Below are positions 1 through 64,000 of a stretch of 64,000 nucleotides of DNA, one piece after another. The stretch's first letter is position 1. Each line of letters begins with the position of its first letter. The DNA lies in assembly GCA_964491925.1 (NCBI GenBank), contig CAZBGZ010000001.1, positions 257,621 through 321,620 on the forward strand. The letters run 5' to 3'. Both the position numbers and the translations under genes were made by a program. A model generated the notes under the pieces. It was not told where the DNA came from and did no database searches. It saw only the letters and a list, made by a program, of their open reading frames with translations. This stretch comes from an uncultured Candidatus Saccharibacteria bacterium. GTDB lineage: Bacteria; Patescibacteriota; Saccharimonadia; Saccharimonadales; JAGQNJ01.

Positions 1-606
1 AAAGCGCTGACTGATGCGATATTGCCAGTTGTCGCAAAATTATCAGATAGTGTAGAAAAAGATCATTACCTGGATAAGCTGGCCGAACTACTAGGCATCG
101 AGAAAGACGCACTAATTCAAAAGCTGAAGGACAAAAAGACTGTCGGCTATGCCAAGCGCTTGAAAAAGGTTGATCCGCCAAAAACTACAAAAGCCGATGC
201 TGACACAATAAAAACCCAAAAAAACTTGCTGTCGCTTTGCTTCACCCATACAGAACTACGCAACAGCCTTAAACATCTAGAAAAAGACATGTTTTCTGAT
301 GAAAAAGCGGTGTTAGCATTCGTAAAACTAAAAAACTCTGACCAAGAGGGCAAGGAATTGTTTGAGGGGGACAATTATGGTAAAATATTGTCAGTATTAT
401 ATGAGGAACTGTACCAAAATCTCGACTATATAGAACTTCCGCACGAAGCGAATAGATTACAGATTGCGCTCATAAGAAATTACGCAGAAAAACAGAAGGC
501 AGAGCTGAGACTATTGATGCAAAATGCTAGTGAGGTTGAAAAAACAGAGCTACAAGCCAAGGATAAAGAATTGAACGAGTTACTAAAAAAAGCGAAGGAA
601 GAATAG
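1..606 (+). CDS. dnaG: DNA primase DnaG, C-terminal portion (5' partial; frame continues from position 1)
   Basis: Open frame from base 1 with a TAG stop at 604-606. It lies immediately upstream of rpoD, the classic dnaG-rpoD arrangement. Charged helical C-terminal domain. Assignment rests mainly on synteny. Confidence 0.45.
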   Translation, partial: KALTDAILPVVAKLSDSVEKDHYLDKLAELLGIEKDALIQKLKDKKTVGYAKRLKKVDPPKTTKADADTIKTQKNLLSLCFTHTELRNSLKHLEKDMFSDEKAVLAFVKLKNSDQEGKELFEGDNYGKILSVLYEELYQNLDYIELPHEANRLQIALIRNYAEKQKAELRLLMQNASEVEKTELQAKDKELNELLKKAKEE

Positions 607-612
607 ACACAT

Positions 613-1734
613 ATGGCAACTGACAAGAAGAAACTAACGGAAAAAGACATTGAAAGTATCAAGAAAAAGCTGGTGATTTCTGCCAAGAAAAAGGGCAAGA
701 TTGACCAACGTGATATTTTCAAAGCCATTCCAGATACCCCAGAAAACCTAGATATTCTGGAGGCTTTTTATAAAGAGCTAGAGGAAGAGGATGTCGTTGT
801 TATTGAGGCCACCGAACCTAAGGCGGATGATTTCACTGCCGAGTGGGTCCCTGAGGACGAGGAAGAAGAAGTTAAGCTCAGTGAACAAGTATATTTGGAT
901 GATGTGGCTGATGATTCTGTGCGTTTATACTTGCGGGAAATCGGAAAGATACCATTGCTAAAACCTGATGAGGAGCTAAAACTGGCCTACGAAGTTATTG
1001 CTGGCAAACGCCACGCAAAAGATAAGATGGCCGAGGCCAATATGCGTCTAGTGGTGTCTATTGCAAAGCGCTACGTTGGAAGAGGGCTAGATTTGCTTGA
1101 TCTTATTCAAGAAGGAAATACCGGCCTACTGCGTGCAGTAGAAAAGTTCGACCCGGACAAGGGATTCAAGTTTTCTACCTATGCAACGTGGTGGATTCGC
1201 CAGGCCATTACTAGGGCTATTGCTGACCAGGCACGAACAATCCGTATACCCGTCCACATGGTTGAAACAATAAATAAATTGCTCAGAACTCAACGACGAC
1301 TTACCCAGGAACTAAACCGCGAGCCAACAAATGAAGAAATTGCCAAAGAAATGGAAATTGACGTCGAAAAAGTAGAGCACATCATGAAGATTAAACAAGA
1401 TATTTCAAGCTTGGATGCATCAGTTCGTGAGGACGAAGAAGACAGTGTGCTAGGTGACTTTATCGAGGACGAAGACACGGTTACTCCAGAAGAATCTGCT
1501 ACTGGGTCGCTATTAAAAGAACACGTCAAAGACATGCTAGGTGCTCTGTCAGAGCGCGAGCAAAAAATCTTACGCCTACGGTTTGGCCTGGAAGATGGAC
1601 GCAGCCACACACTGGAAGAAGTAGGGCAAGAATTTAACGTTACACGCGAACGCATTAGACAAATCGAGGCTAAGGCATTAGCGAAACTGCGCAAACACAA
1701 AGATAGTAAAAAACTCCACGACTATATTAGTTAG
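613..1734 (+). CDS. rpoD: RNA polymerase primary sigma factor (sigma-70 family)
   Basis: Region 1.2/2 motifs [11 protein letters not shown] and [14 protein letters not shown], region 2.3/2.4 [17 protein letters not shown], and region 4 [23 protein letters not shown]. Acidic N-terminal spacer. Confidence 0.95.
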
Positions 1735-1748
1735 CGGCTTCGCATTAT

Positions 1749-1764
1749 GAGAGGAGCTCCTCTC
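1749..1764. other. Perfect 16-bp palindrome GAGAGGAGCTCCTCTC downstream of rpoD
   Basis: Read directly from the sequence. No T-run follows, so it is not a canonical intrinsic terminator. Possible protein-binding site or RNA hairpin. Confidence 0.5.
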
Positions 1765-1840
1765 GTCTCGCCGACAAAATGAAATACATTTTAGTCGGGC
1801 TGCTCTCCCCTAAATCCAAGAAAGGAAGTATCATAAGTCT

Positions 1841-2428
1841 ATGAAAATAATTGGTGTTTCTGGTACGAACGGAAGTGGCAAAGACACTATCGGGCATATG
1901 TTGAGTGAGCGCCACAATTGGCTATTCATATCAATGACAGATATGCTGCGTGACGAGTTAGAACAACGTGGATTGCCACCAGCGAGAGAACACATGAGAG
2001 AGCTTAGTGCGCAGTGGCGTAGGGAAAGTGGACTAGGCATACTAATAGATAAGTCTGTTGCTCTTTTCGAAAAACAATCAGGAAAATATGAAGGTCTAGT
2101 TGTTGCAAGCCTGAGGAACCCGGGCGAAGCAGACAGAATTCACGAACTGGGTGGTCAAGTTGTGTGGGTCGATGCTGACCCAATTGTCCGTTATAATCGC
2201 CTGCAAACCAACGCTGGCTCTAGGGGCCATAGGAGAGAAGTTGATGACAATAAAACATACGAACAATTTTTGAAAGAACAAGAAGCTGAGATGAAGCATT
2301 CTGGTGATGTAGCCACACTAAGCATAGGTGATGTAAAAAAACGAGCTGATATTTTTCTTGAAAATAATGGTAATGACATTGAAGTTTTCATGGATGAAGC
2401 AGAAAAAGCGCTCAACCGATTAACCTGA
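1841..2428 (+). CDS. P-loop nucleotide/nucleoside kinase-like protein (dephospho-CoA kinase / dNMP kinase-like)
   Basis: N-terminal Walker A GVSGTNGSGKDT. Size (195 aa) and overall pattern fit small NMP-kinase-fold proteins. Confidence 0.45.
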   Translation: MKIIGVSGTNGSGKDTIGHMLSERHNWLFISMTDMLRDELEQRGLPPAREHMRELSAQWRRESGLGILIDKSVALFEKQSGKYEGLVVASLRNPGEADRIHELGGQVVWVDADPIVRYNRLQTNAGSRGHRREVDDNKTYEQFLKEQEAEMKHSGDVATLSIGDVKKRADIFLENNGNDIEVFMDEAEKALNRLT

Positions 2429-2443
2429 AGTATAATTATTGCT

Positions 2444-3553
2444 ATGCCTACAAGAACATTGGAGAAACCCGACATAGAGTTTTTTGCCCAGGAAATGGAA
2501 CACAACAAAAATCTTTTAGACACGGCTATATCTAGCTATTCTCAGCAAATCAAGAAGAGCACTTTACAATCATACGGCGCTCAATCTAGGGTTGCGGCAG
2601 ATGCATTTTTACAAATTCTTGGTCGTGGGGGCAAAAGAATTCGTGGTTCTCTAGCGATTGTTGGTTATAAAATGTGTGGCGGTCAAGATCTAGATATGAT
2701 TGTCAGGGCTGGTATGGCGCTAGAAATGATCCATGCCTATATATTAATTATGGATGATATCCAGGACCGTAGCCTTGTTCGCCGTGGCGGGGCATCTGCA
2801 CATGCGGGACTGGCACAATATCACAAGACGCACCACCTAGCTGGCGACTCTGACCACTTTGGGGTATCTATCGCCATGAATGCCATGGGGATTGGGAACC
2901 ATGCAGCACAAGTTATTGTTGCTAATCTGGATGCTGCCGAAGATTTACGGCTGAAAGCTTTGAGCATACTCAATCAAACGGTAATTGTTACAGCTCACGG
3001 ACAAACAAACGACATTATGAACGAAGTTAGTGGGGATGTGTCGATGCGGGATGTTGATAATGTTTTGCAGTGGAAAACGGCACATTATACATTCTTAAAT
3101 CCATTAACATTTGGTATGGTTTTGGCTGGTGCGGATTGTAGCTCTACGGATGCGATACGAGATTATTGTTTGCAAGCAGGTAGAGCATTCCAAATAACTG
3201 ATGATATTTTGGGGACATTTGGTGACGAGTTCGAAAGTGGGAAAAGCCCGTTGGACGATATTCGAGAAGGGAAACGAACAGTTCTTACTACGTATGCACT
3301 AGAAAAAAGTGATAAAGCTGATCAAAATTTTTTGACACAGATGTTGGGCAATCACGATTTGACATCACTTGAATTGAATCGTTGCAAAGAGATTCTTATT
3401 GATTGTGGCGCTTTGCAATATGCTCAGGAACAGGCAAACCAATCTATCGAAATAGCCCGGAAATCTCTCAACAAAGAAAAATCTAGGTGGACAGCGGATG
3501 GGGTTAGTTTTTTAAACGGACTGGCTGAATTTTTACTAACCAGGCGAGCATAA
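2444..3553 (+). CDS. Polyprenyl diphosphate synthase (trans-isoprenyl diphosphate synthase, GGPP/FPP synthase family)
   Basis: First Asp-rich motif LIMDDIQDRSLVRRG and second Asp-rich motif FQITDDILG. Confidence 0.85.
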   Translation: MPTRTLEKPDIEFFAQEMEHNKNLLDTAISSYSQQIKKSTLQSYGAQSRVAADAFLQILGRGGKRIRGSLAIVGYKMCGGQDLDMIVRAGMALEMIHAYILIMDDIQDRSLVRRGGASAHAGLAQYHKTHHLAGDSDHFGVSIAMNAMGIGNHAAQVIVANLDAAEDLRLKALSILNQTVIVTAHGQTNDIMNEVSGDVSMRDVDNVLQWKTAHYTFLNPLTFGMVLAGADCSSTDAIRDYCLQAGRAFQITDDILGTFGDEFESGKSPLDDIREGKRTVLTTYALEKSDKADQNFLTQMLGNHDLTSLELNRCKEILIDCGALQYAQEQANQSIEIARKSLNKEKSRWTADGVSFLNGLAEFLLTRRA

Positions 3554-4402
3554 GTGAGACTAGAAACTCGAATTTTTAAAAACGGTAGTACGACTTATTA
3601 TTTTAGTAGTAAGTTTTTCCCCAGAAAGATGCGCGAAGATGTCGCAGCCCTGTATAGTTTTGTTCGCACCGCCGACGACTATGTAGATAACAAACCAGCG
3701 CAAACAGAAAAACTGCTAAAATTAGAACAATATTACCTAGAGTCGATAAAGGTTAAATCTTTTGATTTTAGAGTTAAAAAAAATGATAGCGTAGACCAAC
3801 GAGTAGTAAAAAATGTAATTCGAGTATCAAGAAAATACGATTTTAAAAATGTATGGGTAGAATCTTTTATTGCTTCAATGAAGCAAGACATTAGCCCCAA
3901 AACTTATGAGACGCTCAGTGATTCGCTGGATTATGTTTACGGGTCCGCAGATGTAATAGGACTAATGATGGCCAAGATTATGGGCTTGCCGAACGAAGCC
4001 TCGAAATATGCCCAAACGCAGGGCAGGGCCATGCAGTGGATTAATTTTGTGCGGGATATTAAAGAAGACAATAGCTTGGGGCGTTGTTATTTCCCCGTTA
4101 CTGACCTAACAAAGTTTGGCCTAGATAGCCTTGACGAGCTAGAAGCGCACAAAAACCCAGAACAATTTAAAAAATTTATACGATTCCAAATCAAGCGCTA
4201 CTATAACTGGCAAACAGTAGCAAATAACGGCTTTAGATATATCCCAAGAAGGCTACGGATTCCTTTGCAGACGGCGGTTGATATGTATGCTTGGACCGCC
4301 GAGCAGATAGAAAAAGATCCACTTATTATTTTTGACCACAAGATTAAACCTCGTAAGCGTGATATCTTGCGTCGTGGTGCATACTTACGACGGAATCAAT
4401 AA
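3554..4402 (+). CDS. Squalene/phytoene synthase family protein (head-to-head isoprenoid condensing enzyme, CrtB/CrtM/HpnD-like)
   Basis: ALYSFVRTADDYVDN Asp-rich motif typical of the phytoene/squalene synthase family. GTG start immediately after the TAA stop of the upstream polyprenyl synthase, so the two genes are translationally coupled. Confidence 0.7.
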   Translation: MRLETRIFKNGSTTYYFSSKFFPRKMREDVAALYSFVRTADDYVDNKPAQTEKLLKLEQYYLESIKVKSFDFRVKKNDSVDQRVVKNVIRVSRKYDFKNVWVESFIASMKQDISPKTYETLSDSLDYVYGSADVIGLMMAKIMGLPNEASKYAQTQGRAMQWINFVRDIKEDNSLGRCYFPVTDLTKFGLDSLDELEAHKNPEQFKKFIRFQIKRYYNWQTVANNGFRYIPRRLRIPLQTAVDMYAWTAEQIEKDPLIIFDHKIKPRKRDILRRGAYLRRNQ

Positions 4403-4440
4403 ACCATATCTTTGTAAAAGGGAGTCTAGAAAGCCAAGGT

Positions 4441-5010
4441 TTATTGTTGGCTGAGGTATTTTATTATTTCTGTTGAGTGTATAGGGTAGCCTATGATGCT
4501 GCGAATGACTTTTACCGTAGTGCGCACTTCTGTTCTGAATTCTGATGGTTCTTCTACTAAATCTTCAGCGAGAATAACATGAAATCCTTTGCCATTCGCG
4601 CCAAATGCTGTGCCTAAAACGCATCTAGACTCATAGCCACCAGTTAATATAACAGTTTTAATACCTTTAGATTTTAGAATATCGAACAACTTGGTATTAG
4701 CGAAAGCATCATAATAATATTTGGTTATTACAGTATCTTTTTCTGCTGGTCGTAACGTTGCATGGAAATCGAACGAGGACTGTTTTGAATGAGTAAGGTT
4801 GGGGTTAACCAGACCATCTAACTCCATTACAGTAGCAATATTTTCTGGTGACTCCTCAATATTTTCAATCATCTGGGTCCAGACAATTGGCAAACCGAGT
4901 TCTCGGCAGGTGTCAGTAAAAGTTTTCAGTTGGGGCAAGAATTGCTTTATTTTTTCTGTGTCCTTGTTAGAGCGTTCTAGGTAACCATGCTGCATATCTA
5001 TAACAAGCAC
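4441..5010 (-). CDS. Isochorismatase-family cysteine hydrolase
   Basis: MLVIDMQHGY N-terminus and VILTGGYESRCVLGTA catalytic-Cys region, typical of the isochorismatase/nicotinamidase fold. Confidence 0.75.
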   Translation of the reverse strand: MLVIDMQHGYLERSNKDTEKIKQFLPQLKTFTDTCRELGLPIVWTQMIENIEESPENIATVMELDGLVNPNLTHSKQSSFDFHATLRPAEKDTVITKYYYDAFANTKLFDILKSKGIKTVILTGGYESRCVLGTAFGANGKGFHVILAEDLVEEPSEFRTEVRTTVKVIRSIIGYPIHSTEIIKYLSQQ

Positions 5011-5062
5011 GGCTGTATGATTTGGGTTTAGGACATTTTGTAGGGTAGCGATAACTAGTTTC

Positions 5063-5791
5063 CTATGCTGTTAAAATCCACTGGATAACCATGGCTTTAA
5101 TTTTACGGTACTCTGCTTCTTCGAACTGCATATTAGCAATACAAAATCGTTTACTGCGCATGTGCGAGCAGAACATGCATTCGAACATATCGTAGCAATC
5201 CTGAATAAAGAAACTGTTTGAGATTTTCCCAGACCAAATGATATTGAATGAATTTGAACATTCCTGGCTGTCTTCTATGCGTAGAGAGTAGGTATTGCTG
5301 TGTGAGCGTTGGCTAGCAGCTACGAACTCACATTTTTTTACTCCATCACAAAACGCTACATTTTTTGAAAAGTGGACATCCTGAGAACGATAAACGTTTT
5401 CAGAATTATAAACCATGTCACTCTCAACAGCGTTTATTGCTTCTATTTGTCTTTCCGTCGCCATTAGGTTTGTCTGTTGCCAAGCAGCCAGTATATCTTC
5501 CATAGTGTTGATAGGACGTTTTGGAATGAGCCATTCTGATTTTGCGTCTTCTGCGAAAGCATTTTTCATGGTAATAAATTTTTGAGGAGCGAGTGACTGA
5601 GCCCAAGTGACTTCTCCAGTGGTCGAATCATTTGTTTGTTTTGGCAAGCGAACGTCAAAGGCAAACTTCTGAATAAACTGGTCAATTGTGTATGGGTTTT
5701 TGAACCCAAAAACAGTTCCCGTGATTTTGTCTAGTATTGGCAATAGCTCTTTTTCCATTATTATCCTCTCTTTAATCTTTCTTGTTCGCAT
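5063..5791 (-). CDS. Hypothetical protein with a Cys-rich C-terminal region; 3' partner of the AAA-like ATPase
   Basis: Its start overlaps the stop of the upstream ATPase gene, so it is an operon partner. Multiple Cys in the last 90 residues (CDGVKKCEF...CSNSF...CYDMFECMFCSH...FC). No recognisable family. Confidence 0.4.
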   Translation of the reverse strand: MRTRKIKERIIMEKELLPILDKITGTVFGFKNPYTIDQFIQKFAFDVRLPKQTNDSTTGEVTWAQSLAPQKFITMKNAFAEDAKSEWLIPKRPINTMEDILAAWQQTNLMATERQIEAINAVESDMVYNSENVYRSQDVHFSKNVAFCDGVKKCEFVAASQRSHSNTYSLRIEDSQECSNSFNIIWSGKISNSFFIQDCYDMFECMFCSHMRSKRFCIANMQFEEAEYRKIKAMVIQWILTA

Positions 5792-8048
5792 TAGCTGATT
5801 GTGATGCCAGCAGCTCGCTCAAGCTCATTGACGAGTACGAGTTGCCGTTTCCTGCGCCTGGCATTGGTGTATTCACCGAAGGTGACGAAATCATCGGCAT
5901 AGCAGCTGCTGGGGGCGAAACAACTGTTTGCCCAGAGTCGTTTTTGACTGCTTGGCGAATGGCTGGATCAATTTCTGGATTGTTTTCGGGGGCTAAATCA
6001 GGCGTTGCTTCAAAGTTGAAAGCCGGCTCTTTTTCAAAATCACTTGGTCCACCACCAGGACTGGGCGTCATTGGTATTTGTGGCCCAGGAGGTTGAAGGC
6101 CTAGATTGGGAGTATCAATTTTGGGTGCGTCGGACTGAGAAATTATTTTCGTGTTTGTACCTGTACCTGGGAAATCTTGAATACCTGCATCTGCAGCAAC
6201 AGCATCCGCTTCAACAAACTTCTTTGGTCTGGCATCTTTAACTTTTGGTGCTTTATATTCCTTTAAGTCACTCTCATTAATTTTTGGTTGGTGTGCTGAC
6301 ATCGTGCCAATATCCATGGTTCGACCCTTAAAACATGGCAAAACTTTTCCTTCTGAAGATAAACGACATAGACATTCACGAGGGTGAAGCTCGGTCATGT
6401 ATTTTATTTTTAGGGCCTCTTCTTTGACGCCTTTTGCTTTTTCGGCTGTTAAAATTTCTTTAGGTATTTCCATCTGTAAGTTACCAGCCAGGGCACGGGC
6501 ATCTTCTTCTGAGACCCGAAAAGCATAATAATTGTATACATTAGCGAATATTGCGTTTCGCAGGTCTTCTTCGACCTGGCCAAAGTATTGCTGTGTTAGC
6601 ATAACCGTCAGGTTGAACTTCCTGGCTTCTGACAATATTGATGCGAGGGCAGGGTTTTGGACAACCGATACCTCGTCGATTATCAGAATAACTCGCTCAT
6701 TAAAGGCTTTTGCCTGGGCTAGTAAGAATATTTGCTGCACAAGCAACCCGGCAACGGTTTTTACGACTTTTTCGCCCATACTGACTTTGTTCAAGGAGAA
6801 AACAGTTAAAAAGTTAGCCTGGATAAGCCTGGCTAGCGATTGTTCGCTCTCGTTTACTAGCGAAGGTTGCAACTGCATCTCATCAACCAGCGAGACAATT
6901 GGCAGGATGGCTTCGTTATAGTGTGTTGTGCGCATTTCATTAAAGTCAGTTCCAAAAAACTGTCGAATGTTGGGGGGTATGTGCTCGCCTGTATGAGAAA
7001 TTATTTGGTTTCTCAGGTCTAGTTCTGTCAAAAACCGCTTCAACATACCTAGTGACATTGCCTGACTAACGAACAATACGTATAGGCTAAACCGCAATAC
7101 TCGCTCTAGCCGTGCATTAAACTGGTCCGCTAGTAATGACTTCATCAGAGATACGGTCAACTCCGTTGCGGCAGATACATCTGTTTGTGTTTCGCCGCCG
7201 AACAATTCTGCTGCTTCATTAGCGAAGTTTACAATGTAGCTGTCCTCGACCTTTACCAGATCTTCGCGCAGACTGTCGTGAGGGTCGATAACTATTACTC
7301 GGTAGTTAGATTTTTGTGTAGTTTGTGCCAGACGATCGACATATAACTGAATAAACCTAGATTTACCACTGCCACTGGCACCGATTATGAAAGAGTGTTT
7401 ATCAAATTCGTAGTTGTTTAGCGGTAAATAGTAGTCTTTTTGCGAAAAAGGGAAACCGTTAATTGAAAACAACGCATTTGTATCCATAGGCTCAAACATC
7501 TGAACAGTTTTTTCTATGTTCAGGTATTTCGGTGGGGTTTTTCGTAGATATCCAGTGTTAACTTTGAAGTCTATTGCTAACAGGTGTGAAGGGAAGTTGA
7601 ATATCTTTTTGGTGGCAACTGTATATTTTCCACTAGCGCCCTTAAAGTATAGATTCAAAGAGGTTATCGCCGAGCTAGAGTTGACTGCACGAATATTGAA
7701 AACGGCGAACTGCATGTGTTTCCCGCGTTTGATTCCAGTTTTTTCCTTGAGATCTAAGATGTTTCCGCCAGTGATGAATTTGACGAAACCTTCGCGCGAG
7801 GCTTTCTCGGGTATTTTGAGCTCATCAGGGTTAAATGGACGCAACACACCAAAGTCAATGTTGTTAGATAGTTGTCCCAGGTCGCGCTTACTGGCCACAA
7901 AATATCGAATGACGTTTTCTTCGAAACCGATGATTATTTGATACTTTGGTAGTACACCGAGTTGTTCACAGATTATTGAGTGTAGCTGTCGCCAACGTTC
8001 TTGGGTTATTTCGTCAGTGGTTATGTATATTTCAAAAATATGTTCCAT
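5772..8048 (-). CDS. FtsK/HerA-superfamily AAA-like ATPase (DUF87/AAA_10-like; putative conjugation/T4SS or DNA-translocation ATPase) with Pro-rich disordered C-terminal tail
   Basis: Walker A FIIGASGSGKS near residue 224 and Walker B VILIIDEVS near residue 440. About 130 aa low-complexity Pro/Gly/Ser-rich C-terminus. No N-terminal TM segment. Confidence 0.45.
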   Translation of the reverse strand: MEHIFEIYITTDEITQERWRQLHSIICEQLGVLPKYQIIIGFEENVIRYFVASKRDLGQLSNNIDFGVLRPFNPDELKIPEKASREGFVKFITGGNILDLKEKTGIKRGKHMQFAVFNIRAVNSSSAITSLNLYFKGASGKYTVATKKIFNFPSHLLAIDFKVNTGYLRKTPPKYLNIEKTVQMFEPMDTNALFSINGFPFSQKDYYLPLNNYEFDKHSFIIGASGSGKSRFIQLYVDRLAQTTQKSNYRVIVIDPHDSLREDLVKVEDSYIVNFANEAAELFGGETQTDVSAATELTVSLMKSLLADQFNARLERVLRFSLYVLFVSQAMSLGMLKRFLTELDLRNQIISHTGEHIPPNIRQFFGTDFNEMRTTHYNEAILPIVSLVDEMQLQPSLVNESEQSLARLIQANFLTVFSLNKVSMGEKVVKTVAGLLVQQIFLLAQAKAFNERVILIIDEVSVVQNPALASILSEARKFNLTVMLTQQYFGQVEEDLRNAIFANVYNYYAFRVSEEDARALAGNLQMEIPKEILTAEKAKGVKEEALKIKYMTELHPRECLCRLSSEGKVLPCFKGRTMDIGTMSAHQPKINESDLKEYKAPKVKDARPKKFVEADAVAADAGIQDFPGTGTNTKIISQSDAPKIDTPNLGLQPPGPQIPMTPSPGGGPSDFEKEPAFNFEATPDLAPENNPEIDPAIRQAVKNDSGQTVVSPPAAAMPMISSPSVNTPMPGAGNGNSYSSMSLSELLASQSANANKKD

Positions 8049-8391
8049 AGAACAGCAATCCTTAAACTCTAGTTTAACACCGCTATTGTTTTTACGGTAG
8101 GTTATAGCCGCCCCTATACAAAATTATCATTTTTGACTATTCCAGATAATCCAAAAACTACTTTTTTGTTTGCAGCGTATCCCAAGATACACTTTAGCCA
8201 AAGAGAGATAGTTTTTAGCTTCATCATCCGTTACTCAAAATTTGATAATTTTGTATAAGGGTGGTTATAGCAGCTAGCCTCAATAAATTTTGTCAAAAAA
8301 TTTCTGTCAACCATATACAAAACGCTAATGCTTGCGTACGTGAAACAAAAATATACAATTAAACCAAATCAGCTAATTAAGCGAGGGAACT

Positions 8392-9897
8392 ATGGCCGTA
8401 GATGCAACAACCATAACATCAGCTCAGGAACAGGCGGCAATGCAAATAGCGGTACAAATATATGGCGCTGAGGCAAAACAAAATGCAGCGGGCTTAATTA
8501 ATGAGTTGGGTGTACCAGATGAAGTTGGACAAATCGTTCTGGATGCTTTAGGAGCACGTATTGACGCGATTGCCGGATTTGGCGAAAGGCAAAAGGTGGC
8601 GGAGCTGTTGGCTGGTGCCGCCGATGTTTTAGGTAGGGCGGTTTCATCCGGCGCTAATATACAAACAGTTAATCTTCCTGTCGATATGACAGTACCGACA
8701 GACGATTCGTCAGGGTATGCCCTTGACGACACTCCTCCATCAGTTGTCGACTCAGGCGACAGAGAACCGGACATCGCTGGCATTGATACCGACAAAACCC
8801 TATTATGTAACCGGAAACCTAGCAAAGAAGATCCAAAAGAGGGCATTGAACCAGCTCCTGGAATACCCCAGGGGGATCAGGTGTTGACTGAAGCCCCAGC
8901 CCCCCTGTTGCCCTACGGACTAGAGCCAGCAGACGTACCCGCTGTCGCAACGCTAGACCCATTATTAAATCTGCCTGAAGGACAAAAACGGGAGCGTGTA
9001 TGGAGGCAAAACGAATTTTTAGTACATATCTTTGGCCCAAGCTGGGAGGATGCAATAGCCGGATTGACGTTGCCTCAAAGAATAGCGATTGGGGATGCTT
9101 TAGGTCGTATATACGAGGGCTTTGAGATACCAAGGCTCAAAGCACCAGGGGCAAAAGAAGAACGGGCGGAACAGATGAGATTGTTCCTCAGAGGGCATAC
9201 TCTAGATGAGATTTCAGGCAATTACGAAGGCATTTCACCAGGCGCAATTAAACAAAGATTGACGCCAGGAATGCATCACAGCATAACCAGTCGTGTAGAA
9301 CCGGAGATACTCGAAGCAATTATCGTAGACGTTACATCTACTGGGGTAGCTGCCAACGGTGTTAGTGATTCAGAGAATCTTGGTGTTGATGATCCCCGGG
9401 CTGGGGCTACCGAGACAGAGAAAGGTGACCAGCTTGGAGAACTCACGGGGCTATTGGATGTGGACGCCGCTAATATGCTTGTTGACGACGCCATAGAATC
9501 TGCGGCAGAACATATGCACATGAGTATTGATGCCGAAATAAAGACATTTAAAGCTTTGTTTAGCTTGTTCACTACTAAGAGGATTCGTACTGCAGATTTT
9601 GACGAAACTCGCGATGACATTAGATTAGCTCTTGAACTCGTTCGTGAAGGGACTGGTCTGATAGCAAAACAGCAACTATCCGTGATTGAGGTCGCAACAA
9701 TTATTGGTGTCATCGGCGAGAGCAACGAGGATGCGCAGATTTGGCAAGCAGTAAGACATCATTTGTATAATGATATGCCGGTGTTTGCTGAGGAAGTTGA
9801 CAGACTTGGCGGGTTAGATGGGGGCGGCGCCGAAAAAGTACTTGCGAAAGCTTTAACAAAACTTGGTCTAGCAAGAAGCTCGCAGATGGGGGCGTAG
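8392..9897 (+). CDS. Hypothetical acidic Ala/Gly/Asp-rich protein
   Basis: 501 aa ORF with no recognisable motifs. Its composition differs from the surrounding genes. It ends in a TAG that is in frame with the downstream WhiB-like ORF. Confidence 0.4.
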   Translation: MAVDATTITSAQEQAAMQIAVQIYGAEAKQNAAGLINELGVPDEVGQIVLDALGARIDAIAGFGERQKVAELLAGAADVLGRAVSSGANIQTVNLPVDMTVPTDDSSGYALDDTPPSVVDSGDREPDIAGIDTDKTLLCNRKPSKEDPKEGIEPAPGIPQGDQVLTEAPAPLLPYGLEPADVPAVATLDPLLNLPEGQKRERVWRQNEFLVHIFGPSWEDAIAGLTLPQRIAIGDALGRIYEGFEIPRLKAPGAKEERAEQMRLFLRGHTLDEISGNYEGISPGAIKQRLTPGMHHSITSRVEPEILEAIIVDVTSTGVAANGVSDSENLGVDDPRAGATETEKGDQLGELTGLLDVDAANMLVDDAIESAAEHMHMSIDAEIKTFKALFSLFTTKRIRTADFDETRDDIRLALELVREGTGLIAKQQLSVIEVATIIGVIGESNEDAQIWQAVRHHLYNDMPVFAEEVDRLGGLDGGGAEKVLAKALTKLGLARSSQMGA

Positions 9898-10317
9898 GTG
9901 CTAGTTACTGGTAGCAGCGAAGCAGAAAATATAATTAGCATTTTCCCCGAAGATTTTTTAACTTTGGCCAACCAAGCACAAACCAGGATCGATGCACTTG
10001 CTCCGTTTATTCCCTTGGTTTTAGATGTTGATAGTCCGGGGCGCCACGACGTCCCTAGTGCCGAGGAACCAATAGATTACGGAGGGACAAGCTGGATAGC
10101 GAGTGCGTATTGTTCAGATAAACCAACAAATTTATTTTTCCCTTCCGACGGAGTTGGTGTTGAAATTGCGAGGAAAGTTTGCGCAGACTGCGTAGTCAAG
10201 ATGCCTTGTTTGGAGTATGCATTGCGAGAGAGAATTGACCACGGCGTTTGGGGTGGAACCTCAGAGCGAGAAAGAAAAAGAATATTAAAACGACGCCAAC
10301 AAGAGGCGCAACGTTAG
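9898..10317 (+). CDS. WhiB-like (Wbl) Fe-S transcriptional regulator
   Basis: Four Cys in the arrangement C-x29-C-x2-C-x5-C (AYC...CADCVVKMPC). These are followed by the GVWGG turn and a basic tail (ERERKRILKRRQQ), the WhiB hallmarks. The true start is probably downstream of the GTG at 9898. Confidence 0.75.
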   Translation: MLVTGSSEAENIISIFPEDFLTLANQAQTRIDALAPFIPLVLDVDSPGRHDVPSAEEPIDYGGTSWIASAYCSDKPTNLFFPSDGVGVEIARKVCADCVVKMPCLEYALRERIDHGVWGGTSERERKRILKRRQQEAQR

Positions 10318-10332
10318 CGTATACTGTTAGGG

Positions 10333-12978
10333 ATGGTTGAGGAATCCAAAACAGACCGAAAACGACTGGTGGTGATAGACGGTAAGAGTGTTTTTTACCG
10401 TGGGTATTATGCCATGCCCAATTTGAGCACAAAAGATGGTACGCCTACTGGTGGCGTGCTGGGCTTTGCGACAATGGCCCTAGAGGTAATTCGAAAATTA
10501 AAGCCGGATTATGTATGTGTTGCCTGGGACAAATCCGGTACAAATATACGAAAACGCCTGGAGCTATACCCAGCCTACAAAGCTGGTCGTAAACCTGCTC
10601 CACCAGATTTCAAAGAGCAAATACCAGTACTACACGATTTACTAGAAACTTTTGGCTGGCCACTTTACGAACTGGACGATTACGAAGCCGACGACATTAT
10701 GGGCACACTGGCCGTTCAGGCCAAGGAGCAGGGTATTGATACAGCATTAGTCACCAGTGATTTAGATTTGTTACAGGTTATAAATGGCAACGTGCACGTC
10801 TATGCACTGAAAAAAGGGTTGTCTAATATCGACTTATTCCACCCCGAGAGTTTCAAAGAAAAATATGGCATTGATGTGCACCAGTTTTTGGACCTAAAGA
10901 GTATCAAGGGCGATAGTTCTGATAATATTCCGGGGGTGCCTGGCATCGGAGAGAAAGGCGCAGTTACACTACTGCAAAAATATAAAACCCTGGACGGAGT
11001 TTACGAGAACTTATGGGAGATAAAAGATAGTTTGCGCAACAAACTAGAAGCCGGTAAAGAATCAGCATATCTCAGCAAAAAACTAGCAGCCATTTGGACT
11101 GATGCACCTATAAAATTAGACTTAAAAGAAGTTAATGGCAGCAAGTGTGACCCGGTGGCACTTCGTGCAAAATTAGAAGAGTTAGAGTTTCGTAATCTTG
11201 CCAGACAACTACCAGAAATAATGCAGGTACCAGAAGAAGTAGAACAAAAAAAGTCTGAAAAACTGACTGTCGGCACTAGTATCCACATCGCGAATAATAA
11301 AGATTTGGACAAGCTGACTTTGCCGAAAACTAATAAACTAGTTATCCATAGCATTAGCGACAAGCCACATGGACAACAGCCGTTATCGCTAGCAATTTCG
11401 CCCGATCCCAAAACTACGATCATCTTTGACCTAGCCGCACTTGACCGCAAGGCAGTAACCAAAAAACTAAAAAACTACATCGAACAGGCCAGTCTTGTTG
11501 GATATGATCTAAAATCTACTTTTCAGGTGTTGTACAGTTTGGGTATCCATGAATCGAATGTCGAACACGATGTTTTGATAGGTAGCTTCTTGGTAAATAG
11601 TCTGCGCCGCGACAAAACCCTAAGCGAAATGGCGGCAAATGACCTTAACATCCACGTCGAGGAAACTACTAATGGCAAAGACGGGGTGGGTAGCGAAGCA
11701 GAAATCATTGCAATTATCCGTGGGCTTCATGCGCAACAAACGAAGCAATTAGCAGGGCTACCAAAGGTAGAAAAAATCGCAAAAAATATTGAGTGGCCAC
11801 TAACGCCAGTATTGGCGCGGATGGAATACGCCGGCATAAAGCTAGATATTAGCCAGCTGGAAACCATGGCAGGCGAGATTGAGGACACAATTTCTGACCT
11901 TGAGCAAAAAATATATGGTTTTGCAGACCAGGAGTTTAACATCGCTAGCCCTAGCCAGTTAGCAGAAATTTTGTTCAATAAAATGCAGTTGCCAACGGCA
12001 GGTGTGAAAAAGGGGAAGACTGGTTATTCAACCGCAGCGGCCGAACTAGAAAAACTAAAAGGCGAGCATCCAATTATTGATTTAATTAGCCAATACCGCG
12101 AGGTTACCAAGCTAAAGAATACTTACGTTGATACGCTACCGAATCAAGTTGATGCTAACTCGCGCGTGCACACAACTTTTGCTTTAACAGTGGCACAAAC
12201 GGGACGGTTGAGCTCTAACGACCCAAACTTGCAAAATATACCTGTGCGCACAGAACTAGGCAAACGAATCCGCGAAGCTTTTATACCAGAAAAGGGTAAT
12301 TTATTTGTTAGTGCCGACTATTCACAGTTCGAGCTTCGACTAGCGGCACATTTATCTGGCGACAAAGAAATGATTGATGCGTTTAACCACGATATTGATA
12401 TCCATGTTGCAACTGCAGCGCAGATTTACGATTGCAAACCAGAAGAAGTTACAAAAAACATGCGCCGTGATGCAAAAGTGGTGAATTTTGGCGTTATGTA
12501 TGGGCTTAGTACTCATGGGCTGGTGGCGGCAACTGGAATGTCTTACGACAAAGCGAAGGAATTTATTGATAAATATTTTGGAGTTCGGCCAAAGCTATTG
12601 GCGTATATAGAATCAGTTAAAGAACAGGCTAAAAAAGACGGTTATGTGGAGAATTTGCTAGGGCGCCGTCGACCATCACCAGATGTGCATTCATCTAACT
12701 TTATGGTCAGGGAAGGGGCTTACCGTGCTGCCGTTAACATGCCATTTCAAGGTACAGCCGCTGACATTATAAAGTTAGCAATGGTAGAGGTAGATAAAAA
12801 ACTGGATGATGACTGCTTGCAGCTGTTACAAATCCATGACTCTATTTTGGTAGAATGTCCTAAAGCCAAGAGTGAGCAAGTCGCGAAGATATTGAAAGAA
12901 ACCATGGAAAACATCTATAAATTATCCGTAAACCTAACAGTGGACACCTCAATAGGCAAAAACTGGGGCGAATTATGA
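10333..12978 (+). CDS. polA: DNA polymerase I
   Basis: N-terminal 5'-3' exonuclease domain, motif A DYSQFELRLAAHLSGD, motif B RRDAKVVNFGVMYGLS and motif C QIHDSILVE. Confidence 0.95.
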   Translation: MVEESKTDRKRLVVIDGKSVFYRGYYAMPNLSTKDGTPTGGVLGFATMALEVIRKLKPDYVCVAWDKSGTNIRKRLELYPAYKAGRKPAPPDFKEQIPVLHDLLETFGWPLYELDDYEADDIMGTLAVQAKEQGIDTALVTSDLDLLQVINGNVHVYALKKGLSNIDLFHPESFKEKYGIDVHQFLDLKSIKGDSSDNIPGVPGIGEKGAVTLLQKYKTLDGVYENLWEIKDSLRNKLEAGKESAYLSKKLAAIWTDAPIKLDLKEVNGSKCDPVALRAKLEELEFRNLARQLPEIMQVPEEVEQKKSEKLTVGTSIHIANNKDLDKLTLPKTNKLVIHSISDKPHGQQPLSLAISPDPKTTIIFDLAALDRKAVTKKLKNYIEQASLVGYDLKSTFQVLYSLGIHESNVEHDVLIGSFLVNSLRRDKTLSEMAANDLNIHVEETTNGKDGVGSEAEIIAIIRGLHAQQTKQLAGLPKVEKIAKNIEWPLTPVLARMEYAGIKLDISQLETMAGEIEDTISDLEQKIYGFADQEFNIASPSQLAEILFNKMQLPTAGVKKGKTGYSTAAAELEKLKGEHPIIDLISQYREVTKLKNTYVDTLPNQVDANSRVHTTFALTVAQTGRLSSNDPNLQNIPVRTELGKRIREAFIPEKGNLFVSADYSQFELRLAAHLSGDKEMIDAFNHDIDIHVATAAQIYDCKPEEVTKNMRRDAKVVNFGVMYGLSTHGLVAATGMSYDKAKEFIDKYFGVRPKLLAYIESVKEQAKKDGYVENLLGRRRPSPDVHSSNFMVREGAYRAAVNMPFQGTAADIIKLAMVEVDKKLDDDCLQLLQIHDSILVECPKAKSEQVAKILKETMENIYKLSVNLTVDTSIGKNWGEL

Positions 12979-13448
12979 GCAGTAAAGATAAAGATTTATA
13001 CTACGTTGCCGTCAAGTTATTACTTCGAGACAAAGACCGTTTGCTTATTACACATGACATTTTTGGCGATTGGGATATTCCCGGCGGCCGTATTCGCAAA
13101 GAAGAGTTTGATAAACCACTTGAAACAGTTATCGAAAGAAAAATAAAAGAAGAACTAGGTGCTGATGTTCGATATTTGCTGGGCCAGCCATCTGTTTTTT
13201 TCAGAGTTGAAAGAAGAGAGGCTGGTTTAAACGGCAAGCTGGTTCGAATTTTTGCTATCGGTTATGAAGCCGTATATATTGACGGTGAAGTAAAGCTAGG
13301 CGATCATCATGATAGGTTAGATTGGGTCGATATAAATACTTTCAAGCCAGAGGAATATTTCAAAGGCGGCTGGGAGAATGGCATCCAAGACTATCTTAGT
13401 AAAAATATCTATTCTAAAAAACTAAACCACAAACCAACAAAAGCGTAA
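12975..13448 (+). CDS. NUDIX hydrolase
   Basis: Nudix box GGRIRKEEFDKPLETVIERKIKEELG, i.e. Gx5Ex7REUxEExGU. 4-bp overlap with the polA stop. Confidence 0.7.
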   Translation: MSSKDKDLYYVAVKLLLRDKDRLLITHDIFGDWDIPGGRIRKEEFDKPLETVIERKIKEELGADVRYLLGQPSVFFRVERREAGLNGKLVRIFAIGYEAVYIDGEVKLGDHHDRLDWVDINTFKPEEYFKGGWENGIQDYLSKNIYSKKLNHKPTKA

Positions 13449-13454
13449 TTATAA

Positions 13455-14276
13455 ATGGCGGATCATAAACTCTCAAAACTACTTGAAACACAGATAAGTC
13501 TGACGGAATGGTTGGCAAAAATTAACCACGCTGATGCCAAACCGCTTCGTGAAGAGGACAACATAAAACGGCAGCGTCTGGGCCAGATAAACGAAATTAT
13601 CGGGTTGCCTTATGACAAGCCAACTTCATTCGCCGCCGAAGATATAAAAAAACGTACTCCAGAGTTCCAGAGTTTTTTGGATGAACATGGTGATGAGCTT
13701 TGCGCCTTGAGATTAATGCCTAAAAAAGGCGTTCATGCAGAGAAGCTCCGCAACAGAGGTAAATCAATCAGGGACGTACTAGGCTGGTTTGATAATCTGA
13801 ACATAAATGCATCAGACTACATGGCTGATTTTGTACCACACATCAACGATTACTCGTGGGCGACAATATTCGTAGTAAATGAAAAAGGAATAGTCGGCGA
13901 AATCTATAAGGGTGGACACCACGTTTTAACCCAAGGGCTTTACGTGGGCAAATCGCCAGTTGTTTTTGGCTATGATTTTGCCTCTAAGCAATGGCAGATT
14001 AGCCCAGCAAACGAAGAAGCTTTGAAATACTTGAAGGAAATGACTCAGCTTTTGAAAGTAGCCGATAAATCTACCCAGAGAAAACTAAATGAAACAGTCG
14101 GCGCTGAATTTTCTAGCGACTACATTAAAGGTTATTTTGAGACGACACATTCATACGCGCAAGGGACATGGTTCATAGACTACAATCGGTTACTAGGCGA
14201 TCGCTACGAAAACTATATACTCCAACAACCAAGTAAAACTGTAGAGGGACAAATAAAAGGGAGAACTGCTTGTTAG
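13455..14276 (+). CDS. Hypothetical protein; N-terminal part of an interrupted gene encoding a PEP-utilizing mobile domain
   Basis: 273 aa ORF ending with TAG at 14274-14276. The same frame continues directly into a PEP-utilizing mobile domain. Confidence 0.5.
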   Translation: MADHKLSKLLETQISLTEWLAKINHADAKPLREEDNIKRQRLGQINEIIGLPYDKPTSFAAEDIKKRTPEFQSFLDEHGDELCALRLMPKKGVHAEKLRNRGKSIRDVLGWFDNLNINASDYMADFVPHINDYSWATIFVVNEKGIVGEIYKGGHHVLTQGLYVGKSPVVFGYDFASKQWQISPANEEALKYLKEMTQLLKVADKSTQRKLNETVGAEFSSDYIKGYFETTHSYAQGTWFIDYNRLLGDRYENYILQQPSKTVEGQIKGRTAC

Positions 14277-14567
14277 GGCAAAGTATCGGGGCGTATAAAA
14301 ATCGTAAATAACCCACAAAAAGGCGAGATAGATAAGGGTGATATTTTGGTATGTGAAATGACGACTCCCGATTATATTCCACTAATGATCAAGGCGAGCG
14401 GTATAATCACCGACAAGGGCGGGATTTTGTGCCATGCCGCGATTGTGGCCCGCGAATTAAACAAACCCTGCATTGTCGGTACCGAAAATGCTACAGCAGT
14501 TCTTAAAACGGGCGACGAAGTAATGATGAATGCAACAGAAGGCCGGGCTAGTTTGTCTAGAAAATGA
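14277..14567 (+). pseudogene. PEP-utilizing enzyme mobile (phosphohistidine) domain, in frame with the upstream ORF across a single TAG
   Basis: Translation immediately after the TAG gives GKVSGRIKIVNNPQKGEIDKGDILVCEMTTPDYIPLMIKASGIITDKGGILCHAAIVARELNKPCIVGT. This is the canonical PEP-utilizer swivel domain with the phospho-His in CHAAIV. No independent start or RBS at the domain boundary. The annotated ORF start at 14346 is a TTG inside the domain. Confidence 0.6.
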
Positions 14568-15111
14568 TTAGGGTGGCAATCGTGAAATAGATAGTTAGGC
14601 TAATCACGTCTTGAAATACGGATACGATAGGGTCGACGCCGCTGGCAGGGTCTATGTTCGCCTTATTCATTAGCGAGGTTGTTAAAAGTGAAAATACAGT
14701 TGCGGTTGCAATACTAGCCCACATAGCTAGACCGATAGTCAGTGCTACGGCATTAGAGTGAAGCCAATAACTAGTCACAAGTGCCGTAAAGCCACCAAAG
14801 ACTGCCCCTAACCCTAGCCCGACCATCAATTCTTTGAATAAATACACCTTGAACCTAGCCTGATGCAGCGTTAAATTACGAATATAAATAGTAGCCGTCT
14901 GTGTCCCGACAGAATCGCTCATATAGATAATAAGTGGGATAAAGAAGACCAGGCGAGGGTCGGAAGATAAAATTGTCTCGAATTTAGACACCAATACTGC
15001 GGTGCAAAGGCTAAGAACCACACCAATAAATAGCCAGGGTAAACGCAATTTTATCAGTTCCCATACAGTTTCCGTAGCATCGTTCGCGTAAACTCGCCTT
15101 TTTTTAACCAT
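14557..15111 (-). CDS. MgtE-family divalent cation transporter-like integral membrane protein (membrane domain only)
   Basis: About 5 TM helices with the conserved NIDPASGVDPIVSVFQDVISLTIYF motif resembling the MgtE/SLC41 membrane domain. Confidence 0.5.
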   Translation of the reverse strand: MVKKRRVYANDATETVWELIKLRLPWLFIGVVLSLCTAVLVSKFETILSSDPRLVFFIPLIIYMSDSVGTQTATIYIRNLTLHQARFKVYLFKELMVGLGLGAVFGGFTALVTSYWLHSNAVALTIGLAMWASIATATVFSLLTTSLMNKANIDPASGVDPIVSVFQDVISLTIYFTIATLIIF

Positions 15112-15179
15112 AACCTCTATATTTTACTCTATAAATCCAGAGTGGTAAGCTTGATATATTTGCACAAGCGTGTTATTAT

Positions 15180-15776
15180 ATGGTTGTTATGGATGTACGG
15201 AGACTGATTGCAATTTTTGTTACCATTATTGTGGTTATTTTCGGTACTATCATGATTTTCTCCATTGACTGGGGTGGTTCGAAAAAAGAAAAAGAACAAG
15301 AAAAAACAGCGATAGTCTTAACTGATTACGCCCAATCTAATGCAACAGTCAGCATGTATATGCGAGGTAATGTTAACAGCGACAAAGAGCACCAAGATCT
15401 ACGTATTACAGTGGGTAGAGATGAAGCAAAAGCAGAACTAATCAATGGCTACCAGAACAACGTTATAAAAACAGAATCAACAGCCAATAATCCAAATTCT
15501 TATCGTACTTTTCTTTCCGCACTATCTAACTCTGGTATTACGAAGACTCAGCAAGCACCGAAAGGCATTGACGCTGAAGGTGCTTGCCCAACAGGCGATT
15601 TGTATCGTTTCAGTTTCGCTGACTTTCCTGACCCTAGCCCTAGTGATACGTGGGCCACGTCTTGTGGTAAAAGGATAGGGACATTTGCGGGCAACCTCGC
15701 ATCAGTGAAGTCCTTATTTATTGATCAAATACCAGAAGACCAATACGATAGTCTGACTGAAAATACAGATTTTTAA
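15180..15776 (+). CDS. Hypothetical membrane-anchored protein
   Basis: N-terminal TM helix (LIAIFVTIIVVIFGTIMIF) and a soluble C-terminal domain. No recognisable family. Confidence 0.4.
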   Translation: MVVMDVRRLIAIFVTIIVVIFGTIMIFSIDWGGSKKEKEQEKTAIVLTDYAQSNATVSMYMRGNVNSDKEHQDLRITVGRDEAKAELINGYQNNVIKTESTANNPNSYRTFLSALSNSGITKTQQAPKGIDAEGACPTGDLYRFSFADFPDPSPSDTWATSCGKRIGTFAGNLASVKSLFIDQIPEDQYDSLTENTDF

Positions 15777-15805
15777 TATAACCTGCCCTAGGCTACAGTA
15801 AAGAT

Positions 15806-16384
15806 ATGATTAAAGCTATTATCTTTGATTGCTTTGGGGTTATTTACACTGATACTTTGGCAATTGTAGAGCGTAAATTCATCAAGCAAAATTCTGAAGA
15901 TATGGTCGCTATAAGAGACTTACGCCGCCAAAATGACCTAGGAATGCTGACTCGTGATGAATTTTGGAACCAAGCAGCGTCAATACTAGGTATCTCACGA
16001 GCAGAGCTAGACAAGCAAATATCTGGCACTACAGGAGCAGACTGGGAGCTTCTAGAATATATAAAACAGCTAAAGGGAAATTACAAAACAGCAATACTTT
16101 CGAACGTAGGGCAAGGTTTTCTAGAGCGAATCTTTGATGATGACCATCCCCAGAACAGCTATTTTGATACACTAATTGCTAGTGGTGATCATGGAATCAC
16201 AAAACCAGACAAAGAGATATACCTAATTGCCGCAGATCGGCTTGGGGTTGACGCACGAGACTGCGTATTTATCGATGACCTAGAGAAGCACACTGTGGGC
16301 GCCAGAGAAGTGGGCATGCAAACGATTATTTATAAAGATTTTGAGGATATGAAACAGCAACTAGAACAAATGTTAAAAAGCTAA
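15806..16384 (+). CDS. HAD-superfamily hydrolase (subfamily IA-like, variant motif I)
   Basis: N-terminal IIFDCFGVIY (motif I variant), GITKPDKEIY (motif III Lys) and VFIDDLEKH (motif IV DD). Confidence 0.6.
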   Translation: MIKAIIFDCFGVIYTDTLAIVERKFIKQNSEDMVAIRDLRRQNDLGMLTRDEFWNQAASILGISRAELDKQISGTTGADWELLEYIKQLKGNYKTAILSNVGQGFLERIFDDDHPQNSYFDTLIASGDHGITKPDKEIYLIAADRLGVDARDCVFIDDLEKHTVGAREVGMQTIIYKDFEDMKQQLEQMLKS

Positions 16385-16650
16385 TCACTTTTTATCACTA
16401 GTTGTGTTTTGTCGGGGAGTAATGTTTTTAACTCTTCCATATGAAAACGCAGAGTACCGGCCAGTGCAGAGCCGGGAACAGATATGATTATCGTACGGCC
16501 AACTATCTGCAATTTGGGGGTCTCATCAAATTTTTCTTGAATAAACTTGCGGATAACATCAAATTCCACGGGCTCTGGCACAGCTCGCTTATTCAAAATT
16601 TCGCTTATATCACTTCCCATGTTTTTATTATTGCACACGATAAAAAACAT
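16381..16650 (-). CDS. DUF721/DciA-like small protein
   Basis: The pattern IVGRTIIISVPGSALAGTLRFHMEELKTLL resembles the DUF721 core. Weak assignment. Confidence 0.3.
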   Translation of the reverse strand: MFFIVCNNKNMGSDISEILNKRAVPEPVEFDVIRKFIQEKFDETPKLQIVGRTIIISVPGSALAGTLRFHMEELKTLLPDKTQLVIKSD

Positions 16651-16805
16651 TTAACAACATAAGTGATATTCCTCACAATACGTTGGATAGCCTTGACCCA
16701 AGGGTTTATAATTATTGACGAAGCATAAGCTTTAATAAAAATCACTTTATAAAGCAAAAAGTACCTTAAATAATAGTAAAAACTAACACAAAAAAGGAGG
16801 TTTGC

Positions 16806-17168
16806 ATGCAAGCATTTAGAGACACCGACGATGGGCCAAGAATTGAGCTACAATATGGCTTCGAAGTAGGAGAACTAATGGTTGTTGTTGATGCAGTTGA
16901 GCCCAAGGGAGTTCGGGGACGTGTTGGTAAGTTAGTCGCGCGTAGATCTTTAAGCAAAGTTGATACAAGTCCAGATACTTGGTCTGGTCATAGCCCCAAG
17001 ATCATACAAGGAATGGCAGCAGAGGTTATAACTGGTGCGTTAGTTGATGCGAAACGGGGTGATGGAGCCAGTCATGTGGTTGCCGCATCGCTAATGGGTG
17101 GTACTGCCCTGGAAGCTGATCTTTATGGCCTTGTAGAAATAGTTGCCATGGCTGACGTTGCTGCTTAG
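16806..17168 (+). CDS. Hypothetical protein
   Basis: 120 aa ORF preceded by an unusually strong SD (AAAAAGGAGG, 6 nt before ATG) and a 150-bp AT-rich upstream region. No recognisable family. Confidence 0.4.
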   Translation: MQAFRDTDDGPRIELQYGFEVGELMVVVDAVEPKGVRGRVGKLVARRSLSKVDTSPDTWSGHSPKIIQGMAAEVITGALVDAKRGDGASHVVAASLMGGTALEADLYGLVEIVAMADVAA

Positions 17169-17209
17169 AATAACCCCCCGGCAACCAAATAATCAGTTAC
17201 AATTAATGC

Positions 17210-18091
17210 ATGCCAGAGTTGCCAGAGGTTGAAACTATTAGAATTGGGCTTAGTAAGCTGTTGCCAGGGAAGACTGTAAAGGCAGTCGATTTTGATTGGC
17301 AAAAAAGTTTTCCAAATGCAAAGCATGATGTTGAGAATTTTCTAATTGGTTCAAAAATAACAGATGTAAAACGACGGGCAAAAGTACTTATAATCGATCT
17401 AGATTCAGGCTATTCACTTATTATTCACTTGAAAATGACAGGCCAATTGGTCTTCCGCAGCAATGACGACAAAGAGCGTTTTGGGGCAGGACACCCAACT
17501 AGCAGCCTAATAGATAATCTACCGGATAAATCTACTCACGTAACTCTAGATTTAGGCGATAGTAAGTTGTTCTTTAATGATCAGCGTAAGTTTGGCTGGG
17601 TTCGGCTAGTGCCCACGCTAGAAATTCTGCAGATCGATTTCTTCAAAAAAGTTGGTCCAGAACCCCTGGCAGACGACTTTAAACCCAAGGATTTTATTGA
17701 TCGGCTTTACCGTCGTAAAAAGTCTAAAATCAAACCCGTGCTACTGGATCAGGCAGTTATTGCAGGGGTAGGCAACATTTATGCCGACGAATCGCTATTT
17801 GCAGCTGGGATCCATCCAGAATCGGTAATCAAGGACATTAAAAAATCAAAACTGGAAATACTATTCAAAGAGCTACAATCAGTTTTACGGCTCAGTATCG
17901 AAAAAGGTGGTTCTACAGATAAGAATTACGTTGACGCCGAAGGTAAAAAAGGCAGTTATTTGACTTTTGCGAAGGTTTTTCGACGAGAGGGCAGCCCTTG
18001 TCAGGCCTGTGGAACAACTATCGAGAAGATTAGAGTAGCTGGCCGCGGTACTCATATCTGTCCAAGTTGTCAGAAAAGGGTGAAATCATGA
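17210..18091 (+). CDS. mutM: Formamidopyrimidine-DNA glycosylase (Fpg/MutM)
   Basis: N-terminal MPELPEVE catalytic motif, H2TH region and C-terminal zinc finger CQACGTTIEKIRVAGRGTHICPSCQ. Confidence 0.85.
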   Translation: MPELPEVETIRIGLSKLLPGKTVKAVDFDWQKSFPNAKHDVENFLIGSKITDVKRRAKVLIIDLDSGYSLIIHLKMTGQLVFRSNDDKERFGAGHPTSSLIDNLPDKSTHVTLDLGDSKLFFNDQRKFGWVRLVPTLEILQIDFFKKVGPEPLADDFKPKDFIDRLYRRKKSKIKPVLLDQAVIAGVGNIYADESLFAAGIHPESVIKDIKKSKLEILFKELQSVLRLSIEKGGSTDKNYVDAEGKKGSYLTFAKVFRREGSPCQACGTTIEKIRVAGRGTHICPSCQKRVKS

Positions 18092-19011
18092 CCATTACTT
18101 TAGTCGGCGAGAATACATATCTACTGAGAAAAGAACTGAGTAAAATTATTTCTGACTTCGAACAAGAATATGGGGATTTATCCATAGAACGGTTTGCGGG
18201 CGAGGTTGCGATCTTTGAACAAATTTTTAGTGCAATAACCAATCCTCCATTCCTAACATCTAGGAAGCTAGTAGTAGTTGAATCGATTTCTTTGGTCAAA
18301 GATATTAATACTAGGTTTGAGGAATTGCTAAGAGAGCCACAAGATCAGATTGATGTTGTGCTAGTCGACGATAAACTAGATAAGCGCTCAGGGCTGTACA
18401 AGCATCTGAAAAAACGCACTGACTATAAAGAGTTCGCAAATATGCCTGCTAATAACATTTCGGGTTGGGTTAAAGCAGAAGTAATAGCTAGGGGTGGCAG
18501 TATCGATGACCCAAGCGCCCGCCTATTGGTAGAATACATAGGTACAAATCAACAAAAGCTAAGCAATGAAATCGATAAGCTACTGCAATACAATTCAAAT
18601 ATTTCAGTCGACACTATTAATCTGCTCAGCGTAAAACAGCCTAGTACTACAATGTTTCAATTGCTGGATGCGCTATTCGCAAAAGACACAAAGCTCATGA
18701 TGAGTCTTTACGATGATCAAAGGAAACAACAAGTCGAACCACTAACGATTTTGTCCATGGTGCTTTGGCAGCTGCATATTTTAGCGGTCGTAAAGACAGC
18801 TCCGAAGGGCAAAAGCAGTGAACAAATAGCCAAAGACGCTGGAATCCATAGCTTTGTCGTCCAGAAATCAGTAAATATAGCCAGAAAAATGAGCCTGTCA
18901 CAGTTGAAGAAATTTATAAGTGATGTAGTTGATCTAGAAGTGAAGTTAAAAACCCAAACCGTTGATGCAGATGACGCGGTTAAGCATCTGTTGTTAAACG
19001 CAACAATGTAA
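18067..19011 (+). CDS. holA: DNA polymerase III delta subunit
   Basis: 314 aa with the N-terminal pattern ITLVGENTYLLRKEL typical of delta subunits. Convergent with rpsT, a common holA/rpsT neighbourhood. Overlaps the mutM stop. Confidence 0.55.
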   Translation: MSEKGEIMTITLVGENTYLLRKELSKIISDFEQEYGDLSIERFAGEVAIFEQIFSAITNPPFLTSRKLVVVESISLVKDINTRFEELLREPQDQIDVVLVDDKLDKRSGLYKHLKKRTDYKEFANMPANNISGWVKAEVIARGGSIDDPSARLLVEYIGTNQQKLSNEIDKLLQYNSNISVDTINLLSVKQPSTTMFQLLDALFAKDTKLMMSLYDDQRKQQVEPLTILSMVLWQLHILAVVKTAPKGKSSEQIAKDAGIHSFVVQKSVNIARKMSLSQLKKFISDVVDLEVKLKTQTVDADDAVKHLLLNATM

Positions 19012-19028
19012 CTTTTTTATGAATGGTG

Positions 19029-19391
19029 CTACTTTTTAGCAGCTGGTTTCTTGGCTGGGGATTTTTTGACGGCAGGCTTCTTTGTGACTATGGACTTCTT
19101 TGGGGTAGCGCTGGATTTTGTGATTTTAACACCGGCGGCTTTCGCTTGGCGGGCTAGTTGAGCCTTTTTGCGAGCAGCCTTATTCTTGTGCATAACATTC
19201 TTCTTTAATGCTTTATCTATCGCACTTTGGGCTTGTGATTGTGCATCTGAAGCTTTTTTGCTGTCTTTCTTTGACAGAGTTGCTTGGAATGATTTAACGG
19301 CACTTTTTATAGCACGCTTGGCTTTGTTATTGCGCGCAGCAGCTTTTTCAGCGATTTTAACTCGTTTTTTAGCAGATTTTATGATTGGCAT
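19029..19391 (-). CDS. rpsT: 30S ribosomal protein S20 with Lys/Ala-rich C-terminal extension
   Basis: MPIIKSAKKRVKIAEKAAARNNKAKRAIKSAVKSF matches the S20 N-terminus. C-terminal KKPAVKKSPAKKPAAKK tail. Confidence 0.85.
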   Translation of the reverse strand: MPIIKSAKKRVKIAEKAAARNNKAKRAIKSAVKSFQATLSKKDSKKASDAQSQAQSAIDKALKKNVMHKNKAARKKAQLARQAKAAGVKITKSSATPKKSIVTKKPAVKKSPAKKPAAKK

Positions 19392-19573
19392 GTATTCTAA
19401 CTATTCCTTTTCCTAATCGATTAATATTGTTATTAATTAGACCTTTAACTATACAAAGAAACGGCTTATTTGTAAACACCCTTGTGGGTAAGACCATTTT
19501 CGCTATGGACAAAACATTATGCTTATGGTACATTGTTACCGATACTAAAAAACAAACAAAAATCTAAAAAAAT

Positions 19574-21100
19574 ATGGACCAAACAGCTAAACAAAGCACA
19601 GTTGACCGCATACAGCAGGCAACAAACGTCCTGGTGACGGTCAGTAATGACCCATCAGTCGACCAACTATCAGCGTGTATTGGTTTAACGCTGTTTTTGA
19701 ACAAGCTTGGCAAGCACGCAACGGCTGTATTTAGTGGCAAAGTTCCATCTACACTAGAGTTTTTACAACCAGATAAAACTATAGAAAAAGACACTGATAG
19801 TTTGAGAGATTTCATTATTTCATTAGACAAATCCAAGGCCGACAAACTTCGATACAAGGTCGAAGACAAGGTGGTGAAGATATTTATAACCCCATATAGG
19901 ACCTCGCTGTCGGATAAAGATTTAGACTTTAGCCAAGGTGATTTCAACGTTGACGTGGTTATCGCATTAGGTGTGCATGGAAAAGAAGAGTTAGACAGGG
20001 CAATAGTGGCTCATGGCAGAATTCTGCATGATGCAACAGTGATTTCTATTAACAACGAAACAGCTAGCACAATAGGCACAATTAACTGGCAAGACCCTCA
20101 AGCGAGTTCGTTGTGCGAGATGTTAGTTGAAATGGCTGATGTAATGCAGCCGGATAGTTTTGATGGACAAATGGCAACTTCATTTTTGACCGGTATTGTT
20201 GCAGAGACGAAGCGTTTTAGCAACGAAAAAACAACCTCTAGGACCATGACTCTAAGTGCTCAGTTGATGGCGTCTGGGGCAAATCAGCAACTGGTAGCTA
20301 CACAACTACAATCAATCGGCGGCACCAAATCTTCTAGAAATGATGAAACTAGTGAAGTTGATGATGATGGGACCCTTGATATAGACCATGATTCATCGGA
20401 AGAAGATCAACCAGATGTACCCTTACCGGAACCATCTACATCAAATGATCAAAACAGCCCGATTAACAACGTGAAAAGTGAAGATTATTCTCAAGATGGA
20501 AGTAGCTTGCGGACAGCATCTACAATTTCAGGTCACTCTGATGGACCAGAAAGGAGTGGCTCGCTTACGGCAAACACCAGGCCTGAAGAGTCGACAGCGA
20601 CAGCCGATCCTTTGATAGGGGGCGATAATGGTGGACTAATAAAGAAAGATGACGATTGGGTTATGGGCAGGACAGCCCCCAACGATCTAGGGGACAAGAA
20701 GCTATCCACAATTGAAGATGCGGTCATAGACCAAGACAAGACTATATCGGATATTGAAAAAACAGTTGGTAGCTCTCACATCGGCACGCCTAGCTCAACT
20801 GCTGCACCAGCTATCTCTGCACTGGAAGAAACTGCAAAGAATCTAGCAGAAGAGATGCCCAACCAACCAACCGCTAGGGTTGGTTCAACCCCGCTTGATA
20901 TGAATGTTCAGGGGCAGCAACCCAGACCAGCTGACTATTTTGTAAATACTAACGTACCGGAAAGACAAAATACCAATAGCCAGTCTCTGAGTTTACCCTC
21001 AGACCCAGGCATCCCCCCCGAACAAACAGCAGCAGCTAACGATAGTCCGTCAGCACCACCTCCGGTACCACCCCCAATGATGCCGCCAGCATCTAGTTAA
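19574..21100 (+). CDS. DHH-superfamily (NrnA-like) protein with degenerate catalytic motifs and a roughly 260 aa disordered Pro/Ser/Asp-rich tail
   Basis: N-terminal region aligns in pattern with NrnA (NVLVTVSNDPSVDQLSACIGLTLFLNKLGK), but DxD is replaced by SVD and DHH by GVH (VVIALGVHG). The C-terminal half is low complexity and ends PPPVPPPMMPP. Confidence 0.5.
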   Translation: MDQTAKQSTVDRIQQATNVLVTVSNDPSVDQLSACIGLTLFLNKLGKHATAVFSGKVPSTLEFLQPDKTIEKDTDSLRDFIISLDKSKADKLRYKVEDKVVKIFITPYRTSLSDKDLDFSQGDFNVDVVIALGVHGKEELDRAIVAHGRILHDATVISINNETASTIGTINWQDPQASSLCEMLVEMADVMQPDSFDGQMATSFLTGIVAETKRFSNEKTTSRTMTLSAQLMASGANQQLVATQLQSIGGTKSSRNDETSEVDDDGTLDIDHDSSEEDQPDVPLPEPSTSNDQNSPINNVKSEDYSQDGSSLRTASTISGHSDGPERSGSLTANTRPEESTATADPLIGGDNGGLIKKDDDWVMGRTAPNDLGDKKLSTIEDAVIDQDKTISDIEKTVGSSHIGTPSSTAAPAISALEETAKNLAEEMPNQPTARVGSTPLDMNVQGQQPRPADYFVNTNVPERQNTNSQSLSLPSDPGIPPEQTAAANDSPSAPPPVPPPMMPPASS

Positions 21101-21143
21101 TACTTGCCTAAGTTTAGATTTTGCCTGCATACTGTTTTGGTAT

Positions 21144-21809
21144 ATGAATGGTATTTTATTGATAGACAAGCCTAAGGGTTGGACCAGTTTTGACGTTGTG
21201 GCCAAGGTTAGAGGCATGGTCAAGCAATCGACAGGCCAAAAACGTCCAAAAGTCGGTCATGCCGGTACTTTGGACCCGCTAGCTACCGGATTACTCATTA
21301 TTTTGGTTGGAAATTACTGCAAAAAGGCTCAGGAGTACTCAAAACTAGACAAAACCTATGAGGTCCAGCTAAAACTCGGTGAAACCAGTACGACAGATGA
21401 CGCAGAGGGCGAAATCACCAAATCTAGCAACAAGATCCCGTCAAAAGACGAAGTTTTAAAATCGATTAACAGTTTTGTGGGTGAAATACAGCAAGCCCCG
21501 CCAATATATAGTGCTATAAAAATTGATGGCAAACGGGCTTATAAATTAGCGAGGGAAGGCAAGCAGCCCGAAATGAAACCCAGACTAGTCACTATATACT
21601 CGATTACAAATATTGATTACGAATATCCATTCATTAACTTCACAACAGAGGTCAGCAGTGGCACTTATATTCGTTCACTCGTTCGAGACACAGGCGAAAA
21701 ACTAGGAATAGGCGCCTACATGACAGGCCTTCGAAGGACATCCATAGGAAAATATAAAATTGAAGATGCAAGAGAGACCGATAATCTGAACCTTGACGAA
21801 AATAGGTAA
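21144..21809 (+). CDS. truB: tRNA pseudouridine(55) synthase
   Basis: GILLIDKPKGWTSFDVV and the catalytic-Asp motif GHAGTLDPLATGLLIILVG. Confidence 0.85.
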   Translation: MNGILLIDKPKGWTSFDVVAKVRGMVKQSTGQKRPKVGHAGTLDPLATGLLIILVGNYCKKAQEYSKLDKTYEVQLKLGETSTTDDAEGEITKSSNKIPSKDEVLKSINSFVGEIQQAPPIYSAIKIDGKRAYKLAREGKQPEMKPRLVTIYSITNIDYEYPFINFTTEVSSGTYIRSLVRDTGEKLGIGAYMTGLRRTSIGKYKIEDARETDNLNLDENR

Positions 21810-21894
21810 TTTTATCCTTAGCAAAAGTCTACGAGAAAGAGCTCTGACACTAGAATATTTGATATAATCTTGTAAGTGTGAGCATATATTATAT

Positions 21895-22779
21895 ATGCAT
21901 AGTGTTATTGCGCGTCATGAAACTGTTCCCGCAAGTGATGGTACAGAAATTTACAATCCTGACTTAGTGTACCAAGGAGGGGCTGTAAGTAGTGATGTTA
22001 TAACTTTACGTCTAGCAAAAGATGCGGCCCACAACAAACTTGGTAGCGACATTGTAGTCCCTGAGCTAGCTGTTCAAGCAACAGGTTCTGTTTTTGAAAG
22101 TACTGCTCAGGTTGAAGTAGATGGTCTAAAAGTTAACGTGACCATTGATACCGGGAAGATGAAGTGGGAATATCCTGAGGGTGTTATAAGAGATGACTTT
22201 TTGGATTATGAAGGTACTAGACGCCAATCTGCACTTTTTACTTACGGTGGCGAACTTTTGCTTAGGGGTCACGACTCTCCGTTAACAATTGCTCGGCAAT
22301 CTATGGTGACACCAGACGACAAACCAGTTTTTGCTTGGTTTGCTGAGATGCCCGCAAGTATAGAGTATGTAGCGACGCGGTATGGCTTAATCGAACTAGC
22401 GAGTTTTTGTATACAGCTCTATCAAAAGGCTAAAGCTGATACTCCTCTAGAGTATTTTGACAAAATCAGTGTGCCCGCCGTGGAGACTGACTTTACGGAT
22501 AGTCTCGATGAAATTGAAAAGGCTAACCCTATATTAGAAAGCGCTGTTCAGCGAGTGCAATTAGCGCTTGACTATACTGGAGCTAGAGCTATGGCAACAA
22601 CTGAAATGGTTCTACGAGGGGCCCCGCCCCCAACTCGACGTTACGAATTTGGAAAACATGGGGATGTAAGCTACTGGTTTACAGGAGTAGATGATAAGGA
22701 AACTACACCGTTCGCTGTTACTCACACAAAACCCGAATCATGGTTAACACCATCAGAGAATGCCAATTTTGACTTCTAG
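21895..22779 (+). CDS. Hypothetical protein
   Basis: 294 aa ORF with no recognisable family. Confidence 0.4.
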   Translation: MHSVIARHETVPASDGTEIYNPDLVYQGGAVSSDVITLRLAKDAAHNKLGSDIVVPELAVQATGSVFESTAQVEVDGLKVNVTIDTGKMKWEYPEGVIRDDFLDYEGTRRQSALFTYGGELLLRGHDSPLTIARQSMVTPDDKPVFAWFAEMPASIEYVATRYGLIELASFCIQLYQKAKADTPLEYFDKISVPAVETDFTDSLDEIEKANPILESAVQRVQLALDYTGARAMATTEMVLRGAPPPTRRYEFGKHGDVSYWFTGVDDKETTPFAVTHTKPESWLTPSENANFDF

Positions 22780-22807
22780 TATAAAGTTCAACCCGATAAA
22801 TTTAACC

Positions 22808-22835
22808 TTGACAAATATATAATAACTGATACAAT
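22808..22835 (+). promoter_or_regulatory. Sigma-70-type promoter (TTGACA-16-TACAAT) positioned for a leaderless transcript of the downstream ORF
   Basis: TTGACA at 22808-22813, 16-nt spacer, TACAAT at 22830-22835. The ATG at 22843 lies about 7 nt after the -10 element and has no SD. Confidence 0.5.
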
Positions 22836-22842
22836 ATAGAAT

Positions 22843-23151
22843 ATGAGTATAAGGAAACGAGTTGGCGAGTTTTTGCATGGTAGCCAACCGTACACAACAG
22901 AGCAACAAGAAGCGTTAGGCGATAGAAACAGATTAGCTAAATACGCAGCTACGCTGGGCGGTGGTGCGCTTTTATTCGCTGGGGCTGCTGTAATCGGAGT
23001 CCAGAATGGTCACGAGCTCCTCGAATCTACAACGGTGACATTAGATGTTGTATCAGGTGGACTTGCATTTGGCGCAGGCTGGATGACAAGAGCGGCTGTT
23101 CAGGCGCAAGCAGAAGTAGTAAGAGTAAGCACTCCACAAACCGAACTGTAG
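22843..23151 (+). CDS. Hypothetical small protein with a Gly/Ala-rich hydrophobic segment
   Basis: 102 aa ORF containing ATLGGGALLFAGAAVIGV. Confidence 0.35.
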   Translation: MSIRKRVGEFLHGSQPYTTEQQEALGDRNRLAKYAATLGGGALLFAGAAVIGVQNGHELLESTTVTLDVVSGGLAFGAGWMTRAAVQAQAEVVRVSTPQTEL

Positions 23152-23269
23152 AAAAACAACGACTCGTGTTTATATATTAGTCTGGTTGTTAACGTTGTGA
23201 TAATGGTTGAACACATAAATAATTCTTACCTCTTGATAAGCGATGGTAATGGTGTTAGAATGGATGCGA

Positions 23270-23536
23270 ATGATAGTAAAAGAGAAGAAGCAAGCAATAA
23301 TTACTGACTTGCAAAAAGGGAAGAATGACAACGGCAGTAGCGCTGTACAAGTTGGTGTTTTGACTGCGCGTATCGCAGAGATTACCGAACACTTACAGAC
23401 GAACAAGCACGACCACATGGCACGCCGTGGATTGTTGCAAATGGTCGGAAAGCGTAAACGACATCTGGCATATATTGCGAAACAAGACAGCAAAGAGTAT
23501 TTAGCATTAATCAAAAAACTCGGGCTTCGAAGGTAA
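23270..23536 (+). CDS. rpsO: 30S ribosomal protein S15
   Basis: KQAIITDLQKGKNDNGSSAVQVGVLTARIAEITEHLQTNKHDHMARRGLLQMVGKRKRHLAYI matches S15. Start set at the internal Met (MIVKEKK) rather than the 23243 ORF start. Conserved rpsO-pnp synteny. Confidence 0.85.
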   Translation: MIVKEKKQAIITDLQKGKNDNGSSAVQVGVLTARIAEITEHLQTNKHDHMARRGLLQMVGKRKRHLAYIAKQDSKEYLALIKKLGLRR

Positions 23537-23679
23537 ATTTGCATAGACTTTCTAGGGCTAGTTAGCCTTACAGCTTGTGCACATTAACAGCTAACGGTAT
23601 CGTGCCGTAGCAACAGATATATGACCGTTCGAATAAGCACAGGGGCGGAACCAGTATATTTGAACTATGGCCCGAACGT

Positions 23680-25824
23680 TTGCAAGATAGAAAGGAATCC
23701 ATGGGAACAATAAATCCATTTGGAAAAGACATTATAAAAGTAGAAACAGATTTTTGTGGTAAAAAGCTGTCATTAGAAGTAGGGCGAGTTGGTTTTCGTG
23801 CCACCGCCTCAGTATTAGTACGTTACGGAGATACAGTAGTGCTCGGCACGGCAATGGTTAGTAATAAAAGTGCTCAGGGCTTTGACTATTTCCCACTTAG
23901 CATAGATTATGAAGAAAAAATGTACGCTGCAGGAAAAATCAGTGGCTCTCGATTTATAAAAAGAGAAGGCCGTCCCAGTGACGACGCAATTTTAATAGGT
24001 CGTCTAATAGACCGTCCAATTCGTCCATTGTGGCCGAAGGGCTACCGCAACGAAGTTCAGGGTGTAGCATCCGTTATGAGTATGGACCCAGACTTTCGCC
24101 CTGACGCGGTTGCCATGATTGCCCTATCTAGTGCATTCATGCTGAGCGGAGCGCCATTCGACGGTCCGGTTGCCGGAGTTCGCATCGGGATGGTTGATGG
24201 CAAGCCGAAAGCTTTTGCAAAACCAGAGGAGCTAAGAGATGGCAAATTAGACCTAGTTGTGGCCGGTACAGAGAACGGCGTAATGATGGTAGAGGCTGGC
24301 GCATCAGAAGTGAGTGAAGATGAAATGGCTGAAGCTATTGAATATGGGTATAAAATGATTCAACCAGCTATAAAATTGCAACAAGAATTAACCAAGAAAA
24401 TTGGTGTCACAAATCAGGATTACGAGTTAATACTACCAGACAGCGACATTCAGGATCGTGTTGACAGTTGGTTAGCCGGGAAACTAGGCGCGGGATTACG
24501 CATGCCATACCCAGAGCGTAACGATTTAGTAAATAAACTGCGTGATTCAATGCACGAGCATTTTACAGAAGAGTTCGGTGATGATTTTTCCGAACTAAAG
24601 AGTGATTATAACGATGCATTCACTATGGCGCTTCACAAAGATGTTAGAAAGGGCATCGTTGACGACAACGCACGCCCAGATGGCCGCGCCCTGACAGAAG
24701 TCAGACAACTGTCTAGCGAAATAGGCATATTGCCAAGAGCCCACGGGTCTAGTCTATTTACTCGCGGCCTAACCCAGGCTTTCAATATCGTGACACTAGC
24801 ACCTCTCAGTTACGCGCAGATGGTAGACACTATGGAAGGCAGTGGCGAACGACGTTATTTGCACCACTACAACGCACCAGGATGGACAGTTGGTGAAGTA
24901 AAACGACTTGGTTCTCCTGGCCGACGTGAAATCGGTCATGGATATCTAGCAGAACGGGCTGTAACAGCTGTTTTACCATCCGAGGCAGAATTTCCTTACA
25001 CTATACGTTCAGTAACCGAAATCATGAGCCAGAATGGTTCTACATCAATGGCAGCAACTTGCTCTAGCGTGTTGGCGCTAATGGATGCAGGTGTGCCACT
25101 AAAACGACCAGTTAGTGGAATCGCTATGGGTTTGATGGTAGATGGCAATAAGACTTATATACTAAGCGACATTGCTGATGCAGAGGACTTTGCTGGTGAT
25201 ATGGACTTTAAAGTTACGGGTACTGAAAAAGGAATAACGGCTTTGCAGATGGATATGAAAGTCCATGGTCTTCCGGTGGCAACACTAAACGAAGCGTTAA
25301 TGCAGGGTAAGGACGGTCGCGCACACATCCTAAAGCATATGATAGAAACAATTGCACAGCCAAAGAAGGAAATGAGCCCATATGCGCCAAGAATCGATAC
25401 TATAACTATAAATCCTGAAAAAATAAGAGATGTTATAGGCAAGGGCGGAGAGATGATCAACAAAATTATTGCCGAAACAGGTGCTGAGATTGACATCAAG
25501 GACGACGGCACAGTTATGATTGCTAGTAACGACCAGCTTTCTAGAGACAAGGCAGTGCAGTGGGTAAAAATGCTGACAGCCGAGCCTGAAGTCGGGATGA
25601 TATACGAGAACTGTCGGGTGGTAAGCGTGTTGGATTTTGGAGCTTTTGTAGAAATTATGCCTGGCAAAGAAGGTCTAGTGCATGTTTCTGAGCTATCCGA
25701 AGAGCGTGTCAGTAAACCAAGTGACGTTATATCTGTTGACGACCGCGTTACTGTCAAACTTCAGGCGATTGACGAAAAAGGTCGACTAAACCTTAGCATG
25801 AAAGCCGCCAAGAAAAAGCAGTGA
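23680..25824 (+). CDS. pnp: Polynucleotide phosphorylase (PNPase)
   Basis: Two RNase PH-like domains, a KH domain (ITINPEKIRDVIGKGGEMINKI) and a C-terminal S1 domain. Sits downstream of rpsO. The true start may be Met8 (MGTINPF). Confidence 0.95.
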   Translation: MQDRKESMGTINPFGKDIIKVETDFCGKKLSLEVGRVGFRATASVLVRYGDTVVLGTAMVSNKSAQGFDYFPLSIDYEEKMYAAGKISGSRFIKREGRPSDDAILIGRLIDRPIRPLWPKGYRNEVQGVASVMSMDPDFRPDAVAMIALSSAFMLSGAPFDGPVAGVRIGMVDGKPKAFAKPEELRDGKLDLVVAGTENGVMMVEAGASEVSEDEMAEAIEYGYKMIQPAIKLQQELTKKIGVTNQDYELILPDSDIQDRVDSWLAGKLGAGLRMPYPERNDLVNKLRDSMHEHFTEEFGDDFSELKSDYNDAFTMALHKDVRKGIVDDNARPDGRALTEVRQLSSEIGILPRAHGSSLFTRGLTQAFNIVTLAPLSYAQMVDTMEGSGERRYLHHYNAPGWTVGEVKRLGSPGRREIGHGYLAERAVTAVLPSEAEFPYTIRSVTEIMSQNGSTSMAATCSSVLALMDAGVPLKRPVSGIAMGLMVDGNKTYILSDIADAEDFAGDMDFKVTGTEKGITALQMDMKVHGLPVATLNEALMQGKDGRAHILKHMIETIAQPKKEMSPYAPRIDTITINPEKIRDVIGKGGEMINKIIAETGAEIDIKDDGTVMIASNDQLSRDKAVQWVKMLTAEPEVGMIYENCRVVSVLDFGAFVEIMPGKEGLVHVSELSEERVSKPSDVISVDDRVTVKLQAIDEKGRLNLSMKAAKKKQ

Positions 25825-25842
25825 TAAACAAGGAATCTTAGA

Positions 25843-26067
25843 ATGGTTCAGAGAAAGAAGCTACAGAAACAATCCGTACACCCAGCTCAAACACCAGGTG
25901 GTTACATTATCACTGGTCTGATAATGTGGGCTATTGGTTATTTGCTTTCGATTCTCGCAGTTGATAGCGGCAGTTTATTGCAGTGGGCAGGGACCGCGAT
26001 GGCGTTTATATGGGGCTCGGTGCGTGTAATTCAGGGTGTCGTTCGGGCCCTATCAGATAAAAAATAG
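25843..26067 (+). CDS. Hypothetical small membrane protein
   Basis: 74 aa with two predicted TM helices. Confidence 0.35.
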   Translation: MVQRKKLQKQSVHPAQTPGGYIITGLIMWAIGYLLSILAVDSGSLLQWAGTAMAFIWGSVRVIQGVVRALSDKK

Positions 26068-26068
26068 T

Positions 26069-26635
26069 ATGAGCACGAAACAAGATCAATTAAACAAGCT
26101 AAAGAAGCAAATTATTGATAATAATGTCTGCCCGGATTTATCCAAAACAGCAACCCAGCTAGTTTTTGGGGATGGAAACTCTAATGCGGAACTGGTTTTT
26201 GTCGGCGAAGCACCTGGGAAAAATGAAGACCTTCAGGGCTTACCATTTGTTGGTGCTGCCGGCAAATTTTTGAACGAAATGCTCGAAACAATCGGGTTGA
26301 AACGCGCAGATGTATACATTACTAATATCGTAAAGTACCGCCCCCCGAATAACCGTGATCCACTACCAGAGGAAAAAATCGCATTTTTACCATATTTGCG
26401 CAAGCAGATAGAGATAATAAAACCAAAGCTTATTGTCACGCTTGGTAGGCATTCAATGGAATGTTTTCTACCAAGCCTGAAAATTAGCCAGGCGCACGGT
26501 CAGCCGAAACGTTTGCAGGGACAAGTTTACCTGCCACTGTTTCATCCGGCTGCCGCACTGTATAACGGAGGACTGAGAAAAACTTTATTAGATGATTTTT
26601 CCAGGATTCCCATCATATTAAACGAAATTAAATAA
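26069..26635 (+). CDS. Uracil-DNA glycosylase, family 4
   Basis: VFVGEAPGKNED (family-4 GEAPG motif), GAAGKFLNEML and ITNIVKYRPPNNRDP. Start chosen at the ATG 26069 inside the 26036 ORF. Confidence 0.8.
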   Translation: MSTKQDQLNKLKKQIIDNNVCPDLSKTATQLVFGDGNSNAELVFVGEAPGKNEDLQGLPFVGAAGKFLNEMLETIGLKRADVYITNIVKYRPPNNRDPLPEEKIAFLPYLRKQIEIIKPKLIVTLGRHSMECFLPSLKISQAHGQPKRLQGQVYLPLFHPAAALYNGGLRKTLLDDFSRIPIILNEIK

Positions 26636-26665
26636 AACATTTTTAAAAAGGAGATATTCAAAATA

Positions 26666-28747
26666 ATGAATACAAATAATAATAAACCCGGGACTAATAA
26701 ACCGCCCCGGAACCAAAATAATAATCGGCCAAATGGCCGAACCAATACCCCAAAAAATGGGGGGCTAGCCTCGTCTAGAGGCGCAGCTATTCGTGCTCAA
26801 AAGCGTAGCCTGGACGATGCTCGGAAGATGGTGGACCAATATAGGGCCGCCAAACCAACAGAAGGCAAATCGCGACGTGCGAACGTAATTACTGAAGATT
26901 TTGACAAGCTCAAGATTACTTTTCTGGGTGGGCAAGAAGCTATCGGTGAGAAAAACATGCAAGTTATCGAGTGGCAAAATGACGCCATTATACTCGACTG
27001 CGGGAACAGTTTAGGAATTGAACTGCCAGGTATCAACTACAGTATTGCCGACACGACTTACTTGGACGGCATAAAACACAAAATTCGTGCCTATATCATC
27101 AGCCATGGGCACCTTGACCACCTTGGCGGCCTCAAACACATCGTGCCAAAATACCCAGCTCCCATTTACGCTTCTCGTTTCACTATGGGTGTAATTGAGA
27201 AATCATTTGAAGATGTGCCGCAAGGGGCAGAACACTACACGCCAAAAACAGTTGTTATGAACATGGATAATCACGAAAGACTAAAAGTTGGAGTATTCAT
27301 GGTGGAACTAGTCCGCATCACGCATTCGGTTCCAGAGTCTAGCGCAATTGTCGTAGATACGCCTATTGGGCGGGTAATTAACACTGGCGACTGGCGCCTA
27401 GACCCAGAGCCACTCGACGAAAAGCCTACTGATGTTGTCCGTCTGAAACAGCTTGGACAAGAAGGGGTTTTGTTGCTGATGAGCGACAGTACTGGGACGG
27501 ATAAAGAGGGACGAACACCGACGGAATCAACCCTGCAACAGAGTTTCCACGATGTTATAGGTCAAGCGCAAGGTCGAGTGTTTGTGGCTATGTTCTCTAG
27601 TAATATGAACCGAACACAAATGGTAATTAACGCCGCTGTCGCCGCTGGTAGAAAAGTTGCTCTCGACGGACGAGGCATGTTGGCATATTCTGAAATTGCT
27701 GTGCGCCAAGGGCTTTTAAAAGTTCCAAAAGGTACGCTTATGGCTATGCGGGATATTGCAAAGATCGCAGACGATAAAATATTGGTTATGTGTACTGGTG
27801 GTCAGGGAGAGCCAAACGCCGCCCTAACCCGAATGAGTGATGGCACCCACAGCCATATAAAACTACATCCTGGCGATACTGTGGTAGTTAGCTCTACTCC
27901 AATACCAGGTAACGAAATTCGCTATCAGTTGATAGGTGACCAGCTAACAGAGCTGGGCGTACATATATTTAGTCATCCAACCCATGATATTGATGGCTGC
28001 GGTCCTCTGCACGTTTCGGGGCATGCACGAAGAGACGAATACAGAGAATTGCTTCATATCGTTAAACCAACTTACTTTTTGCCAATTTATGCAGGCGCAA
28101 GACACAGAAAGCGATACATTGAAATGGCTGTCGAAGAGGGGTGGAAACGAGATAGTACAATTCTAGCCAAGAATGGTGAAAGCATACTTCTAAGTTCTGA
28201 TAAGTGGGAGCGCGGTCCCGAGGCACCTTACGGCACAATATTAGTCGACCAGACTGGTGCAGTTGTGAGCAACGTTGTCGTAAAAGACAGAGTTATATTA
28301 GCCGAAGAGGGCATGGTTGCTGTTGTGCTTACTATTGACCGCAAGAGTGGCCAACTATTAACTAGCCCTGATATTCTGACCAGAGGATTCATCTATATCC
28401 GTGATTCTGAAGAGCTAATGACTGGGCTCCGAACAGAGCTACGCCGGGCAGTCTCACAGCGTTATAAACGAATTGATTTGGACCGTTTCAAGGCCGAGCT
28501 GAAAGACCACGTCACGCATTACTTGTACGACCAGACACAGCGTTCACCTATAGTAATACCTGTCGTAAACGTAATCAACGGCAGCAAAGTCAACGACAAG
28601 CCGACTAGCCAAAGAGCCAATAAAGATGGCCGTCCTGAGAAACCTCAAGAAGAAGTAAAATCTCCTGAAGATATGGCCGAAGAACAAAAACATCGATTTG
28701 AAGAAATGCGAGCTCGTTTGTTAAACCCAGATTCTCGCCCAGAGTAA
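26666..28747 (+). CDS. rnj: Ribonuclease J (metallo-beta-lactamase/beta-CASP) with Asn/Pro-rich N-terminal extension
   Basis: HxHxDH motif ISHGHLDHLGG, beta-CASP region and a C-terminal domain. The first roughly 60 aa are low complexity (NNNKPGTNKPPRNQNNNRPNG). Confidence 0.85.
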   Translation: MNTNNNKPGTNKPPRNQNNNRPNGRTNTPKNGGLASSRGAAIRAQKRSLDDARKMVDQYRAAKPTEGKSRRANVITEDFDKLKITFLGGQEAIGEKNMQVIEWQNDAIILDCGNSLGIELPGINYSIADTTYLDGIKHKIRAYIISHGHLDHLGGLKHIVPKYPAPIYASRFTMGVIEKSFEDVPQGAEHYTPKTVVMNMDNHERLKVGVFMVELVRITHSVPESSAIVVDTPIGRVINTGDWRLDPEPLDEKPTDVVRLKQLGQEGVLLLMSDSTGTDKEGRTPTESTLQQSFHDVIGQAQGRVFVAMFSSNMNRTQMVINAAVAAGRKVALDGRGMLAYSEIAVRQGLLKVPKGTLMAMRDIAKIADDKILVMCTGGQGEPNAALTRMSDGTHSHIKLHPGDTVVVSSTPIPGNEIRYQLIGDQLTELGVHIFSHPTHDIDGCGPLHVSGHARRDEYRELLHIVKPTYFLPIYAGARHRKRYIEMAVEEGWKRDSTILAKNGESILLSSDKWERGPEAPYGTILVDQTGAVVSNVVVKDRVILAEEGMVAVVLTIDRKSGQLLTSPDILTRGFIYIRDSEELMTGLRTELRRAVSQRYKRIDLDRFKAELKDHVTHYLYDQTQRSPIVIPVVNVINGSKVNDKPTSQRANKDGRPEKPQEEVKSPEDMAEEQKHRFEEMRARLLNPDSRPE

Positions 28748-28760
28748 GAGGCATACTAGT

Positions 28761-28789
28761 TTGACAAATGTTGTATATTTTGCTATAAT
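28761..28789 (+). promoter_or_regulatory. Consensus sigma-70 promoter TTGACA-17-TATAAT upstream of ftsK
   Basis: TTGACA at 28761-28766, 17-nt spacer, TATAAT at 28784-28789. A second, extended -10 element TGGTATAAT lies at 28828-28836, just before the ATG at 28848. Confidence 0.55.
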
Positions 28790-28847
28790 AAGTATATGTT
28801 GAAACTAGTAGTAACAGATGACTAACCTGGTATAATCTAAAACAGTT

Positions 28848-31043
28848 ATGGCTAAGAAAAAGAGAAAACAAACAAAGAAAAACTTAAAGAACCAACCACC
28901 CAAGGAGGATTCGAACTTTTGGCCTTTAGCCGGGGCCATCATAATGATGCTTTTGGCCATCTTCTTGATGCTTGGAGGGTTTGGCACGGGTGGGCCATTA
29001 CCTGAAAGCCTTTTCCACGGAGCATATTGGGCACTAGGATGGGCAGCATACCTGACTATCCCGGCACTAATATTCTTGGGGGTTCAAAAATTTACTAGCG
29101 AAGATAAGCAAATTCCACTGGAGAAATCTGTAAGCGTACTGGCATTTTTAACATTTGTCGCCTGTTTGTTGCACACAATGTTTGTATCACAAGACGCATC
29201 CGGTGCCTATACTGGTAACGGCGGTGCTATGGGGAAAACAATTGGCGGGGCAACACTTGGTGCTATTAACCAGATACCTGCGAGTATTATGTTTTTGGTT
29301 CTATCGTTGTTAGCATTTTTCCTAGCAAGCGGTGTATCACCAAAGGTATTGTTAAAAATTGGTGACTTATTCAAGAAAAGTGATAAGAAACCAGAGCTAG
29401 CTGATCTAAAGGACAAAGCCGAACATCCTGGTTTCCAACTTAACGAGGGTGTGCCGGTCGAACATAACTCTGGACCTCGGCTATCTACATTGAAGAACAC
29501 TGCACAAAAGTTAAGCCCAAATGAAAATCACGAAGCTCTGACAGTAGCCAGCGACCCACTTTGGAAATTCCCAAGTCTCGATCTGCTGAATCAAAAACAA
29601 GACAAGGCTGACGCAGGCGATGTAGAGGGTAATGCCGAGATGATCAAGGAAAGTCTAGCTAATTTCAATATAGATGTTGAAATGGAAGGCGCTAATATTG
29701 GGCCCAGAGTAACTCAGTTTACTCTCAGGCCTCCAGCCGGCATCAAGTTAACCAGGATTAAGGCCCTGGAGGATAACTTGGCACTCGATCTTGCCGCTCA
29801 GACTATACGAATCGAAGCACCAATTCCAGGGAAGCGAGCAGTGGGCATCGAAGTCCCCAACGTCAAACCGGCACATGTACGGATTAGCAGTATCTTGCAA
29901 ACACCAGAATGGAAAAGTATGGACAGTCACCTGGGGATTGTTATCGGTAAAGATATTTCGGGTACACCAATTGTTCGTTCGCTAGACAAGATGCCACATA
30001 TGCTAGTAGCTGGGCAAACCGGTTCTGGTAAATCTGTCATGATAAATACGATTTTAACTTCTCTGTTATATAAAAACAGTCCGTCAGATCTGAAGCTGAT
30101 TTTAGTAGATCCCAAACAGGTTGAGCTGAAGCCCTATGACGGCATTCCGCATTTGCTCGCACCTGTTATTACAGAACCAGAAAAATGCATTAGCGCGCTA
30201 AAATGGACAGTTGCTGAGATGGAACGGCGGTATAAAGCACTCGCCGAGGTAAATAAGCGCAATATTGTCGAATACAACACACTCAAAAAAGAAGAGGGCA
30301 TGCCGTACATAGTTATTGTAATTGACGAGTTGGCTGACCTAATGATGATGGCTGCTCGTGATGTGGAATCGCTGATAGTCCGAATAGCTCAGAAAGCCCG
30401 GGCTGTCGGTATTCACTTGATACTGGCTACCCAAAGACCAAGCGTTGATGTAATCACAGGGCTTATTAAAGCCAACATTCCAGCTAGAATCGCCTTCACC
30501 GTTGCTAGCCAGATTGACTCGAGGACAATTATTGACCAAATGGGTGCCGAAAAACTACTGGGGCAGGGTGATATGTTGCTATTGACAGCAGAAATGCCAA
30601 AACCAAAACGTGTTCAAGGTGGGCTGATCACGGATGAGGAAACAGCAAAAATCACGGAATTTATCAGGGAACAACGAGCACCAAATTATGACGAAGAAGT
30701 CGTTAGCCAGCCGGTTCAGATAGGCAATGGTCGCGGAGGCACAGTCTCTGACTATGGCGCAGCGGATGCCGATGACGATATGTGGAAGGATGCAATAAAA
30801 GTGGTTGTTGATAGCAGAAAAGCTAGCACTAGTTTGTTGCAGAGACGTCTAAGGGTTGGGTATGCCAGAGCAGCAAGGCTGGTTGAGGCTATGGAAGAAC
30901 AAGGGATAATTGGGCCGGCTGATGGATCTCGCCCGCGTGATGTTCTCGTCAATTCTGTTGATGAGGTTTTTGGAGCTGCAGAAACCCCACAACCAGAAGT
31001 AGCAATCGCACAGTCTGAAGATAAGATAGAAGAAGAGGTGTAA
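28848..31043 (+). CDS. ftsK: DNA translocase FtsK
   Basis: N-terminal TM segments, Walker A LVAGQTGSGKSV, Walker B IVIVIDELADLMMM and a C-terminal gamma winged-helix (SLLQRRLRVGYARAARLVEAMEEQGIIGP). Confidence 0.9.
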   Translation: MAKKKRKQTKKNLKNQPPKEDSNFWPLAGAIIMMLLAIFLMLGGFGTGGPLPESLFHGAYWALGWAAYLTIPALIFLGVQKFTSEDKQIPLEKSVSVLAFLTFVACLLHTMFVSQDASGAYTGNGGAMGKTIGGATLGAINQIPASIMFLVLSLLAFFLASGVSPKVLLKIGDLFKKSDKKPELADLKDKAEHPGFQLNEGVPVEHNSGPRLSTLKNTAQKLSPNENHEALTVASDPLWKFPSLDLLNQKQDKADAGDVEGNAEMIKESLANFNIDVEMEGANIGPRVTQFTLRPPAGIKLTRIKALEDNLALDLAAQTIRIEAPIPGKRAVGIEVPNVKPAHVRISSILQTPEWKSMDSHLGIVIGKDISGTPIVRSLDKMPHMLVAGQTGSGKSVMINTILTSLLYKNSPSDLKLILVDPKQVELKPYDGIPHLLAPVITEPEKCISALKWTVAEMERRYKALAEVNKRNIVEYNTLKKEEGMPYIVIVIDELADLMMMAARDVESLIVRIAQKARAVGIHLILATQRPSVDVITGLIKANIPARIAFTVASQIDSRTIIDQMGAEKLLGQGDMLLLTAEMPKPKRVQGGLITDEETAKITEFIREQRAPNYDEEVVSQPVQIGNGRGGTVSDYGAADADDDMWKDAIKVVVDSRKASTSLLQRRLRVGYARAARLVEAMEEQGIIGPADGSRPRDVLVNSVDEVFGAAETPQPEVAIAQSEDKIEEEV

Positions 31044-31420
31044 TGCTTAGCCTTTTTGCGGGTTTTGTATGTGAAACATCGTACTATCCACAGATTTTGC
31101 TGAGTAGAATGATTTTCTGGTCGAGTGTTGTGGGTGCTGGTATCCTCATCTTCGTTAGTTTTAAAAAAATAAAAACCTGGTGGTTAAAGATTTTATCCAC
31201 AGCCGGTATTCTGTTAGCGCTCGTGACGGTGCTTTTTATAACTACAGTTTTTGTCATTCCTTGGGGATGTAGCGTAAACCCACTCGACTTCTCGAAGCCG
31301 ATTAATCCGAATTACGATCCTCGAAACTTTGGACCTCCCTCGTCAGATGAAATACATCTCAATGCTGCACCCGATGCGTCCAATGGTGGGGTAGAGATAT
31401 ATAACGTTAATCCTCAATAG
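31043..31420 (+). CDS. Hypothetical membrane protein
   Basis: 125 aa with 2-3 TM helices. Overlaps the ftsK stop. Confidence 0.35.
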   Translation: MLSLFAGFVCETSYYPQILLSRMIFWSSVVGAGILIFVSFKKIKTWWLKILSTAGILLALVTVLFITTVFVIPWGCSVNPLDFSKPINPNYDPRNFGPPSSDEIHLNAAPDASNGGVEIYNVNPQ

Positions 31421-31424
31421 AGCA

Positions 31425-31453
31425 TTGACAATTTCTATCTGTTAGAGTAGAAT
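31425..31453 (+). promoter_or_regulatory. Sigma-70-type promoter TTGACA-17-TAGAAT for the rpsF-ssb-rpsR operon
   Basis: TTGACA at 31425-31430, 17-nt spacer, TAGAAT at 31448-31453. The SD AAGGAG at 31513-31518 lies 5 nt before the rpsF ATG. Confidence 0.5.
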
Positions 31454-31523
31454 AAGTCTACTAATAAACCTCAGTTCGTTATCACTCAGGAGAACGGGCC
31501 GAAAGACCAAAGTAAGGAGTTTT

Positions 31524-31907
31524 ATGCAGCAATATGAATTAGCGGTCGTATACGATCCGGGCCTAGAAGTAGACTTGTCTAAGGCTGAAGACAGAGTCAA
31601 AAAAATAGTTAGCGATAACAAGGGCAAAATCGTTAGTGACGATAATTGGGGCAAGCGAAAGTTAGCTTACCCGATCAACAAGCACGAACACGGCGTGTAT
31701 GTTTTTTATATAGTAGAACTCGTGCCAACGAGCCTAGCAAAAGTTGAAAGCTCATTGAATATTACTAACGAAGTAATTCGCTATCTTATTGTCAGGCAGG
31801 ACGAAAAAGAACTAGCCAAAGTAGCCGCTGCCAAGGCTGCCAAAGCCGAACGCGAAGCCAAGCAAGAAGCTAAAGAAAACGAACCAAAAGAGTCTAAGGG
31901 GGAATAG
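31524..31907 (+). CDS. rpsF: 30S ribosomal protein S6
   Basis: MQQYELAVVYDPGLEVD...WGKRKLAYPINKHEHGVYVFY matches S6. Charged C-terminal tail. Confidence 0.9.
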   Translation: MQQYELAVVYDPGLEVDLSKAEDRVKKIVSDNKGKIVSDDNWGKRKLAYPINKHEHGVYVFYIVELVPTSLAKVESSLNITNEVIRYLIVRQDEKELAKVAAAKAAKAEREAKQEAKENEPKESKGE

Positions 31908-31911
31908 GCAT

Positions 31912-32385
31912 ATGGCAAAAAGTATTAACATGGTAACGCTGATGGGGAACCTGACTAGGGACCCAGAACTACGACAAACACCGAATGGCCAAAGTGTATG
32001 TAGCTTTAGTCTAGCGTTAAATCGTAGCTATAAAGATGCTAGCGGTGAATGGAAAGAGCTGACAGATTACGTAAATATTATCGCTTGGGCGGCTCTTGGC
32101 GAAAGGGTTTCGCAGTACCTAGCAAAAGGTCGCCGATGTTTAGTTGTTGGCCGTTTACAGAGCAGTAGCTGGGAACAAGACGGTCAAAAGCGAAGCAAAA
32201 TCGAGGTTGTAGCCAATGATGTAACTTTTCTAGATGGTCGTGGTGGCGATGGTTCGTATGAGGCGAGCGATAAGAGCTCAACATCATCTAGCCCGCAATC
32301 TACAACCAGTAAAAAACAAGATGATGTCGTAATTGAAGACATAGATGATAGTGCACCTATAAACTTAGACGACATCCCATTTTAA
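31912..32385 (+). CDS. ssb: Single-stranded DNA-binding protein
   Basis: OB-fold core (NMVTLMGNLTRDPELRQTPNG...VTFLD), a Gly/Ser-rich linker and the C-terminal acidic tip DDIPF. Confidence 0.9.
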   Translation: MAKSINMVTLMGNLTRDPELRQTPNGQSVCSFSLALNRSYKDASGEWKELTDYVNIIAWAALGERVSQYLAKGRRCLVVGRLQSSSWEQDGQKRSKIEVVANDVTFLDGRGGDGSYEASDKSSTSSSPQSTTSKKQDDVVIEDIDDSAPINLDDIPF

Positions 32386-32397
32386 GGAGAAATAATA

Positions 32398-32601
32398 ATG
32401 GCGAAGATTTTTAGAAGAAAAGAAGAAGTAGCGTATTTTGACTACAAGGATTTCAAGTCCTTGCAGCGATATTTGAATGTATATGGTCAGATTGAGCCAC
32501 GTAAAAAGACTGGCCTAACAGAGAGCCAACAACGACATTTATCTCGAGCAATCAAACGCGCTCGACACCTAGCACTCTTACAATTCGTATCTAACGGTTA
32601 G
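32398..32601 (+). CDS. rpsR: 30S ribosomal protein S18
   Basis: [48 protein letters not shown] matches S18. rpsF-ssb-rpsR synteny. Confidence 0.85.
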
Positions 32602-32611
32602 GGCGGCACCA

Positions 32612-33178
32612 ATGGCTTTTGGTATAACTGATCTTAAAAAAGGTACTATTTTTCAACTAGACGGTACGCCGTACCGTGTTGTGCAATATGGCCAAAAAGT
32701 TATGGGGCGCGGCGGAAGCATTGTTAATGTAAAGATCAAAAGTCTAATAGATGGTCGGGTTCTGGACAAAACATTCAAGGGCAATGAAAACGTTGAACCG
32801 GCTGATGTAACCAACCAAAAAGTTCAATATCTTTACAACAATGAATCCAATTTTTTCTTTATGAATCAAGATACCTACGAACAATTCGAGGTTCGTAAAG
32901 ATATTATTGGCGACCAGTCGGGCTATTTGAAGGAAAGCGATAATGTCACGATCCAACTGTTTGACGGCCAGGTCATAAATGTAGAATTACCTAAGAATGT
33001 CTACCTAAAAGTTACTTATTGCGAGGATGTAGTAAAAGGCGACACTACCAGCTCGATCACGAAAGATGCTGAACTTGAGACTGGCATAACAGTAAAAGTT
33101 CCAGCTTTTATCAAAACAGGTGACGTAATATCTGTTGATACCGAGAGTGGCGCCTACCGTGAACGCAAGAAAGACTAA
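32612..33178 (+). CDS. efp: Elongation factor P
   Basis: N-terminal KOW-like region with the loop QYGQKVMGRGGSIVNVKIK, then OB domains II/III. Confidence 0.9.
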   Translation: MAFGITDLKKGTIFQLDGTPYRVVQYGQKVMGRGGSIVNVKIKSLIDGRVLDKTFKGNENVEPADVTNQKVQYLYNNESNFFFMNQDTYEQFEVRKDIIGDQSGYLKESDNVTIQLFDGQVINVELPKNVYLKVTYCEDVVKGDTTSSITKDAELETGITVKVPAFIKTGDVISVDTESGAYRERKKD

Positions 33179-33193
33179 AGGAAACGACGAACT

Positions 33194-33913
33194 ATGGCTA
33201 AACAAAGACTAGACCAGGCTCTGGTCAGTAAAAAGCTAGTTCAGTCTCGCTCTCAAGCAGAAAACTACATAAAATTGGGCATTGTTAGTGTTGGTGGCAT
33301 CATTGTCAAAAAACCAGGGTATTTTGTTGGTGACGATACCCGCATCGTGTTGGACACAGATGAAAGATACGTGTCACGTGCCGCTTTAAAGTTGGCGTCG
33401 GTGGCAGAACAGTTCAAGTTAGATTTTAAAAATAAAGTAATACTAGATGTCGGATCATCAACTGGTGGTTTCACAGATTTTGCATTGCAACACGGCGCCG
33501 CCAAAGCTATTGATGTAGAAGTTGGCAGTGATCAATTACACCCTAACCTGATAGGCGATAAAAGAATCGAGCTTCTCGAGCAGACGGATATAAGGTCGGT
33601 CCAAAAATTGTCATCACCTGCAGACATAGTCCTAATTGATGTTTCTTTCATATCCCTAAGAGAAATTTTGCCTCATGTTGCCTCGCTAGTAAATAAATAT
33701 GCGATAGTTGTCGCTATGGTAAAGCCACAATTTGAAGCTCCCAGCGAAGTTAAACATAAAGGCGTGATTAAAAACGAGAGAATAAGGCGAAATATTCTGA
33801 AAGATTTTGAGGCTTGGGTTAGGAAGTATTTTGCGACCATAGATAAAGCCGATAGTAAGGTTAGTGGCAATAAAGGCAATATCGAACGGTTTTATTTACT
33901 CAAGAAGATTTAA
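33194..33913 (+). CDS. tlyA: TlyA-family rRNA 2'-O-methyltransferase (hemolysin A-like)
   Basis: N-terminal S4 RNA-binding domain (RLDQALVSKKLVQSRSQAENYI) and FtsJ-like SAM-binding motif ILDVGSSTGGFTDFALQHGA. Confidence 0.8.
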   Translation: MAKQRLDQALVSKKLVQSRSQAENYIKLGIVSVGGIIVKKPGYFVGDDTRIVLDTDERYVSRAALKLASVAEQFKLDFKNKVILDVGSSTGGFTDFALQHGAAKAIDVEVGSDQLHPNLIGDKRIELLEQTDIRSVQKLSSPADIVLIDVSFISLREILPHVASLVNKYAIVVAMVKPQFEAPSEVKHKGVIKNERIRRNILKDFEAWVRKYFATIDKADSKVSGNKGNIERFYLLKKI

Positions 33914-33941
33914 CCAATAAGCCTAATTTCGGATAGTAATT

Positions 33942-34589
33942 TCAAAGAAAGCTTCGTAACTTGGCTTCGTCTTTTATTGTGATATGAGACTGTACATTAC
34001 TAATGAGCCCTTTTCTTATCAGCTGGGAAAGTTCACGACCAGTGGTCTCTCTAGTGGCATTAATTGAACTAGCTATATCTTGCTGTTTTAGCGGCGCTTC
34101 GATAAAAATTCCGTCTTTTGTACTTTCTCCGAAACGTTGACTCATGATTAACAAAAACGAAATCAATCTTTCGCGGACCGATCTGTATTCTAGATTAATA
34201 ATTCTTTCGGAATGAATTCGATACATCTCTAATATCACATCTAATAGTGGGGGCAAAAGATCCGGGTTTTGTTTTAGTAAATTCAAATATTTCTTCTGGT
34301 CTAGCCGCAGCACCTTAACGGGCGATAAAGCTTCGTATATAACATGACGACCTTCACCAGTAATGGACCATATAAGAGGGAAAATCTCGTTAGCTTTTCT
34401 AATAATAAGTAAGTTTTCTTCGCCATATTTAGTAATGTCGTATGCTTTAACTAATCCCTCTACTATATAAAAAACGCCCTGGGGGTTCTCCCCAGGGCGA
34501 ATAATAAATTCACCTTTTTTGTAAGTCAGTGGCGTGCCTTTCTGGAAGGCTTCCACTAAAGATGTGTGCTGATTTTTTGAAGCAAACAT
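33942..34589 (-). CDS. Crp/Fnr-family transcriptional regulator
   Basis: N-terminal cNMP-binding fold and C-terminal HTH RETTGRELSQLIRKGLIS. Confidence 0.75.
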   Translation of the reverse strand: MFASKNQHTSLVEAFQKGTPLTYKKGEFIIRPGENPQGVFYIVEGLVKAYDITKYGEENLLIIRKANEIFPLIWSITGEGRHVIYEALSPVKVLRLDQKKYLNLLKQNPDLLPPLLDVILEMYRIHSERIINLEYRSVRERLISFLLIMSQRFGESTKDGIFIEAPLKQQDIASSINATRETTGRELSQLIRKGLISNVQSHITIKDEAKLRSFL

Positions 34590-34764
34590 ACCTATATTAT
34601 GTCACAAAAATATTAGTATTTGTAATTATATCGTTTCCTATTAATTTTTTTTTCGTAAGGGTTAGTGTGAGATATCTCGCACTCTTCGAGCGACTAGGTT
34701 AACAGACATTGACCTTTATGTAGACATATACTGATATTGTAGCAACAAATGAGGAGGTGCTCAG

Positions 34765-35385
34765 ATGGTTAGCTCAAAGGAAATAGAGGAACAATTAAAA
34801 AGATTGAATGTCCACTTTTCGTTTTTCGGTAACGCGGAACTTCGCGAGCTACAAAATATAATTGTCGAGAATGAACAGATCCAGTATTGCACCAATGGTC
34901 GTTACTCCGGGGGGTTTGCTGTTTTATGTGTCACAAACATGCGAGTTTTGCTTATTGATAAAAAACCATTTTTCCTGATGCTAGAAGACCATAGTTACGA
35001 AATGATAACCGGGGTGGACTATTCGTATAGGTTGCTAGATGCTACGGTAAAAATCCGCACAGCTAATAAAACGCTCAAATTTACTGGGTTTAACAAACAA
35101 GCATTGAGGAACGCCACGAGCCAAATACAACAGCAGGTAATACATTTTCGCCAATTGCATATCATGAGAGCAGAGACGGAACAATCAGGTATTGCTCAGG
35201 TTATTGATAACACCTCTTTGCATGAGTGGCCACGGCCAACGAATTTTTCTCCAGCAATATTGTCGGGCACTAGTGATGAAGCCGGATTGGTAGAAGTCGG
35301 GCTGCCAGATGTTGGAATCTCCAACTCGGCCAATCACTATATTAAGTCACCACTACTGACCCGAAGACGCCTGCCCAGATACTAA
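34765..35385 (+). CDS. Hypothetical protein, bacterial PH-domain-like
   Basis: 206 aa. The pattern around GGFAVLCVTNMRVLLIDKKPFF...LKFTGFNK resembles bPH/YdbS-like folds. Weak. SD GGAGGTG upstream. Confidence 0.3.
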   Translation: MVSSKEIEEQLKRLNVHFSFFGNAELRELQNIIVENEQIQYCTNGRYSGGFAVLCVTNMRVLLIDKKPFFLMLEDHSYEMITGVDYSYRLLDATVKIRTANKTLKFTGFNKQALRNATSQIQQQVIHFRQLHIMRAETEQSGIAQVIDNTSLHEWPRPTNFSPAILSGTSDEAGLVEVGLPDVGISNSANHYIKSPLLTRRRLPRY

Positions 35386-35389
35386 AATC

Positions 35390-36463
35390 TTATATGTTAA
35401 AACGAAATTCAACTATATCATCCGGTTGCATGATATAGTTTTTGCCCTCGAGGCGGACTTTTCCATTAGCCTTTGCACCAGCAACTGAGCCTGCCGATAC
35501 TAGGTCATCAAAACTAACTACTTCTGCAGCAATAAATCCTTTTTCGAAATCGCCGTGTATGACCCCTGCGGCTTTAGGAGCATTTGCCCCCTTTTTTACC
35601 GTCCAAGCCCGAACTTCTTTTTCGCCGGCAGTTAGATAACTCTGCAGACCCAGAGCATCATAAGCAGCATGGATTAGCTGGGTAAGGCCAGGTTCTTGCT
35701 GCCCATAACTTTCCATGAGCTCTCTTGCATCATTGCTATTAAGATCCTTTAGTTCGTTCTCTAATTTGGCACAAACAAATATGGCTTTGGCTGGGGCAAC
35801 CATTTCACTAAGTTGTTGCTTTTTATAGCTATCGGAAAGACCTTTTTCGTCCATGTTAAATAAGTAAATAGCAGGCTTAACTGTAATTAGATGAGTGCCC
35901 TTGATAAGATCAAAATCTAGGTCATCAACAGAGTGAAGTAGCTTTCCCTCATTGAGTAATTTTTGTGTTCGTTCTAGTGTATCAACAATAGGTTTTAGCT
36001 TGGGATTGCTCTTGGCTTCTTTAGCAATTTTTGGGAGCTGTTTTTCGATGGTTTGCAGATCCGCCAGCATGAGTTCTGTATTAATTACTTCAATGTCTTT
36101 CTCGGGATCGACTTTTTCATCAACGTGTACAACGTTAGAGTCGTTAAAGGCCCTGACGACGTGGCATAAAGCATCGGTGGAGCGAATATGGCCCAGAAAC
36201 TGGTTACCCAGACCTTCACCCTTGGATGCCCCGGAAACTAAGCCAGCAATATCAATAAAATTCACCGTTGCCGGGACGACAGGTGCGTTGTTATATATTT
36301 TTGCTAGAGCCGGCAATCGGTGATCCGGGATTGCTACTATGCCCGTGTTAGGCTCGATTGTTGCAAAAGGATAGTTTGCGGCTAGTATGTCGTTGCTCGT
36401 TAAGCTGTTAAAAAGTGTAGACTTACCAACATTCGGTAACCCAACTATTCCGATTGATAGCAC
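35390..36463 (-). CDS. ychF: Ribosome-binding ATPase YchF (Obg-family GTPase)
   Basis: G1 motif IVGLPNVGKSTLFNSLT and a C-terminal TGS domain. GTG start at 36463. Its first 41 nt overlap the 3' end of the upstream serine recombinase gene. Confidence 0.9.
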   Translation of the reverse strand: MLSIGIVGLPNVGKSTLFNSLTSNDILAANYPFATIEPNTGIVAIPDHRLPALAKIYNNAPVVPATVNFIDIAGLVSGASKGEGLGNQFLGHIRSTDALCHVVRAFNDSNVVHVDEKVDPEKDIEVINTELMLADLQTIEKQLPKIAKEAKSNPKLKPIVDTLERTQKLLNEGKLLHSVDDLDFDLIKGTHLITVKPAIYLFNMDEKGLSDSYKKQQLSEMVAPAKAIFVCAKLENELKDLNSNDARELMESYGQQEPGLTQLIHAAYDALGLQSYLTAGEKEVRAWTVKKGANAPKAAGVIHGDFEKGFIAAEVVSFDDLVSAGSVAGAKANGKVRLEGKNYIMQPDDIVEFRFNI

Positions 36464-38108
36464 GCAATCCTACCTTTCCACCTTCATTGGGTATGTTTGA
36501 GTTCCAATAATCGCTATCTTTAGCATTTAATCTTTCCTTTCCAAAAGAAGCAGGTTCCATAGCGGGTATAAACCCCCAGATTGTAACTTCTTCTTTCGTT
36601 GCTATTACTTTATCAACTATCTTGCGAACAGTAAAAAGCTTACCCTCGAAAGGTAGCTTCGTCATAAATTCATTAAAACCTTTTGCTAGGTGATCTAAGT
36701 CTATATTTTGGAATTGACTTAGTTTGTCTTCTGAAGGCTGTGACTGTAGCTTTAACAGTTCCTCACGGCGTTTACGGACACTTTTTATTTGTTCTTGATA
36801 AACCTCCTCGCTCATTAGTGCTTGACCATACATTTTTGCGTATCGACGTTCTTCCTCTTCTAGTAGTTTAAGATTTTGTTTAACGTCGTTGACTTTGGCG
36901 TTATCTCGAGCCATATCAATTTTCTTGTCGGCGTATCGCTGTACTTGCTGCTTAATAAGATCAGGGTTGGTTAAGAGATCACAAATTTTCTCCCAGCCTG
37001 TGGCATCAAGTACGGTTACATTAACGCCAGCCTCTTTGCAAACAGTAGGCAAGGGGAAGTTGTGAAGCCTGTCTGTGCAGCGATAATACTTTTTACCATC
37101 AGGACCATCGCCAACACGCTTAGCACCACAAGGACACCATACAAGCCCGCCAAAGAGGTATTTGTGTCGCTTGTTGCGTTGAGCAAATCTTGCATTCAAC
37201 TTAATCTGTTTTTGAACTTTATCAAATAAAGCCTCATCAACGATGACAGGTACTTTCACCATAAGCCATTCTTCTTTATTTCTAACTTTACGGCTGGTTT
37301 TGTTTGTGTGTCGGTGTTTATATTTCTGAGTCGATTTTGCTTGGGGGTTTTGTGGAAGTACAGCTTCTAATTTGTAGTAGTAATGTCGTCCAACATAGGT
37401 TTCGTTAGTTAGCAGTCTGCTTACCGGTCCTTTAGTCCAAGACGCTCGTTTACCTTTCTTTGGTGGAATTTCTAACTCATATAAGCGTCGAATAACCTCA
37501 CGCAGTGATATGCCCTCTATCCCAACCCATTCAAACATCATTCGAACTACTCTTGCTTCTTGCTCGTTAATCTCAAAGTAGCCATTTTTCTTATTTAACC
37601 CCTTACCTTTAACGGGTATGTAGTTGTAGCCATAGGGAGGGTTATAACCAAGAAGATTTCCGCCACGTACCTTATTCAATTTACCAAGCCGAAAACGTTC
37701 AGCAATTTTAACACGCTCGTACTCGTGAAAGACGCCCATAACACTGCCCATAAGTTGCTCTTCAGGAGTCGTGCCATTTACATCGTGCAGGCTTTTGAAC
37801 CCAACTCCCGAGTGTCCTAGTTCTTCTATGACAATTTCTTGGTACACAAACTTTCTGGAAAGCCGACCGCGATCAAAAACGTATACAATATCAAACTTAT
37901 TTAGCTTGGCATCTTGCCGTAGTTGATCTAGTGCAGGGCGTTCAAGGAATGCACCGGACCAGCCTTCATCTTTATAAATACAATCCTCAATAAGTATGCA
38001 GCCGTCTGCTTTGATAGCCTCACGAATTTCGTGAAGTTGGGTTTCAATCGTTTGCTCATCCTTTTGGTTATCTGTGCTAACCCTGGCATAGAGTGCAGCT
38101 CGTTTCAT
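36423..38108 (-). CDS. Large serine recombinase (phage-type integrase)
   Basis: N-terminal resolvase catalytic domain with catalytic Ser (ALYARVSTDNQKDEQ...DIVYVFDRGRLSR), a recombinase domain, a zinc ribbon (CPCGAKRVGDGPDGKKYYRCTDR) and a C-terminal coiled coil. 561 aa. Confidence 0.85.
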   Translation of the reverse strand: MKRAALYARVSTDNQKDEQTIETQLHEIREAIKADGCILIEDCIYKDEGWSGAFLERPALDQLRQDAKLNKFDIVYVFDRGRLSRKFVYQEIVIEELGHSGVGFKSLHDVNGTTPEEQLMGSVMGVFHEYERVKIAERFRLGKLNKVRGGNLLGYNPPYGYNYIPVKGKGLNKKNGYFEINEQEARVVRMMFEWVGIEGISLREVIRRLYELEIPPKKGKRASWTKGPVSRLLTNETYVGRHYYYKLEAVLPQNPQAKSTQKYKHRHTNKTSRKVRNKEEWLMVKVPVIVDEALFDKVQKQIKLNARFAQRNKRHKYLFGGLVWCPCGAKRVGDGPDGKKYYRCTDRLHNFPLPTVCKEAGVNVTVLDATGWEKICDLLTNPDLIKQQVQRYADKKIDMARDNAKVNDVKQNLKLLEEEERRYAKMYGQALMSEEVYQEQIKSVRKRREELLKLQSQPSEDKLSQFQNIDLDHLAKGFNEFMTKLPFEGKLFTVRKIVDKVIATKEEVTIWGFIPAMEPASFGKERLNAKDSDYWNSNIPNEGGKVGLRAINRNSWVTECW

Positions 38109-38288
38109 CTAATCTTTCCTTTTTGTTGTCCGCTTTTTAACGAACTCCTCAATAGCTTGTTCACTTATTCGATATCCACGACCAAGTTTTACTGCCTCTA
38201 ATTCGCCATTTTTTATATAGGTGAGAACGCTTTGCCAATGGACCTGTAAACGCTCAGCAACCTCTGTAACTGTTAGATACTTTTCCAT
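38109..38288 (-). CDS. Excisionase-family HTH DNA-binding protein (Xis/AlpA-like)
   Basis: 59 aa ORF not in the supplied track, found by translating the reverse strand: MEKYLTVTEVAERLQVHWQSVLTYIKNGELEAVKLGRGYRISEQAIEEFVKKRTTKRKD. Its TAG stop abuts the ATG of the serine recombinase. Confidence 0.6.
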   Translation of the reverse strand: MEKYLTVTEVAERLQVHWQSVLTYIKNGELEAVKLGRGYRISEQAIEEFVKKRTTKRKD

Positions 38289-38469
38289 AATTCATCCTTT
38301 CGTTACTATAAATAATTATAAACCATTATAAATAATAATACTACGGTTATGTTTGTTGCGCAAAGAACATATCAAACAAATAATCAAATACCTCATCAAC
38401 TGCATCCGCAGAGGCGTCTGGGCTAAGCCGATACTTAATCACTGGTTTAACAACTTTGCGCGGCATAAC

Positions 38470-38862
38470 TTACAGCTGTTCCTTCTTAAAAATTTGTTCC
38501 TCGACCATACCCTTATAGCGGCTTGATCGGTACCTGAGACCGTGACAATGCCTACAGGCTATTAGTGACACCTGTATATAAAGTTTTGCCACGCGGGTCT
38601 TACAGGCAGGGCAAACAAACCAATACCGTTGTCCGCCGTGTCCAGTAGACGTTGTTACTAAGTTAACTTGCATATCACCGATGTAAACTGGCTCCTGGAT
38701 GAGACTTTCTTCAAACTGTGTGCGAAGCGACTTTACAACCTCATCAACGCTAATTGAGTTGACGGCGTCACTTACTGGAGAGTTTCCGTAATCATTGCCC
38801 GACATTGTTTTGCCCCTCGGACTTATCTTGAGTCGTTGAGTTGATTTGTTGGTTCTGGGCAA
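38470..38862 (-). CDS. Hypothetical zinc-ribbon protein (mobile element)
   Basis: CPACKTRVAKL...CRHCHGL Cys4-type zinc ribbon in a 130 aa ORF. Confidence 0.4.
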   Translation of the reverse strand: MPRTNKSTQRLKISPRGKTMSGNDYGNSPVSDAVNSISVDEVVKSLRTQFEESLIQEPVYIGDMQVNLVTTSTGHGGQRYWFVCPACKTRVAKLYIQVSLIACRHCHGLRYRSSRYKGMVEEQIFKKEQL

Positions 38863-39439
38863 CGAAGGCGTTGTTAGCTTTAAAAGACACCTTTAGTGCC
38901 GGCTGCTTAAAGTGTTTAAGGGTATTTATAGCTGATAGATATTGCCTAGCACATCGGTCCACTTCTTTACTCAGAACAGAGTAATAACCGTTCTTCTCAC
39001 TACTTAGAAAGTCTATCCGGGTGATTGAATTGAGTTTGTAGCCATACTCGATCATCCGGCAATACGCCCAACCGGCTGTTTGTGCCAACATCTTTTCTGA
39101 AGCGGTCTTACATTCATATTCAGCTATGAGCTGATCGGTAACTTCGATTAAGAAGGTTCTGTATTTTTTGGTATCAAGTGTCTCAGCTAAAAGGTAGTGG
39201 TTTTCCAATGCGACTATAGCTGAAGCTTGCTCTAGCTTCTTGTTAAGATCATCAACCAATGCCTTTTTCTTAGCTGGGCTGCTTGCTTCGTACTCATTCC
39301 ACATATCAGCTGATTTTTTCAGCAGGGCAGCGGGGTCAATCTCAACTTCAACATTCTTCAGCATCCGCTTAACTTCATCGGGAGTGAACTCTTTAGTTAA
39401 TTTCTTTCCATTCTTTTTACTAGGTTTGTTATTGCTCAT
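38792..39439 (-). CDS. Hypothetical protein (mobile element)
   Basis: 215 aa. Overlaps adjacent ORFs in a typical compact phage/ICE gene arrangement. Confidence 0.4.
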   Translation of the reverse strand: MSNNKPSKKNGKKLTKEFTPDEVKRMLKNVEVEIDPAALLKKSADMWNEYEASSPAKKKALVDDLNKKLEQASAIVALENHYLLAETLDTKKYRTFLIEVTDQLIAEYECKTASEKMLAQTAGWAYCRMIEYGYKLNSITRIDFLSSEKNGYYSVLSKEVDRCARQYLSAINTLKHFKQPALKVSFKANNAFVAQNQQINSTTQDKSEGQNNVGQ

Positions 39440-39803
39440 ATTTCACCTCAATCCCGTAGTCATCATTCAGGTCGATGCCACTTAATGATCGTGGTCCAAT
39501 GCGAAGCGTGATATGAACAAGCTTTCTATCCCTTAGCATCTGTAGTAGATCCGGTGTGACCATATGGCGTGCATAGTCTAAGAACTGTTGCTGCATTTCC
39601 TCGGCATCATCGTACATAATGCAGCTTGAAGTATCCGTACAGCAGCTAGGTGCTTCTACATCTATGTGAACCCAAGAGAAGTGTTGTGGCTGATCCATCT
39701 CATCGTCATAGTGTTTCCCGTGCTGTTGACCTTGGTTTTTATCTGAAGCTTCGCTGTTCTTCTCTAAAACATCTATAGCTTGATCTATTGCATCGTGACT
39801 CAT
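39429..39803 (-). CDS. Hypothetical acidic protein (mobile element)
   Basis: 124 aa ORF with overlapping start and stop with its neighbours. Confidence 0.4.
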   Translation of the reverse strand: MSHDAIDQAIDVLEKNSEASDKNQGQQHGKHYDDEMDQPQHFSWVHIDVEAPSCCTDTSSCIMYDDAEEMQQQFLDYARHMVTPDLLQMLRDRKLVHITLRIGPRSLSGIDLNDDYGIEVKYEQ

Positions 39804-39806
39804 AAC

Positions 39807-40016
39807 TTAATCCCTTCGAATTTTGACGCGAACGGCAACTTCGTCGTAGACAGGCTTTTTATTCGGACAGCTGTCATAGCACGTTTTACAAACAGTTTTC
39901 TTGTTATAACGTTTCTTGGGGCAGAATACGCATTTGTCACCGAAAACTGCTTTGTGTAGTCCTTTACAAAAATCACCGTAAGTATCTATTCTTTTACACT
40001 TAGTATTCATAATCAT
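39807..40016 (-). CDS. Small Cys-rich zinc-finger protein (mobile element)
   Basis: 69 aa with eight Cys arranged in CxxC-like pairs. Confidence 0.4.
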   Translation of the reverse strand: MIMNTKCKRIDTYGDFCKGLHKAVFGDKCVFCPKKRYNKKTVCKTCYDSCPNKKPVYDEVAVRVKIRRD

Positions 40017-40059
40017 TTCTCCTCATTTAATCTATATAGCTTGTTTAGGGGTTGGCTTG

Positions 40060-41436
40060 TTAGGTCATAGCGTCCTCCTTCCACAGTGTCAGATTTTCTT
40101 TATTGGTTATTGACGCATCTGCATTGCGGATCGCCTTACATTCGTCACTCAGAAACCAATCAAAGCTACTGTCCAATTTCATAATCTTTTCAGGTTCGCC
40201 AACTCGTCCTTGGCTCTCTTGGCTGATAGTGCAAAGACCAAGTATTTTGAGCGACTCCATTTCTTTTAATGCAGTCGGCTTAGAACAGTTAAGAATCGCC
40301 TCAACTTCCGCAGTGCAGATTTCACCATCTAGTTCGAGTAATGCGCGGAAAAGACGAGTTCTGACCGTGGGAGCGCTATCTATGGCTAGCTCAATTGCTA
40401 GGCGCACATCATCCTTCGTCAGCTGTGTTCTTCCGTTAACCAAAGCGTGTCCTCGGCATAGGTTGTAAAAAAGTTGGTTAATACGGTCCGGCTTTTCAAC
40501 AGTCGGGGTAGTATAGCTGTACTCTGTGCCGTCTTCGCCTCGATCTCTCCAAAGATTAATTACACCCCGTAGACAAGCTAGGAGACGGGCGCAACGCGCA
40601 ATAATAAGCTTAAGGTCGCGCTCATCTTGGGCGTTATCCCAATCAAGCCCCTCAGGGTATTTAGACCAGAGCGTTTCAAGTAGATGTTTGGTTACGGTTT
40701 TACAGGCTTTTTCTTTGGTCTTATAGGCTGTAGAGCCAAGCTGTTCGGCAAGTTCGTCCTCAGACTTGTCTTTGGAGTTCATATTTAGGAAGAACAGCCT
40801 TGACCCAAGGTTGCCCATCATTTTCCATACCCGAGGTGGAATCGGTGTAGAAGCCGCCAGTACCATAAAAAGGTACTCGCCAACGTACTGACGTTGTCCG
40901 TGGATGCCGCTATCGGTGTTGAAGCCTTCGCCGTCAAGTACGCGAGTTAAAATTCCTAGGCACTCATTTAAGTCGTCATCACGCTTTGAAAACAAGGTTG
41001 CTAAGTCTCTGATCAGGAACAGTTTGTATTGTAGCCGCGGTAGTAAATCCACTTCCCTGAGCTTTTCTTTTTTGACATTGGCGGCATTTGAAACAAACGA
41101 AGCTGGCGTAAACTTATCTGTTGCGTATGTAAGCCCCTCGATCTCAGAGAAAAAGTTGATAGTGATGGTTTTACCTGCTGAAGGGACATCAACTAACACC
41201 AGAGCAAAGGGATTTGTAACATCTTTGATGAGGATTTGTGCAATAATCGACAAGCCAATTTCAGCAGCAAACAGTAGGTCGGGGAAGTTGTCATTTATAA
41301 CGCCTCGCCATTCACTGAATGAGATAGTTTCATCTGGTGTTGGGACCGCTAAAATACGGGGTGCGCTATCAAGGCTAACTGTTTCTACAGTATTTTGTTG
41401 TTCTTCATTTTCATTATCATTTTGCTTCATTGTCAT
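40060..41436 (-). CDS. P-loop NTPase, putative replication/primase-helicase-type protein of the mobile element
   Basis: Walker A LVDVPSAGKTITINFF near residue 90 and a downstream acidic Walker B-like DLLP. The size and position next to regulatory genes suggest a replication initiator or VirE/D5-like protein. Weak assignment. Confidence 0.3.
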   Translation of the reverse strand: MTMKQNDNENEEQQNTVETVSLDSAPRILAVPTPDETISFSEWRGVINDNFPDLLFAAEIGLSIIAQILIKDVTNPFALVLVDVPSAGKTITINFFSEIEGLTYATDKFTPASFVSNAANVKKEKLREVDLLPRLQYKLFLIRDLATLFSKRDDDLNECLGILTRVLDGEGFNTDSGIHGQRQYVGEYLFMVLAASTPIPPRVWKMMGNLGSRLFFLNMNSKDKSEDELAEQLGSTAYKTKEKACKTVTKHLLETLWSKYPEGLDWDNAQDERDLKLIIARCARLLACLRGVINLWRDRGEDGTEYSYTTPTVEKPDRINQLFYNLCRGHALVNGRTQLTKDDVRLAIELAIDSAPTVRTRLFRALLELDGEICTAEVEAILNCSKPTALKEMESLKILGLCTISQESQGRVGEPEKIMKLDSSFDWFLSDECKAIRNADASITNKENLTLWKEDAMT

Positions 41437-41441
41437 AGTCG

Positions 41442-41684
41442 TTACCTTGAATAAATCCTGTTCTTCATTAACTTGATGTTGTTAAAGTAGCTGAGTGGCT
41501 CAACGGATAATTCCTTCTGCCAGTAAGCTCGTACGGTATCCTCTAACTTGTCTTCTCTGCGAAAGACAAACTTCACTCTGCTAGGGTTATTTCTGTCTAG
41601 GGAGTGAAGGCGAAAACCGAGTGTTACAATGGTGGTACACAGCCCAAGGTCCGTTGTCTCAAAGTATTGATCGTCATCGTTCAT
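41442..41684 (-). CDS. Hypothetical small protein (mobile element)
   Basis: 80 aa ORF. Confidence 0.3.
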   Translation of the reverse strand: MNDDDQYFETTDLGLCTTIVTLGFRLHSLDRNNPSRVKFVFRREDKLEDTVRAYWQKELSVEPLSYFNNIKLMKNRIYSR

Positions 41685-41756
41685 TTAATTTCTCCATAGT
41701 GTTCTCACTTGTAATAAGCCAAAGAAGCCCAGGACATTGGAATTAACGGGGGTAAC

Positions 41757-41779
41757 TTAAAAAGCCCGGTGTTCCGGGC
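41757..41779 (-). terminator. Rho-independent terminator (minus strand)
   Basis: On the minus strand the sequence reads AAGCCCGG-AACA-CCGGGCTTTTT, i.e. an 8-bp GC-rich stem, a 4-nt loop and a T5 run. It sits just downstream of the 41803..43248 gene. Confidence 0.6.
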
Positions 41780-41802
41780 TTATGGGGTAATAAAAAAGTT
41801 AA

Positions 41803-43248
41803 CTACGCGAAGCGTTGTCTCAGTTCAACAGTTCTCGGACTATTATTTTGTTCCAGGATGGTAGGGATGGTCTTTACTTGCTCAGTAGTATAATAACGGA
41901 TTGTTTTTATGCGCCGAGGTACTAAAATGCCTCTCGCATCCCATCGCTTAAGTGTTTTGGTGCTAATCCCTATAACATTAGCAACTTGGGATACGGTATA
42001 AAGATCATCTCTCTGATGGCGTTGTGCCATCTGTTTCTCAGCTTTTATTTTATTCAATTCAGTAACTATTCCTTCTCGGTATGGAACAAGAAATGCCGTT
42101 GCTTTTGAGCTGCGTAGTTTCGAGTAGAACGAAGTTTTAATGGCTTCCAATTCACCGGACCTAATCCAGTTTCGCAGTGTCTGGTCAGATATGCCAACTT
42201 GCCGAGCAATAGTACCCAGGAACAGATATTCTTTATTGTTCTTCTCGTCGATATAGACGTTAAATTCAACCCATTCGGATGCAGCTTTATTGTCGTAAAT
42301 GAGGATGTACTGTGCCATTAAGTGATGCACCAGACTATAAAAGACCGTCTGAGCTGCTTTTAATCCCCAACCCATACTTTTGTGTTCATTTTCCCTTAAG
42401 ATCTCTAGGCAAGTAGTTTGGATAATATGCTCGAACTCATCCTCGGTTGGCTCACGACCCTGTAATCGTTCAAGCCTATAATATTCACGTCCAAGCTTCC
42501 ACCACATCTTAGCTAATTGATATGACGCTATGGAGTCGCCTTCAGACGCTTTTACGACTAGATAGAAGTTGCTTTTTGATAGTAGCTTAAAAAAGTCTGC
42601 AAGAGGCTGGAATATTTTGCCGAAGTCAATATGACCAAAAACTGTACGTGTGAATTTGCTGATCTGCTCGACGCATTGTTTTAGGAAGTTGGTGATTGGC
42701 GGCGGTTTAAAATTGGCAAACTTTGATATGAATGTCTGTACTAATGGAGCGATACGGCTGGTTATCCCTGACCCAATTTTTTTGAAGATGCTAGAGAAGG
42801 AGGGAAGAGAATGTCTCAATGCCTCGAACATTTTTTGGATCTTCTCACCAAGCTGACGTATTGTTTCAAGCATCGGCTCCATTGTTCGAGCGATGCTCTT
42901 GTGAGCCTCTGCCATTTGTCGAGCAAGTTGAAGAGCGGGTTGTGTAGCTTGAAATGCCACGCCAACGCTCTTAAAGACTCGATTGATATTACTTTGAAAG
43001 CCAAGCGCCTTTGCTAGGTTACCCTGAACCGAACTAGTTGCAAAAGCTCCGCTCGTTCTCAGGCGTTCACTCAGAATTTCCTGGACATCTTTTTGCTGTT
43101 TTGTTGCTTGTTCACGCGCACGTTTAACAATAGTTAGCTCAACAGTTTTAGGCTCTACTTCAGTTTTCTTTTCTGTAGGGGCATCTAAATCAAGATCATA
43201 TTTTGTCTGACCTTGATTTACATTCTCATTTTTCCCCTCGTTTGACAC
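41803..43248 (-). CDS. Hypothetical protein with two C-terminal MerR-type HTH motifs and an N-terminal coiled-coil region
   Basis: GTIARQVGISDQTLRNWIRSGEL and VSQVANVIGISTKTLKRWDARGIL are both MerR/excisionase-type HTH. Confidence 0.45.
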   Translation of the reverse strand: MSNEGKNENVNQGQTKYDLDLDAPTEKKTEVEPKTVELTIVKRAREQATKQQKDVQEILSERLRTSGAFATSSVQGNLAKALGFQSNINRVFKSVGVAFQATQPALQLARQMAEAHKSIARTMEPMLETIRQLGEKIQKMFEALRHSLPSFSSIFKKIGSGITSRIAPLVQTFISKFANFKPPPITNFLKQCVEQISKFTRTVFGHIDFGKIFQPLADFFKLLSKSNFYLVVKASEGDSIASYQLAKMWWKLGREYYRLERLQGREPTEDEFEHIIQTTCLEILRENEHKSMGWGLKAAQTVFYSLVHHLMAQYILIYDNKAASEWVEFNVYIDEKNNKEYLFLGTIARQVGISDQTLRNWIRSGELEAIKTSFYSKLRSSKATAFLVPYREGIVTELNKIKAEKQMAQRHQRDDLYTVSQVANVIGISTKTLKRWDARGILVPRRIKTIRYYTTEQVKTIPTILEQNNSPRTVELRQRFA

Positions 43249-43482
43249 TGTTAAGCCTCATTTTCATATAATCTTTGTACCTACTTATAATTATATCAAA
43301 ACTAGTACGTCTACTGATTACCTCATCGATAAATCAACACTAACGCAATATATTACTAGGCAAAAAATGCTTGGTCATTTTGCTCCCGAAAAAATTCGGC
43401 ATTGATACAGCGGAGTCTTATTTCTGAAGATTAACAGGGGTAGCCCCCCGCTATGACTTTTCAAATCTGTATAAAACGAGTT

Positions 43483-43710
43483 TTAAAGACCCTTAAAAAG
43501 GTCGCTTATATTCACTTTTAGTGTTTTTGCGATTTTGCTAAGTGTACTAAGTCGCGCCCATCTTTTACCGGTTTCTATATAGGCGATTGCAACTACGCTC
43601 ATATTGATGCGTTCTGCGAGTTCTTGTTGCGTAACTCCGCGACTCTTGCGAACCTCAGCAACCCTTCTGCCAAAGGCTTTCATTAACTTCTGCTCACGTG
43701 TACCTGTCAT
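43483..43710 (-). CDS. XRE-family (Cro/CI-type) HTH transcriptional regulator
   Basis: VTQQELAERINMSVVAIAYIETGKRWARLSTLSKIAKTL is a canonical XRE HTH. 75 aa. Confidence 0.8.
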   Translation of the reverse strand: MTGTREQKLMKAFGRRVAEVRKSRGVTQQELAERINMSVVAIAYIETGKRWARLSTLSKIAKTLKVNISDLFKGL

Positions 43711-43736
43711 ACACTAAGCGTAGAAATAATAAACAG

Positions 43737-43772
43737 ATAGTTACATAAACTAACTGTTTATTTTGTTGATAA
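43737..43772. promoter_or_regulatory. Candidate operator: inverted repeat AATAAACAG-N18-CTGTTTATT in the divergent XRE / DUF4352 intergenic region
   Basis: 9-bp perfect inverted arms read directly from the sequence, located between the divergently transcribed repressor and the DUF4352-like gene. Confidence 0.4.
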
Positions 43773-43818
43773 TATATGATAAATTCTTATAGAGATAACT
43801 TAAACAAGGAGTTTATAA

Positions 43819-44382
43819 GTGAATTGGTTCAAAAAACACAAGATAATAACGGTAATTCTAGCGTTGGTAGTAGTTGGGGGCATTATAGGTGCAGCGGGTG
43901 GCGGTTCTAGCACCACCTCAAACCAGAGCAACAGTGGAAATAATAATGCGTCTGAGAAGACCGAAGAAAAAGCAACAACGGCTAAAATTGGTGAACCAGC
44001 ACGCGACGGTAAGTTTGAATTTACAGTAACCAGCATTAAATGTGGTGAGAAATCAGTAGGAGACCAATACTTAAACGAAAAGGCGCAAGGTGAGTTTTGC
44101 CGTCTTAGTCTTAGCATTAAGAACATAGGTAATGAGGCTCAAAGCCTCTTATCAAGCGACCAAAAGCTATTAAACGCCGAGGGTCAACAGTTTGCTGCCG
44201 ATGATACAGCTACCATCTACGCATCCTCAGGCAATTCAGGTAGCACTTGGTTTGACCAAATAAATCCTGGTAACAGCGTAAAAGGTGATATTTTGTTTGA
44301 CGTACCTGCCGGTGCAAAGATTACCACTGCTGAACTGCACGATAGTTCTTTCTCAGGTGGCGTAAAAGTAAACCTCCAGTAG
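43819..44382 (+). CDS. DUF4352-like membrane-anchored/secreted protein
   Basis: N-terminal TM/signal anchor, a low-complexity Ser/Asn/Gly linker and a beta-rich domain (KFEFTVTSIKCGEK...GEFCRLSLSIKNIGNEAQSL...DILFDVP) typical of DUF4352 proteins often found in prophage regions. Confidence 0.5.
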   Translation: MNWFKKHKIITVILALVVVGGIIGAAGGGSSTTSNQSNSGNNNASEKTEEKATTAKIGEPARDGKFEFTVTSIKCGEKSVGDQYLNEKAQGEFCRLSLSIKNIGNEAQSLLSSDQKLLNAEGQQFAADDTATIYASSGNSGSTWFDQINPGNSVKGDILFDVPAGAKITTAELHDSSFSGGVKVNLQ

Positions 44383-44532
44383 TTAGAAGCCCGCGATTAA
44401 ATTGTTTTTACAAGTTTAGATTATCAGCTCGCCCAACAGAGAGCGAGAGATTGACACGCACCTTAAAATATGATAGTATGTAGCTAGTTAGATAACAAAA
44501 ATAAAAACCTAACGCTACAATAAGAAATTACT

Positions 44533-46512
44533 ATGCAAAGTCCAGGAAGCTCATTTCTACACGATCGTAACCCACAGATGCACGCATCTGATGAAGTTGA
44601 GGCTGTAGTGGGCTATTTACGTCAGGGTGGCGAGTCTATTCCTAACGAGCCTGCTGATAAAATCTCGGCTCACCTGGGATTTTTGGCTAACCGTGAGTAC
44701 GTAAACGACGGCATATTAACCGGAGATCAGGGCAGCATAGATCGACAGATTGATGCCCACGTTATTAGTGCATCTGATGTGCCGGAGGGATACTTTGAAC
44801 TACAACGCCGAATTGCAAGGGAGCAAGGACATGGTGACATTCAAATAACCTCTGAAATGCGTCATCAAATGGTTGAGGCGGTGCAGGCTGATCAACGTGC
44901 TGGACTTGGTAAATGGGTTGAATATCTCGGCGGTGACGACGGTGGATACCCTGATTGGTTTAAGAGTTACACTTGGACATCAGTTACTAAGCTCGGGACA
45001 TTCGATAAAGAAAAAAACGAGTTTCAGAAGCGTAGTCGTGGCACGACAGCGCCTTACCCCGAGCTGAACCGTGAAGCGTTAGCTTACGTTTATGATGTGT
45101 TAAACAAATCACGGATACAGGGTGAGCAGGTCAATGGCAGGGCTAACGATGCCGAACTTCAGAAGCTCCTTAAAAGTGGTAATTTTGGTAAACTCTACGC
45201 TCACGCTGTATTGGAAGTCACACCTGATAGTCCAGAGTTAAGAAAAGACACAAGAGGTTCGTGGACTAAGTTCAATCAGACTGACGATCCACGTACAGCC
45301 CGTAGGCTTTCCGGTTCACTGCAAGGACACGGTACAGGTTGGTGTACGGCTGGTGAAAGCACAGCAACTATGCAATTAAGGGGTGGCGACTTTTTTGTGT
45401 ACTACACACGCGATGAAGACAGCAAAGACACCGTTCCACGGGTGGCTATACGAATGGAGCAGGGCGAGGTTGCCGAGGTTCGTGGTGTAAATGCTGCTCA
45501 AGAACTTGAACCAGAAATGGCAGATATCACGGCTGAACGGCTTAAAGACTTACCTGGTGGTGAAGAGTACATACGCAAGGCAGAGGATATGAAGCGCTTA
45601 ACTGCTATTGAAAAAAGAATTACAGCTAATCCTGACGCCAATCTAAGCACTGAGGAACTACGCTTTCTGTATGAGCTAGACCACGAAATACAAGGCTTTG
45701 GCTATGAAGACGACCCACGCATAGGCGAGATTAGACAATTACGCGGTGATAGAGATAAGCCCGAACTTGCTCGTATATTGCCTGAAAGTATACGTGAGCA
45801 GTTAAGTAGTGCGTTTGCGGCGTACAAGACAGTGGCAGAGCAATTAGGTGGCAAGCAACGCCTATTTCGTAAGGGCGAAACAGCACTAACTCCAAGTGAG
45901 CTTGAAAAACTGTTTGCTTCAAAAGACAGAGAATGGCAAGTAAACGGTACGTACGACTACCTAGTAGAGCAACTGATAGAAAACGGTGCTCGTTTTAACC
46001 TGGTGGCTACGCCTAACATTGAGGCTAGCGAAGCCCAAATCGTTGCGTTAGCAGAAAACTTTGGTAAAGATCAGCCATACGCAACCTACGTATATGATGA
46101 ACTATATCGCAAGGGTCATTACAGTGGGCGAGAGTGGTCAGGCAATAATGGAGATGCGCCTGTTCGCTTGAGCCTCATACCAAGCCGTTATGACAGTGGG
46201 ATTAGTAATAAGCCGGTAGAAACACAAGTACGCTTACTGCGTGAACGTCAAGCTCAGCGACCAGAACTAGCAGCACGAGTACCAAGTCTGCTTGATGCGG
46301 TAACTTACTGGTACACATTGCGTGCGCAAGGGGATAAACTCGACGACAGTAGTGCTTTTGATAAAACCTACATTAGGCACTTTGATTTAGAGCCGCAAAC
46401 GGTCGACAGGTGGCTGGTCGTGCCGTACTCCTACGTGAACGACGATGGTAAGCCGTACCTGAACTACTCGGATGCCGAGAATGAGAATGATGCTCGGCTC
46501 GCGGTGGGGTAA
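44533..46512 (+). CDS. DGR target (variable) protein; VR occupies its last 38 codons
   Basis: 659 aa ORF whose 3' end (46398-46510) is a near-copy of the template repeat. It differs at positions that are adenines in the template. No signal peptide. Confidence 0.75.
   Translation: MQSPGSSFLHDRNPQMHASDEVEAVVGYLRQGGESIPNEPADKISAHLGFLANREYVNDGILTGDQGSIDRQIDAHVISASDVPEGYFELQRRIAREQGHGDIQITSEMRHQMVEAVQADQRAGLGKWVEYLGGDDGGYPDWFKSYTWTSVTKLGTFDKEKNEFQKRSRGTTAPYPELNREALAYVYDVLNKSRIQGEQVNGRANDAELQKLLKSGNFGKLYAHAVLEVTPDSPELRKDTRGSWTKFNQTDDPRTARRLSGSLQGHGTGWCTAGESTATMQLRGGDFFVYYTRDEDSKDTVPRVAIRMEQGEVAEVRGVNAAQELEPEMADITAERLKDLPGGEEYIRKAEDMKRLTAIEKRITANPDANLSTEELRFLYELDHEIQGFGYEDDPRIGEIRQLRGDRDKPELARILPESIREQLSSAFAAYKTVAEQLGGKQRLFRKGETALTPSELEKLFASKDREWQVNGTYDYLVEQLIENGARFNLVATPNIEASEAQIVALAENFGKDQPYATYVYDELYRKGHYSGREWSGNNGDAPVRLSLIPSRYDSGISNKPVETQVRLLRERQAQRPELAARVPSLLDAVTYWYTLRAQGDKLDDSSAFDKTYIRHFDLEPQTVDRWLVVPYSYVNDDGKPYLNYSDAENENDARLAVG
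46398..46510 (+). repeat. DGR variable repeat (VR)
   Basis: 113-bp match to 46810-46922 with 8 mismatches. Seven of them are A in the TR copy versus G/T here. The eighth lies at the 3' edge, consistent with an IMH/IMH* difference. Confidence 0.8.
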
Positions 46513-46809
46513 AACCTTTAATTTTAGCCCTTTCTTTTCTTCTTTCTCTTTTATCTAACTACCTACGAACAATAGGTTCGGGGTAAGTAGTCCAAAGGCT
46601 AAAGTACCTATCGGTGCCCCGAGTGGATTGTTGCTTACATCTAGCGTGAAAAGACTTTCCGAGCGAAAGCGGATCTTTTTATAGCAGTAAGCACATCAAG
46701 AACCTTTTACACCCCACGGATCTCCAACGATAGCGTCGTAAATGATGCTGAAAAGAAGAGAGGTCCTTATTTTCTGCGGATTATAAGGAACGAGACGTCT
46801 TGGAGAATT

Positions 46810-46922
46810 AACGGTCGACAGGTGGCTGAACGTGCCGAACTCCTACGTGAACAACGATGGTAAGCCGAACCTGAACAACTCGAATGCCGAGAATGAGAAT
46901 GATGCTCGGCTCGCGGTGTGGT
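46810..46922 (+). repeat. DGR template repeat (TR)
   Basis: Intergenic copy of the VR. Translated in the VR frame, it carries AAC (Asn) codons at all six variable codon positions (W L N V P N S Y V N N D G K P N L N N S N A E). Confidence 0.8.
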
Positions 46923-46936
46923 GTATCAGTGTTAGT

Positions 46937-47275
46937 CTAATGCACGCTTTTGAGCCAGCCGCCAATCATTCGGCGTGCTTCGCTCAGGCGTGCTTGGACT
47001 TTTAGTACACTCGTTTCGTTGGCGAGCTTTAGTTCAAGAATGGCTCTAAGATGCAATGAGGTCATTTCGGCAAGAGCGTTTGCCCTAAGGAGGTAACTTG
47101 CTTTCATCGGTTTTGGAGCGTGTTTTGCTAATAGTAGCTGTTCTAGGGTATCTGACCAGCACTTTGCTGCTTGTTCACCGAGTGAATAACGGTATTTCTT
47201 ATCCAACTTAGTATTTAATTCCAGTAATTTTTTGTAAATCTCAAAGGCAATGGTGATGACAGGTAACTCTTCCAT
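46937..47275 (-). CDS. avd: DGR accessory variability determinant (Avd-like four-helix-bundle protein)
   Basis: Starting from the internal Met of the 46937..47413 ORF (MEELPVITIAFEIYKKLLELNTKL...YLLRANALAEMTSLHLRAILELKL...EARRMIGGWLKSV). It parallels the Avd/TIGR02436 pattern (...LYAADAGLAMLRFWLRFL...ILGGWIARV in the Bordetella Avd). Confidence 0.6.
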   Translation of the reverse strand: MEELPVITIAFEIYKKLLELNTKLDKKYRYSLGEQAAKCWSDTLEQLLLAKHAPKPMKASYLLRANALAEMTSLHLRAILELKLANETSVLKVQARLSEARRMIGGWLKSVH

Positions 47276-48221
47276 AGATATCAGTTTAGCAAACGTATGG
47301 CGTTCGTTTGTAGCTTTTCGTAAGGGCAAAAAACCAAGCCGTGTTATTACAGAATTTGAATACGAATTACTTGATAACATCCTCAAATTGACTACTGAAC
47401 TCCAAACTGGCACTTACAGGCACGGTCCATATTCTCATATGATCGTTAATGACAACAAGCGACGAGACATTGCTGTGGCGTCTGTTCGCGATAGAGTTGT
47501 GCATCGATTGCTTTACGATTATTTAGTTACAATCTGGGATAAAACGTTCATTTACGATGCCTGGTCGTGCAGGCAGAACAAAGGTTTGCATAGTGCAATA
47601 GATAGAGCGCAAAAATTTATGCGGCAACATAAAGATGGTTGGCTTTGGCGCGGGGACGTAACAAAGTTATTTGACTCAGTTGACAAGAATACGCTGTTAC
47701 GATTACTGAGACGACGGGTAAGTGACCCGACAGCCTTGTGGCTACTGAGTGAGACGATAGAAAGTTATCATAGCTTTGATAATAACAGAGGTATCCCAAT
47801 CGGCAATCTCACTAGTCAAATCCTAGCAAACATCTACCTAAACGAATTTGATCGTTATATCACGCACAGAATAAAGCCGAATGCGTACCTTCGTTATGGC
47901 GACGATTGGTTATGCTTTATGGACGATAAGGCAAAACTAGAAAACGCACGTAAAAAGGCAGAAGACTTTCTGGGGTGCGAACTTAACCTGGATGTTAATC
48001 CTAATGTAAACCTCATAAATCCTGTGCGTAAAGGGGTGTCGTATCTGGGTGTTGATCTTTGGTCGTCAGGACGAAGACTTGATAAGGACGCACAAAATAA
48101 AATGAAACGAAACTTAAATGTGCGTAACGCAGCAAGTTATAAGGCACTGATGGTTCATAACCAATCGATAAAGCAAATTCGACGCTTTGATTGGATCATT
48201 CAAAGTATTAACGAGCCATAA
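47250..48221 (+). CDS. DGR reverse transcriptase
   Basis: RT motifs include the N-terminal FRKGKKPSRVITEFEYEL...GTYRHGPY, RDRVVHRLL, the DGR-specific IPIGNLTSQILANIYL (IGxxxSQ in place of QGxxxSP) and the catalytic RYGDDWL (YxDD). Confidence 0.85.
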   Translation: MVMTGNSSIDISLANVWRSFVAFRKGKKPSRVITEFEYELLDNILKLTTELQTGTYRHGPYSHMIVNDNKRRDIAVASVRDRVVHRLLYDYLVTIWDKTFIYDAWSCRQNKGLHSAIDRAQKFMRQHKDGWLWRGDVTKLFDSVDKNTLLRLLRRRVSDPTALWLLSETIESYHSFDNNRGIPIGNLTSQILANIYLNEFDRYITHRIKPNAYLRYGDDWLCFMDDKAKLENARKKAEDFLGCELNLDVNPNVNLINPVRKGVSYLGVDLWSSGRRLDKDAQNKMKRNLNVRNAASYKALMVHNQSIKQIRRFDWIIQSINEP

Positions 48222-48405
48222 TCTACTCACCATACCGGTTTTCGACTTAGGTAAGTAGCCGCATTCGTACTACCTAAAACTAAATTGCTTTAGCTTACTT
48301 TACAATGAACTTTGACTAATTGCAAACACCTATGGTATCTTAGGACGAGTATATTTTGTCTTTTCGCGGAGAAAACGGCAAAGGTGGGAGAAAGATGATT
48401 ATTAA

Positions 48406-49275
48406 ATGCTTCACAAGTACGGTTACACCTTTATTGAAATTCCAGTCAATAAAATTCAAAGAGATGTAAATCAGCCACGTCGTGATTTCGGCACAGAAGG
48501 TGACACCAATAGGTTATTACTGTCTATTAAGCAGTACGGTATAGAAAACCCCATCTCAGTTAGTGAGCTAGAAGATGGTCGTTACATTATTATTGATGGT
48601 CACAGGCGTTATATTTGCGCTCAGAAGCTTGGTTATGAGCAAGTTCCTTGTCGGGTGTATCCCAAATTATCAAATGCTGAACTAGAAACACGTAGGTATG
48701 AAATCCAAAACAATCGTCGTTCCTGGAAGCCAATGGAGCGATCCGAAGCCTTAGAAAGAATTAAGGCTGAAAAGGGCTTTTCAAGCAACCGTCAGCTCGC
48801 AGATCACTTAGGTATAACAGAAGCTGTGGTTGCTAATTCGCTCCAACTTCGTAAGCAAAAAATGGATTACATTGAGTTAATGGAGCGTTACGATTTAAGT
48901 GAAAGTTACCGTATCGAATTTGTAAGACTTAAACCGAAACTACGCAAAATCCGTAGTGTGGAAGTGGACGACATAATCATTAATCTTTTTAATCGTATCC
49001 AACACAAGGTTATTAAAAATGCCAAGGAACTACGCAAGCTCGGCAGTATATTCTTGCGGGCAACGGCGAATGAAGAGGAGCTGGCTCGATACTTAGCAGA
49101 TCCCGATATGACGGTCCACGAGCTTGAACAGAGAACCCTACAGTCAGGTTTCTCCTTGCACATTGAGCAACTCATCAAAGGCATTAGCCAGAAGAGAGCC
49201 GAAGGCGTTGCGTTTAGTTCGCAAGAGAAGGCTTTTCTTGATCAACTTAAAAAACTACTAAACGAGGCGCTATAG
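48406..49275 (+). CDS. ParB-like N-terminal (ParB/Srx nuclease) domain protein
   Basis: IIIDGHRRYICAQKLGYEQVPC is the ParB-type GxRR box. 289 aa with a helical C-terminal half. Confidence 0.6.
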   Translation: MLHKYGYTFIEIPVNKIQRDVNQPRRDFGTEGDTNRLLLSIKQYGIENPISVSELEDGRYIIIDGHRRYICAQKLGYEQVPCRVYPKLSNAELETRRYEIQNNRRSWKPMERSEALERIKAEKGFSSNRQLADHLGITEAVVANSLQLRKQKMDYIELMERYDLSESYRIEFVRLKPKLRKIRSVEVDDIIINLFNRIQHKVIKNAKELRKLGSIFLRATANEEELARYLADPDMTVHELEQRTLQSGFSLHIEQLIKGISQKRAEGVAFSSQEKAFLDQLKKLLNEAL

Positions 49276-49282
49276 GTAAAAA

Positions 49283-50629
49283 ATGTTTGGCACGGAGGGT
49301 ATAAAGAAAAAAGCGGTGGCATATTATCGCCACTCAGCAGAAGATAAACAAGAAAACTCTGTCCCTATACAGCGAGACCAGGCTAATGAGTTTGCGGCAA
49401 AGTATGGCATTGAGATAATCCACGAAGAGGCTGATGAAGGTAAAAGTGGTTTATCAGCTGCACGTCCAGGTTTTGAACGACTGTTTGAAGATTGGGTTTT
49501 AAACCCAGATGCTCAGGAGTTTGATTATATACTCGTGTTAGATGTTACGAGGTGGGGGCGTTTTCAGGACCCTGACGAAGCTGCTTATTGGGAGATGCAG
49601 TGTAAGAAAAGAAACAAAAAGGTGATATACATTTCCAGAGGTTTCCCAAAGGAAGAGGAAAAATTGCTGTCTAGCCTTGAAACATCAATCGGTCGGTATA
49701 TGGCTGCTGAATATAGCAGGCAGTTAAGCGATAAGGTGTGGCACGGGAGTATGAAAATTTCTGAGCAGGGATTTTCAGCTGGTGGTACAGCGCCCTATGG
49801 GTATGTGCGCGTGCTATTTGATGAGAACAAGGAGAGGGTCGGCATACTAAAAAAGGGCGAACACAAGGTTATAGCAAATCAACGGGTTACTTTTGAGCCT
49901 GCGAATGATGGCTCGGAGCAAGTAGTAAAGGATATATTCGCAATGTTTGTAAAGCGGGGCATTCCGCCCGAAGACATCGCTAATCAATTAAACGAAAATG
50001 CCGTTGTGTCAGCCACGGGTAAGGTGTGGGATGCGTCTAAGGTTGTTCGCGTCCTGGGTAATGAAACCTACACGGGGACTAAGTTGTATAACAAAACCTG
50101 GAGTCGACTAAAGCAAAGACAACGCAAAAATCCCGTAGAAGAGTGGGTCAGGTGCGAGGATGCTTTTGAAGCGTTGGTTAGCCGTAAAGATTTTGAATTT
50201 GCCCAGGAGCAACTTTACTGGTCTATGCCGTCTCGTTGGAGGCACGGCATACACAAGGTCAACAGAACGCGCCGCTCAATCGAGGATTATGTAGATAAGC
50301 TAGTAGAAAGCTACGAAGATGACAGGCGCTATCAAGTTCGTAAGCGTCTGCCGGTAACGTTCGGGCTAACGTACTATCAAGATGGGGTAGCTAAAAGGTG
50401 TTTCAAGATCACCGAAGAAATGCGTAAACACAGCGAAATTATAGGAGTTAGTGTCAATATGTTTGCAAAAAACAAAATAGATGCAGTGTTTTCGTTGCCA
50501 ACGCATAATTTCGGGATCGGTAATTACTGGGTAGTCAATGATGCAGATAAAAATACACCTGACTACAAGATAGAAGGTGAGGACATCAATACCAAAGTCC
50601 TCAATCTATGCAACAGCATAACCCTCTAG
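49283..50629 (+). CDS. Large serine recombinase (second copy family)
   Basis: Resolvase catalytic domain AVAYYRHSAEDKQENSVPIQRDQ...EADEGKSGLSAARPGFERL...DYILVLDVTRWGR, then a recombinase domain. 448 aa. Confidence 0.8.
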   Translation: MFGTEGIKKKAVAYYRHSAEDKQENSVPIQRDQANEFAAKYGIEIIHEEADEGKSGLSAARPGFERLFEDWVLNPDAQEFDYILVLDVTRWGRFQDPDEAAYWEMQCKKRNKKVIYISRGFPKEEEKLLSSLETSIGRYMAAEYSRQLSDKVWHGSMKISEQGFSAGGTAPYGYVRVLFDENKERVGILKKGEHKVIANQRVTFEPANDGSEQVVKDIFAMFVKRGIPPEDIANQLNENAVVSATGKVWDASKVVRVLGNETYTGTKLYNKTWSRLKQRQRKNPVEEWVRCEDAFEALVSRKDFEFAQEQLYWSMPSRWRHGIHKVNRTRRSIEDYVDKLVESYEDDRRYQVRKRLPVTFGLTYYQDGVAKRCFKITEEMRKHSEIIGVSVNMFAKNKIDAVFSLPTHNFGIGNYWVVNDADKNTPDYKIEGEDINTKVLNLCNSITL

Positions 50630-50641
50630 CTCCTGGGTTTG

Positions 50642-52219
50642 TTAAGAACTACGCTTTTTTAGGGATATAGCTAGTATGGCATTGGTAAGATGATGGATGT
50701 TTATAGGGTTTTGCCACATTACTTTTGTGATTGTAACGTGATGTTCGCGTGGGTATCTATAAGTGTTCTGTTGAATGATTACCTCATCATTAACAGCTAA
50801 CTTATCAAACAGAGCCTTACAAAAATGGCGTCGGATGGCTGGATCTGCATTGATATAAGCCTTGGAAAAATTTAATTCTTTGACCATTTTTAAAGCACGA
50901 GCCTGACGTCCATCAATAATCTTTAATCGTCTGGTTGCCTCCGTAATTACTCCTTGAGCTTGGCGTGTTTCTTCATTAATACGTTTCTGCTCACTCTTGA
51001 ATAGGTCCGCAGAGATAACTTTGTCATAGTACGTTTGGAGTAAATTTTCCTTCTCTGCCTGAAGCCGCACTACCCGCTGAGTTTGAGCTTTGGTATCAGT
51101 TTCAGCGTAGGCTCTTTCACTGCCAAGCTCGTTTTCAATTTGCTCAGATAACTTTTGGCGATCTGAAGCAGATAGGTTTAGGATTTTAAGCTGGTTGATA
51201 ACTTCTTGTTCTATCTTCTGAGCCGGTATGTATGGTTGGTTGCACTGTTGATTTTTACGGTTTAAACACGAATAGTATTCATACTTATGTTTACTGACCA
51301 TATAACATAAGTGCCTATTACACCGACTGCACAGCAACAACCTGGATAGGTAATGGTTGTGGCTGCGATTTTTTCGGCTCAAACAATATCGACTTTCACG
51401 GATAGCTTGACCGGCGGCAAATACAGCAGGTGTTACTAGCGGTTGATGATTACCATTGTACTCAGTACCGCAATACGTTACATAGCCAAGGTAGTAGCGG
51501 TTTTGTAGAAGTTTATTAAGACCACCGTGGCTTATCGGCTCTACCTTTGACCGAGAACGAAGCCTGGTACGCAAACCACGTTTAGATAGTTGGTCTAATA
51601 ACTCTAACTCACTGTAATCACCCGTTGCGTAGCACTCGAAAGCCCAGCGTATAAGTGGCGCTCGTGATTGATCTAGGGCAACCGTATGAACCTCGCGCCT
51701 GTTAACACGCTCCGTCACATTTACGTATCCGATTGGTGCTTGGAAGGGTGTACCTCCTCGCTTGGCTTTTTCAGTTGCTCCTTTCAATGCCTCAGCTGCT
51801 AAGTTTCTGCTATAGAATTCAGCAATAGTTGCCATTATGCCGTGCAGCAACCTACCGGATGGTGTTTCGTCTATATTCTCTGTTACGGAGACAAGCGTCG
51901 CCCCAGCTTTTTTAATCGCTAAACCGATCATTACATCGTCGTGAAGATTACGAGCCAACCGGTCTATTTTGTGGACGATAACGCTCTGGATATTTTGTTT
52001 CTTGTCACATAAGTCGTGTAGCAATCGTTGTAATTCCGGTCTGGATGCTGAACGAGCTGACTCGCCACGATCTGCATACTCCCTTATGCGAGTAGCACCC
52101 AGCTCTTTAGCTTTTCTTCTGCACGCTTCACGTTGTGCAGGTATAGAATAACCCTCTCGCTGATTATTTTTTGTTGCTTGGTCGAGTGTTGAAACTCGTA
52201 AATATATTGCTACCTTCAT
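50642..52219 (-). CDS. Large serine recombinase (third copy) with zinc ribbon
   Basis: VAIYLRVSTLDQATKNN...YADRGESARSASRPELQRLL...VIVHKIDRLARN catalytic domain, a recombinase domain and the zinc ribbon CSRCNRHLCYMVSKHKYEYYSC. 525 aa. Convergent with 49283..50629. Confidence 0.85.
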   Translation of the reverse strand: MKVAIYLRVSTLDQATKNNQREGYSIPAQREACRRKAKELGATRIREYADRGESARSASRPELQRLLHDLCDKKQNIQSVIVHKIDRLARNLHDDVMIGLAIKKAGATLVSVTENIDETPSGRLLHGIMATIAEFYSRNLAAEALKGATEKAKRGGTPFQAPIGYVNVTERVNRREVHTVALDQSRAPLIRWAFECYATGDYSELELLDQLSKRGLRTRLRSRSKVEPISHGGLNKLLQNRYYLGYVTYCGTEYNGNHQPLVTPAVFAAGQAIRESRYCLSRKNRSHNHYLSRLLLCSRCNRHLCYMVSKHKYEYYSCLNRKNQQCNQPYIPAQKIEQEVINQLKILNLSASDRQKLSEQIENELGSERAYAETDTKAQTQRVVRLQAEKENLLQTYYDKVISADLFKSEQKRINEETRQAQGVITEATRRLKIIDGRQARALKMVKELNFSKAYINADPAIRRHFCKALFDKLAVNDEVIIQQNTYRYPREHHVTITKVMWQNPINIHHLTNAILAISLKKRSS

Positions 52220-52356
52220 AGCTGTCCTCCTTTATTGTTTTGTCTTTTTATAATGACCCCTATATAGAGACGGAGCCGTTATTAAGCAGAAGGGGGTTGA
52301 TCTACTTTAGGTTTGTGATATACTAAAAGTTAAAGTTTAAAGTAAAGGTATAAAGT

Positions 52357-53364
52357 ATGATAACTTCAAACTTACAAGTAACACTTCAAAAGCTCACAGA
52401 TAAGAAGGGCCAACTTCAAAAATTGCGTCCATTATCTGCTGATTATCTCAAAAACCTAGCCGAGTGGTTTAAGGTTGAGTTGACCTATAACTCAAACGCT
52501 ATTGAGGGCAACACGCTTAATCGTCGTGAAACCGCACTCGTAATAGAAAAGGGCGTTACAGTTAAGGGCAAAACATTAACTGAACACCTAGAGGCTACCA
52601 ACCACGCCGAAGCAATTGATTACGTTAAAGATTTAGCAGCTAATACTAAACAGCAAGATCTCACCAAGCAAGACGTAATGAACATTCACAAGCTCATTTT
52701 GCAAAAGATTGATGATGAAAACGCAGGAAAGTATCGCAACGTGCCGGTTGCAATAGCTGGTTCTGATGTTGAGCTACCTGATCCACTTAAAGTACCTGAG
52801 TTAATGGAAGAATTTTTTACTTGGCTAAAGAGTAAAAGCGACACACACCCAGTCATTGTAGCTGCCGATGCTCACTACAAACTAGTCCGAATACACCCTT
52901 TTGTAGATGGTAATGGACGAACTGCACGATTGCTTATGAACTTACTTCTTATGCAAGCCAACTATCCCATTACCGTTATTGGCAATGATAAGCGAGAAGA
53001 TTATATCAATGCTCTAGAAAAAGCTCATATGACAGGCGACCTGAATGATTTCTATTCGTTGGTTACTAAAGCTGTAGACAGCTCACTTGATGTGTATCTT
53101 GGTAATAAGAAGCCTAGGGGAGTTAAAGAGGAGCGTCTACTTAAGATTGGCGAACTAGCTCGGGCCAGCGATGTGCCAACTAGTACAATACGTTTCTGGA
53201 CCAATGAGGGTCTGTTAAAAGTAGCTAAAACTACTGAAGGTGGCTACAGATGGTTTAACGAGAGTAGCCTAAAGACAGTTGAAAAAATCAAAGAACTACA
53301 AGCTAAGCGGCTAACGCTTGATGAGATTAAATCTGAAATCAATAAAGCAAATCTGACGTCCTGA
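52357..53364 (+). CDS. Fic-family protein (AMPylase/Doc-type) with C-terminal MerR-type HTH
   Basis: Fic motif HPFVDGNGRTARLLMNLLL. C-terminal IGELARASDVPTSTIRFWTNEGLL...GGYRWF is a MerR-family HTH. Confidence 0.85.
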   Translation: MITSNLQVTLQKLTDKKGQLQKLRPLSADYLKNLAEWFKVELTYNSNAIEGNTLNRRETALVIEKGVTVKGKTLTEHLEATNHAEAIDYVKDLAANTKQQDLTKQDVMNIHKLILQKIDDENAGKYRNVPVAIAGSDVELPDPLKVPELMEEFFTWLKSKSDTHPVIVAADAHYKLVRIHPFVDGNGRTARLLMNLLLMQANYPITVIGNDKREDYINALEKAHMTGDLNDFYSLVTKAVDSSLDVYLGNKKPRGVKEERLLKIGELARASDVPTSTIRFWTNEGLLKVAKTTEGGYRWFNESSLKTVEKIKELQAKRLTLDEIKSEINKANLTS

Positions 53365-53424
53365 TTGGCTTAGTAGACTTTCTTCGCTAGTTTTTCGGTG
53401 TATTTGTCTGAGTATCCACGCTTA

Positions 53425-53440
53425 CCTCTATCGGTAGAGG
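53425..53440. other. Perfect palindrome CCTCTATCGGTAGAGG downstream of the Fic gene, near the right edge of the mobile element
   Basis: Read directly from the sequence. Candidate recombination or protein-binding site. No T-run follows. Confidence 0.4.
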
Positions 53441-53665
53441 GCATCTTGAAGGTTAGTTTAAAAGGTAGGGTAGCGTCCCAACAATACCAATTGATAATGA
53501 CATAGCCTTAATTCTAACAGAGGTAGTGACGTTTTGCCACAATTTATCTTTTGAATAGGATTTTATTATTGTACCAATTATCCATCAGTGAATGTTGAAA
53601 TTTTTTACCCCTTTAACCATAAGCACGGATAATGTATATTATAAAGTAACGAGAAAAATGAGACA

Positions 53666-56600
53666 ATGAAAGACGATACCATTAATTCAGAAAGTGAATC
53701 AACCACCAAAAACTCTAACGATGGGTATATTGGAGGGGAGCCGGCTGAAATTAATACAACAATCATTAATAAAGCTTCAAAGAATAAAAAAAGAACGCTT
53801 TTCGTTGGGTTAGCTGTCTCGATTGTATTCGTCAGTTTGGGATTGAGTTTGTGGCTAATTTCGGGAGGACTTTTTAACCAAACAAATAATGGCAAATTAC
53901 CAATTACTATTGGCGCCGTGACTATAACACAAAAAGATGTCGACAAATACGTTAGTGCTATTTCGGCTATTGAAAAACGTGGTAAAAATACCAAAGTTTA
54001 TGGAAATCCGAAACAACTTGCGATTGACGACCTGATTATGAATGCGGCATTACGCAAAGAATCATTTGAGAATAATCAGGCGCTAACTGACCAGCAGATT
54101 AAAGAATTATATAAATTGCCCGACAATGTTAACCCATCCAATTTCTATAATAATAAATCATCTTACGATATCGATAGCATCCAGTTCTATGAATCGCTGA
54201 AAAAAGATATAAATTCTTCGATGCTTAGTCTAGACGGTAGAATTATTGATCAAAAAACTCTATTCGTTGTGTCGGTGCCTTTTGATACCAAGTTCTTTAA
54301 TTCACAAACTAACCAAAAAACTCTTAAGCAAATACATACAAAAGCAAAAAACCAACTCAAAAATGAGATTTTACCACTTTTTATTAACGGAAAATCTAGA
54401 GAAGATATTATTAAAAAGGTAGACATAAATAGTGCACTCGATGTCGGTAAAAATAATATACTATATCAGCAAAAGCCAGTAACCGTAGCTACATCGATAC
54501 AAAACTATAATAGTGTGGTTGGTTACAGCAAGGAATCAGGGGTAATTACGCCGACTAATTTTGATGATGTCGGTTTATTACCGCAAAAATTCTCTGATCA
54601 GGACAACGCTGATTACGGTATAAAGTTACAGAATTTAGAAGACACAAATAAAAAAACAGAATTGTTGGAGAATAAAGGTGATCATACAGCTGTTTTTACA
54701 TCAAAAACAGGGGCATATATGATAATGCGGTTAGAGAACAAAACCGACAACAAGTACAACAATTGGAAAGATTTTTTAGAAATATATAAAAAAGATGTGG
54801 CAAAGATTGCCCACAACCAACAATTGTCTTCGCATATTGCTAACAACAAATCCAAGGCTATTGGGGGTGCGAAACGTGCGAAAGATTTATTGACAAAAAT
54901 GCCGGTTGCACACGCGCAACAGGGTAACTACTCTTGTAATGTTGAAATTGGAGGCTTGCGTATTTCCGGGTCGGGTAATTCTGTTAAATCAGACGTTAGG
55001 GTTACTGGGAGCAATAGTAATTGCCATAGATACGCAACTCTCGCCATGTGGGACAGAAGGAACCAATCAGGCCTACCTTTGAGAAATCAAATTTTATTAG
55101 GGAGTGATACACAAGAACTAGACGCTGGGCATTCATATGTTCTAGAGGTTCCCATACCAACATGTGTTTACTGGCAGGCTGATTTGCTAGGTCAGCAGAG
55201 CCCAACATCGGTCACTAATGGTAATGCTAACTATGTTATTCCACCAGATATTTTAGTTGGTTATATGTTGGGGGGGCAGGGCAATACTGGTGCTGGTTGC
55301 CAGCAACCTACGGGACCAGAATGTACCCTAACTGTTACTCCAAGTACGCTTCCAGCAGGCGGGGGCACAGTGACCGTAAGATGGACGAGTAGCCATAATC
55401 AATCAGGATATATTGATAATGGCATAGGCGAACTCGGTAATGTGAATACTCCCACAGACCGATTTGGAGAGGATACAACAGTTAATGTGAGCCAATCAAC
55501 CACCTTTACAGGCAGATGGACAGCAGATAATGGCGGGATCGCTACTTGTCAAGATTCAGTTACGGTAGGAGGGGTCATTGATGTTTGCCCGAATATTGAT
55601 GGTATTCAGGATAGAATTCCAGATGGGCTACATTTTGATGCAAACGGTGACTGTGTTGGTCCTACTACTCGGCCGCCACCAACTTTTAAGCCATATCTAA
55701 GAGTCTATGGGAACGACGTTATTGTTGGTAGCGCATTTAGTGATACAGAAACCTGTGGGACAAACTCCTCTGCCAGAATACGGGCCTTTACACATAGCGC
55801 TATCGAGGGTGGCCGTCGTATATCTACTGGCTCTTCGGGGCAATACGGGGTTTTCGATTATGCAGGAGTACAAGATCCTGATAACAGTGGCCTGGCAAAC
55901 GGGATAGAAAATTTCTTTAGTGATAATTTACGATCAAAAGCTTCTGTACAAACTGGTTATGGCTGGCTGACATATGGCGCTGCCAACGATTTAACCTTTG
56001 GTAATTATTATGTTGCTAGACCTATGCCTGATCCAAGGCATCCTGGCCAAGAAATTGTGTACGGTGGTCGGGTAGGTGGTTACGGTGGTCAAAGCGGTAT
56101 ATTGCATTGTATCCCTGATTACTACAAAAGGGTTACAGAAACAGGCAGAGCGGCAATCCCGGGTGGGACAATGAGCGCCGTTGCCCCTACGTTGGCCAGC
56201 CCAATTGATGATGGGCAGAGAGAGGTGGTTGTGGTCAACGGTAACTTATACATCGATAAGAATATTGAGTACAAAAACGCGGATACCGTAAATGGATGGT
56301 CAAGCATAGATAAGATACCTAGCGTGGTAGTTATAGTAAAAGGCAATATCAGTATTTCACCTGATGTGACACGTTTGGACGGGATATTCGTTGCTCAACC
56401 AGATGATAGTAACAACAAGGGTGAAATCTATACCTGTGGAGATAGCACTGGGCCGTTAGATCTTCAAAGGGGTGGTCGTGATGTAATTTCTGAAATATGC
56501 AGAAAAAAATTGACCATAAACGGTTCTTTCATTGCCAAAAAAGCTGTATTTTATCGAACTAACGGGTCTGTCTTATGCCCCGATAACCAAAATACTGTTT

Positions 56601-56785
56601 TCCCAGAATCCAGACGAGTCCCTTGTGAAGATGCTGCACCAAACGAACCTGCTGATTCAGATCGAATAGCTGAAGTATTCAACTTTAGCCCGGAGGCATA
56701 TATGACGCCACTTAACGTCAGCCTGCAGTCGGCTGTACCATTCCAAAAGTACGATTCTATCACGAGCCTACCCCCAGTATTTTAA
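53666..56785 (+). CDS. Large (1039 aa) membrane-anchored surface protein immediately upstream of the type IV pilus operon
   Basis: N-terminal TM anchor (LFVGLAVSIVFVSLGLSLWLISGGLF). Long Asn/Gly/Thr-rich extracellular region with beta-helix-like repeats (VVVVNGNLYIDKNIEY...VVVIVKGNISISPD). Confidence 0.5.
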   Translation: MKDDTINSESESTTKNSNDGYIGGEPAEINTTIINKASKNKKRTLFVGLAVSIVFVSLGLSLWLISGGLFNQTNNGKLPITIGAVTITQKDVDKYVSAISAIEKRGKNTKVYGNPKQLAIDDLIMNAALRKESFENNQALTDQQIKELYKLPDNVNPSNFYNNKSSYDIDSIQFYESLKKDINSSMLSLDGRIIDQKTLFVVSVPFDTKFFNSQTNQKTLKQIHTKAKNQLKNEILPLFINGKSREDIIKKVDINSALDVGKNNILYQQKPVTVATSIQNYNSVVGYSKESGVITPTNFDDVGLLPQKFSDQDNADYGIKLQNLEDTNKKTELLENKGDHTAVFTSKTGAYMIMRLENKTDNKYNNWKDFLEIYKKDVAKIAHNQQLSSHIANNKSKAIGGAKRAKDLLTKMPVAHAQQGNYSCNVEIGGLRISGSGNSVKSDVRVTGSNSNCHRYATLAMWDRRNQSGLPLRNQILLGSDTQELDAGHSYVLEVPIPTCVYWQADLLGQQSPTSVTNGNANYVIPPDILVGYMLGGQGNTGAGCQQPTGPECTLTVTPSTLPAGGGTVTVRWTSSHNQSGYIDNGIGELGNVNTPTDRFGEDTTVNVSQSTTFTGRWTADNGGIATCQDSVTVGGVIDVCPNIDGIQDRIPDGLHFDANGDCVGPTTRPPPTFKPYLRVYGNDVIVGSAFSDTETCGTNSSARIRAFTHSAIEGGRRISTGSSGQYGVFDYAGVQDPDNSGLANGIENFFSDNLRSKASVQTGYGWLTYGAANDLTFGNYYVARPMPDPRHPGQEIVYGGRVGGYGGQSGILHCIPDYYKRVTETGRAAIPGGTMSAVAPTLASPIDDGQREVVVVNGNLYIDKNIEYKNADTVNGWSSIDKIPSVVVIVKGNISISPDVTRLDGIFVAQPDDSNNKGEIYTCGDSTGPLDLQRGGRDVISEICRKKLTINGSFIAKKAVFYRTNGSVLCPDNQNTVFPESRRVPCEDAAPNEPADSDRIAEVFNFSPEAYMTPLNVSLQSAVPFQKYDSITSLPPVF

Positions 56786-56846
56786 TCAAAAAGAACAAAA
56801 ATATACTTGCTTTCGACGGTTATGCTTATGGTATACTGGTCATAAG

Positions 56847-57887
56847 ATGAGTTTATTGTCCGGAGTATCTGATTTTTTTGGACTTGATCTCGGCACCACA
56901 GCAGTTAGAGTTGTAGAGTTAAGAGGGGGTGGGCCGACCAAGCAGTTGTTTAAGTACGCCTCTGCGCCAATAAATAGCGCGATTGTTTCTAGTGACGCTG
57001 ATAGTGACCAGCATAAAGTAGCCCAAGTTATTCATGATTTAATAACTACGTCCCAAATATCAACTAGAAATGTTGCCGTAGGCATTCCGTCGTATAAGGT
57101 ATTCACAACAGTAGTGGATATAGATAGACTATCGCCTAATGATCTAGCTAAGACTATCCGACTTCAGGCTGATTCTCTCATACCAACACCGCTTTCAGAA
57201 TCAAAAATAGATTGGGCAGTTATTGGAGATTCCCCCCAGGATAAATCCAAACAAGAAGTTTTGTTGACCAGTGTTACTAACGAGTATATAGAAAAACAAT
57301 TGGATATTTTGGAGTCTATTGGCCTGAATGTTATAGCCTTTGAGCCGGACAACCTGGCTTTAGCCCGCGCACTGGTAGCTCCTGAATCGACAAATCCACA
57401 GGTTGTTTTGGATATAGGCCACAAGACTACGGATCTAGTGATAGTAATGAATGGTGCCCCCAGGCTCACCAGGTCTATACCGACTGGGTCTGAGGCTATT
57501 TTACGCTCAGCTGTACAGAACTTGAGCATAGAGCAGAAGCAAGCCGAACAATTTGTTTTCAAATTTGGTTTAAATAAGAACAAGCTAGAGGGACAAATCT
57601 ACCAGTCTATTATCGGCACTGTCGACCTAATCGTGGCTGAAGTCGAAAAATCTATTAAATTTTTCCAAACACGTTACGTTGACACACCTATTGATAGAAT
57701 TATAGTTACCGGTAACGCAGCTGGTCTGCCAGAGTTCCCACTTTACGTTGCCAATAAAACAGGCCTAAAAGTGGAAATAGGCAATGCCTGGAGAAATGTA
57801 GCATACCCCCAATCCCAGCAAAATGAACTACTATCGGTGTCTAACAATTTTGGAGTATCAATCGGTCTGGCGGAGAGAATAGAATGA
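56847..57887 (+). CDS. pilM: Type IV pilus assembly protein PilM
   Basis: Actin-like ATPase fold with the N-terminal GLDLGTTAVRVVEL motif. First gene of the pilMNO block. Confidence 0.75.
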   Translation: MSLLSGVSDFFGLDLGTTAVRVVELRGGGPTKQLFKYASAPINSAIVSSDADSDQHKVAQVIHDLITTSQISTRNVAVGIPSYKVFTTVVDIDRLSPNDLAKTIRLQADSLIPTPLSESKIDWAVIGDSPQDKSKQEVLLTSVTNEYIEKQLDILESIGLNVIAFEPDNLALARALVAPESTNPQVVLDIGHKTTDLVIVMNGAPRLTRSIPTGSEAILRSAVQNLSIEQKQAEQFVFKFGLNKNKLEGQIYQSIIGTVDLIVAEVEKSIKFFQTRYVDTPIDRIIVTGNAAGLPEFPLYVANKTGLKVEIGNAWRNVAYPQSQQNELLSVSNNFGVSIGLAERIE

Positions 57888-58570
57888 TCCAATTTAATCT
57901 ATTACCATCTGTAAAGATTGAGTATATAAAAGCAGCTAGGACGAAGCGTTTAGTAATCACAGTTGCTATTTTAGCGGCCGGTTTTGCATTCCTTTTGTTC
58001 ATGATCCTATTCATAAACGTTAATGTGATACAAACAAAGCATATCGAGAACGTTACAAAAGACATCAAAGATAATGTGTCTAAATTGGAAGCAGTTGAGG
58101 ATATTGACAAAGTTCTTACGGTTCAAAACCAGCTGAAAGCACTACCGCCACTACACGAACAAAAACCTGCAGCTAATAGAGCGCTTAGTTATGTCCGAAA
58201 ATTGACACCCAAAGCAGCGAGCGTATCGCAGGCATTAATTGACTTTGATGAGTCTACAATTAGCATTGATGGTACGGCGAACTCTCTTGTAACAGTCAAT
58301 AAGTTCGTTGATACGTTGAAGTTTACAAAATATACTGTGGAAGGCGGTGATGATCAGAAAAATGCATTTTCAGAAGTGGTGCTAAATACATTCAGTATCA
58401 ATGACGGCGGGGCCACATTCCAAATCAAATTAAAATTTGATCCAGTTATTTTTGACAATACTAAAGACGCGCAGCTAATTGTACCGAGCATTATATCTAC
58501 CAGATCACAAACAGAAAAACCAACCGATCTGTTCAAGGCGCCACCAGTTACTAAGGATAGAGAAAACTAG
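57884..58570 (+). CDS. pilN: Type IV pilus assembly protein PilN
   Basis: N-terminal QFNLLP motif, then a single TM helix. Its start overlaps the pilM stop. Confidence 0.6.
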   Translation: MIQFNLLPSVKIEYIKAARTKRLVITVAILAAGFAFLLFMILFINVNVIQTKHIENVTKDIKDNVSKLEAVEDIDKVLTVQNQLKALPPLHEQKPAANRALSYVRKLTPKAASVSQALIDFDESTISIDGTANSLVTVNKFVDTLKFTKYTVEGGDDQKNAFSEVVLNTFSINDGGATFQIKLKFDPVIFDNTKDAQLIVPSIISTRSQTEKPTDLFKAPPVTKDREN

Positions 58571-58581
58571 TAAGGAAAATC

Positions 58582-59250
58582 ATGGCAAAAAGACACGTAT
58601 CACAAAAAGTAACCCAAATCGACAAGGCAAACACCACTATGGTTGTAGTCGTGGCCGTGTCCGCATTCATAGTTGTTTTTTCACTTGTAGCCAGTCACGC
58701 TCTTTGGTCCAAGATGTCTTACCAGAGCAAGATCATAGGAGCCAAAGAAAAGGCCAGGGACCAGTTGATAGCAAATATTAATACAGTTGGTAATCTGGTG
58801 GTCTCTTATAAAGCATTTGTAGAAACAGCCGATAATATACTAGGCGGCAGCCCATCTGGAAAAGGCGACAAAGCTGGGAACAACGCAAAGATTGTTCTAG
58901 ATGCGTTGCCGAGCAAATACGATTTTCCGGGGCTGACAACAAGCATCGAAAAAATTCTAAAAAATAACAATAGTTCTATAAACAGTATTAGTGGGACTGA
59001 TGACGAGCTTACCCAGGCGGGTAAAAATGATAGTAATCAGCCAATTGCAATGTCGTTCAAACTTTCTGCTACCGGGACATATGACTCTACACAGAAATTA
59101 CTGGGATTACTGCAGAATTCAATAAGACCAATTCACATCAGGCAGCTCGGGTTGGCCAGTACTGAAAATGGGATAGAAGCAACTGTCACTGCAGACAGCT
59201 ACTATCAGCCGGAAAAAACTCTAACTATTCAGAAAAAGGTGGTTAAGTAG
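58582..59250 (+). CDS. PilO-like pilus assembly protein
   Basis: N-terminal TM helix and periplasmic domain. Position between pilN and pilB. Confidence 0.4.
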   Translation: MAKRHVSQKVTQIDKANTTMVVVVAVSAFIVVFSLVASHALWSKMSYQSKIIGAKEKARDQLIANINTVGNLVVSYKAFVETADNILGGSPSGKGDKAGNNAKIVLDALPSKYDFPGLTTSIEKILKNNNSSINSISGTDDELTQAGKNDSNQPIAMSFKLSATGTYDSTQKLLGLLQNSIRPIHIRQLGLASTENGIEATVTADSYYQPEKTLTIQKKVVK

Positions 59251-59251
59251 C

Positions 59252-59503
59252 ATGAAGCAAAAAGATGTTGTAGTCATAGCAGTAGCCATAGTTATTAGCG
59301 GTTTTATTTCGTATTTTGTATCTAATGCCTTGTTTTCATCCCCCAAACGTCTTAAGGCAGAGGTTGAAGTCGTAGAGCCGATAAGTGCTAACTTCAACCA
59401 GCCAGACAAACGCTATTTCAATAAGTCCTCTATCAACCCCACCCAAACAATTACTATAGGCGATAGCGAGAATCAACAACCATTTCAGCAGACGAGTAAC
59501 TAA
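59252..59503 (+). CDS. Small membrane protein, PilP-like position
   Basis: 83 aa with an N-terminal TM helix. Translationally coupled to the upstream gene. Confidence 0.3.
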   Translation: MKQKDVVVIAVAIVISGFISYFVSNALFSSPKRLKAEVEVVEPISANFNQPDKRYFNKSSINPTQTITIGDSENQQPFQQTSN

Positions 59504-59517
59504 GGGAGACTAGACCT

Positions 59518-61308
59518 ATGAGTGTCTTGTCCGAAGATATACAAAAACAAGTCGAACAGGCTTTAATTAGCAAAAATTTGCTCGATGTTGATTTGGCGAA
59601 ACGACTGCGGCAAAAAGCTACTGATCAGAGTACGCCATTTTTACAATTGCTAGTAGTCGAGGGTGGTATATCAAATGAACTTCTGACAAAAACAATAGCT
59701 AACGTCACCAATGTCCCTTATGTAAATCTCAGCAACGCAAAAGTAGATGCCAGTGTGTTGGCATTGTTGCCTCAAGATATCGCTGAACTATATATGACTG
59801 TGCCATTGGGCGAGATGCAACATCGTCTGGTGGTTGCAATGCTGGATGCAGACAATATACAAGCCGTTGATTTCCTGTCAAATAAAATAGGTCGACCACT
59901 GAAGGTATACGCCGCCTCTGAAGAGGGCATCCGAAGGGTGCTGAGCCAGTACAAGTCTAAGATAGATCAAAATGTAGCCAACGCCTTCAAAAAGCCAGAC
60001 GAAACAACTGAAACAGAGTCCTCGAAAGAGGCTGCAATAGCACAAAATAATATAGAGTCAGTTGTTGCTGATTCACCAATTAGCAAAGCGTTGTCTGCGA
60101 TACTCGAATATGCCGCAAACAACCGAGCTAGCGATATACACATTGAACCATTGGCGGAAGAGATTAAAATACGAGCTCGAATAGATGGTGTACTTCGTGA
60201 AATAATGAGATTGCCAAAAAGCACAGAAGCTCCTCTAGTATCGAGAATAAAAATTTTGGCTAGTTTGAAGATTGACGAACACCGGATTCCGCAGGATGGA
60301 CAATTTACCGTTCGTGTGGCCAGGCGTGATATAGACCTCCGAATTGCGATATCTCCAGTGGTATGGGGGGAGCAAGTTGTAATCAGGCTGCTAGACAAAT
60401 CTGGTACCAGTCTAAAGCTAGAAGAAATGGGATATATGGGTCGCTCTCTTAAGCAAATTAGGGAAGCGCTGAAGTTTTCTAATGGCATGGTTCTTACATC
60501 TGGCCCAACAGGATCAGGAAAATCTACATCGATGTATGCCTTGATCCAGGAAATTAAGAGTGAAGAAATAAACATAGTCACGTTGGAAGATCCAGTTGAA
60601 TACAAAATGCCAGGCGTAAACCAAATACAGGTTAATAACGAAGTAGGGCTGACTTTTGCTAGTGGTCTGAGATCTATACTGCGTCAAGACCCGAATGTTG
60701 TAATGGTGGGAGAAATTAGAGATAAAGAAACCGCTCAGTTATCGGTTCAGGCTGCATTAACGGGGCACCTTGTGTTTTCGACACTGCATACAAACTCCGC
60801 TGCTGGCATTTTGCCGCGGCTACTTGATATGGGCATAGAGCCATTTCTAATCGCCAGTACCGTTCGGGCAGTTATCGGCCAAAGACTAGTTAGGCGTATT
60901 GGCGATGATAAAGAAGAATACAAGTCCACTCCAACTGAAACAGAGGCTATTAGGGCGACCATTGGTCATTTATTGCCCGAAACTGAACAAGAGGCAGCTA
61001 AAGTTGCACTTGAATTAGGTTATAAAAGCTTGCCACTAAGGGGCCAAACCGCTTATACTTTGTACAAGGGCAAAGACAGCCCCGATGCGCCTGGTGGATA
61101 TAAGGGACGAATGGGCTTGTATGAGGTATTTAATATCAACGAAGATATTCAAAATCTCATACTAAAGCATTCAACAAGTGCTGAAATCCAAAAAGCAGCA
61201 CAAGCCCAAGGCATGATAAGCATGCGTCAAGACGGGTACTTGAAAGCTTTGGCCGGGTTAACAACACTTGCAGAGGTAAATAGGGTGGCGGGAACAGAAA
61301 GCGCCTAG
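59518..61308 (+). CDS. pilB: Type IV pilus assembly ATPase PilB (GspE family)
   Basis: N-terminal GSPII_E N-domain, Walker A SGPTGSGKSTS, Asp box, Walker B VMVGEIRD, His box and the tetracysteine region replaced. 596 aa. Confidence 0.9.
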   Translation: MSVLSEDIQKQVEQALISKNLLDVDLAKRLRQKATDQSTPFLQLLVVEGGISNELLTKTIANVTNVPYVNLSNAKVDASVLALLPQDIAELYMTVPLGEMQHRLVVAMLDADNIQAVDFLSNKIGRPLKVYAASEEGIRRVLSQYKSKIDQNVANAFKKPDETTETESSKEAAIAQNNIESVVADSPISKALSAILEYAANNRASDIHIEPLAEEIKIRARIDGVLREIMRLPKSTEAPLVSRIKILASLKIDEHRIPQDGQFTVRVARRDIDLRIAISPVVWGEQVVIRLLDKSGTSLKLEEMGYMGRSLKQIREALKFSNGMVLTSGPTGSGKSTSMYALIQEIKSEEINIVTLEDPVEYKMPGVNQIQVNNEVGLTFASGLRSILRQDPNVVMVGEIRDKETAQLSVQAALTGHLVFSTLHTNSAAGILPRLLDMGIEPFLIASTVRAVIGQRLVRRIGDDKEEYKSTPTETEAIRATIGHLLPETEQEAAKVALELGYKSLPLRGQTAYTLYKGKDSPDAPGGYKGRMGLYEVFNINEDIQNLILKHSTSAEIQKAAQAQGMISMRQDGYLKALAGLTTLAEVNRVAGTESA

Positions 61309-61332
61309 TAAAAAGGGGAATTTAACATAATT

Positions 61333-62427
61333 ATGGGCACGACAAATACAACCAGTACATCTCAGGGAGAGATAAGAATCGAACCATTACTGGATGAAGT
61401 AATAAAGAAAAAAGCTTCAGATCTTCATCTTCAGGTTGGCCTACCTCCTATTCTGAGAATTGATGGTAAGCTTGGGCCTGTTTCTGAAGCCAACTTGCTC
61501 ACCGAAGAAAGTATCGAGACTTTAATTTTCTCAATTTTAGATGATGATCAAAAAAAGATTCTCCTAAAAGACAAAGAATTTGATTTTAGTTTTGCATACG
61601 GTGATTTAGGTAGATTCCGTGTTAATGCTTTCCATGAGCGTGGCAACATTGCCGCGGCATTACGGCTCATTCCCAACCAATTATTGACAGTAGAGCAACT
61701 AGGATTGCCACAAATTGTCAATAAATTTGCTGATTTCCCTAGGGGTTTGGTGCTGGTTACTGGTCCAACAGGGTCTGGTAAATCGACCACACTGGCTGCC
61801 CTAGTGGATAAGATAAATACTGAGCGATCCGACCATATAGTTACCATTGAAGACCCAGTAGAATTTACCCATAAATCCAAGAAATCTGTAGTTGTACAGC
61901 GTGAAGTTCATTATGATACCTATTCGTTTTCAGCCGCTCTTAGGAGTAGTCTGCGCCAGGATCCAGACGTAGTATTGATAGGTGAAATGCGTGACCTAGA
62001 GACGATTGCAGCGGCTATTACAATTGCCGAGACAGGACATCTAGTTTTTGCCACATTACACACTAATAGTGCGGCTCAATCAATCGATAGGATGATTGAT
62101 GTTTTTCCTCCTCACCAACAACCACAAATTCGTTCTCAATTGGCAAATATACTAATGGCAATATGTTCTCAGCGATTAATTCCGTCAATTGGCGGAGGAA
62201 GGCGTGCAGCTGCGGAAATTTTGATTGCTACCCCAGCCGTAAGAAATATTATTCGCGAAGGAAAGAGCCACCAGCTAGAAGCAGTTATACAAACGGGATC
62301 AGAATTTGGCATGCAATCTATGGATAAAACACTAGTTGGGATGGTTCAAAAAGGTCTTATTACTTATGATGAGGCCCGAAACTACGCTGTTGATCTAGAC
62401 GAGTTAGACCGAATGATGAGGGCCTGA
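61333..62427 (+). CDS. pilT: Twitching motility retraction ATPase PilT
   Basis: Walker A TGPTGSGKSTT, VLIGEMRD, the His box ATLHTNSAAQSIDR and an AIRNLIREGK-like motif (AVRNIIREGK). 364 aa. Confidence 0.9.
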   Translation: MGTTNTTSTSQGEIRIEPLLDEVIKKKASDLHLQVGLPPILRIDGKLGPVSEANLLTEESIETLIFSILDDDQKKILLKDKEFDFSFAYGDLGRFRVNAFHERGNIAAALRLIPNQLLTVEQLGLPQIVNKFADFPRGLVLVTGPTGSGKSTTLAALVDKINTERSDHIVTIEDPVEFTHKSKKSVVVQREVHYDTYSFSAALRSSLRQDPDVVLIGEMRDLETIAAAITIAETGHLVFATLHTNSAAQSIDRMIDVFPPHQQPQIRSQLANILMAICSQRLIPSIGGGRRAAAEILIATPAVRNIIREGKSHQLEAVIQTGSEFGMQSMDKTLVGMVQKGLITYDEARNYAVDLDELDRMMRA

Positions 62428-62436
62428 TAATAGACT

Positions 62437-63654
62437 ATGCTTACATTCAAATACACCGCCAGAGACCCGATTAGTGGGAAAAAGGTATCTGATAAGATTT
62501 CAGCTGAATCTGAACAAGCTGCAACTAAAGCTATCCAGAACGAAGGGCTTGCCCCGATTACAATAACGCCTATGAACGATTCAAAAGGTGGGATTAATAG
62601 GTTTACCCATAGGATAAAAACAAAAGATAAGGTTTTATTTTCTCGACAATTATCTACCCTTATTAATGCGGGGCTACCCCTGGTGCAGAGCTTGAGGAAT
62701 GTTTCAGGCCAAACCCAAAACAAAAAACTCCAAATAATAATCAACGATATTATCACTGACGTTGAATCGGGGCTAGCATTCTCGGCCGCTTTAGCAAAAT
62801 TCCCAGAGGTTTTTGATAACGTTTTTATTAACCTGGTCGCAGCAGGTGAGGCCTCGGGAACACTGGACAAGGCTCTAGACAGAATCGCAAACCAGAAAGA
62901 AAAAGACGCTGAAATTATCAGTAAGGTTCGGGGAGCTATGGTCTATCCGATAATTGTTTTATGCGTTATGGCGGCGGTGGTCATATTTATGATAGTTGGC
63001 GTTTTGCCAACTATAGAGCAAGTTTACAAAGGTATCCCGGGTGCTGAACTGCCATTTGTAACCAAGGCATTGTTAGGAATCGCGCACTTTACTATAAAAT
63101 TCTGGTGGCTAGAAATTATCCTGCTAATTGCAATTGTTTTCTCTACAAGTCGCTGGGCCCGTACGATCGGAGGGAAAAGAATTATAGATAAGTTAAAAAT
63201 GCGAGCATGGCCGATAGGGCGGTTATTTATGAAACTCTACATGGCTAGATTTACAAGGGTAGGATCCACTCTGGTGGCAAGTGGTGTGCCACTAATCCAA
63301 ATGCTCGAAATTACAGGCAAGTCCGTGAGTAATATTCACATAGAAGAGTCTATTGGCCGGGTGATTGAGAAAGTCAAAGGGGGCAAAGCTTTATCTGATT
63401 CTTTGAAGGGAGACCCCAATTTCTTAGAGTTGGTACCCGATATGCTGCATATTGGTGAGCAGTCTGGGTCGGTCGAGCAAATGCTATCCAAAACAGCGGA
63501 TTATTACGAGAGGGAAGTCGACAATGAGATTAAGGCAATATCAACAATTATTGAACCAGCGTTAATGATCTTGATGGGTATAGTGGCTATAACTATCGTT
63601 ACGGCGATTCTATTACCAGTTTACAGTTTGGTAGGGAAGGATATTATAAAGTAG
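62437..63654 (+). CDS. pilC: Type IV pilus inner-membrane platform protein PilC (GspF family)
   Basis: Two GspF repeats with TM segments. 405 aa. Follows pilB/pilT. Confidence 0.85.
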   Translation: MLTFKYTARDPISGKKVSDKISAESEQAATKAIQNEGLAPITITPMNDSKGGINRFTHRIKTKDKVLFSRQLSTLINAGLPLVQSLRNVSGQTQNKKLQIIINDIITDVESGLAFSAALAKFPEVFDNVFINLVAAGEASGTLDKALDRIANQKEKDAEIISKVRGAMVYPIIVLCVMAAVVIFMIVGVLPTIEQVYKGIPGAELPFVTKALLGIAHFTIKFWWLEIILLIAIVFSTSRWARTIGGKRIIDKLKMRAWPIGRLFMKLYMARFTRVGSTLVASGVPLIQMLEITGKSVSNIHIEESIGRVIEKVKGGKALSDSLKGDPNFLELVPDMLHIGEQSGSVEQMLSKTADYYEREVDNEIKAISTIIEPALMILMGIVAITIVTAILLPVYSLVGKDIIK

Positions 63655-63755
63655 CAAACCCGCGCAGTTAATCCGCTTGCATTTGTTTCCAGAGAGAGTT
63701 AATATTTAAAGCATAAGTATAATAATCTATGCACGTATAAGGGGGCATAAAACGG

Positions 63756-64000
63756 CATGAAAAAACTAAAAGAAATAAATCAACAAGGATTTACGATTAT
63801 CGAGGTTATGATAGTGCTTGTAATAGCATCAGTCATTCTTCTGATTGTATTTTTGGCTGTTCCAGCACTACAAAGAAATTCTCGGAATAATCAACGAAAG
63901 AACGACGTTAGCCGTATATTAAGTGCGATTACGGAATGGTCAAACAATAACAATGGGAAACTACCTGCCACGGATGATGAAAAAGTTTCAGCACTTCTTA
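63756..64000 (+). CDS. pilA: Type IV pilin (prepilin, 3' partial)
   Basis: Leader MKKLKEINQQG followed by FTIIEVMIVLVIASVILLIVF, a class III signal with Glu+5. SD AAGGGGG upstream. The ORF runs off the window end. Confidence 0.75.

Follow-up and report, generated by a model that had tools for sequence, protein, structure and literature searches.

In a genome of Candidatus Saccharibacteria (TM7), a group of tiny parasitic bacteria, about 17 kb of DNA carrying three large serine recombinases (LSRs) separates the housekeeping gene ychF from the type IV pilus locus (PilM, PilB, PilT) that forms its right flank. The question raised by this locus is whether this DNA constitutes one mobile element, two elements, a phage-derived island or a fixed part of the chromosome. 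We analysed a stretch of 64,000 nucleotides around it (hereafter the window), for which an initial annotation had proposed an integrated element lying beside ychF, between positions 36423 and 53665. All the genes listed at that time (int, xis, XRE, ParB, DGR and Fic among others) are present at or near the places where they had been put. However, the actual borders are 36450/36451 and 53487/53488, and the element is located within ychF, not next to it: its 17,037 bp (window positions 36452–53488) interrupt the gene within codon 6. Gene calls were made with Pfam and NCBIfam, and PHROGs were also used; the features are listed in Table 1. In our opinion, this DNA is most likely a single integrative, probably self-replicating (plasmid-like) unit of Candidatus Saccharibacteria.

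Table 1. Features of the element and of its junctions with the host chromosome (positions in the window)
Feature	Position	Strand	Basis or remarks
ychF as now read, 357 aa	35390–36463	−	Pfam MMR_HSR1 and YchF-GTPase_C; junction read from sequence
attL	36425–36477	−	Inverted repeat I11; exactly two copies in motif searches
attL, host B' half-site	to 36449		
attL, GG (minus strand)	36450–36451		
attL, element P' half-site	36452–36477		
LSR1 integrase, integrated (truncated) form, 561 aa	36423–38108	−	Pfam Resolvase, Recombinase, weak Zn ribbon
Excisionase-type HTH protein, candidate directionality factor	38109–38288	−	Directly upstream of LSR1; Pfam HTH_17
Four short overlapping ORFs, 130/215/124/69 aa	38470–40016	−	
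P458, 458-aa P-loop protein, C-terminal winged helix	40060–41436	−	
22-nt motif AAYCRATAAAGMAAATYYGACR, copy 1	40087–40108	−	
DUF5659 protein	41442–41684	−	Pfam, PHROGs, NCBIfam
481-aa protein, two C-terminal HTHs of MerR/excisionase type	41803–43248	−	Pfam, PHROGs, NCBIfam
XRE-family repressor	43483–43710	−	Pfam HTH_3
Operator-like palindrome	43728–43742 / 43748–43762		Divergent intergenic region; 15-nt arms, 93% complementary
DUF4352 protein	43819–44382	+	N-terminal membrane anchor; phrog_806
DGR cargo cassette	44477–48162	+	
DGR target gene	44533–46512	+	
VR	46398–46510		
TR	46810–46922		
avd	46937–47275	−	bAvd/Avd matches
DGR RT, 323 aa	47250–48221	+	Pfam RVT_1
22-nt motif, copy 2	48163–48184	+	
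ParB-like protein	48406–49275	+	Pfam, NCBIfam
LSR2, 448 aa	49283–50629	+	Zn ribbon not detected; catalytic R-x-S present
LSR3, full LSR with Zn ribbon	50642–52219	−	Pfam
Fic-MerR protein	52357–53364	+	HPFxDGNGR motif; SoFic-like
22-nt motif, copy 3	53337–53358	+	
Severed int 3' part, 38 codons and stop (YCWDATLPFKLTFKMPSTDRGKRGYSDKYTEKLAKKVY, then stop)	53370–53486	−	Reconstruction of circular form
attR and orphaned ychF 5' end	53461–53540	−	Sequence reading, promoter scan
attR, P half-site	53461–53486		
attR, crossover	53487–53488		

The crossover dinucleotide (GG/CC) occurs at both ends of the element and lies in the middle of attP, a 54-bp imperfect palindrome whose half-sites constitute the inverted repeat I11 with arms symmetric about the GG at 20 of 26 positions; the predicted junction of the circle reads ...GCTATCAATCGGTATTGTTGGGACGC... 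The GG boundary is pinned by contig breaks (see below) and by seven host alleles, in which the element side of attL is constant up to ...ATCGG and the host side is variable. Motif searches of the window identified the ychF att sites as one pair and no more, each att motif being present in two copies in the 64 kb. Like other LSR-type att sites, they are short and lack a long direct repeat, and their imperfect dyad is centred on a dinucleotide. attB corresponds to the first ∼40 bp of the ychF coding sequence, a P-loop region conserved across the phylum, and LSR1 would recombine attP with this site, strand exchange taking place at the GG in codon 6.

The ychF gene now begins with element DNA (36452–36463), which covers codons 1–5 together with the initial base of codon 6, the remainder of the gene being host DNA, and the N-terminus reads VLSIGIVGLPNVGKS instead of the ancestral MSLSIGIVG. 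The P' half-site also serves as the ychF Shine-Dalgarno sequence (AAAGGTAGG) and GTG start; the element thereby gives the gene a new ribosome-binding site, a start codon and five codons, and host ychF therefore remains intact. The original codons ATG TCA TTA TCA ATT are stranded in the host B half-site at the other end of the element (53489–53503), and the native promoter-like motif ACCTCTGTTAGAAT, which recurs upstream of intact ychF in relatives, is orphaned with them (53489–53540). ychF, now without its own promoter, would be transcribed by read-through from the xis-int operon. As read from the sequence, the P' arm has three roles at once: it is a predicted half-site for integrase binding, it encodes the 3' end of int, and it supplies the replacement start region of ychF.

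Integration also modifies the integrase gene. The final eight codons and the stop of the integrated LSR1 are host ychF DNA read in a different frame, and >1000 LSR1 homologues have C-terminal tails made of ychF P-loop DNA in the +2 frame. The severed 38-codon tail is in frame with LSR1 solely in the circular (attP) form, where the rejoined ORF encodes 591 aa and is colinear in alignment with the unsplit homologues P0120, P0088 and P0109. Homologous integrase tails are present at the right ends of two related elements, L112 and L113. Judging from these alignments, the integrase loses a conserved C-terminal tail of 38 aa upon integration; since the gene is cut in this way, the integrated copy would specify a tail-less enzyme and the circle the full-length one. 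Such a split could provide the element with an internal sensor that tells its integrated state from its free state. The adjacent excisionase-type HTH protein (TIGR01764 ‘excise’, 54 bits for a cut-off of 28.8) would presumably be used for excision. The PF00239 resolvase and PF07508 (Recombinase) domains were matched in all three LSRs, whose ORFs are all intact and whose catalytic motifs are retained (YARVST in LSR1 homologues, YYRHSA in LSR2, YLRVST in LSR3). The PF13408 Zn ribbon scored 40.6 bits in LSR3 and 19.7 bits in LSR1, below the cut-off of 25.3, and was not detected in LSR2.

Homologues of P458 (62–73% identical) are the C-terminal parts of ∼730-aa proteins with an N-terminal Toprim or PrimPol primase. 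These fusions support the earlier view of a replication-type P-loop protein, and we infer that P458 may be the helicase half of primase-helicase fusions, i.e. a replication helicase or initiator. Its profile matches the T7 gp4 primase via the fused part only; the AF2 model is of low confidence (pLDDT 59.8), with PDB fold matches confined to the winged helix. No replication origin was identified in the element. The free circle would presumably be replicated by P458 and stabilised by LSR2 and the ParB-like protein (TIGR00180, 72.6 bits for a cut-off of 58.45), which has no ParA partner in the element. The four short ORFs, two of which contain Cys4 zinc-ribbon motifs, gave no significant family match in Pfam, PHROGs or NCBIfam, and are kept across the element family (64–98% in L009 and L108). 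The only matches to tape-measure and terminase families were weak and confined to coiled-coil or HTH stretches in the 481-aa protein.

Searches of the window with Pfam, PHROGs and NCBIfam revealed no capsid, terminase, portal or tail genes, and virion genes, small-terminase family included, were likewise not found in >10 related copies. Among the element proteins, no relaxase, coupling protein, T4SS component or FtsK-type translocase was found with Pfam and NCBIfam. The absence of virion, relaxase and T4SS families, in the window as in the related copies, agrees with the initial description of an element that is integrative rather than a full prophage. The alternative, a phage satellite or a defective prophage, would be a phage-derived island with a lysogeny module and phage-type cargo (the DGR and the Sie-like DUF4352 protein) that depends on a helper phage to be packaged and transferred. 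Consistent with this, the locus contains an int-xis pair and the gene of an XRE repressor, next to which lie an operator-like palindrome and a divergent promoter region; DGRs and DUF4352/phrog_806 proteins are frequent in phages, the DUF4352 protein weakly matches superinfection-exclusion families, and one relative of LSR2 lies on an IMG/VR contig. However, in addition to the lack of virion families, there were no matches in 50,697 phage records, and IMG/VR was without match for the DGR target, LSR3 and P458. Moreover, the gene content is 86–98% conserved between hosts and not decaying, and the presence of its own helicase and ParB suggests plasmid-like maintenance. We consider a satellite unlikely, and a self-maintaining integrative element remains the preferred reading.

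A part of the element is exchangeable. TR and VR, a 113-nt repeat, show eight differences, of which seven fall on adenines of the TR; 2 nt separate the end of the VR from the stop of the target gene, and RT (RVT_1, 62 bits) and Avd (full-length, with sub-cut-off scores of 25.5 bits for bAvd and 35.9 bits for NF033474) are encoded beside the TR. This combination of adenine pattern, 3' VR, RT and Avd is that of a DGR. The placement of avd had to be corrected, the gene lying on the strand opposite to RT. The target belongs to no recognised family and lacks a signal peptide. The cassette can be exchanged as a separate module: in L119 and L114, it is swapped for a different 3.5-kb cassette, with breakpoints at 44476/44477 and 48162/48163, and the DGR cassette itself also occurs on unrelated backbones. 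The assembly of SRR14932609 has a gap in the VR (46408–46490), flanked by two TR-adenine positions, which is consistent with VR heterogeneity in the natural population; no VR variant reads were seen in this sample.

At the right end, the ParB-LSR2 pair also exists in L109, L111, L112 and L113, and immediately precedes attR in L112 and L113. This synteny marks the pair as a module conserved at the right end of elements of the family. In the L112 circle, LSR2 is convergent with int across attP; the window has LSR3-Fic in between. The latter (∼50630–53368), missing between LSR2 and attR in L112 and retained at ∼93% nucleotide identity in L114–L117, appears to be a lineage-specific add-on that relatives lack. 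The Fic protein carries the motif HPFVDGNGRTAR and was matched by the PADLOC models SoFic (E=2.9e-32) and PDC-S04 (E=1.9e-36), the NCBIfam SoFic score being 43.9 bits vs a cut-off of 550; LSR3 and this SoFic-like gene may represent defence cargo. A 22-nt motif (three matches vs 0.00 expected) overlaps the last 9–20 codons of P458, RT and Fic, each time in the orientation of the gene. In L009 and L108, it is kept at the end of P458; it is element-specific across 1.7 Mb of loci, and its second copy coincides with the cargo breakpoint.

Two independent elements, nested or tandem (about 36.4–48.3 kb and 48.4–53.5 kb) and each with its own integrase, had also been envisaged. The absence of LSR3-Fic from L112 fits this idea, as do a 32-nt direct repeat (48163–48194 and 53337–53368, 81%) flanking ParB-LSR2-LSR3-Fic and the loci L114 and L119, whose homology with the window restarts exactly at 48163. 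However, the window contains just one ychF att pair, and the contig breaks connect 36450 with 53488, which indicates that the element acts as one unit. In addition, ParB-LSR2 resides within ychF elements whose LSR1 relatives are 48–79% identical (L109, L113) and holds the same right-end position in L112 and L113, and a search for terminal inverted repeats of LSR3-Fic found none. Finally, the last 59 nt of RT fall past the cassette breakpoint, and the RT C-terminus, which aligns with RT homologues, is native past the 32-nt repeat; thus, no insertion took place within RT. Two independent elements are therefore improbable; what holds of that proposal is that LSR3-Fic is apparently an add-on and that the DGR cassette is exchanged separately.

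The single element appears to be mobile. Among the 31 Saccharibacteria loci compared, LSR1 matches lie upstream of ychF in two (L009 and L017), and most others have the promoter-like motif directly upstream and an intact ychF start. Empty sites are thus the rule in relatives, and the block is not a conserved core of these genomes. Near-identical elements occupy the same point in seven host ychF alleles: LSR1 is 78–94% identical and the element proteins as a whole 78–98%, with ychF at only 54–70%. Public-assembly contigs 100% identical to the window (k=31) were used to infer attP and attB junctions from contig ends. In SRR14932609, L003 and L004 stop at 36479 (36449+30) and 53488, respectively, and L001 begins at 53459, the positions predicted for the coexistence of an attP junction with attL and attR. 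In SRR14092352 and SRR14092372, the contigs stop 28 nt beyond the GG, the distance predicted when attB is present alongside attL. In principle, a second host strain differing exactly beside the GG could yield the same breaks. A fixed, immobile genomic island, with contig breaks due to strain microdiversity or assembly noise, would suit the deletion variant L098 (ychF-LSR1 running straight into a partial DUF4352 gene and a frameshifted target) and the fact that the attP/attB junctions are known from contig ends only, but deserves hardly any credence given the seven host alleles, the identical excisionase-type protein listed for 56 blocks in the collection of public assemblies, the contig ends (three in one sample, two in others) at the very base that the crossover model predicts and the intact recombinases.

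Staphylococcal SCC elements (SCCmec) encode CcrA (∼449 aa) and CcrB (∼542 aa), target the 3' end of rlmH (orfX) and carry the replicative helicase-type gene cch. The element resembles them by its LSR insertion at the end of a conserved housekeeping gene that is preserved, by recombinases of unequal size (LSR2, 448 aa; LSR1, 591 aa), and by a putative replicative helicase-type gene, modular cargo and the lack of conjugation or virion genes. However, it belongs to another phylum, targets the 5' end of ychF, has its recombinase genes at opposite ends and not adjacent, and carries attP inside the integrase gene. As Ccr models gave 37–118 bits vs cut-offs of 700–900, it is not a member of the SCC family. 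Serine-integrase insertions into genes include A118 in comK, SPbeta in spsM, skin in sigK and Bxb1 in groEL1, which share with the element an LSR, a short dyad att site and a 2-bp crossover in a coding sequence. Whereas these insertions usually inactivate their target until excision, the element is not a phage and rebuilds the start and first codons of ychF.

Diversity-generating retroelements of CPR bacteria were reportedly described by Paul et al. in 2017. Like BPP-1-type DGRs, the present one has RT, Avd, adenine-specific TR/VR changes and a VR at the target 3' end. Unlike BPP-1-type and CPR DGRs, its avd is on the opposite strand, its target is without recognised family or signal peptide, and the cassette is exchanged between different mobile backbones.

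In the temperate myxophage Mx8, the attP site is part of the coding sequence of int (tyrosine integrase IntP/IntX), and the int gene that results from integration is a recombinant whose 3' end is new (PMC6070905). The element likewise remakes the 3' end of int; however, Mx8 differs in being a complete tailed phage that uses a tyrosine integrase, whereas here the enzyme is an LSR and the severed tail is a short peptide conserved across the element family. Finally, a pneumococcal prophage located between dnaN and ychF excises to a circle and alters ychF expression (PMC6375853). Both are mobile elements directly upstream of ychF, but the prophage uses a different integrase and a 14-bp direct repeat in the promoter, whereas the site used here is inside the coding sequence.

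The element occupies 36452-53488 (17,037 bp), splitting ychF near its 5' end. Its left junction, written on the minus strand, is ...GGAAAGGTAGGATTGC GTG CTA TCA ATC GG/A ATA GTT GGG TTA CCG AAT GTT GGT AAG (slash at the junction), which translates into the YchF P-loop, V-L-S-I-G-I-V-G-L-P-N-V-G-K. At the right junction the sequence is ACCTCTGTTAGAATTAAGGCT ATG TCA TTA TCA ATT GG/T ATT GTT GGG ACG CTA CCC TAC CTT T, and thus retains the promoter-like motif of the original ychF with its start codon and initial five codons, all now 17 kb from the remainder of the gene. The same promoter-like motif, CTCTGTTAnAAT, stands directly upstream of intact ychF in relatives. The element shows how a conserved gene can be occupied at no cost, through a look-alike of its start that the element carries. 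The element-side junction sequences are inverted repeats of each other (36453-36477 and 53461-53485). Joined, they form a 54-bp attP whose 26-nt arms agree at 20 positions around a central GG, and each att motif occurs in exactly two copies in the window. The predicted attP of the circle is GGAAAGGTAGGATTGCGTGCTATCAATCGGTATTGTTGGGACGCTACCCTACCTTT, and the predicted empty site, attB, is ATGTCATTATCAATTGGAATAGTTGGGTTACCGAATGTTGG. The orphaned native ychF promoter and start (53489-53540, minus strand) are now directed into the element; the start would yield a 16-aa peptide, MSLSIGIVGTLPYLLN, and the promoter a transcript antisense to fic. In many Saccharibacteria genomes (L008-L037), a motif (C)CTCTGTTA[ATG]AAT is found 20-45 nt upstream of ychF starts and may represent an extended -10 promoter consensus of the phylum.

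The crossover point is delimited by host alleles and by contig ends. attL is identical through ...GCGTGCTATCAATCGG in seven host ychF alleles (the window, L118/L126, L119/L122/L124, L120, L009, L098 and L108) and is host-specific from the next base. Logan contigs, assembled at k=31, from the public sample SRR14932609 match the window at 100% identity; they end at 36479 (36449+30) and 53488, and resume at 53459 (53489-30). This is the de Bruijn pattern of a second junction that shares element sequence up to CC/GG and then diverges, as the predicted attP does. The assembly of the sister sample SRR14932608 runs unbroken through both junctions. Contigs of SRR14092352 and SRR14092372 break off 28 nt beyond the GG, and their last 31-mer begins at the element-specific C before it, the pattern expected of an empty attB coexisting with attL. 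Judged from these contig ends, the attP-type and attB-type breaks together bracket strand exchange to the GG dinucleotide.

The crossover also cuts the gene of the integrase LSR1. Its stop codon (36423) is on the host side, so that the 8 C-terminal residues are there by accident and vary between hosts. In our reconstruction across attP, the ORF extends by 38 codons encoded at 53486-53373, YCWDATLPFKLTFKMPSTDRGKRGYSDKYTEKLAKKVY, to give a 591-aa protein. Homologous tails in matching frame are present at the right ends of L112 (HSQDATIPFKLTFSMPPLDKRTRGYTPKY...) and L113 (HSEVLTQLPFELKCKMPSPDHGKRGYSDKK...); the body of the L113 integrase shares only 48% identity with LSR1. In the unsplit distant homologues P0120, P0088 and P0109, a related motif stands equally far from a conserved GLR. 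Integration thus deprives the enzyme of a conserved part, its tail. The 599-aa integrase of L120 was rejected as a free-form enzyme, being an integrated copy with a long host-encoded read-through by chance. In the L112 circle, LSR2 is convergent with int across attP; in the window, LSR3-Fic lies between them. We propose that the integrase tail distinguishes the free from the integrated state. A bolder and rather doubtful reading makes the family a two-state device whose integrase is edited by the act of integration. The full-length LSR1 of 591 aa, with its conserved LPFxLxxKMPSxDxGKRGYSDK tail, would be made by the free circle only and would drive integration, the integrated copy would give a tail-less enzyme of other activity or directionality, possibly alongside the excisionase-type protein Xis and LSR2, and integration would place the host GTPase gene ychF under the transcriptional control of the element. 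An att site inside the int gene has a known parallel in phage Mx8, which has a tyrosine integrase (PMC6070905); our literature searches found no such case for a serine integrase, and the element provides one.

Domain searches confirmed all the genes named in the initial annotation, including the three large serine recombinases (see table). tRNA genes were absent, and no Rfam RNA families were found within 34-56 kb. Promoter-like sites (27, against a shuffled mean of 32.2) and terminator-like sites (11, against 15.1) were not above shuffled sequence. Among 185,579 species genomes, the best ychF matches were Candidatus Saccharibacteria/Saccharimonadales MAGs (57-69% identity), followed by Actinomycetota (57-61%), and the pilus-ychF-ftsJ-efp neighbourhood is common to the host and the matching Saccharibacteria genomes. 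For the 1039-aa ORF that immediately precedes pilM, Pfam, NCBIfam and PADLOC gave no match; its presence in the flank contig L001 marks it as host DNA, and it may encode a lineage-specific pilus-associated protein.

Features of the element and its flanks (window coordinates unless a locus is named)
Feature	Position	Strand	Remark
LSR1	36423-38108	-	domain searches
LSR2	49283-50629	+	domain searches
LSR3	50642-52219	-	domain searches
Excisionase-type HTH gene	adjoins LSR1		domain searches
P458 (458-aa P-loop protein)	40060-41436	-	domain searches
XRE repressor			beside palindrome with 15-nt arms at 43728-43762
DUF5659, 481-aa HTH protein, DUF4352, ParB, Fic-MerR			domain searches
VR	46398-46510
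TR	46810-46922
avd	46937-47275	-
22-nt motif AAYCRATAAAGMAAATYYGACR	40087-40108	-	3 copies, 0 expected
22-nt motif	48163-48184	+
22-nt motif	53337-53358	+
Alternative cassette	L119 8065-11558; L114 1-2377		L119 in window orientation
Left flank			ychF, bPH protein, crp, ftsJ, efp
1039-aa orphan gene (right flank)	53666-56785	+	followed by type IV pilus operon

Two nested or tandem elements had been considered for this region. ParB-LSR2 adjoins the core genes in L109 (LSR1 78-79% identical); the 12.9-kb element of L113 (LSR1 48% identical) runs from ychF-LSR1-xis to ParB-LSR2, followed by two small ORFs and attR; and in L112, an attR with an orphan ychF start lies ~165 nt after LSR2. This placement makes ParB-LSR2 the right-end module of the family and not a second element, and motif searches of the window revealed no third ychF-like att site. 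The earlier proposal holds only in part: this is one element, modular within, in which LSR3-Fic is extra relative to L112 and the DGR is exchangeable. The stop codons of LSR2 and of the severed integrase tail bracket LSR3-Fic; no convincing att-like ends or terminal repeats were found for this pair, and its Fic protein matches the SoFic defence model of PADLOC. A nested insertion inside the RT gene, suggested by a 32-nt direct repeat (48163 and 53337), was rejected, since six RT homologues align with the part of the RT C-terminus that lies past the repeat. The repeat is one of the three copies of the 22-nt motif, each of which overlaps the last 9-20 codons of P458, RT or Fic, respectively, in the orientation of the gene. 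This motif is conserved in relatives, one copy marking a cargo-cassette breakpoint, and may serve as a site for LSR2, LSR3 or ParB.

The DGR is complete, with 8 differences between TR and VR, 7 of them at TR adenines. The avd gene is on the strand opposite to RT, as in all related DGR cassettes (L088-L093); its start (47275) and that of the longest RT ORF (47250, plus strand) are divergent and overlap by 26 nt (47250-47275). In L119 and L114, the segment 44477-48162 is swapped for a 3.5-kb cassette whose three products have 710 aa (kinase-like at the C-terminus), 281 aa and 168 aa (a membrane protein). A remnant of the RT gene, its last 59 nt, persists in this cassette, and the backbone on both sides of the swap is 89-94% identical to the window. 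Moreover, backbones that have ParA, a primase-helicase and a tyrosine integrase carry the same DGR cassette (target 81-94% identical). The DGR cassette is separately exchangeable, and cassettes of this kind move as cargo modules between mobile elements of CPR bacteria. The SRR14932609 contigs leave 46408-46490 unassembled, both flanking polymorphic positions corresponding to TR adenines, and 31-mers shared by TR and VR cannot explain these breaks; the gap suggests a heterogeneous VR in this population. Contig L007 from SRR14932608 ends at 44478, the left cargo breakpoint, suggesting that both cargo variants coexist in that sample. Two further loci look like decayed or rearranged copies: in L097 (4064-7398) the DGR target cassette adjoins ychF without LSR1, a 96-aa gene lying between, and in L098 (1342-6426) LSR1 runs straight into a partial DUF4352, along with a frameshifted target.

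P458 had no match in Pfam, PHROG, NCBIfam or PDB sequences. Its relatives (62-73% identity) are the C-terminal parts of ~730-aa proteins with an N-terminal Toprim or PrimPol primase. A weak AF2 model from 22 sequences (pLDDT 59.8) left the ATPase core unmodelled, and Foldseek gave PDB neighbours for the C-terminal winged helix only. The primase fusions of P458 relatives and the presence of ParB support a plasmid-like free form, and the attP signature without that of attB in SRR14932609 fits a replicating one. No virion or conjugation genes were found in the window or in any relative, which bears out the initial view on virion genes.

Element proteins share 78-98% identity in copies (L009, L108, L109 and L118) for which the identity of host ychF is only 54-70%, which indicates that the family is mobile. 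Among 31 Saccharibacteria ychF loci, matches to LSR1 lie upstream of ychF only in L009 (90% identity) and L017 (33%); most of the others have a promoter-like motif directly upstream of the intact start, and in several pilM ends ~100 nt from ychF. L030 has the start-region signature of the L113 subfamily, a replacement-start type reading ACAGGTTGGGTTAAATG, and L017 (821-855) and L032 (about 9830-9863) have a separate replacement start, GGAAAGGTCAAyyATG, abutting ychF. These different types mark the ychF 5' end as a recurrent serine-recombinase target in the phylum, and ychF is a hot spot for several such lineages. In L017 and L032, a second, distant LSR family abuts the ychF start, the L017 member being the one 33% identical to LSR1. 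The LSR1 integrase family has >1000 members, and the public assembly collection lists 56 blocks with an identical Xis. In the close integrase homologues that we read, the C-terminal residues are ychF P-loop DNA in the +2 frame, and all of these are thus integrated copies. A near-identity search with the full-length element gave no match among 50,697 phage and 72,556 plasmid records; IMG/VR scans gave no relatives with the target, LSR3 or P458, and one distant contig with LSR2. Literature searches turned up no account of serine-recombinase elements or ychF elements from Saccharibacteria. The element family defined here is widespread.

Saccharibacteria and other CPR bacteria have tiny genomes; to our knowledge, few mobile elements are on record for them, and their genetic toolkit is very small. 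Exact definitions now exist for attP and attB, the crossover dinucleotide, the integrase and one candidate replication gene, and the target is conserved throughout the phylum; together these form a parts list for a site-specific integration system, and perhaps for a shuttle replicon, in these organisms. Were the two-state reading true, the family would be a ready natural integrating and replicating vector for Saccharibacteria with a phylum-wide attB. A pneumococcal prophage next to ychF occupies a promoter site by a different mechanism (PMC6375853), and both site and mechanism differ from those of the Saccharibacteria element. Its closest functional likeness is elsewhere. SCC-type cassettes use serine recombinases, keep their target gene intact and carry a helicase gene without transfer genes. 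Membership in this group fails, with Ccr models far below cut-offs, and the target, layout and split int gene of the element differ. It shares with SCC the use of serine recombinases, the insertion into the end of a conserved gene that is kept intact, a helicase-type gene and the lack of transfer genes, and in mode of working it is closest to an SCC-type cassette.

Follow-up and report, generated by a model that had tools for sequence, protein, structure and literature searches.

A CPR-type diversity-generating retroelement whose template repeat is preceded by a structured leader in a Saccharibacteria genome

The locus

The window (the whole stretch of DNA analysed, 64,000 nt long) contains a cassette in which a target gene ending in a variable repeat (VR) is followed by a leader, a template repeat (TR), a reversed avd gene and a reverse transcriptase (RT) gene. 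Its features are listed below.

44533-46512, + strand: target (variable protein) gene, an open reading frame of 659 aa
44533-45760, + strand: N-terminal module of the target (residues 1 to about 410), belonging to an uncharacterised family found across Patescibacteria
45880-46509, + strand: C-terminal domain of the target, residues 450-659, predicted C-type-lectin/FGE-like fold
46398-46510, + strand: VR, encoding the final residues of the target (repeat finder and alignment)
46489-46530, + strand: IMH-like VR end, with a GC-rich core common with the TR, then at 46507 the G/T difference, then a VR-specific flank
46564-46570, + strand: possible -10 box of the TR transcript, TACGAAC, proposed from the alignment
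46578-46809, + strand: structured non-coding leader of about 235 nt (RNAalifold covariation)
46578-46585/46615-46622, + strand: leader helix P1
46626-46638/46687-46697, + strand: leader helix P2
46708-46718, + strand: leader block TACACCCCACG, candidate partner of the TR 3′ boundary GTGTGGTGTA (46916-46925)
46732-46749, + strand: leader hairpin P3
46765-46788, + strand: leader hairpin P4, capped by a UGCG tetraloop (UNCG type)
46810-46922, + strand: TR (repeat finder and alignment), 31 A in 113 nt
46937-47275, − strand: avd, 112 aa, on the opposite strand to the TR and the RT gene
47250-48221, + strand: DGR RT, 323 aa from the first ATG, with GIPIGNLTSQ and YGDD

The initial annotation described the region as a complete diversity-generating retroelement (DGR) with target and VR, TR, Avd and RT, and every one of these elements survived testing. 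It had also placed the cassette inside an integrated element, which is supported. An island of about 17 kb carries this copy together with three large serine recombinases. The three-gene order is conserved in the related loci L001-L026, in mobile-element and housekeeping contexts alike.

Template and variable repeats

A hallmark of DGRs is that TR and VR differ almost exclusively at TR adenines; another is an IMH at the end of the VR with a non-identical IMH* at the end of the TR. A repeat finder and alignment both returned the repeat pair at the coordinates first assigned to it, as two copies of 113 nt with 93% identity and 8 mismatches, the VR running at its 3′ end into the stop codon TAA (46510-46512). 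Realignment upheld the bias that had been noted: seven of the eight mismatches are adenines in the TR, read as G (three) or T (four) in the VR (binomial p ~7e-4 for at least seven of eight at A, given 31 A in the 113-nt TR). The eighth, T at TR 46919 against G at VR 46507, indeed lies near the 3′ edge of the homology. Six codons are recoded in frame, from Asn in the TR to V, Y, D, Y, Y and D in the VR. It was stated earlier that all six are AAC in the TR; all do encode Asn, but one of them, at residue 647, is AAT and the other five are AAC.

The 18-nt GC-rich core GATGCTCGGCTCGCGGTG occurs in the window in the TR and the VR only, where none would be expected by chance. The flank on the VR side, TAAAACCTTTAATTTT, is absent from the TR and conserved across all related loci. 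By analogy with the Bordetella phage model (PMC5758913), the IMH-like VR end may act as a homing signal. No GC-rich inverted repeat was found 3′ of the VR; such a repeat follows the VR in just 34% of DGRs (PMC5758913).

The same bias is found in related cassettes, where 18/19, 18/19, 23/24, 17/17, 24/26, 16/17 and 19/21 mismatches fall at A. The TRs of the present locus and of L001 differ by one change, their VRs at many A positions. In the present VR 7 of the 31 TR adenines are changed, which is below the count in relatives (18-26) and could point to a small number of mutagenic rounds, to strong selection or to low activity.

Reverse transcriptase and Avd

Where group II and retroviral RTs have QGxxxSP, RTs of the DGR clade carry [I/L/V]GxxxSQ. 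The present RT has the motifs GIPIGNLTSQ and RYGDDW, so that both the IPIGNLTSQ and the YGDD box named in the initial annotation are there, and it is matched by RVT_1 (8.6e-17) and phrog_1423 (2.6e-82). Its start is probably at 47256, as called in relatives (the gene calls of L001-L003). The best solved relative is PDB 8ub7_A (E 3.3e-33), with retron and group II RTs at 2e-16 or weaker; the alignment pairs the motifs IPIGsLTSQ and Y(M/G)DD with those of the RT. The 8ub7 entry consists of a 328-aa ‘Reverse transcriptase’ chain and an ‘Avd’ chain, and we take it to be the Bordetella phage bRT-Avd complex. Judged from its sequence, the RT is of the DGR type.

The product of 46937-47275 had been called Avd-like. 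It gives full-length matches in NCBIfam (NF033474 DivGenRetAVD, 7e-9, profile positions 3-104 of 104), Pfam (PF22296 bAvd, 8e-6) and PHROG (phrog_3206 ‘Avd protein of DGR’, 1e-7), with HMM scores under the curated cut-offs (35.9 vs 80 bits and 26.7 vs 40 bits). A profile built from 10 Avd orthologues weakly matched Bbp7 (4dwl, E 0.086) and Avd (8ub7_B, E 0.46) in the PDB. The 5′ end of avd overlaps the RT start head to head, and the orientation and size of avd are conserved in all related cassettes.

It could be argued that the repeat is a product of partial gene duplication or recombination that lies by chance beside the RT of a group II intron, a retron or a defence system. In NCBIfam, the model for group II RT/maturase does match the RT (E 6.5e-41, at 140.6 bits against a cut-off of 300 bits), and Drt and retron models give weak matches. 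However, among solved structures a DGR RT is the nearest relative by a wide margin, the locus has an Avd gene, and neither a maturase/X domain nor an intron RNA nor an Rfam match was found. Mismatches are concentrated at TR adenines both here and across related loci, and because this bias recurs across independent loci, the chance explanation is refuted; we accord it next to no probability.

Target protein

The target has no visible signal peptide at its N-terminus, in agreement with what was first reported, and no hydrophobic segment there, and its sequence has no match in Pfam, NCBIfam, PHROG or PDB. A full-length AF2 model was obtained with a pLDDT of 88. There are more than 1000 homologues, and all that carry an organism name belong to Saccharibacteria/Saccharimonadales, which supports the Saccharibacteria-like host proposed at the outset.

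Residues 1 to ~410 are 38-48% identical to contigs of Parcu-, Woese-, Magasanik-, Falkow-, Kuenen-, Shapiro-, Kaiser- and Zambryskibacteria. The family of this N-terminal module comprises 2323 clusters at 50% identity, most of which match profile positions 1 to ~410 only; many members are DGR targets, and non-DGR paralogues occur as well. The invariant W270-C271 of the module sit in the motif GHGTGWCTAGESTA. A PcfJ-like domain was considered for the motif GTGWC...VPRVAIRM...EVRG and rejected, with no Pfam match at E up to 10 and none in 37 diverse family members. A GNAT acetyltransferase fold, the marks of which are an alpha/beta architecture and, following strand 4, the acetyl-CoA motif Q/RxxGxG/A, was also considered for the middle part of the target.

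The VR of a DGR lies at the 3′ end of the target ORF, within a variation-tolerant fold (C-type lectin or Ig). Here it encodes about the last 35-37 residues of the C-terminal domain. The initial annotation saw no obvious C-type lectin signature in the sequence, and Pfam detects neither an FGE-sulfatase nor a DUF1566 signature in the target. The fold that the annotation expected for the C-terminus is supported by a high-confidence model, whose structural matches are C-type-lectin/FGE folds, three solved DGR variable proteins among them. These are TvpA (2y3c), TaqVP (5vf4) and Mtd (1yu0), which match in fold at 8-12% sequence identity and have no counterpart of the target’s N-terminal 440 residues.

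Variation among homologues follows the TR adenines. Across 101 homologues, codons whose first or second position is an adenine in the TR have an entropy of 2.87 bits, and the other codons one of 0.90 bits (p 5e-7). Within clusters at 90% identity, the last 40 residues differ by 17-36% per residue and the body by 0.4-3.6%, a ratio of 5 to 85 times. In the closest relative, 10 of the 38 residues of the tail are different, compared with 13 of 621 in the body.

These data also bear on whether the locus is a relic, in which the parts are recognisable, diversification has ceased in the lineage and the VR is frozen. Such a state would fit the low number of changed adenines (7/31), and several full-length Saccharibacteria homologues have lost the adjacent Avd, RT and TR and kept a VR-like tail, two of them (L010 and L015) the leader as well. 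Loss thus does occur in the family. The present target, avd and RT ORFs are, however, uninterrupted, and the catalytic YGDD and the SQ motif are intact. The TR is likewise intact and near-identical to the TR of a relative in which 18 adenines are changed in the VR, and relatives 95-97% identical overall vary mainly in the tail. A relic is thus improbable, and the region is read here as an intact DGR, whose activity in the present genome is presumed. Binding is the likeliest role of the diversified protein, and the conserved N-terminal module of ~410 aa most likely has a function common to many Patescibacteria.

The leader 5′ of the template repeat

RNAalifold found compensatory changes in 25 of the 39 pairs of the leader. 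For P3 and P4 together, 91.7% of cells are paired with a covariation score of 0.78, where shuffled alignments give 63.6% and 0.25 (0/500; slid controls <=0.23). Because G-U pairs are frequent, the structure is assigned to the + strand. The fold energy of leader plus TR as a single sequence is not better than that of shuffles (z -0.67). The leader has no match in Rfam, and no description of it was found there or in the DGR literature consulted. Matches to a P3-P4 model (R1) are limited to TR-adjacent loci of the present DGR lineage, in agreement with a full-leader nhmmer profile.

The block at 46708-46718 may pair with 46916-46925 at the TR 3′ end, for which alignment statistics give moderate support. 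The 9 pairs are 87.3% paired against 78.9% in shuffles, with a covariation of 0.23 against 0.084 (0/500; slid controls <=0.085), and 3 of them show compensatory changes, among related sequences. The pairing recurs in the single-sequence fold centroid.

At the position of the possible -10 box, L004 and L014 have TACAAT or TATAAT; a generic promoter scan did not pick up 46564-46570. The ends of the TR transcript are presumptive. In a second CPR DGR clade an unrelated, equally structured leader of ~250 nt occupies the same position, and a terminator-like hairpin directly follows the TR, so that little 3′ RNA would be left for the functions of a Bordetella-type 3′ spacer (10.1101/2023.10.23.563531).

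Alternatively, the conserved stretch 46513-46809 may lie outside the retroelement RNA and be a 3′ UTR/terminator, a promoter region or a riboswitch-like leader that controls expression of the TR and RT. Its position between the gene end and the next transcription unit, the pyrimidine-rich tract and -10-like hexamer at its 5′ side, and the no more than moderate support for a duplex with the 3′ end of the TR are all compatible with this. It accounts less well for the restriction of the leader to TR-adjacent loci of one DGR lineage, for covariation on the TR strand, and for an unrelated structured leader in the same place in the second clade. We regard a purely regulatory role as possible but doubtful, and treat the leader as part of the retroelement RNA below.

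Comparison with known systems

CPR/Patescibacteria DGRs correspond to ‘DGR clade 2’ of Roux et al. 2021, which is Patescibacteria-restricted with cell-encoded RTs (PMC8144416), and to B3 of Wu et al. 2018 (PMC5758913). Architecture B3, with the order TR-(avd)-RT and avd reversed, accounts for 90% of CPR DGRs (PMC5758913). The cassette conforms to B3 in its gene order and in the Saccharibacteria/Saccharimonadales names of its hosts, and its host and cellular context are consistent with clade 2 (PMC8144416). The divergent orientation of avd, on the minus strand, was correctly noted in the initial annotation but is no oddity, since CPR DGRs normally have this B3 arrangement (PMC5758913). The likeness extends to avd between TR and RT, a single adjacent target without a recognisable transmembrane or Pfam domain, a cellular rather than phage-borne setting and adenine-specific mutagenesis of AAY codons. 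What the present locus adds is a confident lectin-fold prediction for its VR class, an N-terminal module common to many CPR DGR targets and non-DGR paralogues, and a covarying leader 5′ of the TR. The first survey of CPR/Patescibacteria DGRs is reportedly that of Paul et al. 2017. One related locus, MGCQ01000008, belongs to Saccharibacteria RIFCSPHIGHO2_12_FULL_41_12, presumably a ‘RIFCS...’ groundwater MAG from the same kind of survey as CPR DGR studies drew on.

The DGR of Bordetella phage BPP-1 has the order mtd-avd-TR-brt. It shares with the present one an RT with IGxxxSQ, an Avd, an AAC-rich TR, a VR located 3′-terminally in the gene for a protein with a C-type lectin fold (predicted in the present case) and a GC-rich IMH-like end common to VR and TR, after which the two diverge. 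Unlike in BPP-1, avd is inverted and 3′ of the TR, a structured RNA of ~235 nt precedes the TR, no inverted repeat lies downstream of the VR, and the target is a cellular protein rather than a tail fibre. The 140-nt 3′ spacer of BPP-1 supplies the priming adenosine and an Avd-binding stem-loop (10.1101/2023.10.23.563531); since the inverted avd lies 3′ of the TR, this spacer has no free non-coding counterpart here.

As a DGR the locus adds little, for CPR bacteria are DGR-rich and the layout is their standard. It does offer a clean, complete and well-populated model for two questions left open in the literature. The first is what CPR DGRs diversify, as their targets have shown no membrane or known domain (PMC8144416). 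With a predicted lectin fold at the tip, and a body that is a module found across many CPR phyla with or without DGRs, a defined protein family becomes available for tests of localisation and binding partners. The second is the RNA assembly of inverted-avd DGRs, for which the leader with its covariation, the hairpin with a UNCG cap just upstream of the TR and the candidate duplex of leader and TR 3′ end are concrete predictions that can be mutated.

Proposed mechanism

There is very little doubt that the region is an intact, chromosomally integrated DGR of the CPR type. The class is already known from CPR bacteria, and nothing in the locus differs in kind. Transcription of the + strand would start at ~46575 and run through the structured leader and the TR. 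The RT with Avd would then reverse-transcribe the TR with misincorporation opposite template adenines, and the cDNA would take the place of the VR with which the target gene ends, guided by the shared GC-rich end and the VR-specific flank. Up to 19 codons could be recoded in this way on the C-type-lectin-fold domain's ligand-binding face, while the scaffold W..VP.S.V...G.P.L..S.A.....ARLAVG would stay unaltered.

The leader may bind RT-Avd and place priming at the 3′ end of the TR. A broader proposal, which we put forward tentatively and consider rather unlikely to hold in full, is that in reversed-avd CPR DGRs the leader 5′ of the TR, and not a 3′ spacer, recruits RT-Avd and sets priming by folding back on the TR 3′ boundary in a retron-like manner, and that the target family (>2000 clusters at 50% identity, possibly cytoplasmic) couples a variable lectin tip to a common function.

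The retron msr-msd RNA serves here as a working analogy and not as a statement of membership. Judged from its matches, the present RT belongs to the DGR clade and not to the retron clade; the branched RNA-cDNA, the priming nucleotide and the a1/a2 inverted repeats are features of retrons, to which the leader is likened by geometry alone. The two have in common a structured RNA 5′ of the reverse-transcribed segment, and the candidate pairing 46708-46718/46916-46925, near the template 3′ end, could offer a primer in cis.

The Cassette as a Complete DGR

The initial annotation read this stretch as a complete diversity-generating retroelement (DGR), comprising a target gene with its variable repeat (VR), a template repeat (TR), an Avd gene and a reverse transcriptase (RT). 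This finding is almost certainly correct and complete as a DGR. The parts are arranged as follows.

44533-46512, forward strand: target gene, 659 aa
46398-46510: VR, at the 3' end of the target gene
46578-46809, forward strand: non-coding leader 5' of the TR
46810-46922: TR
46937-47275, reverse strand: avd, 112 aa
47250-48221, forward strand: RT, RVT_1 match at 8.6e-17

The order TR-(avd)-RT, in which avd is encoded on the reverse strand, is the B3 architecture, and targets in Patescibacteria (CPR) are mostly unannotated, with their VR classes left as 'unknown' (Wu et al., PMC5758913). CPR DGRs have been placed in a cell-encoded 'clade 2' (Roux et al., PMC8144416). Given the B3 layout and the clade 2 precedent, the cassette belongs to an already described class of DGR. 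What the present analysis adds is a model-based assignment of a lectin fold, a CPR-wide family for the N-terminal part of the target, and a leader RNA with a candidate role in priming.

The Repeat Pair

Within 44000-49000, a repeat finder returned a single long direct repeat of 113 nt and 93% identity, at 46398-46510 and 46810-46922, and in a pairwise alignment the homology ended on either side of these 113 nt; the annotated pair was thus recovered by both methods. A scripted table of the alignment contained eight mismatches, seven of which fall on TR adenines, with G (three) or T (four) opposite in the VR, so that the reported adenine bias held on realignment. As the TR contains 31 A in 113 nt, the binomial probability of at least seven of eight mismatches falling on A by chance is ~7e-4. 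At the eighth mismatch, four bases from the end of the homology, the TR has T (46919) and the VR has G (46507). In the frame of the 659-aa ORF, the recoded codons change from N to V, Y, D, Y, Y and D. All six had been described as AAC in the TR; all do encode Asn, but one of them is AAT and only five are AAC. The TR and the VR have in common a GC-rich core, GATGCTCGGCTCGCGGTG, which has no further copy in the 64 kb, and the window therefore holds a single target.

RT and Avd

Among all solved chains, the best match of the RT was 8ub7_A (E 3.3e-33, residues 22-289 aligned), a 328-aa 'Reverse transcriptase' whose entry also contains an 'Avd' chain; 8ub7 is presumably the bRT-Avd complex of the Bordetella phage. 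RTs of the retron and group II types ranked behind it, at 2e-16 or weaker, and PHROG 1423 was matched at 2.6e-82. The DGR-specific box and the catalytic box that the initial annotation had picked out both align with their counterparts in 8ub7_A (IPIGNLTSQ with IPIGSLTSQ, YGDD with YMDD). The product of the gene on the opposite strand, which had been called Avd-like, matched three Avd models, each over its full length and below the curated cut-off: NCBIfam DivGenRetAVD (7e-9), Pfam bAvd (8e-6) and the PHROG 'Avd protein of DGR' (1e-7). Solved Avd chains were matched weakly by a profile of 10 orthologues (4dwl, E 0.086; 8ub7_B, E 0.46). The avd and RT genes run head to head, with an overlap of about 20-26 nt.

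Related Cassettes and Diversification

More than 1000 homologues of the target were found; all those with an organism name come from Saccharibacteria or Saccharimonadales. Their contigs carry the same trio of a target of 655-660 aa, a reversed avd of 112 aa and an RT of 321 aa, in two kinds of setting: contig stretches L001-L003 have the cassette in the same island as the window, and L004-L006 have it amid housekeeping genes, including those for RF-1, FtsX, PolA, TruB, S15 and PNPase. Mismatches at TR adenines made up 18/19, 18/19 and 23/24 of the total in cassettes of these types, and 17/17, 24/26, 16/17 and 19/21 in further loci. The TR of L001 is one base apart from that of the window and their VRs are many adenine positions apart, which is the signature expected when the donor stays constant and the recipient varies.

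Public protein variants served as a stand-in for read-level variation of the VR. In four clusters at ≥90% identity, the per-residue difference was 0.4-3.6% in the first ~620 residues versus 17-36% in the last 40, and in the largest of them 0.38% in the body versus 32% in the last 40 residues. The nearest relative, at 97% identity, differs at 13/621 residues of the body and 10/38 of the tail. Across an alignment of 101 homologues, the 19 VR codons with a TR adenine at position 1 or 2 had an entropy of 2.87 bits, as against 0.90 bits for the remaining 18 (Mann-Whitney p 5e-7) and 1.08 bits for the target outside the VR. The tail retains a fixed scaffold, W..VP.S.V...G.P.L..S.A.....ARLAVG. The VR of the window differs from its TR at 7/31 adenines, and relatives differ at more; taken together, the DGR is likely to be active in the window's own genome.

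In two Saccharibacteria loci (L010, 6037-6285; L015, 6076-6310), one of them from Ca. Chaera renei, the target is still full-length and the leader RNA is retained. No adenine-biased TR, avd or RT was detected in the stretches fetched, as if the retroelement had decayed or been deleted and left a frozen VR behind.

The Target Protein and Its N-Terminal Module

By sequence, the target matched no family or solved structure, whole or in pieces: the whole protein and four segments had no match in Pfam, NCBIfam or PHROGs at E up to 10, and neither a single sequence nor a profile matched the PDB. No Pfam domain was found in 37 diverse and 10 long members of its family, and the contig index had no record with exactly the window's protein. 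A PcfJ-like identity, considered for a motif pattern, was not supported, with no Pfam match in the segment or in the 37 family members. The full-length AlphaFold model is confident (pLDDT 88.2, pTM 0.70), with one disordered linker at 441-449. Fold searches with the whole protein gave little information: Foldseek against the PDB returned nothing significant, with weak hints of a C-type lectin domain (CTLD); the fold comparison for the predicted target structure lists intimin, invasin and dozens of animal CTLDs. The target had been noted to have no signal peptide, and indeed neither a signal peptide nor a hydrophobic segment is apparent at its N-terminus. This is in line with the published description of CPR DGR targets as free of recognisable membrane domains (PMC8144416).

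When one genome per species was scanned, 261 stretches proved to contain relatives. Full-length relatives are confined to Saccharibacteria/Saccharimonadia, and residues 1 to ~410 recur at 38-48% identity in contigs assigned to many other Patescibacteria phyla. At least 11 of these distant module proteins have a TR/VR pair of their own, with 14-21 adenine mismatches, and nine of the loci also have an RT that is 33-37% identical to the window's (the RT-bearing loci named are L057, L066, L073, L076, L080, L081-L084 and L086); L056 and L060 have the repeat pair and no RT on the fetched stretch. Further distant members have C-terminal tandem repeats without adenine bias, and no RT. A profile searched against 1.84 billion cluster representatives matched 2323 clusters at E≤1e-3, and 1308 when the limit was set at E≤1e-30; the majority are matched over positions 1 to ~410 only, in proteins of 550-1150 aa. 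On sequence grounds, given the spread over phyla, the separate TR/VR pairs, the cluster counts and the absence of a Pfam domain, the N-terminal module represents a large CPR-wide family, so far uncharacterised, that has repeatedly been joined to variable tips. Across the diverse set, W270-C271, D286, R303, R317, D394 and R396 are among the invariant residues. Two functional hints, a resemblance to GNAT and a fit of the stretch QGHGTG to Q/RxxGxG, serve as leads only.

In the non-DGR members L033, L036, L043, L049, L054, L065, L079 and L085, the tandem repeats are ~115-185 nt long, and their copies differ without adenine bias. Matches to Glutaredoxin2_C in these paralogues are fragments of 20-30 residues within the repeats and were regarded as spurious.

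A Structured Leader 5' of the TR

The 297 nt from the stop codon of the target to the TR contain blocks that stay conserved even at loci with target identities of just 55-70%. Neither in Rfam nor in the DGR literature cited here was this leader found to be described. RNAalifold of 11 loci gave four helices (P1-P4), with compensatory changes in 25/39 pairs, and a set of 19 sequences confirmed P1, P2 and P3. In single-sequence folds, P3 and the P4 hairpin with a UGCG-type tetraloop were present in nearly every locus, with differing stem sequences. For P3 and P4, 91.7% of cells were paired versus 63.6% when shuffled, and the covariation score was 0.78 versus 0.25 (0/500 shuffles), falling to ≤0.23 when the partner was slid by 1-3 columns. 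The structure was assigned to the TR strand because G-U pairs are frequent. Rfam had no match to 46480-47300, whether gathering thresholds were applied or E values up to 1 were admitted, so the leader does not belong to any curated RT-associated motif. A P3-P4 covariance model matched the Saccharibacteria lineage only, including two loci without RT and Avd, and missed the leaders of distant CPR DGRs.

The RT-bearing distant loci form a second CPR DGR clade with the same target N-terminal family. Between the target stop and the TR, behind a TATAAT-like box, this clade has its own conserved leader of ~250 nt, equally structured and unrelated in sequence to that of the window; CGGCUACGGCU is found in several of its hairpins. 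The TR of this clade is followed immediately by a terminator-like hairpin with a U-run, which stands shortly before the 3' end of the reversed avd. For the window, the TR transcript is predicted to start near 46575, and a generic scan for promoters and terminators was uninformative.

A Candidate Leader-TR Pairing and Its Possible Role in Priming

In the Bordetella phage, cis-primed reverse transcription needs a 140-nt spacer 3' of the TR and 20 nt upstream; for other DGRs, Handa et al. inspected only the 40 nt that precede the TR and the 100 nt that follow it (10.1101/2023.10.23.563531). The window's cassette differs from that of the phage in that avd is inverted and little free RNA is left 3' of the TR, and a contact between the leader and the 3' end of the TR was therefore tested. 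Base pairing is possible between the leader block TACACCCCACG (46708-46718) and GTGTGGTGTA (46916-46925). Over 14 loci, 87.3% of the cells were paired versus 78.9% when shuffled, and covariation was 0.23 versus 0.084 (0/500 shuffles; slid controls ≤0.085), in related sequences in which only three pairs vary. These three have compensatory changes, e.g., ACACC/GGUGU, AUACC/GGUAU and AAUCC/GGAUU. The centroid of the window's own fold contains the same duplex, at an unremarkable fold energy (z -0.67). This candidate pairing has moderate support; its orientation would set the 3' side of the leader block beside the GC-rich TR end, the geometry of a cis-primer. In the second clade, the RNAduplex sites for such a duplex were inconsistent.

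The antisense-avd stretch 3' of the TR has 14 predicted pairs, nearly all invariant and three compensatory. At 46943-46980, CCAGCCGCC on the TR strand encodes the C-terminal GGW motif of Avd, which is invariant; the stretch can also pair with the GC-rich TR end (GCTCG...GCGGTG), and as all positions are invariant, covariation is uninformative here.

Genomic Setting

Flanking genes, including those for PolA, PNPase, RNase J, FtsK, EF-P, YchF and the type IV pilus, together with the names of the homologues, identify a Saccharibacteria chromosome. The DGR had been placed inside an integrated element of such a genome, and it does sit, between these chromosomal genes, in a ~17-kb island with serine recombinases (36423-53364), which also encodes HTH regulators of Xre and MerR type.

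35390-36463: ychF, start overlapped by the left recombinase
36423-38108, reverse strand: large serine recombinase, left, overlapping the ychF start
43819-44382: DUF4352 protein, island
48406-49275: ParB-like protein, island
49283-50629, forward strand: large serine recombinase, island
50642-52219, reverse strand: large serine recombinase, island
52357-53364: Fic-MerR fusion, island
56847-57887: PilM, type IV pilus genes
59518-61308: PilB-like ATPase, type IV pilus genes
62437-63654: PilC-like protein, type IV pilus genes

The island is common to L001, L002 and the window, with different right-hand neighbours in each. Neither the island nor the target had a match in phage or plasmid collections. 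Directly to the right of the island, just upstream of the pilus genes, lies a 1039-aa ORF without a Pfam match (53666-56785). Far from the DGR, a 758-aa protein (5772-8048, reverse strand) with weak matches to TrwB/VirD4-type coupling proteins and HerA-like ATPases may belong to a further mobile or DNA-transfer module.
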